This document shows positions 1 through 64,000 of a stretch of DNA of 64,000 nucleotides, piece after piece (the first letter of the stretch is position 1; each line of letters opens with the position of its first letter). Source of the stretch: Chiloscyllium plagiosum (Eukaryota); contig NC_057755.1 in assembly GCF_004010195.1 (NCBI RefSeq), forward strand, positions 2,985,286-3,049,285, read 5' to 3'. The notes below the pieces were generated by a model, which saw nothing but the letters and a program-made list of their open reading frames with translations, had not been told where the DNA came from and did not search any database. Both the position numbers and the translations under genes were made by a program.

Positions 1-930
1 GACAACCAACTCCCATTCCTAGACTCGATGGTACAGAGAACACCGAACAGAGAATTCACCACAAAGATATACAGGAAAGCCACACACACAGACCAAGTCC
101 TGAACTACGAAAGCAACCACCCCAACATACACAAAATAAGTTGCATCAAGACACTGTTCAAAAGGGCCACAACACTCTGTAGTACACCAGAACTGCAAAA
201 AGAGGAAGAAGAACGCCTATGCAACGTATTCGCCAAAAACGGATCCTCCCCAATTTCATCAACAGATGCCTAAGGGAAAGACAACGGAATGAGGACATTC
301 CACAACCCAAAGGACTAGCCACACTACCATACATCAAGAACATCTCTGAACTGACAGCCAGACTACTGCGTTCACTCGGACTCATAACAGCAAACAATCC
401 AACAGCCACTCTCAGACAACAACTCACCAGGATGAAGGACCAGATACCCAGCATGAGCAAAACCAATGTAGTGTACAAAATCCCATGCAAGGACTGCACA
501 AAACACTACATAGGACAAACAGGAAGACAGCTAACGATCCGCATCCATGAACACCAACTAGCCACGAAACGACATGACCAGCTATCCTTAGTAGCCACAC
601 ACTCAGATGACAAGCAACATGAGTTCGACTGGGACAACACTTCTATTATTGGACAAGCCAAACAGAGAACAGTCAGGGAATTCCTAGAGGCATGACACTT
701 ATCCACTGATTCAATCAATAAGCACATCGACCTGGACGCAATATACTGGCCACTGCAGCGGACAGCTGGAACTGACAACCGGAAGTGGCAGATACAAATC
801 ACTATAAATACCGGAGGAAACATCACAGAAGGACTTCACAGGAGGCTCCCAAGCACTGAGGCTGTCACCTAGACAGGGGACGAAACGTCTGCAACACGAA
901 TTCCCAGGTCGGCGAACAGAACCACAACAT
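1..930 (+). mobile_element. Penelope-like element, 3' part (RT thumb/linker + GIY-YIG endonuclease), frameshifted
   Basis: IYRKATHTDQVLNYESNHP linker and VVYKIPCKDCTKHYIGQTGR...RIHEH GIY-YIG motif; terminal hammerhead-like motif at 853-892. Confidence 0.9.
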
Positions 931-944
931 CGACATTTAAAATT

Positions 945-1420
945 TGAGAGGCCAATTCAGCAGTCTAATAACAACTTGCCTTGAACCTGTTAGTATATGT
1001 GATTAAGGTTTTGCATCTTCTGTCTGGTGGAATAGGTTGGAAGGGATTATATTCGGGATGGGAGTGATATTTGATAATATTGACTGTCTTCCTAGAAACA
1101 AGAAGTGCAGATGCAGTCAATGGATAGGAGGTTGGCATGTGTGATGGTCTGGGCTTTGATCACAATTTTCTTGTGGTCCTGAGTGGAGATGTTTCCGGAC
1201 TAAGCCATGATGCTCCCAGATGGAATGTTTTCTGTGGTGCATGTGCAAAGATTGGTGAGGCTCCTTATGGACATGCTAAATTTCCCAAACACCCTGACGA
1301 AGAAAGGGTATTATTGTGCCACCTTGACCCTCACATCTCCGTGGGTGGTCCAGGACAGATCGTTGGTTATCGTTAATCCCAGGAACTTGACGCTCTCGAT
1401 CATAACCACCTCAGCTTCTC
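945..1420 (-). mobile_element. Degraded Rex1/Babar-type LINE fragment
   Basis: Similar by eye to the Rex1-like copy at 24334-25350. Confidence 0.55.
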
Positions 1421-1624
1421 TTTTGGTTTCTGATTTAAAGCACACACAGGTCTTTAACTAAATATTTCTTTCCCAGTTCCACAATGGAGTCCTCAGATAC
1501 CTGTCTTTATGAAAAATAAGGAACAATTTAAATGATGTATTTTTCAAAGTATGACACACTCGTGTATTAACATGGCAAGTCAACAGTTTATGAACATCCT
1601 TTCAGCTTGGGGTTTTTTTTGGTC

Positions 1625-3510
1625 ATCGAGTCAGTGACTAATACAGCATGGAAACAGGCCCTTCGGCCCAAACAGCTCCATGCTGACCATGTGCTCATTC
1701 CAATTGCCCACTTTTGGCCCATATCCTTTTAAACCCTTCCCATCTATGTGCCTATTTAAATTAATTTTGAATGTTGCTATTGCACCTTAGTTAACCCACT
1801 TGATCTGGCATCTCATTCCATTAGCTCTCTGAGTGAAGATATTGCCCCTCTGGTCCTTTCTAACTCTTTGCTCTTTCACATTCAACCTATGACTGTGAAT
1901 GTTTAAAATTCTCCTTGCCTGGGGAAAAGGCTATAAGCATTCATCCTACCTCTGCCTCTCATGACTTTATATATATATATCAATAAGGTCCTCCATTTCA
2001 AAGAATATAGTCCTATCCTGAATAAACTCTCCCTATAAATCAGGCCCATGAATCCTGGTAACATCTTTGTAAATCTTCGTTGTATTAACTATGTCTTTCC
2101 TATAACAGGGTGACCAAAACTGCACACAATACTCCAAGTGTACCCTCACCAATGATTTAGCAGCTGTAACATAATGCCCCAACTCCTAAACTCGTTGCTT
2201 TGACTGATATAGGCCAGCACGCTATATGCCTTTTTCACAGCCCTGTCGACCTGTGGCACCATTTTCAAAGGACTATGTACTTGTACTCCTTAATCCCTCT
2301 GTTTCACAACACTCCCCAGGACCTTAGCATTTACTGTATAAGTCCTACCTTGGTTTGACCTTCCAGAGTGCAACACCTCAAATGTGTCTGTATTGAATTG
2401 CATTTGCCAAGTCCCAGCCCACTTTCCTGTACTTTTTGATAACCTTCCTCACTATCAACGATACCTCCTAATTTCGTATCATTTGCAAGCATATTCATCA
2501 TGCCTTGTACATTCACATCCAGATCATTTATGTCAATAATAAATACCGAAGGTCCATCACCAACTCCTGTGTCTCACCACTAGCCATAGGCCACCAGTCT
2601 GAGAAACGATCAACAATTACCCTCTGCTTGCTACCATTGAGTCAATTTTGAATCCAGTTAGCTCGCTCTCCTTGTATGCCATGTGACCTAACATTCATGA
2701 CTAGCCTTGTCAAAGGACTTACTAAACTCCATATAGACAACATCCAGTGCCCTACCCTCAACTATCCTCTTGGTGGTAAATTTAAAATTGGAACCTTGCA
2801 ATGGCCAGGAATCAAACTCCCCGTGTCTTCGTGGGTTTCCTCCGGGTGCTCCGGTTTCCTCCCACAGTCCAAAGATGTGCAGGTCAGGTGAATTGGACAT
2901 GATAACTTGCCCGTGGTGTTAGGTAAGGGGTAAATGTAGGGGTAGGAGTATGGGTTGGTTGCGCTTCGGCGGGGCGGTGTGGATTTATTGGGCCGAAGGG
3001 CCTGTTTCCACACTGTAAGTAATCTAATCTAATCTAATCTAATCTAAAAAACCTTAGCATTTACCGTATAAGTCCTACCTTGGTTTGACCTTCCAGAGTG
3101 CAACACCTCAAATGTATCTGTATTGAATTGCATTTGCCAAGTCCCAGCCTACTTTCCTGTACTTTTTGATAACCTTCCTCACTATCAACGATACCTCCTA
3201 ATTTTGTATCATTTGCAAGCATATTCATCATGCCTTGTACATTCACATCCAGATCATTTATGTCAATAATAAATACCGAAGGTCCATCATCAACTCCTGT
3301 GTCTCACCACTAGCCATAGGACACCAGTCTGAGAAACGATCAACAATTACCCTCTGCTTGCTACCATTGAGTCAATTTTGAATCCAGTTAGCTCGCTCTC
3401 CTTGTATGCCATGTGACCTAACATTCATGTCTAGCCTGCCATGTGGGACCTTGTCAAAGGACTTACTAAACTCCATATAGACAACATCCCGTGCCCTACC
3501 CTCAACTATC
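1625..3510 (-). mobile_element. CR1-type LINE 3' region (RT C-terminus), partly duplicated and interrupted by a SINE
   Basis: DVVYMEFSKSFDKVPHGRL and ANDTKLGGIVDSEEG motifs; typical CR1 3' end near 1630-1680. Confidence 0.85.
2818..3050 (+). mobile_element. 5'-truncated V-SINE (HE1-like) with CR1-derived tail
   Basis: V-domain GTGGGTTTCCTCCGGGTGCTCCGGTTTCCTCCCACAGTCCAAAGA; tail GGGCCGAAGGGCCTGTTTCC...(TAATC)n. Confidence 0.85.
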
Positions 3511-3559
3511 CTCTTGGTGGTAAATTTAAAATTGGAACCTTGCAATGGCCAGGAATCAA

Positions 3560-6240
3560 ACCCGGATCGACTGTTTGGAAATAGTTGTGCACAAAACACT
3601 ATTCTAACATTTCTCACTGATGGACTTTTGGGTGTTCATTGATGAAGCAGGTGAAGATGGCTAGACCTAGGATGTTTCCTGAGGAGTTCTTGCAGAGATG
3701 TCCTGAAGGTGAAATTGCTGACATGAACAATAACAGTTGTCTTCCTTCTTGCTAGTTATTGCTGCCACCAGCAGATGGTTGTCTCTGGATATTCGTTGAC
3801 TGTGCTTTTTCCTTGGTCTCCTCGTGTCACACTCGGTGAAATGGTGCCTTGATGTTAAAGGGGGTTCCCCTCCCTTCTCCTCTGGAGTTCCACTTCTTTG
3901 AACCAAGGCTGTAATCAATGGCCATTGGGGCACCTAATCTGGCCATCAGTAAGCAGGTTATTGCTGACCAGGTATTGCTTGATAGCCCTGTTAATGACAT
4001 TCCCATTCCTTCCCATTTCCATGTTAGAGAATGGACAGATAAGACATTAATTAACAACATCAGATTTGCCCCCATTTTTCTGTGTAAAACGTGCCTAGGT
4101 AATTTTTCTCATTCTTGGTCCATGCCAGTGCTGTTGCTGCTTCAGAACACTTTGACTCGGCAGGAGACAATTTTTCGATATTTAAGTTGTCAGAACCCAC
4201 AACCTGTTCAGTATCCAGTGTCTCCTGTAATTCTCTAACATCAGGGAGAGTAAATTGAATTGGGTGGAGACTGGGATCTGTAAACACGGGGGCCTCAGGA
4301 GGAGGCTGACATGGATCAAATGCTTGGTATTTTTGGTTAGAAGGTTGTTGCAAATGCTTCAGCTTTATCTTTTGCACTGATGTCCTGGACTCCCCCATAA
4401 CTGACGGTTTAGTTACTGGAGAGCAGCCTTCTCACTCGGTGGTTTAATTGTTCACGATATTTTATGAGTAAATGTGCCAGAGCGTAGATCTGCAGAACTT
4501 AGATGCAATGCAAAAACAGAAATTACTGGTGTAACATAGCAGGTCTGACAGAATCAGTGGTGAGAAAACAGAGTCTCATTGGTTGTGTGATTGCTTAGCT
4601 CTGATAGTCACCTGTTCCATAAAAAAGTCGTCCTGTTTTGTAGCTTCACCAGGTTGGAACCTCATATATTGGTTTTCAGTTCTGCTGGTTGTATGTGCTT
4701 TTGTACACTTCATTGAACCAGTCTGAAGACTTCCTATTCAGATACTCAACCAGATGCCTTTTCAATGTTGTAATTGTACCAGCTTCCACCAGAGAGTAAT
4801 AGGGTCATACAGCATGGAAACAGACCCTTCGTTGCATGCAGTCCAAGCTGAACACAATTCCAATCTAAACTGGTCCCAACCAGCTGCTCCTGAACTATAT
4901 GCCTCCAAACCCTTCCTACTCATGTATTCATCCAAATGTCTTTGTTCCACACATACATCACCCACTGCATGAAGGAATTGCCCCTCGTGTCACTTTGAAA
5001 TCTTTCCCCTCTGTTTAAACCTATGCCCTCTAGTTTTGTACTCCGTTACTCTGGAGAAGGCCTTGGATATTTACCCTATCCATGACCCTCATGATTTTAT
5101 GATATTTACCCTATCCATGACCCTCATGATTTTATGAAACTCTATAAATTCTTCCCTCAGTCTCTGGTCCCCCAGAGTAAAAAGAAGCCCCAGGCTATCC
5201 AACCTCTCCCTATAACTGACCCATCCAGTCAGACAGGTCAGGCAGATAGCCTATGTTTTCTGTGCAAGGAATGATTCTGATGCTGCAGAATGGCCCACTG
5301 AACTTCATGGACAGTTTGTCATAAGTTAGTAGATCTGTTTGAAGTCTGCCCCATTTCACACAGAGATAGTGCCACACTACATGATGCAGTGTCCATAAAA
5401 CGTGGGGCAGGCCGATTGGTGACCTGCCTTTTGTACTGTCTCAGCTCAGTCAGCAGGTGGTGCTGCTGAGCCTGTCTTGGTGATGGACACTGAAGCCTCC
5501 CACTAAGAGACCATTCTCTGTCCTTTCCACTTACAGTGTTGTGATCAAACAGGGAAATTCGAGGGATGTGGTAATTGATAATCAGCAGAATGTTTCTGTG
5601 CCGGTGTTTAACCTGATGCTATGAGGCTTCATGGGGACAGACATCAATGCTGAGCACTTCCAAGCTACGCTCTCCCCTCCCCCGCCCTTGACTGTATGCC
5701 ACGGGACTGATCCCTCTGCTGGCTGTGTCCTACCAGTGGGACAGAACCTGCCCTGAGATGGTTATAATGTTGTCTGGGACGTTGTTGGGAAAATGAGCCT
5801 GACTCTGTTCGATTGTTGCTGGGTTAGTCTGTGAGAAATATACTGCAGGTATATTTCCTTCAGTATGCCTAGCTTCTTGCCTGCCTTGTCACCACTGCAT
5901 TTTAAATGGATAGTCCAGTTCAGTTTCTGGTCAATTGTAATCCCAAGATAGTGGTAGTTGAGGAATCAGCAACAGTAACCCCATTAAATAGCAGAGGACG
6001 ACTGCTTGATTCTCTGTTGTTAGGGTTGATCTTTATCTGGCATTTATGTGTCATGTATGTTATTTGCCACTTTTCATTACAAGCCTGCATAATGTCCAAG
6101 GCTCACTGCATTTGGACATGGAGTGCTTCAGTACCTGAGTAGTCGCAAATGCTGCTGAACACAATGTAATCATTAGTTAACATCCTCATGTCTGACCCTT
6201 TGATGGAGGGAAGTCCATTTATGAAATTGCGGAAGACGGT
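3560..6240 (-). mobile_element. Old CR1-clade LINE remnants (endonuclease/RT), nested with other CR1 3' ends (~4730-5220)
   Basis: Decayed GDFNVHH-like endonuclease motif near 5450-5505 on the minus strand; CR1 3'-end motifs at 4800-5220. Confidence 0.55.
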
Positions 6241-6359
6241 TAGATCTCACCGTTATGACCTAAATTTGATTATTGGATCAACCAACTATCAATGAAATGA
6301 TATCAGGTATTGATTGGTAATTGTCTGAATATATTATCCAATCATGTTTTATGTTCTGC

Positions 6360-7320
6360 TTTAAGAAAAGAATAAAAATGCCACTGTGTTAAGCCAATGT
6401 GTGCAGTTTCTCTGAGGGATATGGCAGTGCATAACCTCTGTGTTTCTGGACGTTCCTACTCGACCGCATATGAAATAAAATGTGAAGTCTTAACAGTCAG
6501 ACCGATTGCGTGTGCTTTTTGACCGATCGCTCCCCCGAGAAACGAGAGAGCTCCCCCGTATGGTTCAGATCTTCATCTGGTGTTATGACTCCATTCAGTA
6601 CAGACCGATTATGGACAGTGGCGTAACAGCCTTGAGCCCTCCGCTATTGAGTGTCGAGGAATCGGCTGGCCAGACATCAGTGTTTACACTGTGTGGTTTT
6701 CCTCTCATTCAAGTCACGGCTGACTCAACCCCTCGCTGTTCATCGTCAAAGTCTAGCCCAAAAAGAATCAGTCTTTGAAAGAGTTGGTTCTGAAAAGGTT
6801 AAAAACTGAAGTAGGGGACTCTCCTTACAGGTCCAAAAGGGACAGTAAAGTGTGTCATTTGGAGAAGGAAATTTGTAGCTGTTGGAAGAGAAAAAGCGAT
6901 TTGATCCATGAGACAGAAATTTGGTTTAAAGACTTTAGGATCTCTATAGAATAGGTGGTTCGGGTTCCGAAACGGAATACTGACGGGACACTGACTCGGT
7001 GATCAATTGGTTAAAAAGGAAATGATTGAGAAGTTGTGGATTCTGTTCATTGAAGGCAGATTGCTGAGAGAAATATTTGTAGGGACTGAGTTCCTTGGAC
7101 TCATAGGAACATAAGTTAAAAGTTGTGGGTCCCGACGATATACATATGTAATTGAAAAAAAAGTGTATCAATATAAATTTGAGAAGAAACTTTTGTGTTT
7201 GGAGATAGAGTTACATAAATTCCATTTGTATATTTTCCCGAAGCGCAGACTACTGAAAAGGCATTACTAACTTGTCCTGAATTTAATAGTAAAAGAGGAA
7301 AAAGTTAGAGAATATGTGTG
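6360..7320 (+). mobile_element. Possible endogenous retrovirus remnant (LTR R-U5, PBS, leader, decayed gag start)
   Basis: AATAAA at 6474 and an LTR-like CA end at 6574-6575, followed by TGGTGTTATGACTC (11/14 match to the tRNA-His PBS TGGTGCCGTGACTC). Confidence 0.35.
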
Positions 7321-8189
7321 TCGGTGAGAGAGAGAGAAAGAGAAAGAGAGAGAGAGAGAGCAGAGCAGAGACTTAGCTCTGTTTGTTTCCTTTCAGCCTG
7401 TAGAAAATGTAACTCATTGTTGTCTGGTTTGTTTGCACATTTGTTTGTGGGCGTTTGAATGTTTGTGTCTTGTTTTCTGGAGTTCCAAACATAAAATGAT
7501 TGTCTTGATTAAAGAAATTGTGATTCAGACATTTATATTTGATTTGAAAATTGTATTTTAAAGACTTAAATTCACTTTAAGAAGTCATATAATATTGAAT
7601 TGCTGTATCTGTCGAAATATTCATTTGTTTTAAATTGTTTTGAAAATAAGAAATCAAACCCACACCCATAGAATATTAATATCGAGCTCTCATGAGTAGC
7701 CCAGTGATAATATCACCAGGCCACTATCTGTGCAGCTTACAACTGCGTAATGTAACAGTAAACCAATTCAGCAGTTCACATTACTTCAACACCATAAACA
7801 GATTCACTTTCTGCATTTAATCAAAGTCAAATTCACGTCATCATTTAAATGATTAAAATCACATCACATGATGTCAATTCTCAAACTGATGTAGTTCATT
7901 GGGAAGAACAGACCTATCTTACAAACAGACTCTTACACTCATCCCAATAATAAAAGTCACAACCAAACCTTCCCATTAGACTGACAGACACACATCCATC
8001 ATCAAAACAGCAGCTCCACATAATGCAGAACCGTCATAGACTGTAGACACTCGAACTATCACTGTCCATTCAGATACATCACAGACCTCCCTGTTATTCT
8101 CACTGTCCATCTAGACTGATCACTGCATTGGGAATAATCCTTCAGGAAATGTTGATCAATGAGCTTTCAGTTGTAAGAACATATTGACA

Positions 8190-9200
8190 TATTAATCATA
8201 AAAGATCATTGAAGAATAGAGTGGGGTCCAAAAGGAACAAGCAGGGTGAGCTGCTCACTGAAGCTGAGGATATGGCAGAGGCATTGAATGAATGTTTCAC
8301 TTCTGTCGTTACTGAGTTAGTGTTGAGCATCTGGACAGTACAGTGAGCAATAATGAAGAGGTGCTGAAAAGGCAGGCAGCACTTAAGATAGTGAAGTCTC
8401 TGAGCCCCAATGTGACCCATTCATCCCATTGCTGAGGGAGGTAAGGGAGACATTTGCAGACAGTTGATGTCAGATATTTTCCAGGTTTCTCTGAACACAG
8501 GATTCATCCTGGGTCTGGAAGTTTGCAAGTGTGAAACCATTGTTCAAGAAAGGGGAAATGGATAACCCAATGAACTACAGACCTGTTGGTTTGACATCAA
8601 CAGCAATAAACCTGATGGAGGCCATAATACAAGATACGTTTATTATGCAGTTCGAGAAAAATAATTTAATGCTAGACAGTCAACATTGCTGATGTAGGCC
8701 TTATGCCCGAAATGTCGACTCTCCTGCTCCTCGGATGCTCTCTGACTATTTATGCTTTTCCAGCTGCACACCTTTTGACTCGGACTCGGCAATATCTGCA
8801 GACCTCACTTTCTCCAAGGACAGGTTATGTCTGACAATTTTAATTGTGTTCTTTCATGTAGTTGGACACAGGCGGTGGATGGGGATTTCTGTTTCCTTGA
8901 TTCATTAGCGGGATGAATTCTAAATTCAGTATTCGCAACAAAGGTGATGAACATGTTGTGCAAATCAGTACAAAAGGGTAAGACTTACCTGTCATTACAG
9001 AAACGTGGTTGCAGGGTGCTGTTGACTGGGAATTAAATATCCAAGGCTATCAGGTAATTCGGTAGGATAGGCAGGAAGGTCCAGGAAGGTAGGGGTCATG
9101 CTCTTAATTAAGGATGAAATTAGGGCGATCAGGAAAGATGACACAGGATCTCAGGAGCAAAATGTTGAATCCATTTGGGTTAGAGATCAGGAATAGAAAT
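8190..9200 (+). mobile_element. Degraded CR1 ORF2 fragments with an inserted Penelope-terminal repeat (~8690-8815)
   Basis: Decayed W-x-x-A-x-V-x-P-x-F-K-K-G...NYRPV motif near 8515-8590; endonuclease ITETWL-like motif near 8995-9015. Confidence 0.6.
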
Positions 9201-9699
9201 TGGACTTTTAATTCCAGATGGCACAAATTTCAGTTTAAAGAGAAAGATATCTTTATTTCTGGATAGCTGGCGAGAGATTCTGGGTGACACCAAAGGAGTC
9301 TCATAGCCTTCTTGTGGTGGCACCCTCTCGATGTAACTCTGAGCGTTACATGTAAGTGGTATATTTTATATCTTGTTTGGGTAGGACTGATACAAATTTC
9401 TTCACATCACTATTTAATTGCTATTACATTATCAAACCAGGAATTTCTCAACTTTACAGTGATTCGGGATTGCTATCTTCTTGTAAAAAGGACTGAATTG
9501 TTCACATGAGCCTGTGACTGGATTATTCACATCATCTTGTGTTAATAGGTAAGGAAGTAATCAATAGGATCCTGAATTGTTGTCATTGTTGATATTCACA
9601 TTCTCTTATTAATAGGTAAGGAAGTATGTTGATAGGAAAGAAGGCAGTCAATAAGGTCTACACACGCGGCAGACAGTCTTATCCAAGGAAACAAACAGC

Positions 9700-10090
9700 T
9701 TCGACCGAGATGAGGAGGAATTACTTCCCAAAGGATCATGAATCTGTGGAAATCACTCCCCCAGAGTGTAGCGGGTGTCTGGACATTGAGTACATTCAGT
9801 CATAAAGTCATTGAGATCTCCAGCTTGGAGACAGACCCTTCGGTCCAACTTGTCTGTGCTGACCAGATATCTCACATAACTCTCGTCCCATTTGCCAGCA
9901 TTTGATCCGTATCCCTCTCAACCCTTCCTATCCAGATGCCTTTTAAATGCTGCAATGATACCATCCTCCATGGTTTCCTCTGGCAGCTCATTCCATGCAC
10001 CACCACCCGCCATGTGAAAAGGTTACCCCGTAAGTCCCTTTCATACCTTTCTCCTCTCACCTTAAACCTATTCCCCCTAAATTTGGAAGC
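9700..10090 (-). mobile_element. CR1 3'-end fragments
   Basis: RGNRFKVRGERYERDLRGNLFT motif typical of the CR1 ORF2 C-terminus (minus strand, ~9810-10090). Confidence 0.7.
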
Positions 10091-10369
10091 CATACTTTAA
10101 TTGATGAACCAACTCATAATCACCAGCTATTGTAGCTGCTAATCTTGCTGTTTTAACTCTCTGATTTTCCACATTAGCTTTCATTACCTCGTAGTGAATT
10201 TTTGAATTTCATCAAAATAATCAACTCTCTAAGAGTATCATACGTTTGATCGATTTTTAATGTCCATATCCATTTCTCAAAATTCCTTTGTTTGATTTTT
10301 TCAAGTTTAATGTATCTTTGACCAGGGTCCATCCTGAGCTTCCTGAAACATTGTCTGTCGGTTTGTGGG

Positions 10370-11160
10370 GGAGAGTGGGAACTGCAAATACTGGAGATCA
10401 TATTCAAGAGTGTGGTGCTGGAAAAGCACAGCTGGTCGGGCAGAATCTGAGGAGCAGAAGAGTCAAAGTTAGGGGCAAGAGCCATTCATCAGGAATGAGG
10501 CTTGTGGGCCGGAGTGCTGGGAGGGGGTGGGGCAGGGGGGAAGGTAGCTGGTAGATGAAGGTGGGGTGGAAATGATAGGTCGGAGGGGAGGGTAGAGTGT
10601 ATAGGTCTGAAGGAAGATGGACAGAAGTAGGACTGCTCAAGGTGATGGTGCTGATTTGCAGGCCTGGGACTGGGATAAGGTTGGGGGAAGGGAAATGAGA
10701 AAATTGGTGAAATCCACATTGATCCCGTGTGTTTCAGGGTCTCAAGGCGGAAGATGAGGCATTCTTCCTTCGGGCATTGGGTGGTTAAGGTTTGGTGATG
10801 GGGCAGGCCCAGGATGTGCATGTCGTTGGTGGTGTGGGAGGGGGAGCTAAAGTTTTTAGCCTTGGGTTGATGGGGTTGGTTGATGCTGGTGTCCCAGGGA
10901 TCTTCTCTGAAACAATCTGCAAGTTTCCCAGAGAAGTTCTCTGAAACAATTCCCAAATTTTCAAAAGATATTCTCTGAAACGACCTGTAAGCTTGTCAGC
11001 GACGTACTTGCATGCACAACATCCACTGTACTTACACGCACGTCATCTCCTGGATCCATTGCACCCGATGCAGTCTCGTCTACATTGGGTAGACAGGACG
11101 CCAAGTTGTGGATCGCTTCAGAGAACTCAGAACAAAAGACACTAACACCGACCACTCACT
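10370..11160 (-). mobile_element. Penelope-like element 3' end (GIY-YIG C-terminus + terminal repeat)
   Basis: FSSPSH...DMHILGL...EECLIFRLETL motif, decayed YIG motif near 11080-11095, and a decayed hammerhead motif near 10460-10495. Confidence 0.8.
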
Positions 11161-11228
11161 GCATTTGAGTCCAACAATCCTAAACCCAATTGGAAATATC
11201 GAATGATCCCCACAAGAGCCTCCAATCT

Positions 11229-11816
11229 GTTATGCACCAGGCCAGACCCTTCCAAATAACTGAAGAAGTTAGCCTAGACCCTATCTTTTTCTTATTTTAA
11301 AGGCAGATGTGAGGTGTGTGTTCCCGGTCGGATGCAGCTGGTCAAAGCACCCGGCTTTAAGCAATTTATTTAAACCCAAAAGTTGAAACATGAACAAAGA
11401 AACGCAGAATACAGAACAACTTAACTATTGAAAAAGTTAACCAACCTGATACGTAACTAATTGACTATTCCAATCGAGTAACCTCCCATAAACAGACTCT
11501 TTGGCAAAAAGGTAAATTCAAACACAGATTCTTACAAGCAGGAGGGAATGGATCCAGAGAGAGGTTTCAGAGAGAATCAGTCAGGAATCATTTACTGAAG
11601 CTTTGAACCCTTCTGGTACTCAAACCATCCTCTAACTGCTGCAGTTACAAAAAACCAGAAACCCTGAACTGAGAGAATCAGCTACTCCGCTTCCATTTCA
11701 ACTGTTTTAACTTTTAGCATATAGCACCCGAGACTCTTCGGCACCTCTGCCAGTACAACCTCTCTTCCCAAAGACCCAGAAGGATGTAACCTTTATAAAG
11801 TGACAGCATAGTCACG
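11229..11816 (-). mobile_element. Probable solo LTR (Gypsy-type)
   Basis: TGTTA... and ...GTCACG termini; resembles 49968-50560 in the opposite orientation. Confidence 0.45.
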
Positions 11817-11824
11817 GTGTGTTG

Positions 11825-12035
11825 GGAAAGTGAGGATTCCTGATGCTGGGGATCAGAATCAAAGATTGTGGTGCTGGAAAAACACAGCCAGTCAGGCAGC
11901 ATCCGAGGAGCCACATACACTCTTCATCAGGAATGTGGTGACGAAGACCTTATGCTCGAAATGTCGACTTTCGGGCTCCTCGGATGCTGTCTGGCCTGCT
12001 ATACATTTCCAGCACCACACTCTTTGACTCTGGAC
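11825..12035. repeat. Inverted (palindromic) Penelope-terminal non-autonomous repeat
   Basis: GTGGTGCTGGAAAAACACAGCCAGTCAGGCAGCATCCGAGGAG followed by its imperfect reverse complement. Confidence 0.7.
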
Positions 12036-12039
12036 ACTA

Positions 12040-12218
12040 TGTGTGTGAGTGAGTGTGTGTGTGTGTGTGTGTGTGTGTATGCGTGAGCGAGTATGTGTTT
12101 GTGTGTGTGTGAGTGAGTGTGTGTTTGTGTGAGAGTCTGTGTAAGCGAGTGTGTTTGTGAGTGTGTGTGTGTGAGCTCGTGTGTGTTTGTGTGAGTGTGT
12201 GTGCGAGCGAGTGTGAGC

Positions 12219-12250
<32 letters not shown>
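12040..12250. repeat. (GT)n/(GTGA)n microsatellite
   Basis: Directly visible. Confidence 0.95.
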
Positions 12251-12252
<2 letters not shown>

Positions 12253-12264
12253 TAGTTGCCAGAA

Positions 12265-12830
12265 CTTGGCTCAATTCCCTCCAAACTCTTCTTATTCATA
12301 TACCCATCCAGATGCCTTTTAAATGTTGTAATAGTACCAGCCTCCACTATTTCCTATGGCATTTATTCCATACACGTGACACGCTCTGCATGAAAAAGTT
12401 TCCCCATAGGTTCCTTTTAAATATTTCTCCTCTTCCCCTGAACCTATACCTTCTAATCTTGGACTCCCCCTCCCCAGGGAAAAGACCTTGTCTATTTATC
12501 CTATCCATGCCCCTCTCATTCTTTTAACCTCTATAAGGTCACCCCTTAGCCTCCGACGCTCCAGGGAAAATGGCTCCAGCCTGTTCAGCCTCTCTCCATA
12601 GCTCAAATATTCCATCCCTGGCAATATCTTTGTTATTTTTTTCTGAAACCTTTCAAGTTATCACAGCATCCTTCCTATAGCAGAGAGACCAGTACAGAAT
12701 ACAGTATTCCAGAAGTGGCTTAACCAACGTCCTGTACAACCACAACATGACCTCCCAACTCCAATGCCTACTTCACTGTCATATCTACCTGCAACTCCAC
12801 ATTCAAGGAACTATGAACCTGCACTCCAAG
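12265..12830 (-). mobile_element. CR1 LINE 3' region
   Basis: CR1 ORF2 C-terminal motifs shared with other copies in the window. Confidence 0.8.
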
Positions 12831-13343
12831 GTGGCAAAAATATTACCTATTTCCTGGTCCTGTTGTGGCTCCGAGCAGGACTTGGTCCAATACTAAGAGC
12901 AGGAGATGACCTGATCCACGGAGAAGATGTGAGATTGATTTATTTATCGTCCATACTCCAATTCTGTGACTGAGTTGTGGGTTAGGTATCTGATGCGATT
13001 CTGCACCTGCCAGAGTTGGAACTGAGAACTGGAAGAATCTATTACACACATTCAGATAGTGCCCATGCAAACCAAGCAAAGTCACAGACTTCCCTCTGCT
13101 CTCCTCGGAGGGACTGTGAGCTCAGTCTCTGCCCAAACTCCATAATCTCCGGAGTCACTAGTTTGGAGGACAATCTCAGGTGGGTGTGAAAGTGTTTAAA
13201 TTCAAACTCACTCAACCCTGACCATTTCCACTCACACAGTCTGCTGGGTTTTGGTGGGAAAGTCATATTGTTGCGGTCTGAAATAGTCAGGAGTATGTTC
13301 TTATCAGTAATTCACCATATATTTTCCCATTTTGCTTCCACAG

Positions 13344-14455
13344 TTAATTTGCTGTCAATTGCTATCCTTTCATGGGGAAGGTGCGGTGTTCCCCCTTTTC
13401 CAATCGCTACCTGGTGGTAATGGCAGCTGCTGATCTCCTGGTCATTATCATTGGCATTATAGTGAAACGATTTCGCACTTATTATTACCCATGGTATTTC
13501 CTGAACATCACTCCTGTGTGTAGTGTTACTGGGGTCCTGTTACGTACAGCAGGGACTGCTCTGTCTGGTTCACTGTCACTTTCTCCTTTGCCCGATTTGT
13601 GATCATTTGTTACAAAATATTGCACTGAAAATATTGCGACTGTGGTGCTAGCAACAACCTGCACCCTGTTCTGTTTGAAAAACATCCCCTTTTATTTTCA
13701 ATATGAGCCTCGGGGCATAATCAACAACGTGCCATTCCGCTGTAGAACAAAATCAAGCTACTTTTCTGAGACTTTGGTGGGTGGCATTAGATGGGCTTGA
13801 TATGGTTTTAAGTCCTTTACTACCATTCGCTTTCATTCTGTCACTCAATTCTCTGACAGTCAGACGCATTTTAATGGCCAGTCGAATCCGGAAGAAGCTG
13901 AAGGGTGAGAGCAAAGGAGAGAATCACAGAGACCCAGAGATGGAGAGCAAGAGGAAATCTGTGATTTTGCTGTTGACCATCTCTGGGAGCTTCATCCTCC
14001 TGTGGTCAATTGCTGTGCAGGATTTCGTATATTATGTCATTCAAGGAATCAATCCTGACATTTACTCTGGTTTTCTATATCACTTCAGCAAAGTTGGTCA
14101 CATGCTGCGGAGACTAAGTTGTTGCACAAACGCATTTATTTATGCAACAACATTGTCCAGAGAGTGGTGGGTGTGTGGAATGTTCTGCCCCAGATGGCAG
14201 TGGAGGCCCTGTCTCTGGATTCGTTTAAGAAAGAGTTGGATAGAGCTCTCAAGGATAGTGGAATCAAGGATTATGGAGAGAAGACGGGAACAGGATACTG
14301 ATTGAGGATGATCAGCCATGATCATAATGAATGGTGGTGCAGGCTCGAAGGGCAGAATGGCCTACTCCTGCACCTATTGTCTATTGTTCAGAGCGAAGAT
14401 CAGTAAAGCAGTAAAATACTTGCTTACACGATTTCCTTGTGTTATATATAATTAA
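13344..14455 (+). pseudogene. GPR139-like GPCR pseudogene (gene A)
   Basis: CACAG acceptor, then VNLLSIAILSWGRCG. About four frameshifts are needed to follow the paralog alignment (near 13395, 13552, 13611, 13776). DRF is changed to ARF. A CR1 3' fragment is inserted at 14161-14385 just after TM7, and the native tail RFRAKISKAVKY...* resumes at 14386-14455. Confidence 0.88.
14161..14385 (+). mobile_element. CR1 LINE 3' fragment inserted in pseudogene A
   Basis: QRVVGVWNVLPQMAVEALSLDSFKKELDRAL; ends in a (CTATTGT)n tail; receptor sequence is colinear on both sides. Confidence 0.9.
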
Positions 14456-14524
14456 AACTCCTCAGTGAACACCACAGCAGGGTCCTATTGTTTCCAGAGC
14501 ATGAAACAATGTTTTAAAAGTAGT

Positions 14525-14975
14525 CACTCGTGGGATGTCAGCCTTGCTAGCGGAGTCAGCATCTACTACCGTCCCTAGTTGCCTCTTGAGAAGGTGGTGC
14601 TTAGCTGCCTTCCTCAACCACTGCTGTCCACAATGCGACAGTGAAGGAATGACGCTATATTTTCAACTCAAGATGATGAGGGACTTGGCGGAGACCTTGC
14701 AGGGGGTGGTGTTCCCAGCTATCAGCAGCACTTGTCCTTCCAGATGGAAGCGGTCACAGGCTTGGAAGGTGCTTTCTGTGGATCTTTGGTGAATTTCTGC
14801 AGTGTGTCTTGTAGATGATACATACCGCTGCCACTGTGTGTCGGAGGTGGAGGGAATGGATGTTTGTGAATGTGCTGCTAATTAACTGGCTGCTCTGTCC
14901 TGGATGGTGTCAAGCTACTTGAGTGTTGTTGGAGCTGCACCCCTCCAGGCAAGTGGGGAGTATTCCTTCACATTT
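14525..14975 (-). mobile_element. CR1-clade LINE 3' remnant
   Basis: RNVKEYSPLAWRGAAPTTLK motif; same family as 59620-60600. Confidence 0.65.
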
Positions 14976-15349
14976 CTGACAGACAGTCCTTCTCCTAGTG
15001 CAGGGAGAGAGTTGAGCTGGGAACCTGAGGATTTCCCATCACAGCACACTCCAAATGAATTTTCCGGGAAAATGGAATCTTCTACTGGGTAATTCCTGTC
15101 AGCTTGGAACTTTTTGTGAGCCTCCATCACAGTCAAATCCTTCCGAGTGCTTGGTGAAATTAAATGGAATAGTTAATCAGAAAATGTTTGTCTTTTACAT
15201 ACATGATCTCGCTGCTCAGTAACAGTCAAAAGACACCATACTAATGTCATAAACAGCCAATTATGAGCTGTTTCAATGTGAGAAATTGTGGCAGGTGATC
15301 ATATGATGTTATCAGAACACACCCACCAAACATTTATTAATGCAAAGTT

Positions 15350-15662
15350 CCAAATCACACAACACTGGGTTATAGTCCAATAGGTTTATTTGGAAGCACT
15401 AGCTTTCATAACACTGCTCCTTCATCAGGTAGCTGTGTAACAGAATCATAAGACACAGAATTTATTGCAAAGGTTTACAGTGTAATGTAACTGAAATTAT
15501 ATATTGAAATGGACCTGCATTGTTTGTTAAGTCTCTCATCTTTTAGAATGGGCATGTCGGTTTCAGCACTTTCATATGTATACTCCAGAACTTTCATAAA
15601 GTTACATTCTCAAGTGAACTTTAAGAATAGATGCCATGTTGGCCCAGATAATGACTTGAAGG
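15350..15662 (-). mobile_element. Penelope-terminal repeat (second family)
   Basis: TATAGTCCAATAGGTTTATTTGGAAGCACTAGCTTTC...CCTTCATCAGG; decayed hammerhead on the minus strand; related to 30250-30600. Confidence 0.6.
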
Positions 15663-15760
15663 TTATTTATGCAGCAACATTGTCTAGGTTCAGAGAAAAG
15701 TTCAGTAACAAAGTAAAATATCTAGTATCATTAAGTTCTTATTTATGAATAATTAAAACT
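15663..15760 (+). pseudogene. Orphan 3' fragment (end of TM7 + helix 8) of a fifth GPR139-like paralog
   Basis: IYAATLSRFREKFSNKVKY aligns with gene A's IYATTLS|RFRAKISKAVKY; both are followed by AATTAAAACT. The upstream sequence is a Penelope-type repeat, not receptor sequence. Confidence 0.75.
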
Positions 15761-16089
15761 TACGAATAATAACAAAAGCTGGGCTCCCTATTTTTAACAT
15801 CAAACTTACAAATTCCAATGGGCTGCTACACCATTGCCGCCCTCAAACATGTACAGTATTTCCTGTCATGGAGTGAATATGCAAAACCGTGCCATAAATC
15901 TCTCTCCATTTAAAAAAATACAACACTACCCTCTACTGTCCTCCCCATGCCACTGCATGTGGTACTGTGGAGGATTTATTCCCTCAAGGATTCGGTCAGA
16001 GAGAGAGAAAGAGACGGCAGCAGCTCACTACATAACCTAAACTAACAGCATCATCAACACACAAACACTCAAAGACACACAGAGACACA

Positions 16090-16275
16090 GAGTCGAAACG
16101 TGTGGTGCTGGAAAAGCACAGCCAGTCAGGTAGCATCCGAGGAGCAGAAGAATCGACGTTTCAAGTATAAGCTTTTCATCATGAAAAGCTTCTGCCTAAA
16201 ATGTTGATTCTCCTGATCCTCGGGTGCTGCCTTTTCAATTCTGATCTCCAGCATTTGCAGCCCTGACTTTCTCCA
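16090..16275. repeat. Palindromic Penelope-terminal non-autonomous repeat
   Basis: Arms are imperfect inverted copies around AAGCTTTTCATCATGAAAAGCTT. Confidence 0.7.
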
Positions 16276-17089
16276 CAGACACAGACAGAAACATACTCAC
16301 GGACTGACAGTCACGCAGACTGACCGACCGACAGACAGATACACACGCACACACAAACAAACACAGAAACGTGCAACACACGTGCATATCCATACAGACA
16401 GACAGACACAACACACGTATAGACATCACCCCCCCCCCCCCCACAACATACACACACGTGCACACACAAGTCCGGTTTGGAGAAGGTTGCAACTGGATTG
16501 AGATTCCTCAGTTTTGAACATGCTCGTGTGGAGAAGTGTTGTGCTCCCTCTGCAAAGTGTAATTTGTTTTTGTGCAGTATTTCTGACTATACACTTAAAT
16601 ACAGTATTTCCACTGATATTGTATGCATGTAACTTCGTGTGAGCTATTCATTGGGGAGTAGGGTGAATTTTACTTCAATTTCTGCAGCTTACAATATTTT
16701 CTGACGTGCTCTCACAGCTTCTAAGTTAGAAAGGAGTTAAAGGTAAAGGGAAATGGATCAGCATTGGGCATGTCCACCTCTTTATCCACATATGCCCTGG
16801 ACAACCTCACAAGGGATCGGGAAAAATTTCTCCATATCTCCAAAGTCATTTTTTGAAGAATGAAACAATCGTGTATTATGAGGCAAACACAGATTGTTTT
16901 CTTCAAAACAAATCTGATGTTTATGCAGTGGTATGGCGAATCCAGCAGAGGGTGGTTTTGTATCACGTTAAACAGAAGAGGAACAGACATTAAAAGAGAC
17001 AGAACTTTGAGCATTTGATTTAACACATTTTAATTAATTCGTTCAAACCTGCATTTGGACAAAGTGATTCCGATTGCAGGCAGAGATGA

Positions 17090-17640
17090 ACACACAGACA
17101 CACACACGAGCACACACCTCCAATCACACACATAGAGACACACATCAACATGAGCATTAACATTGTATCACCTTAAACAAAAGAGGGGCAGACAGAGGAA
17201 GTGATTTGATGCCATGTCAATGAGTTCACCCCAGAATAACAGAGAACACATTACACAGAGATACAGACACAGAGATACAGACACAAATACAGATACAGAC
17301 TGTTACATTAACACACAACAGAAAAAAGCACATAGAGATAGATGCACACACACACAGATATACATACTAATAAAAATACATTGTAATACAGACTCTAATA
17401 TTTACTAACAAACACACATATACCGACAGACACACCGAGATGGTCACTCTCACAACTATAGAGACAGAAACGCTCAAATACAGACACACACACATATGTA
17501 CAGAGACACATGCAGAGACAACACAGAGAGACACACACAAACACACACATGCGTGCACACTCACAGATACCCATACACGTAGACACAGACACACACAGAC
17601 ATTCACAAACACACATATATATACAAACACACACACAAGC
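17090..17640. repeat. CA/GA-rich low-complexity tract
   Basis: Directly visible. Confidence 0.85.
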
Positions 17641-17749
17641 ATATTGCTCAGGATAGTAAAAGTGAAGATTCTATTAGAATTCGTAGTTGCTGAAACTGAA
17701 TGAGAAATTAGTAGATTTATAGAAATGTGTGAGTTTACTGGAAATTTAT

Positions 17750-18280
17750 GCATAATTATACCTGGATAGCTGTGCCTTTAACAATTTTGTGAAGGAAACA
17801 AGTAAAATGTTGTCTTGTTCACAGAACACAAGGCTGCCTTTGAAAGGATGAATACAAATGGAAAGAAATGAACCAATGTTGGCCACCCCTGATTTTTCCA
17901 GACTTTTCAAAATGACAGGTGATGCTGGTGACTTGGAGCTGTGTACTGTCTTGTTCCAGGATGGTGAATCAGGTATAGAGAAAACCATAGGGCACTTCTC
18001 TGAGAAGCTATGCCAGTCGTTGGAAAAAATACTCTCTAACAGAAAAGGGGGATTTGGGAGAGTTGTTGGCTCTTCAACACTTTAAAGTCTGTCCAACAAG
18101 GAACAGTGAAATGCTAAGTTTCCCTAAACATAATTCACTCGCCTTCATTGAAAAGTTTCAAATAAAGAATGCAGGACTATTCTGATGGAGTCTTTTGTTG
18201 AAACCACTGAATGTAAAGATTGTGAACATCGCTGCAACAATGAACGTAATTGCTGATGTATTGTCCAAAGTGTTAAATGC
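17750..18280 (+). mobile_element. Gypsy LTR retrotransposon pol 3' end (RNase H), decayed
   Basis: LATPDFSRLFKM..DA.DL....VLFQD...GIEKTIGHFSEKL, followed by decayed DHN..., RWSLLL and NVIADVLS motifs; likely LTR-like sequence downstream (~18560-19190). Confidence 0.8.
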
Positions 18281-19189
18281 TGGCATAAGGGAATGGTTTA
18301 AGGAATGTTCGAATTGCACAACATTGTAAGAGGGGAGGAAGAATAAGTGGATTGTAATCTTGTGTTTTACTTTTTGTGCATCATTTATTTCGTAAAGAAA
18401 TGTATTTTTGAAATTGCATTTCATGATTCTAAGGCATATAATGATAACATTCGAAAAAAAATCTGGAATTTAATTATGTCCTTAAAAATGAGAAAAGAGA
18501 CACTTTATAAACAAGGAAGTGGAGAATTGTTACATGATCTGAAAGCAATTCACCAGATGTTGAGAGCGACCCAGTGATTGAAGTGTGGTTGTGGACCTAT
18601 TTACAGATGGTGTTTTGGTTTGCAGCAGGTAACTGATTGGTTTGTGAACATGTGACCAATTCTCAATGAGACAGCCTTCAGCCTGCCAGTAGCAATGTGA
18701 TTGGTTCTCAGACAGCTGAACAGCTTCGGGCTATGAACCAGATACAGAGAAATCTTCAGAAATCCACCTGCTCAGAGCTCTCTCTGTTCTCTGCTGTAAA
18801 AGCCTCTTCAAGGCTGAAGAAACTTGGTTTATTGCTTCTTCAGCAGTTCCTGTGAGCTCGGCCTTTTAATTAGACTGTTAGAGACTGTTTATAAGCGTGA
18901 CCCAGTCCGTATGTCTCTTGTAAATCACTGAGAGCCCCCAGAGAAGGAAGACTGGGAAGCAACTATCTGAGCAGCAAAGAACCAACGCAATCATCTCATC
19001 TTCCATGTGAAGAGGAACCACAAAACATCCTTCTCTATCTTTCCCGCTATCCACGACATGTTTTTGTCTACTGTATGTGCGTGTGCCTGTGTGAGCGGGT
19101 GTAAAGGTGGTTGTGTGAAGATGTGGGTGTATGCATGTATGTATGTTCGTGTGTCTGCATGAGTGGGTGCCTGTGTTGCTTGTTTCAGG

Positions 19190-21333
19190 TACGTAAGCAC
19201 TTTGGTGACAGTGATCACAGTCCGGTTACATTTACTTTGCGATGGAAAGGGATATACCACATGGAAGAGTTACAGCTGGAGGGAAAAGGCAATTATGATG
19301 TGATTAGGCAAGATTTAACATGCATAGGATGTGGAAGGAAATTGCAGGAGATGGGCACAATTGAAATGTGGTGCTTATTCAAGGAACAGCTACTGCGTGT
19401 TCTTGATAGGTATCTACCTGTCAGGCAGGGAGGAAGTTGTCGAGTGCGGGAGCCGTGATTTCCTAAGGAAGTTGAATCTCTTGTCAAAAGGAAGAAGAAG
19501 ACTTTTGTTAGGATGAGATGTGAAGGCTCAGTTAGGCTGCTTGAGGGTTAAAAGTTAGCCAGGAAAGACCTAAGGAGAGAACCAAGAAGAGCCAGGGCGA
19601 GACATGAGAATTCATTGGCTAGTAGAATCAAAGGAAAACCCCTAAGCATAGAATGACTGGAGTAAGATGACAGCCAATCAAGGGCAGTAGTGGGAAATTG
19701 TGCATGGAGTCCGAGGAGATAGGTAAAGTGCTAAATGATTATCTTTTGCTGGCATTCGCACTGAAAAAGAAAACCATATTGTCAAGCGAATACTGAGATA
19801 CAGGCTTTTAGATTAAACGGTATTGAGGTTCAAAAGGAGGAGGTGTTTGCACTTCTCGAAAGTGTGAATATAGATAAGTCCCCTGGGCTGGATGCAATAT
19901 ATCTTAGGATTCTCTGAGAAGCCAGGGAGGATATTGCAGAGCCTTTGGCTTTAATCATTATGTCATCATTGTCCACAGGAATAGTGCCAGAATACTGGAG
20001 GATAGCAAATGTTGTTCCCTTGAACAAGTAGGGAAGTTGGATCAATCCAGGTAACGATAGACTAATATACCATACTTCGGTCGTGTGTAAAGTGTTGGAA
20101 ATGTTATAAGAGATAGGATTATAATCATCTGGAGAGGAATAAGTTGATCAGGGATCGTCAACACGGTTTTGTGCCTTACAAACCATATTGAGTTCTTTGA
20201 GTACAGACTGGTGGATGGGAGTAAAGCAATTGATTTGGATTTCAGTAAGTCGCTCGATAAGGTCCCCCATGGTAGGCTATTGCACAAAATATGGAGGCAT
20301 GGGATTGAGTGTGATTTAGTGATTTGGATCAGAAATTGGCTAGCTGAAAGAAGACAGAGGGTAGTGGTTGATGGGAAATATTCATCCAAGAGTTCAGTTA
20401 CTCGTGGGGTACAGCAAGGATCTGTTTTGAGTCCACTGTTGTTTGTCATTTCTATAAATGACCTGGATGAGGGCATAGAAGGATGGGTTAGTAAATTTAC
20501 AGAAGAGAAGAAGTTAGGTGGTGTTGTGGAATGTGCTGAAGGATGTTGCAGAATACAGAGGAACATAGATAAGCTGCAGAACTGGGCTGAGAGGTGGCAA
20601 ATGGAGTTTAATGTGGAAAGGTGGGAAGTGATTCAGTTTGGAAGGAGCGACAGGAATAAATAGTTATGGGATAATTGTAAAATTCTTGGGAATGCAGATG
20701 AGCAGAGCGATCTCAGTGTTCATATACACAGACCACTGAAAGTTGCCACCAGGTTGATAGGGTTGTTACGAAGGCATACGGTGTGTTAGCTTTTATTATT
20801 AGAGGGATTGAGTTTCGGAGCCATGAGGTCATGTTGCAAGAATTGGAAGAATTGGAAGCTTTGGAAAGGGTTCAGAGGCGATTTACTAGGATGTTGCCTA
20901 TTGTGGAGGGAGGACTTATGAGGAAAGGCTGAGATTCTTGATTCTGTTTTCGTTAGGGAGAAGAAGGTTGAGAGGCGACTTCATTGAGACATACAAAAGA
21001 TAATCAGAGAGTTAGATAGGATGCACAGTTAGAGCCTTTTTCCTCGGATGGTGATGGCTAGTACGAGGGAACATAGCTTTAAATTGAAGGGTGATAGATA
21101 TGAGGAGAGATGTCAGAGGTGGTTTTTTTTTACTCAGAGAGTAGTAGGGGCTTGGAACGCCCTGCCTGCAACTGTAGCAGATTTGGCAACTTTAAAGGCA
21201 CTTAAGTGATCATTGGATAAACATATGGATGAAAATGGAATAGTGTAGGATAGAAAAGCTTCAGATTGGTTCCACAGGTCGGCGCAACATCAAGGGTCGA
21301 AGGGCCTGTACTGCGCTGGAATGTTCTATGTTC
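19190..21333 (+). mobile_element. CR1 LINE, 5'-truncated ORF2 (end of endonuclease + RT) with 3' end; many stops
   Basis: SDHSPV, KSPGLD, DFSKSLDKVPHGRL, GVQQGSVLSPLLF and WAERWQMEFN motifs; ATGTTCT-type tail. Confidence 0.92.
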
Positions 21334-23459
21334 AAACTATTGTCTGAGGCAAGGATCTCTATACTGTAAACTAACATCAAATTAAAACTAAATGTTCTGT
21401 TTTTTNNNNNNNNNNNNNNNNNNNNNNNNNNNNNNNNNNNNNNNNNNNNNNNNNNNNNNNNNNNNNNNNNNNNNNNNNNNNNNNNNNNNNNNNNNNNNNN
21501 NNNNNNNNNNNNNNNNNNNNNNNNNNNNNNNNNNNNNNNNNNNNNNNNNNNNNNNNNNNNNNNNNNNNNNNNNNNNNNNNNNNNNNNNNNNNNNNNNNNN
21601 NNNNNNNNNNNNNNNNNNNNNNNNCAATCAACAAAGTCTGTTCACTTCCATTTAATCACTCTGACTAAACTGTTCAATTTATATAATCACGCTGCCAATT
21701 GTGTTCATTTATATATAGTTAGTATGTCAAGTCTGTGCATTCATATGCGTATATTTATTTATATGTATATGTGTGTATGCATGTGTGTGTATTCACTCTA
21801 CCAAGACTGCTTATTAACATTTAAAATCACCTTGCCAAAACTGTTCTTTTATATTTAAAATTGTGCTGCCAAAACAATACGTTTATAAAGTGTTATGAAG
21901 CTGAAGGCATGTACTGTACCTTTAAGAGTGAGTGAATGCTGTTCTGAACTGAGAGATTACAAATACTTGTACATGTGAATAGATGGCAGTCCCAGACGGT
22001 CCTAGAAGATTGAAAATATATAACATTTGCTTGTGAAATGGACACCTGAGTCTTGGTTGTTGTTTTGACAACAATTCGAATTTAACCAATCAATGCTGCA
22101 GGGTACTAAAACCCAATTGAGTTTGAATTTATTGTTTTGTCAACATCGAAGCAATGAAATGATCCAGTGTTGGCCATATAAAATTTGGACATTGTGAAAA
22201 GTAGAAACAGAGCAACTGCTATTGAGATAGATCCAAGAAATTAGGAAACAGTCCCTATCTAAGTTACCTTTTCATAGGAAACATTCTCGCAGTAAAATCA
22301 AGAAGACAATCTAGGGAATTCAGCAACCGGAAGAGTGAAGTCACAGACAACGGAAAGGTGTCTGTGTTGCATTGAAAGTAAATTGATGTTATTTTACTAT
22401 GTGTCTTCCTGAACAACAAATTGCAATGGAGTTGGAGGGAGGTAATAAATAGTTAACAGAAAGTAGGGCTTAGTGTTGTCAATAGTTGTTGTTTAATGTT
22501 TACTTTTCGGGTTAAATATAAATTGATGTTACTTTCTTTAAATAGTGGAGGATGGGAGTTATCTATCACTAATATTTTAACAAATTGCGAAGTGATGCGA
22601 ACTTTTCGGTGTGTTTCGATTAAATTAACAGAACGGTTCACCTCTGAATACATTTGGCAGCGTCATTATATATTGAACAGTTTAGGCTGAGTGATTAAAT
22701 GGAAGTGAACAGATGTTGTTGATTGTTGAGTGCGAAACGATCACTTATTGAGTGAATGAGGAAAGAGTGATCGATTTAAAAACAAAAGAAAAAAACAGAA
22801 CATTTAGTTTTAATTTATGTATTTTACAGAAGTTATTTTACAGTCCAGAGATCCTTGCCTCAGACAATAGTTTGAACATAGGACATTTCAGCACAGTACA
22901 GGCCCTTCGACCCTCGATGTTGCGCCGACCTGTGGAACCAATCTGAAGCTTTTCTATCCTACACCATTTGGAGGGTCGGGTCTGAGATTTAGACTGGTTT
23001 AGATAGATCAAGTTTGAGATTTGGACAGATTTGAATAAATTTGTGGTCCAAAGGATTCCAGTAGACTTAAACACTTGCCGATTAGTGCCCTAGGTCTTCA
23101 AATAAAATAAAAGGAAAGAATTATTAAAATTTTGGTTAAATGAAAAGTGAGGGAAATGGCTGTTAACATTGCTAAAGAGGCTCTGGGCTTTGAAGATACT
23201 TCCCAAATTTGCAAAGAAAGTTTAGAAAGACAGAGAAACAACCTACATTTAGAATTACGAAATAGGTTAGAATTGGGTTTAACCAGGGAAAGAAAGAAAG
23301 CTGAAGTTGCAATGGAGTTGGTCAAGCACTTAGGTGTATCAGAGAACAGATAAGTGCAGTACAGTGAGGAAAAAATAAATTGCAATTGAGGCAAGAGGAG
23401 GGAAAAGATAAAGAATGGGAAAGAACCGCAATGAGAGAAGAAAGAGAAAGAAAATCTAA

Positions 23460-23735
23460 AATCCCTACAGTGTTGGTACAGGCCCTTCGGCCCATCAAGT
23501 CCACACCAATCCTCCGAAGTGTGACCCACACAGACCCATTCGGCCTACCTTATCTAAATTTCCCTGAACACTATGGGCAATCTGGCATGGCCACCTCACC
23601 TAAATGGCACAACTTTGGAGCGTGGGAGAAAACCCATACAGACAGAGGGAGAATGCACAAACTCCACACAGACAATCACTCTAGACTAGAATTGAACCAG
23701 GGTTCCAGGCACTGTAAGGCAGCCGTGCATCCCAC
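23460..23735 (-). mobile_element. V-SINE (tRNA-derived head) inserted in Gypsy gag
   Basis: Reverse complement shows a decayed tRNA head, TGTGTGGAGTTTGCATTCTCCC, and a GGGCCGAAGGGCCTGT tail. Confidence 0.75.
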
Positions 23736-24333
23736 TGATCCAACGTTCCATACCAAAGCTAAACAGAACAAAAGAAAGTGTGAATTATTCAGGAAAGTCA
23801 AGTTAACAGGATGGAGACGAAGAGAGGAAGTAGTGATGTTTGCAAATATGTTAAAACATTCGCACAATTTGATGTGAAAGATGTTGAAGTTTTCTTTATT
23901 TCACTTGAAGAACTGGCTCGGCAGAGGCAGTGGCCAGAGTGACATTGTGGTAAGGCTTATTCAGACAAAGCTGGTAGGCAGATGCAGTGCTGTCAAATGA
24001 GGGGGCAAGAGATTATGCAAATGTCAAAAAGGCTATTTTGAGTGCTTATGAATTGTTACCAGAAACGGATAGACAGCGATTCAGACAGATAAAGAAGAAA
24101 CCAGGTCAGACTTGTATTGAATTCAAAAGAATAAATCAAGATAATTTTGATAGGTGGGTGCAGGCCATAGTGATAGATACGATATATGAAACTCTAAAAG
24201 AGATTATTCTGCTGGAAGAGTTTAAAAACCTTAAAAACATGAGATGATAGGAATAACATTGAGTGCAATTCTGGTCTCCTTCCAATCAGAAGGATGTTGT
24301 GAAATTGAAAGATTTTAGAAAAGATTGACAAGG

Positions 24334-25350
24334 ATTGAATTGAATTGAATTTCTTGTGACATGTACCGAGACACAGTGAAAAGCTTTGTCTTGTGAGCAA
24401 TAAAGGCAGATCACATAGTTAAATAACATAGATAGTAAATAATAGGTAAGCAGCGGCAAAAACAAAAACATGGGTACTGGTGAATATTAAGAATTTTGGA
24501 GTCCATTCAGTACTCTAACAACAGTAGGGTAGGAACTATTGCAAAACCGGCTGGTGCGTGTGTTCAGGCTTCTGTACTTTCTCCCTGATGGTCGAGGTTG
24601 TAGAAAAATCATTGCGAGGGTGAGATGGATCGTTGAGAATGCCTTTCCTCGACAGCAGGCCTGGTCGATGCATTCTATAGATGGGAGATTGTCTTTTGTG
24701 ATTGAACGGGCCGAGTTCTCTACTCTCTGTAACTGTCTCCGACCTTGAATGGTACAGTTGCTATACCAGGTAGTGATACATCCAGACAAAATTCTCTCTA
24801 TAAAAGTTGGCATGCTAAATTTCCTCAGCTGCCTGATGAAGAAGAGAAATTGTTGGGCCTTTGTAACCAGTTTGTCCACATGAAGAGTCCAAGAAAGCTT
24901 GTTGTGGATGATCACTCCTAGGAGCTTGACACTCTCCACATATTCCACTTCTGTGCTGTTAATGTGTAGGGGGGCATGAGTAACATCCTGCCGAAAGTCA
25001 ATAATGTGTTCCTTGGTTTTGCTGGCATTGTGAGCTAGGTTGTTCTTAGTGCATCACTTTTCCAGGTCTTCCACCTCCCGTTTTTTGTCTGTTTCGTTGC
25101 CATGAGATTCGACCAACTATGGTGGTGTCATCTGCGAACTTGTACGTGGCATTAGTCTGGTATTTGATGACGCAGCAATGGCTATACAGTGAGTACAGTA
25201 GGAGGCTGAGTACGCGCTCCTGGGGGGCTCCAGTGTTGAGTGTTAGTGACGATGAAATATTATCCCCAATCTTCACTGATTGTGGCCTGTAGGTCAGGAA
25301 ACTGAGGATCCGGTTGCAGCAAGAGGGGCTTAGTCCGAGATCATTAAGTT
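24334..25350 (-). mobile_element. Rex1/Babar LINE (RT C-terminus, 3' end with (TTCAA)n tail)
   Basis: [39 protein letters not shown] and GCITTWY motifs; microsatellite tail at 24334-24351. Confidence 0.88.
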
Positions 25351-25449
25351 TGTAAGTTTGCATGCTGCTAGGGCTGGACAATTTGAGCGATAGGGAGAAA
25401 TTGAATTGGCTGGTTTTCTCTGGAGCATTGGAATTTGAGGGTGATCTCT

Positions 25450-27139
25450 AAGAGGTTCATAAAATCATGAGGGGTGTGAACAGGATAAATAGACAAAGTC
25501 TTTTCCCAAGTGTTGGGGAGTCCAGAACTAGAAGGCATAGATTTGGGGTGAGAGGGGAAAGATATAAAACGGACCTAAGGGCAACAATTGCTATATTTAA
25601 AAGGCATTTGGATGGGTATCTGAATAGGAATAGTTTAGAGGGATATAGGCCAAGTGCTGGCAAGTGGAACTCGATTAGGTTGGGACATCTGGTCAGTATG
25701 GACAAGTAGGACTGAATGGTCTGTTTCCGTGTTGTACAGCTCTATGACTCGATGTGCATGAACAGAAAGTTCAAGACATGAGAATAGCGGCAGAGGTAGA
25801 ACATGAATATGCATTGGTGTGGAGCGCAAGGTTTAACTTCCAGTAGGTATTTCATTCCATGAGGTACAGAAATTGGGAGAAGGGGAGATCCTACACTACA
25901 AATCAAAAAGTATAGCACAATGGGTGATAATGGAAGCACAAGGTGGCGAAAATGAGGTTTAAGACCTCATATGTTTCCATGTGGTAAGTTGGGAAAGGTA
26001 AAGTCACAATCCTGGTCGTTGAAGAAAGGCACTATCGGATAAGATGTGGTAAGAGAGACTGAGCCAGTGGCATTAGTTCACGTAATAAAGGAAATCCAAG
26101 AAAAGGCGAGGAGCTGCGGAGAGTGCACAGCCTCAGCAGGGGCTGGGTTTAGAGTTAGTGCCTGATCTCGAGAAAAACTTCACATCGGTTGGTAAAGTTT
26201 ACACAGGAAGAGTAGGGGAAGAGGCCTGGAAGGGAAAGAAACTACAATTTTGAGAAATACGTGATCTTATCAGTCTCTAATTGTAACAGTTGAAGAGGTT
26301 CATAAAATCATGAGGGTTGTGAACAGGATAAATAGACAAAGTCTTTTCCCAAGGGTTGGGGAGTCCAGAACTAGAAGGCATAGATTTGGGGTGAGAGGGG
26401 AAAGATATAAAACGGACCTAAGGGCTACAATTGCTACATTTAAAAGGCATTTGGATGGGTATCTGAATAGGAATGGTTTAGAGGGATATAGGCCAAGTGC
26501 TGGCAAGTGAAACTCGATTAGGTTGGGACATCTGGTCAGTATGGACAAGTAGGACTGAATGGTCTGTTTCCGTGTTGTACAGCTCTATGACTCGATGTGC
26601 ATGAACAGAAAGTTCAAGACATGAGAATAGCGGCAGAGGTAGAACATGAATATGCATTGGTGCGGAGCGCAAGGTTTAACTTCCAGCAGGTATTTCATTC
26701 CATGAGGTACAGAAATTGGGAGAAGGGGAGATCCTACACTACAAATCAAAAAGTATAGCACAATGGGTGATAATGGGAAGCACAAGGTGGCGAAAATGAG
26801 GCTTAAGACCTCATATGTTTCCATGTGGTAAATTGGGAAAGGTAAAGTCACAATCCTGGTCTTGGAAGAAAGGCACTATCGGATAAGATGTGGGAAGAGA
26901 GACTGAGCCAGTGGCATTAGTTCACGTAATAAAGGAAATCCAAGAAAAGGCGAGGAGCTGCGGGAGAGTGCACAGCCTCAGCAGGGGCTGGGTTTAGAGT
27001 TAGTGCCTGATCTCGAGAAAAACTTCACATCGGTTGGTAAAGTTTACACAGAAAGAGTAGGGGAAGAGGCCTGGAAGGGAAAGAAACTACAATTTTGAGA
27101 AATACGTGATCTTATCAGTCTCTAATTGTAACAGTTGAA
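25450..27139 (+). repeat. Tandem duplication, about 843-bp unit (CR1 3' end + Gypsy gag/protease piece)
   Basis: 25450-26293 is near-identical to 26293-27139. Confidence 0.92.
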
Positions 27140-28552
27140 CGCATTTGAACTCTTTCTGACATGTTACCCAAGAGAGTGGTAATTTGTGGAACAGAGAATC
27201 AGAAATTTAGTGTTCCCTTGTGTAAGATCAGATTGGAGAGACAAATCAAGTCTGGGAAAGTAACAGAGGGAGTGATTGACAGATTCTCACTTCCGTGAAT
27301 ACACTTTATTCTTTGGAACGATTTAGCAGGATCCAAGGTGGGAATGACACCACTTGTTGTGGATAAGCCAAAGGAAGACAAGGGTACTGAGGAGTTAAAA
27401 AGAAAAGTACCCTAGAATTTTTCCACACAGTGTAATCGCAATATTTTACTGACATATGTCCCAGAAAAAAGCATAAACTAAAGTGAAAGACGAAGGAGTT
27501 GAAGTCCAGTTAGCTGAAAATTGTTTGACGTGATGGTGCAGGAAAAACCTAAACAGGCAGAGCGTTAGACAGAAGTGTTTAGTCCTGAAATACTAATTTT
27601 TGAATCAAAGTGTATTCCTGAGGGTTATTATCTTAAAGGTAGAATGCTAAGAACAAAATGGAGACAGCGGCCGTTTGGTGCAGAGGAGAAATGGGCGGAA
27701 GTGCACCAGATTGTGTTCCCGGGAAGGAACTGGTACTGGAGCACATGAATTACCAATAGAAGGTCACCTAAGTGTGAGGAATACACAGGCTAAGGTACAA
27801 AAGCAATTCCATTGGCCTGGACGATACAAGGATGTGGTTAAATTTCGCCTTGCATTTCGCACGTGTCAAATGTAGGTAAATCACAGGCAGTAATAAGACC
27901 AGCACGTTTGTTGCCAATTCCTGCTTTTGACGAACTTTTCACGTGGATGATCATTGATTGTGTAGGTCCTCTTCCGGAAACTAAAAATGAGAACCAATAT
28001 TTGCGAACGGTAATGTATCTGCCAGATTTCTGGAGGCAATTCCTAACAGAATATTAAGACAAAAAGGGTGGTGGAGAAGGTGATCGCTTTCTTTACTCGA
28101 TATGGACTATCCAGAGAGATTCAGTCAGACCAAGGGTCTAATTCTACTGCTAGGTTGTTTAAGGAAGCCACGGATAGCTTAGNNNNNNNNNNNNNNNNNN
28201 NNNNNNNNNNNNNNNNNNNNNNNNNNNNNNNNNNNNNNNNNNNNNNNNNNNNNNNNNNNNNNNNNNNNNNNNNNNNNNNNNNNNNNNNNNNNNNNNNNNN
28301 NNNNNNNNNNNNNNNNNNNNNNNNNNNNNNNNNNNNNNNNNNNNNNNNNNNNNNNNNNNNNNNNNNNNNNNNNNNNNNNNNNNNNNNNNNNNNNNNNNNN
28401 NNNNNNNNNNNNNNNNNNNNNNNNNNNNNNNNNNNNNNNNNNNNNNNNNNNNNNNNNNNNNNNNNNNNNNNNNNNNNNNNNNNNNNNNNNNNNNNNNNNN
28501 NNNNNNNNNNNNNNNNNNNNNNNNNNNNNNNNNNNNNNNNNNNNNNNNNNNN

Positions 28553-28770
28553 GGGGGGCGGTGCTGAATTTGATGGATTTGACTGAGACAGGCTGTGGGG
28601 AGGGGAAATGAGGAAACTGGTGAAATCCGAGTTCATCCCTTGTGGTTGGAGGGTTCCTAGCCGGAAGATGAGGCGTTCTTCCTCCAACCGTCGTTTCGCT
28701 GTGGTCTGACGATGGAGGAGTCCAAAGACCTGCATATCCTTGGTGGAGTGGGAGGGGGAATTGAAATGTT
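28553..28770 (-). mobile_element. Penelope-like GIY-YIG C-terminal fragment
   Basis: HFNSPSHSTKDMQVFGLLHRQT...RRLEEERLIFRLGTLQPQGMN. Confidence 0.8.
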
Positions 28771-29229
28771 GAGTATAAAAATCGGGGGCACAGAATTCTG
28801 CGGGGATAAGCAAGGTGAGGGGACATGACTTTTGGGGAAAATGTTTTGGCGGTACGGTGCAAAATCAGCAGTGTCTTGGAAAATGTGGGGAGTGGTGGTC
28901 TGGGCGGGGGAGGAATGTCAAAGCTGGTCAGGAGGTAATATTTCTGGGGTGGTGTTGTGGGTGAAAGTTTGGAGCGGAACAAAATTATGGAAGGGTGTGA
29001 ATTGGGCGGGATAATATTAAGGACCACGAACTGGGACAGGACAAAAGTTTGGTACAATATCTTGGGGTGGAGGTACAAACTTAAATTTGAGTTTAAATTT
29101 GAGGGAGTGGCAAAATTTTAGAGGGGGAAAGTGGCGCTTTTCCAGGCTGGGTAAGGGGAGGGATGGGAATGAGGCAGCAGGGGGTAAAGGCAGAGGATAG
29201 AATGAGAAAAAGAGTAAACGGGAGGCTGC

Positions 29230-29480
29230 CAGAGAGAGACTCAGAGAGAGACACATACAGAGAGAGACACAAAGAGAGACAGAGAGAGAGAGAGTTAAAG
29301 AGAGACAAGAAGAAAACAAGACCAATTGAGAGAAAAAAAGTCATTGTCAGAAAGAGAGAGACAGGACAAAACAGACATAAGAGCATAGACTGCCAGTGAA
29401 AGAGACAGAGACGTACAGAGTAAATGAGAGAGAAAGAAAAAGAGAGAAAAAGAAGGAAGGAGAAGTCAGTCAGAGACAAA
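29230..29480. repeat. GA-rich low-complexity tract
   Basis: Directly visible. Confidence 0.85.
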
Positions 29481-30249
29481 CAAGAAATCAGGATATGCAC
29501 AGAGAATTTGAAGAGATGATGCTTACTTTTGCAGTATGTTCCATGTCTCACTCTCTTGCTCGATAGTTTCTCATTCTCTCTTTCCTTTCAGGGACAGATC
29601 CTGCTCCTGGGGTTTGCTTCAACCTTGGGCTGTTTCAGAGAAGGGGTTAAAGGATGGAAACTGGCATTGAAATTCCAACAGAACCTCACGTACAGACAGA
29701 AACTCTCTGTTAACTACCTCCTCGTCTACCTACATGGCAAAAAGAAGTATGGCTGTCATGACCTGGAGTATAAACGCCCCAGTTCTGTCACTCAACATAC
29801 TCTCTCGTCCCGAATCCCAGCTCATCCAATCACTTCCAAGCTCTCTCTGCCTGAACACATCTCTTTCATGTAAGGAGCAAGCCAAGAGGCTTAATTGTGA
29901 ATTACATGGGGGGAGGGAGAGAGGACGTGTGAAATAAAGGCGCAGGTAAGTAGTTCAGTCCATTTTATTCCTGTTCCTCATCTCCTACCGTTCCCCCCAC
30001 CCCAATATACAAAATAGCCCAGACTTGAAATCCACACAGACAGAAAGTAGCAGTTAAAAACCAGCTCCAACCCACAGTTATTTAAACAAAGGAAGACCAG
30101 AAAATACAAACATATCCCACAAACAAACACAGGATTTGCACACAGACCAACACAAAGTGGGCATGGAACAGAAATCAATCCGTTAAGCAAGCAAACTTGT
30201 TTTTTTAAATGTTTTTCTGAAGTTGAGTATCAATCCACGTCACAGATAT

Positions 30250-30600
30250 GATGTGGTGGTGTCGGTGTTGAACTGGGGTGGACAACATTAGAAGTCACAT
30301 GACATCAGTTGAAAGTCCAACAGGTTTATTTGAAATCACAAGGTTTCAGAGAGCTGACCCTTCATCAGGTGAAGAAACGAAAACCATACAGGCCCTGAAT
30401 TTAGCGGCAGAGACATCAAAAGATCAGACAAATGGTTTGAGTGGAGTATCAAATAATAAGTTTCTGCAGGTAACAAAACTATCAGACAGTGTGAGCAAAG
30501 TGCCAGCAGCTGAATAGTAAATGAAGGGGATGCTTTGTAATCCAACTAATTGAGGCAGAGAGATAATTACAAAAAAAGGTGGTTCTATAGATAAACCTCA
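30250..30600 (-). mobile_element. Penelope-terminal repeat (second family)
   Basis: Related to 15350-15662; decayed CTGATGA...GAAA on the minus strand near 30335-30370. Confidence 0.55.
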
Positions 30601-31528
30601 TGTCTGGAATAAATAAACAGGCTTCATTTCACAGATAGAAGTCCAATGATGGATCTGTTGTACGAGCTATTAATTTTATAAATGATCTTGAAATTTCAAA
30701 CAGATTCACCTCTTTCCTGACAATAGAATGAGGGACATCACGCAACTGTTCCACTTTATCATGGACGTTTCATCTCTAAAAGGTGAGAGTTAGCTAATTG
30801 ATACAGATTATGTTACAGATGGTTAAATCCATGATAGTGTAAGTTACTGCACACAGATTCTATACGTTCATTTTTGTGTGCCTGTATCTGTGTCTATGTG
30901 TATGTGCATATATCTGCTTGTGTTTATATGCTTGTGTATTTCTGTCTCTATGTTTGTATGTGCCTCTTTGTGTGTTGCTTTTTCGGTTTCCGTGCCTGTC
31001 TGACTATCTCCGACCATTTATGTATGTGTGTTTGTGTGTCCCAATGTTTATGTGTCTCCGTGTCTATATTTCTGTGCAATGGACGCTCTGTTGTTTTGGG
31101 AGTTATATCCATTGAAATGGTGGTAAACACCGCCCATCTCTATCTCTGCCTGTCCTTCTTGTGTTTAACGTGATACAATGCTGTTGGTTATGTTGATGTA
31201 TGTTTCTATGTGTGTGTCTGTTTGTGTGTGTATGCCCACCTCTGCGGGCAATGTGATAAAATTTGTGCTGTAAAGAAGCTAGTGTTTCTTATTTAGAGAG
31301 CAATGCAGCACAGGAACACGTCCTTCTGCCCACCAACACCATGGACACGAAGCTTTCCTTACCAAAAAACATTTGCTTCCATGAGGTCCATATTCTCTAA
31401 TCGCTGCTTATTCATGTATCTGACAACATGCCTCTCAAATGTTGCGAAAGTATTTGCTTCCATCACCTCCTCTGACAGCTCATTCTAGGTACTCACCATC
31501 CACTGTGCTAAAAACCTGCCTCTGATAT

Positions 31529-31731
31529 CCCCGTGTCTGCGTGGGTTTCCTCCGGGTGCTCCGGTTTCCTTCCACAGTCCAAAGATGTGCAGGTCAGGTG
31601 AATTGGCCATGCTAAATGTGTTAGGTGAAAGGGATAAATGTAGGGGAATGGGTGGGTTGCGCTTCGGCGGGTTGGTGTGGACTTGTTGGTCCGAAGGGCT
31701 TGCTTCTGCACTGTAAGTAATCTAATCTAAT
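31529..31731 (+). mobile_element. 5'-truncated V-SINE inserted in a CR1 remnant
   Basis: V-domain plus (TAATC) tail; short ATATC-like target duplication. Confidence 0.85.
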
Positions 31732-33597
31732 ATCTGTTTTAAATTTACCCCCTTTTCCTTTCATCCTAAATAGCCTCCTAACTGAAGTTTCTACCTTGGA
31801 AAAGGGCTCTGACTTTCATTCTATACTTTTCTGTCATAATGTTGTGAACGTCTGTCAGGTCGACTCTTAACCTTTTTACGTTCAAGAGAAAACAAACCAA
31901 GTTTGTGCTTCAATTCTGCACCTTACAAATATTTCCCTCACAAGGCTTGACTGTTTGCAAATTTTCACAGCAAAATATACAGCACCCCAAGTTTGCACCC
32001 TTTTAATAAGGCCCCCTCGAACGTTGTCTCATTAATTTGCATTCCAGTCCTTAAATTTCACGCTTCTTTTTCCTTCAGCTTTGTCCCCATGAAATTATTT
32101 GGATACTGAATTTTGTGATTCTCTCCTCAAAATTTACCCTGGCCGAAAATATTCAATATTTGGTGCATAATGTAATGTTTGCCTGGTCACGTCAGCATTA
32201 TCACCTCCAATTTTCTCACACTGTCAGTAATCTGACTGGGGACAGTCCACACATTCTGATAAGGAGACCCAAGTCTTACGTTTTGAATTAAATTCTTGTT
32301 GAACATNNNNNNNNNNNNNNNNNNNNNNNNNNNNNNNNNNNNNNNNNNNNNNNNNNNNNNNNNNNNNNNNNNNNNNNNNNNNNNNNNNNNNNNNNNNNNN
32401 NNNNNNNNNNNNNNNNNNNNNNNNNNNNNNNNTGAAGAAACGAAAAACATACAGGCCCTGAATTTAGCGGCAGAGACATCAAAAGATCAGACAAATGGTT
32501 TGAGTGGAGTATCAAATAATAAGTTTCTGCAGGTAACAAAACTATCAGACAGTGTGAGCAAAGTGCCAGCAGCTGAATAGTAAATGAAGGGGATGCTTTG
32601 TAATCCAACTAATTGAGGCAGAGAGATAATTACAAAAAAAGGTGGTTCTATAGATAAACCTCATGTCTGGAATAAATAAACAGGCTTCATTTCACAGATA
32701 GAAGTCCAATGATGGATCTGTTGTACGAGCTATTAATTTTATAAATGATCTTGAAATTTCAAACAGATTCACCTCTTTCCTGACAACAGAATGAGGAACA
32801 TCACGCAACTGTTCCACTTTATCATGGACGTTTCATCTCTAAAAGGTGGGAGTTAGCTAATTGATACAGATTATGTTACAGATGGTTAAACCCATGATAG
32901 TGTAAGTTACTGCACACAGATTCTATATGTTCATTTTTGTGTGCCTGTATCTGTGTCTATGTTTATGTGCATATATCTGCTTGTGTTTATATGCTTGTGT
33001 ATTTCTGTCTCTATGTTTGTATGTGTCTCTTTGTCTGTGTGTTGCTTTTTCGGTTTCCGTGCCTGTCTGACTATCTCCGACCATTTATGTATGTGTGTTT
33101 GTGTGTCCCAATGTGTATGTGTCTCCGTGTCTATATTTCTGTGCAATGGACGCTCTGTTGTTTTGGGAGTTATATTCATTGAAATGGTGGTAAACACCGC
33201 CCATCTCTATCTCTGCCTATCCTTCTTGTGTTTAACGTGATACAATGCTGTTGGCTATGTTGATGTATGTTTCTATGTGTGTGTCTGTTTGTGTGTGTAT
33301 GCCCACCTCTGCATGCAATGGGATAAAATTTGTGCTGTAAAGAAGCTAATGTTTCTTATTTAGAGAGCAATGCAGCACAGGAACACGTCCTTCTGCCCAC
33401 CAACACCGTGGACACGAAGCTTTCCTTACCAAAAAACATTTGCTTCCATGTGGTCCATATTCTCTAATCCCTGCTTATTCATGTATCTGACAATATGCCT
33501 CTCAAATGTTGTGTAAGTATCTGCTTCCATCACCTCCTCTGACAGCTCATTCTAGGTACTCACTATCCACTGTGCTAAAAACCTGCCTCTGATATCC

Positions 33598-33798
33598 TGG
33601 TGTCTGCGTGGGTTTCCTCCGGGTGCTCCGATTTCCTCCCACAATCCAAAGATGTGCAGGTCAGGTGAATTGGCCATGCTAAATGTGTTAGGTAAAAGGG
33701 ATAAATGTAGGGGAATGGGTGGGTTGCGCTTCGGCGGGTTGGTGTAGACTTGTTGGGCCGAAGGGCTTGTTTCCGCACTGTAAGTAATCTAATCTAAT
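33598..33798 (+). mobile_element. V-SINE (duplicate of 31529-31731)
   Basis: Same sequence within the duplicated block. Confidence 0.85.
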
Positions 33799-36700
33799 AT
33801 CTGTTTTAAATTTACCCCCTTTTCCTTTCATCCTAAGTAGCCTCCTAACTGAACTTTCTACCTTGGAAAAGGACTCTGACTTTCATTCTATACTTTTCTG
33901 TCATAATGTTGTGAACGTCTGTCAGGTCGACTCATAACCTTTTTCCGTTCAAGAGAAAACAAACCAAGTTTGTGCCTCAATTCTGCACCTCACAAATATT
34001 TCCCTCACAAGGCTTGACTGTTTACAAATTTTCACAGCAAAATATACAGCACCCCAAGTTTGCACCCTTTTAATAAGGCCCCCTCGAACGTTGTCTCATT
34101 AATTTGCATTCCAGTCCTTAAATTTCACGCTTCTTTTTCCTTCAGCTTTGACCCCATGAAATTATTTGGATACTGAATTTGGTGATTCTCTCCTCAAAAT
34201 TTACCCTGGCCGAAAATATTCAATATTTGGTGCATAATGTAATGTTTGCCTGGTCACGTCAGAATGTCTTTGCTGAAACAATCACCTCCAATTTTCTCAA
34301 ACTCTCAATAATCTGACTGGGGACAGTCCACACATTCTGATAAGGAGACCCAAGTCTTACGTTTTGAATTAAATTCTTGTTGAACATCAGGCTCTGATGC
34401 ATTTTCACATCTAATCTCTATGTCACATCCTTATCAACTTAGCTTGTCTTTGTCCAAATATACGTAACTTTCTTGTACCTCAACGCTAATGTTTGGATTT
34501 CTAAAACTTTTGAAACATTCTTCGCCTCTGTATTGTTTATTCATTCTTCATGGTATTCCCCTCATGGTCAGTTTGCGGTTATGATTTTATTAATCTAATG
34601 ATTTGATTCACCTATCCTTTCTGTCACAATCTGGCTACCCAGTATACCTTTCACTATTGATTTCTCCATCTGCTGAACTCACCAAACCTCTCCTCATGTG
34701 AATCCTGCCCACATGGCCACTTTAAATCTGTTCTTAACCCTCTAGATATGTCAGCTAGCAGGACACTTGCCAAGGAGAACTTCCTATGTTCACAGTCGAA
34801 CAGCAAAGACCCTTCTGTCTGCTTGAATGGGAAACGCCACTGTTTGTACCAGGAATCAAACTCTTTGATCCTATTAATCCTATGCAAATGTGTTTGTTAA
34901 TTCACTATTAAAATTAACTTGATGTCACTCTGGTCTTCTGGCTTTCATTTGAAAGATTGATTGTTCTTACCCCACAGCTGATCAATGTTATTGGACTCAA
35001 ATATGTATATCTATAGGCTCAGGGAGATGTGACAGTGAGATCATTCACATCCTACTTTCAATTAATCACAGTGGTGGTGTCCTCAAGTGAGTCATCTGAT
35101 TGAAAAAATGGTCTTTGAGACACATGTTCTTTGTCACAGAATACAATAGGTATCCCCTTGTTATAATGTCCCTCACTACCACAGCATTCCCTTTTCAATC
35201 TCCAGCTTCAGTGACTGGTTAGTTCCCTCAAAGGCAACGTCTCATTTCCCTGAAAGGTGTATTCACATATTGAATAGAGCAGGGATAAGACTCCACATTA
35301 CTACTGACTGTGTCTCACAAACTGGCTGACCGCACTAATTCCCGAAACACAGAACAAATGTGAAGTGCCTCTGGAAGGTGGCGTCAATGCTAACAGAAAC
35401 TGTGTGTCCAAGTTTCTTCCTGGACACAGGATATTATTCTAAAACCGATTCCCACTCATTATCCCTGAGCTGCAGCCCTTCTATGTGCAGACATTGCATG
35501 CAGATGTGGTTGCTGTGGATCGCACTGTGAACACCAAGTTCATGCATTCTGTATTTGCAACACGTTACCCACCCTGACACTTGCATGGTGTTATTATTCA
35601 ACTGATTAGTTCGCAGCAATGGAAAACTTGTTTAGTTGAGTTCCCTAGGTAAATAGTCGTCTGGATCATTGCAAAAGTGAAACTTCTAATTAGCACAGGT
35701 AGTTATGTAAATTGAGCTATACACTTCATGTAATACTGACATTTCATCACTACCAGTTCAGTCTACAGTCTCTCATTCAAAGGCGGAAGTCTTCAATGTC
35801 ATTAAACAATCAGGTAACTGTATTATTAATTAGCTTAAATACTCAGATGCAGCGGCAATGTCCATGCCTCTTAGCCTAGAAATCTGCATTCAAGTCCCAC
35901 CGGCCCCAGAGGTGAGTTGCAGCACGAAGCCTGGCTTTTCTTTCATGTAGAAGCCTGGGTAAAACAACAAAGTTGCAGCTGCTGAATGGGCCTTCATAAG
36001 CACCAGTTAAAATCTCTTCTGAGAATGAAGGGGTGAAAGAAATTCGATTACCAGACAAAAGTGACTGCCTCAAAATCTGATTCACCCAACATTTTTAAAT
36101 GTTGTTAAGATTAAACTCAGTGTCTAACCTCTCATTTAAATCATCACTTGAGAAAAACACGAGTCGTCTCATGTGTCACAAATTCTGAAGTTATTGAGTT
36201 CTTCTGCACTCGCTGTCTCCAATCCATACTCTTCTTTCATTGAAAATGTTATTCATGTTGGCAATAGCAAGGCAGTGTAGACTTGAGCAAAAAGAATCGA
36301 GAGATTGGAGTTGAAGAGCAGTTTTCCCATTCACATGGAGGGAGAAATGCTACAAAAGCTGGTCACCACAGGCTGAAAAGAGGAAAGCAAGGTCGATAGA
36401 TAGCGTTGTATCACAAGGATATTATGGAGATAGGAGTTGCAAATATGACGTAGTTTCCTAAAAGAAAGTCATGAATTCTCAAGCCAAAATTAGAGGAGTA
36501 TACATATCTTGGCAGTTTTGTGAGCTAAATAATAATAAAAAATTGGAGGAACAGTGATGTGAAAATAAGGATGAGAATTTTGAATCATCGAATTTGGTAG
36601 AATTGCACTAAAGTGCAGCCAATTAAACAGAGTGATCATTGGGGGACTTCTTTAGGAAGAGCTAACAGTGTGATAAAGATCAGAACAGTTGATTTCGTCC

Positions 36701-38155
36701 TCATGGAGAGTGGAAAGGTGCTCGACTAATGGGTCTGGAGGAGAAAGGCAAAGTATGTGAATGGTGGCTTCTTGCGCTGATGAAATGACACAAGGTCAGT
36801 GCAGGACGGTGTTGTGAAAAAGTAAGAAATCAGTTCCAAAAAGATGTGCATTTTGTGAATGAGTTGGTTCGAAACCAATCTCTAATTGGAACATGATACC
36901 AAGTTTCTAAACGCTCGGCCAGTTTTTCCAGAGAGTAGATTAGAGTGAGATCAAAAGTAACATAAAGCATTGTAATCAGTGGCCAAACGTTTCTTTGGCA
37001 GTAATGAATGGATCTGTTTAGCCCTGTCTTCCAGAAATTAGAATGGGGTCAATATCTGGGTAACTGAATTCGGAGGAGGTTCATAAGTGATATACTGCAA
37101 TCAGTTGTCAAACATCTAATTGGCAGAAATGTTTGCTCTGCCAGTACGTAATTATGGATAAGAAATCTATGTTTTAGGAAGACATCAGGAGATAGGAGAA
37201 GTGTCCAAAAGCTAGATATTGGTGTGGATTAAGTCCACATAGATACTTTCCTGAGGGAACTTTGCCTACACAGGGAACAAGACATGATGAAAGAACAATT
37301 ATCAAACGCAACAGCTGAATAATAAGAAAATATTCCAGTGCAAGAGAATCTCGAGATGAATTGAGATTAAATATAAAAAAGGGGGAACAGTTGGATTACA
37401 AATGAATCATTTAGCAGGACATTAATTCTATTGTACTATGTGCAAATCAGCGGTACGGTCTGGGGCATGATCATGGAAATTTTAACTTTGTTTCAAAATA
37501 AAATGCAATTTGAATAGGATGTATCTGAGTAGACCAACTTTGCTAATTTATCAAGTGTACAAACTGGACTGGAGAGATTCAAGGAGGGACTAAGCCCTGT
37601 TAAAGCTGACCAGGTTTATAGCGGGAGTTTGAGATTCTGGGAGAAAACTGCAGTTTGGTAGTCAGGTACCAATTTTTATGAATGCTCTAGATGCCATTAT
37701 AGCCTCTGTAAAAACGCCATGGAGCATTAAACAAAACACAAACAAGAGAGAGGGAGATGGTGCCAGGAAATGATATTTTTTCCAATGGAGTTGTGCGAAT
37801 GTGGTCGCTTGAATTTCTTCCTGTATTTTCAATATCAGCATGTGTCCTGTCTCCACTGTATTTTAAGGGTTTCTAACTCTAAGAATCTGTGTAATCTCCA
37901 TCATGAATAGACTTTCAAATTCGGCCAGTTCCAGTGCACTTGTTACTCCCCAGTTAAGTTGTTTATGATGAGCCAACAGTATCACGGAGGAGTTACTGAC
38001 ATGCATCGGGTTGCTTAATCTGACCCATACCTAAATATGGTTGGTGTTCTACTACCATTATAGTTATTTCCAGTGCTGCAATTCCTGCTGAGTAGGTGTG
38101 CAGCGAATATTGAGTCCACGAATAGGGAAAGTGAGTGCTTGCCTCTGAGCTGCTC

Positions 38156-39054
38156 TTACATCTTTCGTTTACTCATTAATTGTACAATTCTTGTAATTGG
38201 ATATTTCACTGCGCTCTTCATTTCATGTCTGAATTTCGCCTGTGTTGCCACATAAATGAATGTGTTTGTGCAACAACTCAATGTTCGCAGCATCCAGCCA
38301 GCTCTTCCAACTTTATAAAATGCATTACTGTAAACATCCGCTGTGAGGGTGGAGAAGAAATTTATAACATACAACAGCCATAGAATTATGAAGCTACCGG
38401 ATATTGTGAAGAGCAAAACCACAGATTTTCTTCGACTTTCCATCTCTGGGTCATTGATACTTTTCCTCTTGTTCTGCCTGCTCAATCCCAATCGGAATCG
38501 ACTAACCACCAAAATATATCTGACCGTCAGAGCATTGAGCAACAAGATTGAAAGAAATGGAAGCAATGGGGTAAATACTAAATCAAACCAATTAAATCCC
38601 ACCCAACCTGGATCGGTAAAATAACTTGCTTTTCTGTAACAGAACCACGGCACATTGTTGACGATCTTTCCAGGTTCAAATGTAAAGTAGAAGGGAATAT
38701 TTTTTAAGCAGAACAGAATAGATGTGGTTGCTATAACTGCACTTGCAGTTTTCTTGGTGCAATATCGTGCTCTAATCTTCATGCAACAAATAGCCACAAA
38801 TCGATCAAATGTGAAATTGACGGTGAACCAAATTGAGCAATCTGTCGCAACACAAAACAGGAGATTGATAATATTGCAGGCATAGGTGATGTCCAGGACA
38901 CCCACTGGGAAATAATAATAATAGATCTGTCTCAGTACAACCTCCGTGATAATGAACATTAGATCTGCCGCTGCCATGGCCACCAGATACAGAGTAGTGC
39001 AGGTAGAGAGGTCACACTTGCCCTGACACAGGATCAGAATTGCCAATAAATTAA
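38156..39054 (-). CDS. GPR139-like GPCR (gene B), intact main coding exon (299 aa from VNLLAIL to MSKRKM); exon 1 not found, possibly in an N-gap
   Basis: Uninterrupted frame (ORF track 38156-39145). Pyrimidine tract + TACAG acceptor ending at 39055 on the minus strand, at the same position and phase as gene D. Motifs AMAAADL, TDCSIWFTVNFTFDRFVAIC, PLLPF, DPEMESRRKSV, LSCCTNTFIY, KFRHEM. The ORF portion 39056-39145 is intronic read-through. Confidence 0.88.
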
Positions 39055-39864
39055 CTGTATAAAGAAAAAGAGAAGAGAAAATACCTGTAAAACAGTGCTC
39101 AGATATCCCCTGTATCAGGTCCCAATTGGTTTTGAGATCTGCCAATCACTTCGAGTCATCCTCTTGATCCTTCCTCCTCATCTCCCTGCTNNNNNNNNNN
39201 NNNNNNNNNNNNNNNNNNNNNNNNNNNNNNNNNNNNNNNNNNNNNNNNNNNNNNNNNNNNNNNNNNNNNNNNNNNNNNNNNNNNNNNNNNNNNNNNNNNN
39301 NNNNNNNNNNNNNNNNNNNNNNNNNNNNNNNNNNNNNNNNNNNNNNNNNNNNNNNNNNNNNNNNNNNNNNNNNNNNNNNNNNNNNNNNNNNNNNNNNNNN
39401 NNNNNNNNNNNNNNNNNNNNNNNNNNNNNNNNNNNNNNNNNNNNNNNNNNNNNNNNNNNNNNNNNNNNNNNNNNNNNNNNNNNNNNNNNNNNNNNNNNNN
39501 NNNNNNNNNNNNNNAAATAAACTATCCTTGCTTTAAAAACATTTACTGGTAAGAACATAAGAAATAGACAAGACAATGACACTCCAAGACCTCAAATTTG
39601 GACCATTTTTTCTTTTTCCTATTTTCATCCCTATTCCACTTCGACTTTCGATATTGCAGAGCATTGCATCCCATGTCTTAGCAAATGAGATCCCATTTCG
39701 AGGAATGAAAATTGTCATTAACACTCAGTGATTGTTCGGGATGTGGAGAATGCAAGTTTACTCTGGGCCTACGATTCCCACTTTGGAAAGTTCTACTGTA
39801 GGTTCTGAGAGTATTCTTCCCATCATATTTATATCTCAAAGTAGTTAGCTCAGTTTCAACACAC

Positions 39865-41300
39865 ATAGTCGTAGAGTCAAATAGCATTGAAACAGCTCCT
39901 TCGGCCCAACTAGTCGACGCCAACCATGTTGCTAAACTAAACTCATTCCATTTGCTTGCGTTTATCACATAACTCTCCAAATCTTTCCAATTCATGTATT
40001 TACTCAAATGTATTTTAAATATTGTAACTCTGCCTGCATCAATTGCTTTCACTGAAAGTTCATTCTACGTACGAACCACCTTCTGTATGAAAGCATAATC
40101 TCCCTCAGGTCCCTCTTCAATCTTTCTCCTCTCAGCTTAAAAACATGACCGCCTAGTGTTGAACTCCCCAAAACCGAGGGAAAAGACCTTTGCTATTCAC
40201 TTAACCTATACCCATCATGATATTATAAACCTCTTTCAGGACACCCCTCAACCTCCGATGATATTATAAACCTCTTTCAGGACACCCCTCAACCTCCGAT
40301 GATCCAGTGAAAAAAATCCCAGTCCTTCCAGAACATTAACAGCAAAAGTGCAACGAGAGAGTGTTTATGTCCCATTAAAGATCAGCGATTTCATTTATTG
40401 TGAGAAACGTCGGAAAATGGAAGGGACATTAAATGAATATTTTCCATCTTTTTTATGATGGAAAAGAAATGGAGGCTAGAGAACTCAGGGAAATAAATGT
40501 TGACGTTTTAAAAATTATTCACATTACAGAAAGTGATGGAAGTCTGAGATAACATAAAGGTGGATACATCTCCGACACCTAATCAAGTTTATTCTAGGAC
40601 GTTATGTGAAGTTAGGGAGGAGGTAGTGGGACCCTTACGAGAAACATTTGTGTCATGTATAACCACGGGTGAGGTGCCAGAAAATGGGAGGGTGGCTAAT
40701 GTTGTGCCTTCATTGAAGAAAACGCATAAGAGAAGCATGAGAACTCTAGAGCTGTGAGTCTGATATTAGTGATAGGAAAGTTGTCAGAGGTGATTCTGAA
40801 AGATAGGATTTACATGCATTTGGACAGAGAAGGAATGATTAGCGATAGTGAGCATGGATTTGAGTCAGAGAACTTGTGCCTCCTAAACTTGAGTTTTTTG
40901 AGGAAGTATTCAAAAATATTAATGAATGCAGAATGGTATAAATTATTTTATTGGAGTTCCTTAAAAGCTTTGACAAATATCCACATGGTAGAATGATCTG
41001 TAAAGTTAGATCATTCGAGTTGGACCGAAGGATCTGTTTCTGTCCTGTACCTCTCTATGATTCTAAGACTCGATGACATGGGATTCAGGGTGAACTTGCC
41101 AGCTGGACACAGTTTTGACCTTACGGCAGATGACACAGAGTAATGAGAGGGGTTGTTTTTCAGACTGGAGACCTGTAACTAGCGGTGTTTCACAGAGATT
41201 TGTACTGGGTCCATTCCCGTTTGTAATTTATATAAAAGGTTAGGATGAGTATAGAGGAGGCATGGGTATTAGGTTAGCAGATAACAGCAAAGTTGGGATA
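39865..41300. mobile_element. CR1 fragments (minus-strand 3' end ~39865-40330; plus-strand RT ~40420-41300)
   Basis: TGEVPENGRVANVVPSLKK motif and CR1 tails; internal 41-bp tandem duplication at ~40217-40300. Confidence 0.75.
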
Positions 41301-42700
41301 TCGCCTCTGTGGTGTTTGTCCCAACCTACCCGAATGTCATTGAGGACCGCTGCTTCCATCTTGTCAAGGGGTCACCCTCCGTAGTTGTTGATCCACGGGG
41401 AGGTCTGAATGAACCACTGAACATGGTGATTAATTTGGTTTGTTCATCGGCATCCAGCCCATGTATAATGGACTTTCAGTCAATTGCATTTAAAAAAATG
41501 CTTCTGGTCTGAGGTGGAATCAAAGAGAGTCACCTTGTCGGTGATGTCTGCCAGCTGGGTGGCGAGAAAGGGAGTTGTGTATGTCATGTGACCATCAACT
41601 GTTTGTTGCCGGGTGACAACATGATCGATGAGCTTTGGTTTCAATCATAACTCAGGGATATGGGCTAAAAGTGCAGTCGCCTGGGAGAAGGGCAGAAGGG
41701 GTCCACATATGTGGGCGGGTGTGTATATGTCATTGTGGAGTCTGTCGTTATCTTCCTGGGAAGTGTGGACCCCTAAGGCACACGACATTCCATTCCAGGT
41801 GGACAACTGATTCCTTCGGGAACTGTCGTTGGATCTGAGACTGCTAATGCTTCCGAATAGAGTCTGATGTGCATTGGTCAGTGTAGCAGGCATACCGGAC
41901 ACTTCTGGCTGCTTGGAATTCACTGTTCATCTTGCTTGTCAATATACGCTGAGGCTGCCACCCTGTTCCTCCAGGCCCTCCTCTTACTAGAATAAACTCT
42001 TTCGAATTGTGACTTGAACTGTCCCATGTGGATGAGGTTTACTTGCAACGTTCTATGCTGTTCTTTGTTTCACAGATGTTACCTTGCAATTTTTATTCCT
42101 CATAGTCTGCAGCTTTCCTTAGAGTGACCGAATCTCAGATGCCTTCCCCTACCAGGGGTATTCTGGGTTCCAGGCAACATAACTTACTGTAGTAAGCTTG
42201 ACAGATTTCTTACCCAGTTCTTTCTGGGCTTCATTCCACCGCTCCCGTGCCACGGAACCATCACTCCAAGGCCCGTCTGGCTTATTGCAAAATTCTGTCC
42301 ATTTGGGTCAATTTAAGACAAGGTATTATCTGAGAATATCATCTTATATCGGAAGAGAGGGCACATCCTGTTTTGGTAGCGAGGACATTATTACAGGGTT
42401 TCTCTTTCATGATGTTGAAGTATGGGAAGTGGCGATTGTTAGAGTAAGGCTTCAGCTGAAATAAGTGTTGGAAATGTAGAATTTCAGCACAGTGACTTCT
42501 TCTAACTACGCAGATAGGCCATTAAGCCTTCTCGTGGCCTGACTGTAGAGCTTCCTACACCTGTGTGTCATGTCTATCCCTAGTCCACTGATCCAATATC
42601 TACTCCTTGTTCCAGGAACTGTTAAAATCACTTCGCAGACCTTTCGTTATGGGTACGTAGGGTTGACAACAGCTGTCAATGTCTCCAATCATTTAAACAG
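41300..42700 (-). mobile_element. Possible decayed LTR-retroelement gag region
   Basis: Fragmentary peptides (WTEFCNKPDG...RWNEAQKELGK; LDADEQTKLITM; NYGG..LDKMEAAVL) resemble gag-like repeats by recollection; no intact ORF. Confidence 0.3.
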
Positions 42701-42977
42701 AAAAGCAGTTTCCTCGACTCTTTGCAACTCAAAGTTCCTCAACACTTTTGAACTTAAAATATAGTTCCTCCAACTCTGAAAATAAAGACTGCCTTTCCTT
42801 GACGCTGTTCTCACCAAATAATCTTGGGATAGGGACAGCTGTGGTTCAACATACACAGTAAACTTTCCTCTAATCCAAGTAAACTAAAAATCATATCCAT
42901 CAGCTCCTTCCCCATTGAACATTCCCAGGACAGGAACAACAAAGCGACTTTTGAGAAAATTCATGGTGGAGGTTCAT

Positions 42978-45900
42978 GTTGTAAGTTTGCTTGCTGACCT
43001 GGCAAATTTGTTTTCAGACGTTTCGTCACCATGCGAGGTAACATAATCAGTGAACTCTGGTGAAGCGCTGGTGTTCTGTCCGGCTTTCTATTTATGTGTT
43101 TTGGTCTCTCAAGGTGAGGGTTGTCATTTCCTGTTCTTTTTCACAGAGGTTGGTAAATGGGGTCCAAATCGATGTGTTTATTCATGGAGTTCCAGTTGGA
43201 TGTGTTGTCCCAGTCGAAGTGGTGTCCTTTGTCATCGGTATGTAAGAATACTGATGAGAGTGGGTTTGGTCTCTCAAGGTGAGGGTTGTCATTTCCTGTT
43301 CTTTTCACAGAGGTTGGTAAATGGGGTCCAAATCGATGTGTTTATTCATGGAGTTCCAGTTTGAATGCCAGGCGACTCAGAATTCCCGTGCGTGTCTCGA
43401 TTTCGCCTCTCCTCAGTTGGATGTGTTGTCCCAGCCGAAGTGGTGTCCTTTGTCATCGGTATGTAAGAATACTGATGAGAGTGGGTTATGTCTTTCGTTG
43501 GCTAGTTGGTGTTCATGTATCCTGGTGGCTAGTTTTCTGCCTGTCTATCCTACATAGTGCTTGTTAAAGTAGTTGCATGATATTTTGTAAATGACGTTCA
43601 TTTTGCTGATTGTTGGTATCAGGTCCTTTAAGTTCGTCAGTAACTGTTTTAGTGTCTTGGTAGGGTTGTGGGCTACCATATTGTCATGGTGTCTAATTCG
43701 TCTGGTAGTCATCTCTGAGATATGTTTGATGTGTCTTAGTGGGGCTAGAGTTTTTGGGCGTGTTGTGTCTACTTGTTGTTTGGGTTTGTTATTTAAGAAT
43801 CTACAAGCTATGTTTATCGGGTACCCATTCTTTTTGAATAAGCTGTGTGGTATTATTTTTTTCTGTTGCTCGTAGTTCCTGGTTGTTGCAGAGTATTGTG
43901 GCCTATTTCAATAATGTCCTTATGCAGCTCCATTTGTGGGTATTGAGGTGATTGCTTCTGTCAGTAAGTATCTCGTCTGTGACTATTGCTTTGCTGTAGA
44001 CGTTGATCTGCAGTTCTCCATTAATTATTCTTTCCACTGCACCAGCTACGAAGGGAGTCCGTTGCTCTTCTCCTCATGTATTGTGAAATTTATGCCAGTA
44101 GGGATGTTGATGATGATGTTGTCGGTTTCCACTCATTTGTTCCATTTTGTGATGACAAAGTTGTCTTTCACGGAGCAGACTGAAAGTTTAGATAGGATCA
44201 TGGTGAAGGCTGTTGGATTGAGCCTCTGCCTTACTGCTTCTGCTAAGAAGTCCGATATCGGTGATCCCATGAGTATTCCGTTGATTTGTTTGAACGTCTT
44301 GACATTGAGGGTGAAGTGGTTAGTGAGGCACTGGTCTACTAGCTTGAAGGTGAAACAGGTGATGAAATTGGTGCTGTTCTACCACTTGTGCCTTTGGTTC
44401 ATCTGTTGGGGCAGCCACTGTTTCTTTGGCTAGACTGATGTTAGTTGATGTGAACAGGGCTGTGAACAGGAGACCATTATTCCGTTTTTATATCTCTTGG
44501 CGTCTTTGATGATGTTCAGGAATTCTTGGGTGAAGTGGATGGAGTGGCATGAGGTTTCTGCTAGACACTTCATCTTTCCGTGGAGTTCCTTTGCTAATCT
44601 GTCTTTCATTGTGCCAAGGAGTGAGACGAGGATCTGACGGGGTTGCCTGTTTTGTGTCCTCCAGGTAATTCGTTGAAGTGGGATGTGTTGGATCCATCAG
44701 GTTCTATTTTGTTTTGAGATCTGTCTTGTTAATTTGGCCTGATTTATAATAATTCTGCAAGACAGCTGTGATACGTTTTTCTGGCTCTGGAGTCGGGTTT
44801 AAGTGTTGGTATCTACGAGCAGTGAGTTCACCTTTTCAATGTATCGTGTTCTGTTTAGGATGATGGCCATGCACCATTTGTGTGCTGGTAGGATTACATG
44901 TTTCTGTCTTTTCTGAGTCTTTCTCAGCTTTCCTTTCCTGTTTGTTGACAGTGCTCCCGTCCTTCTTTCTGCTTACTGTTGGTGTGTCTGATAGTCTGCT
45001 GGGTTTCTTCTGTGACTCAGTTGTCTTTCAGAGTTGATTCTCATGCTGCTAAGAAGTCATTTTTGTTCACATCTCTGTAGTTGTAGGTCATCCCTCTTAC
45101 GTGGGTGGCTTTTTTCTGTGTCTGTTAGTGGTCGGCCCAATAGATTTTTTAAATCCAAGCGTCTATAGGAAAACAAGACGCACAGACCAGATATTTAACT
45201 GTAGACGCAATTATTCCAACCCCAACAAACGGAGCTGCATCAGGACATTAATGAAACGAACCACAACGCACTGCAGCATCCAGGAACTGCGAGCAGCAGA
45301 AGNNNNNNNNNNNNNNNNNNNNNNNNNNNNNNNNNNNNNNNNNNNNNNNNNNNNNNNNNNNNNNNNNNNNNNNNNNNNNNNNNNNNNNNNNNNNNNNNNN
45401 NNNNNNNNNNNNNNNNNNNNNNNNNNNNNNNNNNNNNNNNNNNNNNNNNNNNNNNNNNNNNNNNNNNNNNNNNNNNNNNNNNNNNNNNNNNNNNNNNNNN
45501 NNNNNNNNNNNNNNNNNNNNNNNNNNNNNNNNNNNNNNNNNNNNNNNNNNNNNNNNNNNNNNNNNNNNNNNNNNNNNNNNNNNNNNNNNNNNNNNNNNNN
45601 NNNNNNNNNNNNNNNNNNNNNNNNNNNNNNNNNNNNNNNNNNNNNNNNNNNNNNNNNNNNNNNNNNNNNNNNNNNNNNNNNNNNNNNNNNNNNNNNNNNN
45701 NNNNNNNNNNNNNNNNNNNNNNNNNNNNNNNNNNNNNNNNNNNNNNNNNNNNNNNNNNNNNNNNNNNNNNNNNNNNNNNNNNNNNNNNNNNNNNNNNNNN
45801 NNNNTTCATGTATCCTGGTGGCTAGTTTTCTGCCTGTCTATCCTACATAGTGCTTGTTAAAGTAGTTGCATGATATTTTGTAAATGACGTTCATTTTGCT

Positions 45901-48306
45901 GATTGTTGGTATCAGGTGTTTTAAGTTCATCAGTAACTGTTTTAGTGTCTTGGTAGGGTTGTGGGCTACCATATTGTCATGGTGTCTAATTCGTCTGGTA
46001 GTCATCTCTGAGATATGTTTGATGTGTCTTAGTGGGGCTAGAGTTTTTGGGCGTGTTGTGTCTACTTGTTGTTTGGGTTTGTTATTTAAGAATCTACAAG
46101 CTATGTTTATCGGGTACCCATTCTTTTTGAATAAGCTGTGTGTATTATTTTTTTTCTGTTGCTCGTAGTTCCTGGTTGTTGCAGAGTATTGTGGCCTATT
46201 TCAATAATATCCTTGTGCAGCTCCATTTGTGGGTATTGAGGTGATTGCTTCTGTCATTAAGTATCTCGTCTGTGACTATTGCTTTGCTGTAGACGCTGAT
46301 CTGCAGTTCTCCATTAATTATTCTTTCCACTGCACCAGCTACGAAGGGAGTTCGTTGCTCTTCTCCTCATGTTTTGTGAAATTTATGCCAGTAAGGATGT
46401 TGTTGATGATGTTGTCGGTTTCCACTCATTTGTTACATTTCGTGATGACAAAGTTGTCTTTCACGGAGCAGACTGAAAGTTTAGATAGGATCATGGTGAA
46501 GGCTGTTGGATTGAGCCTCTGCCTTACTGCTTCTGCTAAGAAGCCCGATATCGGTGATCCCATGAGTATTCCGTTGATTTGTTTGAATGTCTTGACATTG
46601 AGGGTGAAGTGGTTAGTGAGGCACTGGGCTACTAACTTGAAGGTGAAACAGGTGATGAAATTGGTGCTGTTCGACCACTTGTGCCTTTGGTTCATCTGTT
46701 GGGGCGGCCACTGTTTCTTTGGCTAGACTGATGTTAGTTGATGTGAACAGGGCTGTGAACAGGAGACCATTATTCCGTTTTAATATCTCTTGGCGTCTTT
46801 GATGATGTTCAGGAATTCTTGGGTGAAGTGGATGGAGTGGCATGAGTTTTCTGCTAGACACTTCATCTTTCCGTGGAATTCCTTTGCTAATCTGTCTTTC
46901 ATTGTGCCAAGGAGTGAGACGAGGGTCTGACGGGGTTGCCTGTTTTGTGTCCTCCAGGCAATTCGTTGAAGTGGGATGTGTTGGATCCATCAGGTTTGAT
47001 TTTTTTTTGAGATCTGTCTTGTTAATTTGGACTGATTTATAATAATTCTGCAAGACAGCTGTGATACGTTTTTCTGGCTCTGGAGTCGGGTCTAAGTGTT
47101 GGTATCTACGAGCAGTGAGTTCACCTTTTCAATGTATCCTGTTTTGTTTAGGATGATGGCCATGCACCATTTGTATGCTGGTAGGATTACTATGTTTCTG
47201 TCTTTTCTGAGTCTTTCTCAGCTTTCCTTTCCTGTTTGTTGACAGTGCTCCCGTCCTTCTTTCTGCTTACTGTTGGTGTGTCTGATAGTCTGCTGGGTTT
47301 CTTCTGTGACTCAGTTGTCTTTCAGAGTTGATTCTCATGCTGCAAAGAAGTCATTTTTGTTCACATCTCTGTAGTTGTAGGTCATCCCTCTTACGTGGGT
47401 GGCTTTTTTCTGTGTCTGTTAGTGGTCGGCCCAATAGATTTTTTAAATCCAAGCGTCTATAGGAAAACAAGACGCACAGACCAGATATTTAACTGTAGAC
47501 GCAATTATTCCAACCCCAACAAACGGAGCTGCATCAGGACATTAATGAAACGAGCCACAACGCACTGCAGCATCCAGGAACTGCGAGCAGCAGAAGAAAA
47601 ACACCAATACAACAATTTCAAAAAGAACAGATTCCCAAAAGACACAGTCTGCTGATTCTTCAACAACAAACCCAAACAAGTAGACACAACACACTCAAAG
47701 ACTCTAGCCACATTACTACACATCAAAGACATCTTGGAGATGACTACGAGACGAATCTGACCTCTTGGCATCATGGTAGCCCACATACCTACCAACACAC
47801 TGGAACAGCTACTGATGAACCTAAAGGACCCGATACCAATAACCAGCAAAACGAACGTCATGCACAAAATACCATGCACGGACTGTACCAAATAATACAT
47901 CAGATAGACAGGCAGAAAACTAGCCACCGTGATACACGAACACCAACTACCTACCAAAAGACATGACCCACTATCATTGAATCCTTACATACGCATGAAG
48001 AAAGACACCACTTCGACGAGGACAACACATCCACCCTGGAACAGACTAAACAGAGACACGCACAGGAATTCCCAGAGGCCTGGAATTCAAACTGGAACTT
48101 CATCAATAAATAAATCGATTTGGACCCATTTACCAATCTCTGTGAAAAAGAACAGAAAGTGATGTCATCCACCTTAAGAGAGCAAAACACATAAATAGAT
48201 AGGACAGAAAACCAGCGTTTCAGTGGAGGTTCGCTGATGATGTTACCTCACATGGTGATGAAAATCTACAAACAAATCTAGCAGCTCAGCGATCACACTT
48301 ACAACC
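42978..48306. mobile_element. Penelope-like element in inverted configuration (minus-strand RT+GIY-YIG copy joined to a plus-strand 3' copy), with an internal duplication across the gap
   Basis: Minus strand: RT motifs FKQINGILMGSPISGFLAEA and DV.ALFTS-like. Plus strand 47450-48306: VYRKTRRTDQIFN...HKIPCTDC..YI. The outer ends are inverted repeats, each with a hammerhead-like motif. Confidence 0.88.
43512..47596 (+). repeat. About 1.8-kb direct duplication flanking the N-gap at 45303-45804
   Basis: 43512-45302 is near-identical to 45805-47596. Confidence 0.92.
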
Positions 48307-49081
48307 TAAACAGGAACAACAAAGGTTTGACATTCAGAGGAATATGCATTCGACTCATTGGAACTACAAATAATTAAAACACAGCTCCACTTGCACTCAC
48401 CTGATAAAACACTTCTGGGACAGGAACAATTGGGGACTAAAGTAAAAGCTCCCTCGGTTCACTCAAAGAGTCCAAAATATCTCCAGCATTGCTACACAAG
48501 AGGCAAACGCCTGTCCCCTGCTAGACTGACTTCCTCAAAATCTCTCTGTACCCTAATACTGTTTTTCAGGTCATGCTTTGCTCTCTCTGGCTGGAGAACA
48601 CTTGGCTGCTGGGTCAATTTCTGTTTGGCTGCCTGTGCTGTCAGTTCCTCACTTAAATCCTGGCTTTGACGTGAGGTATCTATCCTCTGAAACACGGCTC
48701 ACTTTGAATTCTGAAGACACCAGACTGATGGGTTTGAATTCAAAGGACGTAATGGTCACTTCTTATTGATGGCCATGCAGGGATCCAAATGTTGTCTAAT
48801 TCCTCTTAAAAACAAATTCTACAACGCCAAAAAGAATGTTATGAATGAATTTGTCCAGATCTCACAATACCAAACCTTACAAAACATTACGAACACAAGC
48901 CAGTACTAATGCAAAACAGTCCGAAATTTATTTGGAATCAAGTTACAATAGCTTTCACGACACAACAACGCTATCTCCATTTCTATTCAGTCCCTTAAAC
49001 TTACAATACTTCCCTGAGTCTCTTGTCGATTTTAGTATCTGCTCTTTTTCTCGCTATCCATGTTTAACTGCAAAACTGTTT

Positions 49082-49132
49082 TCTCTCTCTCTCTCTATCT
49101 ATCTATCTCTCTCTCTCTATTTCTCTCTCTAT
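49082..49132. repeat. (CT)n/(CTAT)n microsatellite
   Basis: Directly visible. Confidence 0.9.
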
Positions 49133-49967
49133 CCGTCTTTCCAGACAGTGGGCATCTGCTTTTGGCCATGCTGATCTATTCAGAATGTCGAAGAGAGGTT
49201 GTTCTACAGGTGGTCCATAATTTTATACCTTTTATGTGGTTTTCTGGAATTCGAATAGTTCTGAAGAATCGGGGAGACACACTTACTGGTTCGGAACACT
49301 GTCAATTGTTAAGCTGGCGAGCTACTGTTCGTTTCTTTGTGCAGTAGAACCACTGGATTTCTGTCTGGGCCCTCATTTGATTGGTGGATAATTTGCGGTG
49401 GATATGTCTGTCCAGGATAACGGTTGGCCTTTACATTATAAAAATAACACGAGCAACTGGTTGCCGCGTTTGCTCCGTGTCTTTTTATTAAAGCTCATCT
49501 TGTGAAAGATGTTTGAATTGTTAGTATCAAAGAACTCCTCTGAATAAGGTTAACTGCTTCCACAAAATCCTAAAAGAATCAAGATAATATTTAGCAGAAT
49601 CACTAATATTTGTTTATAAATATACATCTTCAGATTGGACAACAGTGTCAAGACTGCTATCAGATGATGATATTCTTTCGTTTAAAAGGGAAGGCATAAG
49701 AAGCCTAAGTAATGAATACGAGATTAACCGCAATTGATGAGAAGGAAAATGGAATTCTTATTAAGAGCAGCAGATGAATTGCATAGAAATCACATAACAA
49801 AATGAAATAGTTGACATAACATGGAGTGTCTGAAGTCATTTACTAAAGGAATTATTCTTGATCAAACTACTTGGACTATTTGAATAAATAGGAAATGATA
49901 AGTAATACGTAGAATCACTGAAATTGACTTATCTTCCAAAAGTCTTCGATAAGGAACTATGTAGCAA

Positions 49968-50560
49968 TGTGACGATGCTGCTCTTGTGACACAGTAATGC
50001 AGTCCTTGGTCTTATTTTCCATAAGGTCGTATATAGACAGAGGTACTAAAACGTCTGCGCTTGGGTGAGTTTTAGGACCAGTTTGGTAATAGCTAACAGA
50101 ACTGCCTCAAGTAAAGGGCACTCAAGTTTTAAAACTAAAACACTTTCACAATGAAAGAGGAGTGGCCAGTTCTCCCTCTGGTTTTGTTTGGTCTGGATAT
50201 TCACTGAAAGCAGTCAGGCAGTTGTATAAGCTGTTGGACTCGACAAAGCAAGTCCAGGCCGATCCTTCTCTCTCCGTGATATCTCTCCGGTAAGACCTTG
50301 TGTTTGATTTTACCTTTTGTGTCAAGGGGTGTTTGTGGGAATTGGTGCAAGTATTTGGAGCACCATCATGAATTTGGGATCATCTGTTGGGTTTTTGCAT
50401 AGGATACGTTATTCAATATTCTGCTCGTTTTTGTTTGTGTTTCATTTGGTAATAATGTAAATAAATTTTGTTTTATTTAAAACTTTGTGATTTGAACAAC
50501 TGGATCACTCCGTGGAATATCCGCTATACACATGCTAAAAACAACAGGCACATGAGCAAG
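49968..50560 (+). mobile_element. Probable solo LTR remnant
   Basis: Starts TGTGACGATGCTG; similar to the reverse complement of 11229-11816; AATAAA near 50460. Confidence 0.4.
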
Positions 50561-51727
50561 GTCAGAGATTTGGATTCAAGACTAGATGGAAAGCTAACAG
50601 TAAGAATATCAAAGTGAAGTGGTTTACGCACATGTATGAAAAGAGTGAAAATGAATTCCAGAGTGATGTGCAGTGGACAAATAGCAGCCAACACTTGTAA
50701 CAAAATAATAAGAACAGGAGAAGCTTAAATCAATATTTAATTTAATTTAAATTGTGATTTGCGGTTAATACGGCAGAATGATTCAACAAACCACGAAATG
50801 ATAAATAAAAATTATTAATTGAGTTTAACATTTGGCATTAAAATAAAAGCAATATAATGTCAACATAGTTAATTATATAGCACTACATTCTGGTCAAACT
50901 AAAGGCTATCAAATAAAACTTTTAAGAATAAGAGTTTGACTGGGACAGAAGGGTAAAACAATTAATGGTGCAGAATTCAAATAACATCGTTTAATATGGT
51001 AACACAAGTCAACAAAGTAATAAAAATACGAATATATCTCGACCACAGAAACTGAAATTGAAAATGCGGATTACTTTGTACTAACATATTTAAAAAATGC
51101 TAAGCCACTCATAATATCTGTCCATACATGGCGGAAACTTTTAAAAGTAAAATTGATGTCGTGGCAAAGGTGCGATTATTCAAACAAAGATAACAGTACT
51201 ACTCTGAGGTGTGAAATTTATGTGATCNNNNNNNNNNNNNNNNNNNNNNNNNNNNNNNNNNNNNNNNNNNNNNNNNNNNNNNNNNNNNNNNNNNNNNNNN
51301 NNNNNNNNNNNNNNNNNNNNNNNNNNNNNNNNNNNNNNNNNNNNNNNNNNNNNNNNNNNNNNNNNNNNNNNNNNNNNNNNNNNNNNNNNNNNNNNNNNNN
51401 NNNNNNNNNNNNNNNNNNNNNNNNNNNNNNNNNNNNNNNNNNNNNNNNNNNNNNNNNNNNNNNNNNNNNNNNNNNNNNNNNNNNNNNNNNNNNNNNNNNN
51501 NNNNNNNNNNNNNNNNNNNNNNNNNNNNNNNNNNNNNNNNNNNNNNNNNNNNNNNNNNNNNNNNNNNNNNNNNNNNNNNNNNNNNNNNNNNNNNNNNNNN
51601 NNNNNNNNNNNNNNNNNNNNNNNNNNNNNNNNNNNNNNNNNNNNNNNNNNNNNNNNNNNNNNNNNNNNNNNNNNNNNNNNNNNNNNNNNNNNNNNNNNNN
51701 NNNNNNNNNNNNNNNNNNNNNNNNNNN

Positions 51728-52900
51728 TCTCTCGGGTAGATGCCAGTTTTGTAGCTCCACAGCAACTGCTTGACTCAGGGCACGGCAAGTTCTGGAGCAC
51801 ATGTCATCGATGCCATTGCTGAAATGTTGTCAGGGCCGCCGCCTTTGCCCACTAGAGAAGACCAAGATGAATCAACCCCTCGGCACTTCTGTCTGAAGAG
51901 TTTTGAGAACAGGTTCAGCTTTGCTTTTGTGCGGAGTCATTTGGATTCCCCATGGTGGAGTATTGGAGATATATTTGGAGACGTAATCGCAAAGGGCCGC
52001 ATACCTCTCTAAGCAGAGAGGGGCAACGGGTGGTGAGTTTAAGCTGGGGGTCAGCACACCGTGCATGAGTCTGTAAGGAAGAACCCTTCATGGTGACATT
52101 CTGATCTACTGGCCATTGTACGAACACTTGATCAATGATGTCATTTATTATGCCAGATGTTTTGAATATTCTCGGTGCTCTAACACTGACATGCACAGGC
52201 TCTTATGATGCAAGTGGTAGTGACCTTACATCTGAAATACAAGAACTGCACTCAAGTATTACCAGCACTTGAGATGTGTCTGAACAGGCTGATGAAAATG
52301 GCTGTATTCGGTGAATTGTTACATATGACATTAGTGCTCTCATCACCTACTGAGGAACGATTGTCATATTCCCAAATCCGATAGGACAGGTTTACAGTGC
52401 TTGATGGAGTTCTGCACCATGAGATGGGATCCTTGTCTGATTAGGATCCATGGAGGGGCCTGTTCCCTCATCAGAACTGTGTGTAATCGTGCCAGCTCAA
52501 TGAACACTGGAGAAACTCAGTAGATCTGGCAGAATCTGGGTAGAAAGAAACAGGGTTAATGTTTCGAGTCCGGTTTGAGTCTTCTTCACAACGGCTTCAA
52601 GGAAATAGGATCTAGGACAGGAGTATTGATTCTGAGGGGAATGAGATACTGGGCAAAATGAGATGGATTCTGATGTCCATTAGTGGAATCGAACAAGAAA
52701 GTGTTTGATTCTTGTTACTGAGCTAAGTGCGATCTCCAGATCTAGTCCAGTCATGCGCAGTTTCCAAAGCTCTCCAGGTTCTAATCCTGTCACAGGACCA
52801 GTCTTGGGCGGGTTATATTTTCAAGGAATGTTTGAGGCTGAAACTGACTCAATGTCGATGCTGCAAGTTTCCAGAAACCATTTACGGAGACTGAAAATGT
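51728..52900 (-). mobile_element. Possible decayed Tx1/L1-clade LINE ORF2 fragments
   Basis: VLKTLQTE..VDSSWF...APEL-like peptide reminiscent of Tx1 C-terminal regions; heavily disrupted. Confidence 0.3.
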
Positions 52901-53122
52901 GGAGGGGCATCATTCGTTGACGATTTGAGGCAGTGTAGACTATTTAAATGCTATTCTAAAATGTGTCAATTATAAAATGTGTTTTCTAGTATCTGTCCAC
53001 CCAAAATACACAAAATTAAACCCAAGAGCTTCTTATTTGTACTTAAACTGTACCTACTGTTGAATACTGTGCACAAATGTATTCAATCTGTAATTTACAC
53101 TTTCTGTTCCCTTATTGTGCAG

Positions 53123-54019
53123 TTAATTCTCTTGGAATTGTGGTCATGCCCTGAGGAAACTGCGGTCCCTCAAACTGTGCCAGTCTCTACCTGCTGGCCA
53201 TGGGAACAGCAGATCTATTTGCTAGTATCACTGAAGTTATTCTGTGACAAATTGAATATTATTATTTCCCCTATATTTCCTGGACGCCATCCCTGTGTCC
53301 AGTGTCCACCATGTTCTGCTTCATGCTGCGGTGAACTGTTCTGTCCGGTTCACACTCACCTTCTGATTTAATCGATTTATTACAATCTGCTTCCTGATCA
53401 TGAAAACGAAATATTGTACCAAGAAAAATGCAGATGTCATTTTCTCAATATGGTAAACTTTCCTCTGTTTTGAAAAATCCTGTTTTAATTTTGATATGAA
53501 CCATTGCCAATGTAGCATGGTTCTGTTATCAAAAACCAAAATGCATTACTGAGCCTGGATCGGTGGGATTTAATTTGTTTGATAGGGTTTTAACTCCATT
53601 GTTTCCACTTGCTCCAATTTTGTTGATCAGTGCTCTGACAGTAAGACACATTTTCGTGACTAGTCGTCCATCAGAGACTGCAGGGTCAGAACAAAGAGAA
53701 TCCCACTGACTCAGAGATGAAGAGCAGAAGAAAGTCTGTGATTTTGCTGTTCACCATATTCAGCACCTTCATAATTCTCTGGTCAGTGCATGTTATGGAA
53801 TTCTTTTATTATAACATTCGAGAAAAACACCTGAGACGTTGCAACAATACAAAACGTATATTTGTGAAGGTTGGACTTTCACTGGCGAATTTAAGTTGCT
53901 GCACAAACAAATTTGTTTGTATGGGAACCCAATCCCAGTTCAGACAGCAAGTCCAGGAGATGATGAAGTATCCCATCACGTTAATTATCTAGTTAATGAA
54001 TGAACAAAACAGCTATTAA
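53123..54019 (+). pseudogene. GPR139-like GPCR pseudogene (gene C)
   Basis: TGCAG acceptor at 53118-53122, then VNSLGIVVMP*GNCG...YLLAMGTADL. Contains in-frame TGA stops (consistent with CGA->TGA decay) and several frameshifts. Motifs still recognisable: (F)NRFITIC, KYCTKK, EMKSRRKSVILLFTI, LSCCTNKFV, QFRQQV...KYP. Confidence 0.88.
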
Positions 54020-54861
54020 CAGTCCCAGAGACATGCCCCAGTAAGTACATGTCATGAATGGGAAAAGAAATCACTAAAGCTATTGTGAATAGCTGGAATC
54101 GAAACATTGATCCGCATGGAAGACCAATGTTCATTATTTCCCGGTTCAAAAAATATACATTCTGCTTTCTGACGCTGATAAATTCTCAAACCATAGAAGA
54201 ATACTGTCCCAATACCATTTGCTTTAATATTGCAAAACTAACCTTTGACACGAGACTTTATGAAATAGCCTCCAAACACTTAAATGCACCAGATCCACTC
54301 CATGTCCCTTCCCACTTTCTGATGTTATCTTCAAGGAATTCCTGTATGTCTGTAAAATATGATTTCACTTTCATCTGTGTGTGTGGACTTTGCCCGTTTC
54401 CACGTCTTTCTCACAATAACTTCAACATTTCCGTGATGTTTGGCGTTAACCTGTCTGCGTGTCATGTGCAATTTTTCCATGTTAGAGTGACACTGTGACC
54501 CTCTAATCTGTCAGGTTGCTCCACTCTTCAGAATCTGCAGCTTTTGGGAAGGTAACAACATCATGTGCCGATTTCAACTCTACTACACCACATTCCACAA
54601 AGCCCACATCCCAACCAACTCTCCACCAAACGCACACACACACACATCCACTTCAGCGACATGAATTTTCAATTAATCTCCTAGCTCCTGGATTAGTTTG
54701 AATGAAGTTCTCCGGACTATGGCAAACTAATGTTAATTGTCTTCAATTCTCACCTACATTAGTATCCTTCGGTTCACTGGCAATTATTTGCATCGTCTTG
54801 TGTAAAGATAGAGCTAAATAAGTCATTTAATTGCACTGCCATTTCCTTAAATCGTATGCTT

Positions 54862-55230
54862 AAAAATGTGTTGCTGGAAAAGCGCAGCATGTCAGGCAGC
54901 ATCAAAGGAGCAGGAGAATCGACGTTTCGGGCATAAGCCCTTCTTCAGGAATGAGGAGAGTGTGCCAAGCCGGCTAAGATAAAAGGTAGGGAGGAGGGAC
55001 TTGGGGGAGGGGCGTAGGGAATACGATAGGTGGAAGGAGGTTAAGGTGAGGGTGATAGGCCTGGTCTGGCGATGGAGGAGTCCAAGGACCTGCATGTCCT
55101 TGGCGGAGTGGGAGGGGGAGTTAAACTGTTCTTCAGCCACTGGGCGGTTGGGTTGGTTGGTCCGGGTGTCTCAGAGGTGTTCTCTGAAAAGTTCCGCAAG
55201 TAGGCGGCCTGTCTCCCCAATGTATAGGTC
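54862..55230 (-). mobile_element. Penelope-like 3' fragment with intact hammerhead core
   Basis: QFNSPSHSAKDMQVLGLLHRQT; the minus strand reads CTGAAGA-A-GGGC-TTAT-GCCC-GAAA-CGTC at ~54921-54948. Confidence 0.85.
54917..54953 (-). ncRNA. Minimal type-I hammerhead ribozyme motif (Penelope-associated)
   Basis: CUGAAGA core, extra A, 4-bp stem II (GGGC/GCCC), GAAA, palindromic ACGU stem III and GUC cleavage triplet; stem I is weak. Confidence 0.6.
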
Positions 55231-55499
55231 TTCACTAATCATTTTATGTTTACATGCTCTTAGAAACTCCTACGTTCTACATTTATATTCCCAGCAAGTT
55301 TAAGCATTGGAGTCACAACATGCAGGAGACAAAGTAAGCCATTCACCCCATCGAAACTCTCTGCTAACCAATGCGGTCATAGCTCAGGGAGATTATTAAT
55401 GGTGAACGATTGTGTTTATGTGTGAGATACAGATAGTGTGCTCATCATAGATACCCGACGATGCAGAAGTAGGCCATTGATGGACCGGAGGGTGAGAGG

Positions 55500-55790
55500 G
55501 GGTTGAGGAGAATGACAGCGATAGGTTGAGACATGGAGAGATAGAGACAGAGAGAAAAAGAAGCTCTGAGAGAGACAGGAAGAGAGGAGAGGGACACCAA
55601 GAGGCTGAGAAAGAGAAAGAAAGGGAGAGGTGAAGGACAGTGAGAGGCTGAGAGAGAGAGAGGGAGAGACACAGAGAAAACAAGAGGCTGTGAGAGAGAG
55701 CGAGAAATGAGAGGGTCAGTGAGAGACTGACAGAGCTAGAGATGGGAAAGGCAGTGAGAGGCTGAGAGAGCTAGAGAGGAGGAGTTGGAG
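55500..55790. repeat. GA-rich low-complexity tract
   Basis: Directly visible. Confidence 0.85.
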
Positions 55791-55799
55791 AGTTAGTCA

Positions 55800-56085
55800 C
55801 AGGGCCAATAACAACAAGGCATACTTTTCAGCCGAAAGGCTAAACTTTAAAGGGAACATGAGGAAAAAAGTTCTAATTGATATCATGGAGGGGAGCTGCA
55901 CTTTTCTGGGTGGGATGGTCGGTGACCTCACAAACTTTAAGAGTACTTGGAGGAGAACTTGTAATGTCATAATATTCAAGGCTATGGGCCAAATGCTGGA
56001 GAATGGGACTGATGCAGATTTACTGTCATTTTGGCAACACAAACATGATGGGCCGAAGGGACTCTTCTGTTCCGTAAGATTCTGC
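55800..56085 (+). mobile_element. Decayed CR1 3' end
   Basis: GATGGGCCGAAGGGACTCTTCTG tail motif. Confidence 0.6.
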
Positions 56086-56626
56086 CATTGTAGACTCCTG
56101 AAGTTAAGCTTCTGAATTAGTTCCAAGTTTGTTTTGCATTGTATCGAGAAAACATAAGTTAGTGTAAGTTTCAGTTGTTGTTGTGATCTATACTGGCTTC
56201 AGGTTCTCTCTTTTGGAGTGCTCAGACACAGCTAGAATTTCACAAATGAAATTTCTAAAACTGAATTAATCAGAACAGCAATGTGATACAGTTTGCAGTA
56301 AAACAGCTCTCAAGGAGCTCTACAACATGAGCAATTGAAAGTCTGAATAGCCTCAGCAAAATGAAGGTCATCGCTGGAAAGAGTATCAACAGATAGTTAC
56401 ATATTGGTGGGACTGATAATGAGTGCAATTACGTTGTTGCATGAAGACAGGTTGGAATTGACATTGAGACGTGACGGCATCAATTTAATCCAGTCTTTGG
56501 GGTATTCAGTTGCAGACATAAATCTCAATGAGATCACATCATTAAAATAAAGCTGTAGTCGTAATAAGTTTGTTCAGAAACAAATTAAAGGTGTCTTCAA
56601 AGTTTCCCAGTGGAGATGTCACATCA

Positions 56627-56633
56627 TATAAAA
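56627..56633 (+). promoter_or_regulatory. Candidate TATA box of gene D
   Basis: TATAAAA about 107 bp upstream of the exon-1 ATG; motif match only. Confidence 0.35.
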
Positions 56634-56733
56634 TAATGTTGTGGAAAAATGTTAACTCCAATTAAGAGAGAATTCTCCAACTCTGACAGGTTGAAAGCAG
56701 CAGGAAGGGAGAGACTGTTTCATAAACAGCAAA

Positions 56734-56800
56734 ATGCATCTTCCAAGGCAAACGGTGGAAAAACTGTACGACACTGTCCTTGCCAGTGTTGGTATTCCTG
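56734..56800 (+). CDS. GPR139-like 7TM receptor (gene D), coding exon 1: MHLPRQTVEKLYDTVLASVGIP
   Basis: ATG at 56734 in AAAATG context, 22 codons + 1 nt, then a canonical donor CCTG|GTAAG at 56801. The phase-1 G joins in frame with TT at 62565 to give ...VGIP-V-TLMLIV, completing TM1. This matches the GPR139-family TM1 junction 'G-[LVI]-P|x-N'. Not in the ORF track because it is too short. Confidence 0.8.
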
Positions 56801-59619
56801 GTAAGCCTTTTAAAACGCTATGTTATATACATATCTGCATTAAATCATACTTATTTCAACCTTAGGACTATTAATAATATTATTTTCATTTAGCAAAACA
56901 AATTCGGATGCCGGGCGACAGTGCCCTCACTTACTGAGTTTAAAGAGAACAGTTTGTCAATTATGAGGCTGCTCAATATTATGCAGCATTGTCTGTCAAT
57001 TCTGCGCAGAATGGGTTTGCAGTGATGATGAATGACTGATCACCGGCTCTGGCTTGTCCCACAAAATGTTCAGAATTATCACTTTCTGTCTCTGTGATAG
57101 TTCAAAGGCTGCGATGGGTCAGATGAGTTTTGTAACAATCCACCTCTCAATGACATCACACTTTCCCCATGTCTTGATGTTAAGATTTTTTTTTGGTGGA
57201 TCTGACTCGGGCAGCTTGCTCCAAATGGGAGCCCAGAAACAACGTGGACAAGGAGTGGATTGAGCAGGTCATTATGGAGTGGTAAGTGAAGGTCAACAGA
57301 AACGTGTTGAGCTCGGAGTTGGAAGTATGATGTATGTTGTTGAATTATTTGATTGTCACAAAGTCGTGTGAGCTGTGCCAATTGTAAAAAAAAAAGATGC
57401 ACAGTACTGTGCTGCAGATTCGAATCGGACAAATGCTCAAATCTGGAGTGTTGTGGTAGCAGCTCTCCCACAGACAACCAAACAACTTTGTCCAACAGGA
57501 GATTTCCCATCTTTACTTTGGTTGCTATCATTCTTTGATGTTCCCCAAACAATAATGGTCTATGTGAAGGTGCTCCCATGTGCATTCATTTGGGATTGTT
57601 GCTTAGTCTCGGGACATCATTTTGGATACATTATTATAATTAATATTATCATTATTATTGATATTATTATTATGGTTATTTTGTTGGCACTGACGATTCA
57701 TTCTGGGACTCGGTGAGTTGGAAACTATGTCAGGGTCATCAGTTGATTCTTAGTCCATCAGCAGCGCTTTGGGAAAAGGATATGAATCAACTGTGGCCCC
57801 AAACTTTCATGATGCTCTTTGCCTCATGGTGTGGAGCATCATTGCACAGATAGTTACACGAGATGTCTGTTCAATTTGTGATTTAGACCACAGAGACAGA
57901 TTTATATTGATATATAAATTCCAAAAGTTATAAACCCAAACTCTTTTGTGGACATTGAAGAGTGGAAGGTTTGTTGAGGGTGGGTATAAGATAGTATTAA
58001 AGCAACTTATTTATTGCCAACTAGCCCTTAGAGGTTTACTACTTTTTGTAGTAACAATAACACCCAGTTGAACTTTCACTCAGTACATTGTAAACATTAG
58101 GGCATTAACACAGTTGACTGTGGCTATATCTGGCTCAGTGTTTTTCATCAGGAGAGAAACAAGGTGGATAAACTCTTTGATGCAATAGTGTTTCATTTGT
58201 TTCAGTCCAAAATGATTTACTTGATGGAAAATGTCATTGCTGGAATGTTCGATGGAAAGATATCAAAGTAATTTCATTTGGTATCCAATAAGACTTTGTA
58301 AGATTCAGATAAGATGTGTTACTGCCGTACCTACAGAGATTAATACAAAACAGAAGCCTCAATATTCTCAGCACTAGCATTCTGAGATGGCGTCTCTTGG
58401 AGAATTTTATTTACTCTTCTATCGACGTTCAGTTCTTACTTCTCCAGATGGTCCTACTCCCTGATTGTAGGGTTCTGCCTGAATGCTAACCCAGTACTGT
58501 TCCTAATGAATGCATTTAACCCCTGATTTACTGAGCACAGGAATTGGACAGAACGAGTTGCTGATTGTATGATATCAATGTACGCATTTGACATTTCCAA
58601 ACTAACTTTATGTTGAAATTCATCAACTCAGAAAAATGAAAGATCTTAATCTGTAGGTCAAAGGCATTCTGCATTATGCAGTTATTGACTGGAATGTCTG
58701 TACTGTTGATTCAGATCTCCAGAAATCACTATGAGTGAAGGTATTCCTGATTGCGGAATTGTCAACGAATATCAGGTTGGATCCTCTGATTACTGTGGCC
58801 TCATGCTTCTGGGAGACACACCATTACAGCGTTCTACTGAGTGCGGGTGACTGCTCGAATAGAACTGCTAACCCACTATTCCTACCTGTCTACTGGTATC
58901 TGTAAAGCATTACAGTAAGTGTAGAGCACTAGCAGGAGAATACCTGTAAGTTCAATTGGAAGGTTTACTGGGAGTTCCTTTCACTGTAGAACTATCCTGC
59001 ATGTAGGCCAATCGTGTGAAAGCCAATTCCAGTGATAATGTGATTCAGTGAGCATCTTTCAATTAGAATCTGACTAAATATAGCCAAAGGGGAACAACTA
59101 ACCCAGTGTTCATGTGTTATTGGGAACATCTCTCCAAGTTAAATTATGCTAAGTGGGAATTACCAACTGGAGAGGAACAGTTTACCCCAGTGGCCTTGTG
59201 CATGGAGCAGTATTGATGTCTCAAGAATTGACCTGCTTGTGGGGAACTGAATATAAATGGAATATCTGTTCACAGTGGTAACTAAGACCATGACAGTATG
59301 GAGCATGTGGTGTTTCTTTTATATTACATTCCTTGTTTCTATTCTGTCCACTGACTGAGCTGTTAATGTAGTTTGTAAATGTACACTGGATTGCAAATGG
59401 GAAAACCTTTGAAGTTGGTTGTAAATGTTTGGTCCTCAGTTTACAAAGTGAAATGTCCTATTAGAGATAAGTAGATGTGATATATTTAATAAAGTGAGAA
59501 TGTCAGAGCAACAATATTGTTTCAATAAAATGCCCTAGAGATGTGTTATGTTTTCAAAATGGAGCCCTAAAAAGAACTGGTGTCAATAAGATTACAGCTC
59601 TGTTCGTTTTCATCCTGAC

Positions 59620-60600
59620 CACAGGTGAGCATGTTTATGGCTGCTGGAGGTCAGTTGTCTCATATCTCTGCAGCAATTTTCAGGGTCATAAACTCAGCCC
59701 CAATTCTGCAGATGCTTCATGAATGCCCTTTCATGTATCATAATTTTCAAATTAGAGATGATTTCTTATGATTGCACAATATTCAGCACCATGTATGGCT
59801 CATGAGGCAATAAAGAGATCTGTGTCCATGTACAACATCTAGCTTGGACTGGTAATTGACAAGTATCATTCGCCTCCCACAAGCAGCAGGCAATGAACAT
59901 CTCAAAAGGTGAGTATCTACCAATTTTCAACTGGCTTACTTTGCCATTACTATCACTGAATGCAAGACTATCAACAGCTTGGGTTAACCCTTGTCAAGAG
60001 AATGACCTTGTCCAAGCATGCAAGTACTGTGGCCAAAGGCATACATCAAACACTCTCATTACGGAATACTCTGCCCACCTCTGCAATCCATGTGCATCAT
60101 GTAGCTAGCATAGATCATGGGTGGATTGGAATTCTCTCCATGTATCTAGCTGAGAGCAGCTCAAATGCAACACTGAGTACAAAGACACACAAAGTTCCAC
60201 ATTGTGCAGGACAAACAGCAGCTTGATTGGACGGTGCACATCACCACAATGAGTACTCACTCCCTTCCCCAATAACATGCGAGACGAGCAAAAAAATACC
60301 TTCCACAGGATGGAAAATGATTACCGTCAAAGTCTGTCTCAGCAGCTCCTTGCAAACCCATGGCCTCAAGTCCCTGGATGCATAAGGGCAGCAGAAACAT
60401 CGAAAAGACATCACATGCAAGTTCCTTTTCAAGCCAGATATCATTCTAACTGTCAAATGCATTTCCGTTCCATCACTCTTGCTGGGAGAAAATTCTGCAA
60501 CTCTCCCCCAAAAACAGTGTGTGTTTCCCTGCACCACAGAGGAGATAGATGTTCACAAAGGCAACACCACAACAAAGAGTACATATGAAAGGATATTGGA
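59620..60600 (+). mobile_element. Old CR1-clade LINE RT/3' remnant in the intron of gene D
   Basis: Decayed QG..L.P..F..F.N.L...(A)DDC region at 59670-59790; same family as 14525-14975. Confidence 0.6.
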
Positions 60601-61451
60601 CGCTACCCTAACCACTAAATCGCCCATTCCATGTGCACATTTAAAAATAATCACCATTCCCTAATCTGCAAGAGGTTACCTCTGAATGCAGACAGTGGAT
60701 TGTGTCCATGAGAATGCCCCGTAAATCAGACAGCAGAAGAAATGTTTAAGGTGAAAGGCTGGATGCTTGGTGCTGAGGTTCTGCGAATTCTGGGCATCAG
60801 CTACCCCAGTGGATAATCCATCTCACTCTTTATTTTGTTGAGTCCAATGAATTTCCCAACTCCTGCTGGTCTCAAAGCCAGGAGACAGGTCCTTTTGCCT
60901 TATTTGTCTGTGTTGGGTACTGGTTGAGGCATTTGTGTTCCCTCCTCCAGGTGACTACATGGGGAAGAAACCTTATCTTTGAAAATCGATCAAACCTGGA
61001 GTGAGTCAGTTCAAATTTGTGACAATGGACTCAATGCAGAGATATCCAATCCCAGGGCATGGTCTAAAATGGTCATGCATTCATTTGTACTGGGAAGTTG
61101 GCTGTGCTTGGGAAACTGCATCTTCATTTATTCATTGAAGAGTTGTGGCTATCACTGGCTTAGCAGACACTTCGCACCCTTCCCTAATTGCCCCACCAGA
61201 TTGATCTGAGTCTGGAGTCATGTGTAAGGTAAGGATAGCAGATTACCATCCCGAAAGGATTTTTTTTCTGACAATGAGACTCTTAGGTCCAGACTTTTAT
61301 TGAAATGAAATTCCACCATCTGCCATGGTGAATGCCGACTCCAGCTTCCCAGAAAAATACCTAAGTCTTTGAATTAACAGTATAGTGAAAAGGCCATTAG
61401 GCCATTGTCTCCCCTAAGCTTTAGCATTGGCCTCAATCATAGCGATTTAAG

Positions 61452-61690
61452 TGTGGCACTGTAACAGAGTGATTAGCATTCCTGCCTCACAGCACCAGAG
61501 ACCCAGTTACATTTTCACTCTTAGGTGACTGTCCGTGCAGAGTTTGAACATTTTCTCTTACCTGCCATGCTGAAATAAAAACACATCCATGAGGTTAGGT
61601 AGTGTTTGTGGGATGCACTTTGAGTGATCATTCCAGACTCAATGGCCCACATGGACTGTTTCTGCTCTGTACAATACTGGTGATCTCCAT
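61452..61690 (+). mobile_element. Old full-length V-SINE (tRNA head)
   Basis: GTGGCAC...GTGATTAGCATTCCTGCCTCACAGCACCAGAGACCC head and a CR1-like tail. Confidence 0.6.
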
Positions 61691-62564
61691 AGTGATTGCT
61701 GGTTAAACCATGGGGTTTTCTAGCTCCAGTGTGTGCTCCAAATCTGGGAGGGGGATCTCTATTCACAATGTGAAAGCCGAGGAGAGAAACTTGGTGCACG
61801 AGCCTGCGCAGGACATTTTACTTAATCTCAGATAAAATGTCGGATTCTTAAACAGAAAGTTGCAATGGCTAATGCTGCATGGATTCAGGTTTTATTTGTT
61901 TGGGAGCTACTGTATACAATCATGGACAGCTGCCAAATATTCGCATTCTTATGATTGTGATGGGCATCCACTCATCGTACAGATTGTAGGGATGTTTAAA
62001 CCTGTACACGATGGAGCCATTCAATGCCCGATCATTCGTTCATCCATATTGTGCAGGGCATCCATTCTGAGACACCGTGGACTGATTCAATTCCTCTGCT
62101 ATAGTTCATACAGCATGATTATATAATTCTGGAAGCAATCTGAGCTATTGAGACACCGAAACCAAATACAGAAATGTTGTAATCAGTGTCCGTGCTAGGT
62201 CTCTCCCATTCTTTGTTTTACTAATATCAGTTATCATTGTGTGGATGTTATGGTCTTATGCGAAACTCCAGCCAGTCTGAGTAACTTATAAAGCAGCTGA
62301 ATTCATCCAACGCCGACCTTAAACCAACATTGAGTAAGTTACTGTGTTTCTTTGAGAACTCATGTTCTTTCCATCATCTTTTTTTTTAAAAAAACTGCAA
62401 GTGATTCATTTAGAGAATGTTTGTTGGTGTGGTTCAGATGCTTTCAACTTCATATGACATGGAACAAAAAATATCTTTGTGTCATTACTCACGGTCTGGG
62501 CTCAGGAAGGAATAATGTTTGATCAGTAGCATCAAGTTTCTTTTTTCCTTTCTTTTTCTTCCAG

Positions 62565-63451
62565 TTACTCTAATGCTAATTGTATTCCTGGCTCGAGGCA
62601 GGTGTGGTCTTTCAAAATGCAGCACTCACTATCTGGTGGCCATGGCAGTGTCTGATCTACTGTTCATTGTTATTCATTTCGTACTCTACAAATTTCTACG
62701 TTATTATTATGCACCGTGTTTCCTGGACATTACTCCTGTTTGTAGTGTTATCTATGTCCTGGTCTGCTTGACCATTGATTGCTCTGTCTGGTTCACTGTT
62801 GCATTTTCTTTTGATCGATTTGTTGCCATTTGTTTTCATCAGATGAAAACTAAGTATTGCACAGAGAAAACTTCGATGAGAGTTCTAACAACAATCTGTG
62901 TTTTCTTTGCTTTAAAAAACATTCCCAACTACTTTCGATTTAAACCTGGAAAGATCAGCAATAATGTTCCATGGTACTGTTATATCAGGTCCAGTTATTA
63001 TCATGATCCTCGGTGGAAAAGTTTTCAATATCTTGAACAATTTTTAACACCATTTCTCCCATTCACGTTTATTCTCTTTATTAACACTCTGACCGTCGGA
63101 CACATCTTCGAGGCTATTAAGATGCGTAAAGGACTGAGAGGTCAGAGAAAAATAGACAATGATCCCGAGGTAGAGAGCAGACAGAACTCTGTGGTTTTAC
63201 TCTTTGCCATATGTGCCAGCTTCATACTTCTCTGGTTGGTTTTTGTCTTAAGTTTTTTTAATGTTGCTTATTCCTTGAAGTCTGCTGCTGCTTCTCTCTT
63301 TCAACAAGTCGGATATATGCTACGGGACTTAAATTGCTGCACAAATGCATTCATTTACGTGGTGACACAGAGAAATTTCAGAGACCAGTTGAAGGATGCC
63401 GTGAAATATCCAGTTATGAAAATAATTCAGTTGATGGACTCGAAACGTTAA
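62565..63451 (+). CDS. GPR139-like rhodopsin-family GPCR (gene D), main coding exon; spliced product 317 aa
   Basis: Open frame (ORF track 62519-63451) preceded by a polypyrimidine tract and CCAG acceptor at 62561-62564. Motifs: YLVAMAVSDLL (TM2), C...DCSVWFTVAFSFDRFVAIC (TM3, DRF), YCTEK, PFLPF (TM5), DPEVESRQNSV, FILLW (TM6), CCTNAFIY (TM7), FRDQL (helix 8). TAA at 63449-63451. Family assignment is by recognition, not by a database search. Confidence 0.9.
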
Positions 63452-63605
63452 CTCTGTTTCTGTCGACACAATGCTAGCTGATCAGGTGTACTTTATTTCA
63501 ACACTTTTCCATTTTATTGTGCGTTCTCTCCTGCCCTTTCTGCAGGAGAGAACGCACAAAGACAAGTGGCTAATAGTAAAAGTTTTAGAAAATGAAGATG
63601 AGCTA

Positions 63606-63611
63606 AATAAA
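63606..63611 (+). terminator. Candidate polyadenylation signal of gene D
   Basis: First AATAAA seen downstream of the stop codon (about 155 nt); motif match only. Confidence 0.3.
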
Positions 63612-63649
63612 TTATAGCGATGAGACAATGTTTTTCAACAGAATTATGA

Positions 63650-63915
63650 ATTTGAAAATGAGCTGAGGAGTGCACCAAAATTCAAGGTGCATTCGACAGC
63701 AAAGAATGTTAGCTCAGAAAACAACAGGATTCTGATCAGATGGAGTTTAATTTAGATGATTGTGAGGTGCTGCACTTTGGAAAGGCAAATCAGCACAGGA
63801 CTTATACACTTAATGGTAAGGTCCTGAAAGCGTTATTAATCAAAGAGACATTGGGGTGCAATTTCATAGTTCCTTGAAAGTGGATGGACGGATAAATAGG
63901 ATAGTGAAGGCGGCC
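63650..63915 (+). mobile_element. CR1 RT fragment
   Basis: QMEFNLDDCEVLHFG...YTLNG motif. Confidence 0.75.
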
Positions 63916-64000
63916 AGGTAGAGGATACCCAGTTTGTCTGCTGTTTAAAGTAATGCTTCACTGATTGGCAATTTCATAAACCTCTCAGAGAACACTATGT

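Follow-up and report, generated by a model that had tools for sequence, protein, structure and literature searches.

Structure of the receptor array

The window, that is, the whole 64,000-nucleotide stretch of Chiloscyllium plagiosum DNA that was analysed, carries an array of five receptor units within positions 13344–63451, arranged in the orientations +, +, −, +, + (Table 1). They comprise one complete gene (E), one open main exon (C), two pseudogenes (A and D), and one fragment. The similarity between the units (tblastn E-values of 1e-94 to 1e-21) excludes chance, and their DNA identity of 57–65% indicates that the array is old and not the result of a recent burst. Each of the four main exons (A, C, D, and E) is preceded by a pyrimidine tract and CAG, all four start at one aligned column of TM1, and phase 1 of this acceptor was directly demonstrated for gene E. 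GPR139 may likewise carry an intron in TM1. Remnants of LINEs, SINEs, and LTR elements are abundant in the window. An earlier note on this DNA had described a five-unit cluster in mixed orientation with two open main exons, two pseudogenes, and one fragment, four of the units sharing a phase-1 acceptor in TM1, and this description was confirmed. Its two intact main exons are those of C and E, but only E is demonstrably a complete gene, because A, C, and D yielded no first exon.

Table 1. Positions of the receptor units and associated features in the window
Feature	Position	Strand	Remarks
Unit A, pseudogene main exon, TM1–TM7	13344..14161	+	Four frame-shifting indels (−1, −1, −14, +1); acceptor AG ends at 13343
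Insertion of about 225 bp at the end of TM7, dividing unit A	14162..14386	+	Frame of A lost at 14161, regained at 14387
Helix-8 tail and stop codon of unit A itself, displaced by the insertion	14387..14455	+	
Fifth unit, short TM7/helix-8 fragment	15663..15783	+	nhmmer E 4.3e-5; profile domain E 0.0027
Unit C, main exon open from TM1 to the stop codon	38156..39054	−	7tm_1 E 2.4e-19; 65% identity to a horn-shark model
Unit D, pseudogene main exon	53123..54010	+	Four frame-shifting indels and seven stop codons in the codon alignment
Putative promoter of gene E	56417..56633	+	Two TAATGA homeodomain-type sites, weak O/E-like site, TATA-like box
Gene E, exon 1	56734..56800	+	22 codons and one base (67 bp); phase-1 GT donor at 56801
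Gene E, intron	56801..62564	+	5,764 bp, GT..AG; predicted splicing
Gene E, exon 2 (main exon)	62565..63451	+	Open

We take the insertion that divides unit A to resemble a CR1-type LINE at its 3′ terminus. The fifth unit (about 120 bp) is nearest to the 3′ end of A (92% over 25 bp and 70% over 71 bp) and is probably the remnant of a partial duplicate of that end; the view that it is merely the displaced tail of A was rejected, because A's own tail was found at 14387. Unit C, which was covered by contigs from two public runs with few differences, is a candidate gene of unproven completeness whose first exon could sit inside an N gap; gaps lie at 39191, 45303, and 51228. For A, C, and D, a first exon was revealed by none of the following: a position-specific matrix (11,760 donor-like sites), an exon-1 profile, blastn with the exon-1 region of E, and local alignment of the E promoter. 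Two weak first-exon candidates, at 42603 and at 60260 (−), were discarded.

The first exon of gene E ranked at the top of the 11,760 scanned GT/GC positions (16.2 bits, the next being 4.4 and the mean −31) and shows 50% identity to a Chiloscyllium model at the N-terminus. When its two exons are joined, an uninterrupted frame of 317 aa is obtained, which encodes a class A G-protein coupled receptor (GPCR; gene span 56734–63451) with a very short N-terminus of about 12 residues before TM1. Gene E is sister to a zebra-shark model (about 68–69% identity; 100/100). No read joining the two exons was found in four runs, of which two (X1 and X2) traverse the acceptor of E unspliced and behave as DNA, one was sampled to about 2%, and one had no placed reads. 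The run without placed reads is X8, and the few reads of run X7 on E are uninformative.

In the putative promoter, the TATA-like box is located 107 bp upstream of the ATG, and one of the two homeodomain-type sites, at 56539–56547 on the − strand, is extended. This extended 9-mer is present only once in the window, 195 bp upstream of the ATG. It matches mouse OR enhancers at the 3′ end of their extended homeodomain motif, as given in the available text of PMC7804114. The chance of such a 9-mer is about 0.012 per 500 bp, or about 0.08 after correction (one promoter, seven patterns tried). A strict O/E site was not found in the promoter of E, and another homeodomain-like site occurs at 35806 with no exon behind it.

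Receptor class, family size, and phylogeny

The open genes of the window match 7tm_1 at E-values of 8.6e-18 and 2.4e-19. The motif table gave D2.50, a D/ERY-like motif at 3.49–3.51, P5.50, and N7.49/Y7.53, all characteristic of class A; gene E carries Thr in place of Asn at 1.50. The predicted model (pLDDT 88.5) has seven TM helices and helix 8. In the fold search, the nearest folds were those of peptide and chemokine receptors, with neurotensin and galanin receptors at the top; since GPR139 appeared at rank 22 and the TM-scores were 0.62–0.73, this search lacked discrimination and is silent on kinship.

The database clusters matching the family numbered 1,673 at E ≤ 0.001. The best 120 of these 1,673 are all elasmobranch, and 75 of the 120 are from the horn shark (Heterodontus). 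For the TM3 motif of C at 80% likeness, the summed contig depth was 18,770 and 30,117 in two public runs, against unique-flank depths of about 7–14 and 11–33 in the same runs; the read depth suggests about 10^3 copies, this ratio not being a true copy number. At 80% likeness, C was also matched by 34 reads from run X7 and 20 contigs from run X9, none of them at 95% or above, so that they derive from other copies of the family. Judged by eye, some of these X7 and X9 matches run on into family-like sequence and others do not.

In the second of two trees (38 rows, LG+G4; the long-branch rows P0179, P0181, and P0201 were left out), all 18 chondrichthyan rows form one clade (100/98), this clade is sister to five amphibian/sturgeon rows (96/90), and the vertebrate lineages are separate from the invertebrate matches (100/100). 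A chimaera member is nested within the cartilaginous-fish clade. The first tree, built on a less thorough search, left the three vertebrate lineages unresolved, and both trees contain no true GPR139 or GPR142 sequence. The sister gene is apparently single-copy: among 25 matches there were 20 amphibian clusters from 20 genera and one sturgeon. When a profile of 36 cartilaginous-fish members was used, human GPR139 was the only solved receptor at E ≤ 1e-17. The placement of the family in the wider GPR139/142 group, with GPR139 as its closest characterised receptor by sequence profile, is supported, and the family is likely derived from one ancestral gene of this group.

The large, lineage-expanded birth-and-death family proposed in the earlier note is upheld by the cluster count, the depth of about 10^3-fold, and the two pseudogenes. 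Its label of GPR139-like stands for the wider group but not for orthology: in the comparison with GPR139, gene E reaches only 27 bits (E 3.2e-5), and galanin receptor 1 scores higher. Judging from the sequences, the window genes are not GPR139 orthologues, and GPR139 is a loose database name. The family proposed there as elasmobranch is one of cartilaginous fishes, but with the chimaera inside it is not limited to elasmobranchs; likewise, the expansion is specific to this lineage, but the gene is not, given the sister gene in amphibians and sturgeon.

Predicted ligand pocket

The pocket was defined as 28 predicted positions, whose numbering comes from motif counting and not from a solved structure. 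The mean pairwise identity was 0.49 in the pocket, 0.64 at the other outer-half positions (p 0.015), and 0.85 in the inner half (p 4e-9); among the horn-shark paralogues alone, the corresponding values were 0.50, 0.69, and 0.88. This order is reversed in the two single-copy-like lineages (0.76, 0.62, and 0.69, and 0.95, 0.81, and 0.77, respectively). The identity of the inner face across paralogues was 0.85–0.92.

Among the best 120 of the 1,673 clusters, acidic residues occur at 2.57, 3.37, 5.39, and 5.42 in 103, 114, 83, and 98 clusters, respectively; gene E has only two of these four. Position 3.33 is basic in 54 of the same 120, and such a residue could neutralise the acidic residues of the pocket. 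In fish TAARs, amines are bound by Asp5.42, according to the available text of PMC4695389. The Trp/Phe pocket of GPR139 consists of F3x33, H5x43, W6x48, R6x51, and N7x38/39 (PMC5430874), and only one of these five, W6.48, is retained in E and C. All of the best 120 have Trp6.48, and the counts for the other four residues are 9 (Phe3.33), 4 (His at the His187 position), 1 (Arg/Lys6.51), and 1 (Asn7.39). Aromatic amino-acid ligands, which the earlier note cites for mammalian GPR139 and GPR142, are a weak proposition here, because four of the five residues are missing in E, C, and most of the family. More weakly, we infer that many ligands may be cationic (amines, basic amino acids, or peptides) and not Trp/Phe, since acidic residues have appeared in the family pocket and its basic residue at 6.51 has disappeared.

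Comparison with known receptors

Human GPR139 (7vug, 9m42) is the best solved match for the family profiles (101 bits versus 84 for the next), and the family resembles GPR139 and GPR142 in its short N-terminus and Trp6.48. There are also differences. The structural-alignment identity between GPR139 and gene E is about 20%; the family keeps Cys3.25 (119 of the best 120 of the 1,673 clusters) and an ECL2 Cys, the pair typical of peptide receptors, while both are missing from the aligned GPR139 sequence; and the family has hundreds to thousands of copies against one for GPR139. The "GPR210" sets, three further genes of the GPR139/142 group in gar, teleosts, and coelacanth described in the available text of Rinne et al. 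(2019; PMC6504862), are likewise extra non-mammalian genes within this group, and the two single-copy-like lineages probably overlap them. The main text of that paper mentions neither elephant shark nor Chondrichthyes, and the passages considered report no expansion.

The RefSeq/UniRef models of sharks, rays, and chimaera named "probable G-protein coupled receptor 139" belong to the same family, as do others named "sex peptide receptor-like", "capa receptor-like", and "vasopressin V2 receptor-like". These names are automatic and come without a family description, ligand, or tissue, and in many of the models the N-terminus is wrong, the 67-bp first exon having been missed. No description of the family was found among the papers listed in searches on GPR139/GPR142/GPR210, elasmobranch GPCR expansion, and shark olfaction, subscription journals being outside the search; "GPR" is absent from the main text of the catshark, zebra-shark, and shark-nose papers.

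The family shares tandem clusters, pseudogenes, and a variable pocket with the OR, TAAR, V1R/ORA, and V2R/OlfC families, nearly single-exon coding with OR and TAAR, and the acidic 5.42 with fish clade III TAARs, but its ancestry is separate from that of OR, TAAR, V1R, and V2R. In the Pfam scan, 7tm_1 was found in all 36 members and srx weakly in 2 of the 36, while the OR, V1R, class C, and srw models matched none of the 36 at E ≤ 0.01. The nematode/protostome srw chemoreceptors also expanded from peptide-type rhodopsin receptors, as stated in the available text of PMC3963977, and srw-bearing clusters occur among the look-alikes in the ESM Atlas. The relationship to srw that the earlier note had offered for checking did not emerge, given the absence of srw matches and the separate grouping of the invertebrate sequences; srw is a parallel, not a case of membership.

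Discussion

The units belong to a very large family of cartilaginous fishes, composed of two-exon class A GPCRs and evolving through tandem birth and death. We consider it somewhat probable, on sequence grounds, that the family is a chemosensory repertoire, possibly for smell. The copies would each detect different external chemicals through a common G-protein interface, and sensory cells would each use a few copies. The traits of such a repertoire found here are the clustering of many gene copies, pseudogenes among them, and hypervariability of the predicted pocket combined with conservation of the cytoplasmic side. This pattern of variation looks like that of a sensor repertoire, although a variable pocket also fits immune or barrier receptors and relaxed constraint.

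Surveillance by leukocytes or epithelia, which would use many variants against microbial or damage-derived peptides or metabolites, is an unlikely alternative. Formyl-peptide and Mas-related receptors provide the comparison for a repertoire of this kind. It would predict the same variable pocket, conserved inner face, and gene turnover, and it agrees with the retained TM3 and ECL2 cysteines and with the peptide- and chemokine-receptor folds, non-discriminating as the latter are; the OR-enhancer-like homeodomain site upstream of E argues weakly against it, and the very short N-terminus, with its roughly 12 residues before TM1, is unlike that of chemokine receptors. Less probable still is a family of metabolite or neuropeptide receptors with an internal sensing function (gut, rectal gland, gonad, or brain), whose diversification involved no sensing of the outside. 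Such a role would suit the wider group, which in the available text of PMC12208981 includes GPR139 and the invertebrate MIP/sex-peptide, proctolin, and FMRFamide receptors, and in the catshark, v2r expression extends to testis and rectal gland (available text of PMC11979771). Receptors for endogenous ligands, however, usually have a conserved pocket, as in both single-copy sister lineages, and no endogenous ligand set is obvious for hundreds of distinct pockets.

A largely non-adaptive origin, with repeat-driven duplication, most copies silent or decaying, and relaxed constraint on the pocket, would account for the three broken units among five, the lack of a detectable first exon in C, and the plentiful repeat remnants. 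It is nonetheless improbable, because the conserved inner face and the intact zebra-shark counterpart of E imply long purifying selection. The least probable explanation, which we regard as very doubtful indeed, is that these are multiplied true GPR139 co-orthologues still sensing L-Trp and L-Phe. The database names and the rank of GPR139 as the best solved match speak for it, but the 27-bit score of gene E, the near absence of the GPR139 pocket residues other than Trp6.48 among the best 120 clusters, and the nearer single-copy-like sister gene in amphibians speak against it.

The chemosensory repertoire may be taken one step further, tentatively and with less confidence: separately from OR, TAAR, V1R, and V2R, one GPR139/142-group gene of cartilaginous fishes would have given rise to about a thousand loci that form an olfactory family of their own. 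Their promoter would be of the OR-like homeodomain type, their acidic pocket would bind amines or peptides, and they, instead of V2R, would serve as the main repertoire of the shark nose. In the catshark, 34 v2r/olfC genes and 4–9 genes in each other olfactory family are reported; in the same available text (PMC10116579), eight OR genes were examined and not one of them could be detected in olfactory neurons, and ciliated neurons seem to be lacking, so that OR-type motifs need not mean the nose.

The few dozen reported olfactory receptor genes of sharks sit oddly with their reputation for smell, and a family of hundreds of GPCR loci, perhaps about a thousand, hidden by an automatic GPR139 label would open this question to a direct test. 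Even if the role were immune or barrier surveillance, few GPCR families of cartilaginous fishes would be larger. It would also offer a clean case of a repertoire grown from a single-copy, conserved-pocket ancestor that is still present in amphibians.

Receptor units in the window

Translation in all six frames, with a search of the sequence against itself, revealed four receptor main exons (units A, C, D and E) and one short fragment in an otherwise repeat-rich window, which also holds six N gaps (2,041 bases summed). The five units claimed in the earlier note are thus present, but of the two open ones a first exon was found only for E, which probably corresponds to gene D of that note. The shared acceptor that it described in TM1 was confirmed: CAG precedes the main-exon start at the identical aligned column in all four units. 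Units A and D each carry four frameshifts; in addition, D contains seven stops, and A is interrupted where TM7 ends by an insertion of about 225 bp. The DNA identity among the four units is 57–65%, and the array is therefore old.

Receptor units and other features of the window
Feature	Position	Strand	State
Unit A, main exon	from 13344	+	pseudogene; tail resumes at 14387
Fragment (TM7/helix 8)	from 15663	+	short piece, not a full main exon
Unit C, main exon	from 39054	-	open
Unit D, main exon	from 53123	+	pseudogene
Unit E, exon 1	56734-56800	+	predicted
Unit E, main exon (exon 2)	from 62565	+	open
Inverted piece, 57 bp	13075-13131	-	possible remnant
Tandem duplicate	2321-3561
Tandem duplicate	25450-27139
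Tandem duplicate	30370-34387
Tandem duplicate	43512-47596
Retroelement remnant	183-692
Retroelement remnant	20148-20660
Retroelement remnant	24490-25447
Retroelement remnant	28047-28181
Retroelement remnant	43317-48311

The inverted piece just upstream of A resembles the ICL3/TM6 motif of the family (nhmmer E 4.8e-5) and may be a sixth remnant in the window. The tandem duplicates (95.7–98.1% alike, two flanking N gaps) contain no receptor sequence and are probably uncollapsed haplotypes or assembly artefacts. Among the retroelement remnants are a reverse-transcriptase fragment (Pfam RVT_1, E 3e-12) and other LINE pieces; some pieces, which we take to resemble a Penelope-type endonuclease and an LTR integrase, have no Pfam match.

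When 11,760 donor-like sites in the window were scanned with a matrix from 47 database N-termini, the first exon of E obtained the top score. About 22 residues lie upstream of the TM1 junction in well-formed database models. Joined to exon 2 across a GT..AG intron of 5,764 bp, the predicted splicing gives an unbroken 317-aa protein, whose exon-2 part was modelled as a seven-helix receptor (pLDDT 88.5). A splice joint of E was not seen in the reads of four runs. Position 1.50 is Thr in E, Ser in its zebra-shark sister and Asn in 97% of the family; the amphibian genes carry Ser there, and Asn at 2.50. First exons for A, C and D were not found in the window. The main exon of C is covered by close-matching contigs of two public runs; with three N gaps upstream of it, C may be either a complete gene or an orphan main exon.

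Family size and relatives

Gene E as a query matched 1,673 protein clusters at E<=0.001, from 2,684 candidates. The best 120 of them are all from sharks and rays (75 from the horn shark), most carrying GPR139 as an automatic name; among the matches listed, a zebra-shark model (69%) and a partial Chiloscyllium model (71%) are closest to E. Divergent members were found in skates, a stingray, an electric ray and the chimaera Callorhinchus, so the proposed elasmobranch family does include sharks, skates and rays but is not confined to them. Many RefSeq models among the listed proteins (P0001–P0120) have spurious, often repeat-derived N-termini because the 67-bp first exon was missed, so intact genes will not be counted reliably by automated means.

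At 80% likeness, the conserved TM3 motif of C had contig depths that summed to 18,770 and 30,117 in two public runs assigned to a single species (run type not on record), versus about 7–14 and 11–33 on the unique flank of C. The excess is roughly a thousandfold or more, and gives the family size as an order of magnitude only, since summed contig depth is not copy number and includes pseudogenes. Together with the 1,673 clusters, it points to a very large family.

Two sister lineages consist of single-copy-like genes. The first has one cluster in each of 20 amphibian genera and also occurs in sturgeon (21 of the 25 matches), with no amniote or teleost copies among these 25. The second, among 120 of 145 matches listed, covers sharks, ray-finned fishes, coelacanth, amphibians, turtles and squamates; none of those named is from a bird or a mammal. 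Two gene models of the second lineage are fused to TMEM183A, which suggests that this gene adjoins TMEM183A. Both lineages probably overlap with GPR210, the name given to extra fish and coelacanth genes of the GPR139/142 group (Rinne et al. 2019; PMC6504862).

In a 38-row tree, 18 chondrichthyan members formed one clade (support 100/98) with the amphibian/sturgeon gene as sister (96/90); the second lineage fell outside these, and invertebrate peptide-type receptors lay further out. In an 87-row quick tree, the support of the chondrichthyan clade was only 81 and the sister lineage was not settled. Both trees were built without true GPR139 and GPR142 sequences, the kinship to these being taken from profile searches. 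Among solved structures, GPR139 ranked first with each of the sister genes (70 and 53 bits versus 44 and 40 for the runner-up) and with a mixed profile (101 versus 84 bits), and was the sole solved-structure match of the chondrichthyan-only profile at E<=1e-17. Because GPR139 tops these searches while gene E by itself reaches no more than 27 bits against it, below galanin receptor 1, the comparisons indicate that the family is a distant cousin of GPR139 and not an orthologue.

Binding pocket and possible ligands

With helices numbered by motif, 28 canonical pocket positions were set against the other outer-half and the inner-half positions; neither the sequences nor the columns are independent in these statistics. 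The pocket was the most variable part of the family: the mean pairwise identities were 0.49 (pocket), 0.64 (other outer half) and 0.85 (inner half). The values were 0.50, 0.69 and 0.88 for 75 horn-shark paralogues, and 0.62, 0.72 and 0.92 for 14 sawshark paralogues, where pocket and outer half did not differ significantly (p 0.11). Conversely, no part is better conserved than the pocket in either of the single-copy-like lineages (0.76, and 0.95 for the amphibian/sturgeon gene). The paralogues would thus keep a common signalling face and vary the binding face, as a sensor repertoire does; the same variability may reflect relaxed constraint on the pocket.

GPR139 binds Trp and Phe via F3x33, H5x43, W6x48 and N7x38, to which modelling added R6x51 (PMC5430874). 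Only the Trp is kept in E and in C, one of five residues, which argues against the aromatic amino-acid ligands suggested previously; in the best 120 of the 1,673 clusters, the Phe, His, Trp, Asn and Arg occur in 9, 4, 120, 1 and 1, respectively. The amphibian/sturgeon gene keeps four of the five (Phe 21/21, Trp 20/21, Lys 21/21, Asn 21/21); these residues and the near-invariant pocket (0.95) make it a strong candidate receptor for aromatic amino acids or peptides, so far unstudied. The second lineage has Arg6.51 in 119/119.

In the best 120 family members, acidic residues occupy 2.57 (103/120), 3.37 (114/120), 5.39 (83/120) and 5.42 (98/120), three or more of the four being filled in 103. An acidic 5.42 is common to the family and the fish clade III TAARs, in which Asp5.42 is the amine counter-ion (PMC4695389). 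Since the family pocket is acidic and Asp5.42 pairs with amines in TAARs, this analogy suggests cationic ligands; against it stand a basic 3.33 in 54 of the 120 listed members and the presence of only two of the four acidic residues in E.

Promoter, expression and possible sensory role

In the putative promoter of E, the only one tested, nine bases lying 195 bp before the ATG match the 3′ end of an extended homeodomain motif described for mouse OR enhancers (PMC7804114), and this match is the only one in the window. The probability of meeting it by chance is about 0.012 per 500 bp, which becomes about 0.08 once all seven patterns tried are counted. Also nearby are another TAATGA and a TATA-like box; a strict O/E site is absent from this promoter. 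The putative promoter may be smell-gene-like, which is suggestive only. In a single-cell RNA run of unlabelled tissue, 34 reads match C at under 95%; therefore, other family copies are present in the RNA. According to PMC10116579, ORs were not detected in catshark olfactory neurons and V2R/OlfC dominate. PMC11979771 gives no GPCR among the 50 most specific genes of a catshark brain-plus-olfactory library; if every member of the family is rare, this speaks neither for nor against it. Judged from sequence, we lean slightly toward chemosensory receptors, and consider a strictly olfactory family somewhat less likely than not.

No description of the expansion was found in the openly accessible literature searched, judged by the papers listed. 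RefSeq already contains the sequences, under names taken from other receptors, and GPCR families that grow by tandem birth and death are known. Such growth in a lineage of GPR139 cousins, at such a scale and in animals thought to be receptor-poor, appears to be undescribed. To this, the window contributes one complete gene with a putative promoter, and a contrast with the amphibian sister gene, whose pocket is conserved and GPR139-like.
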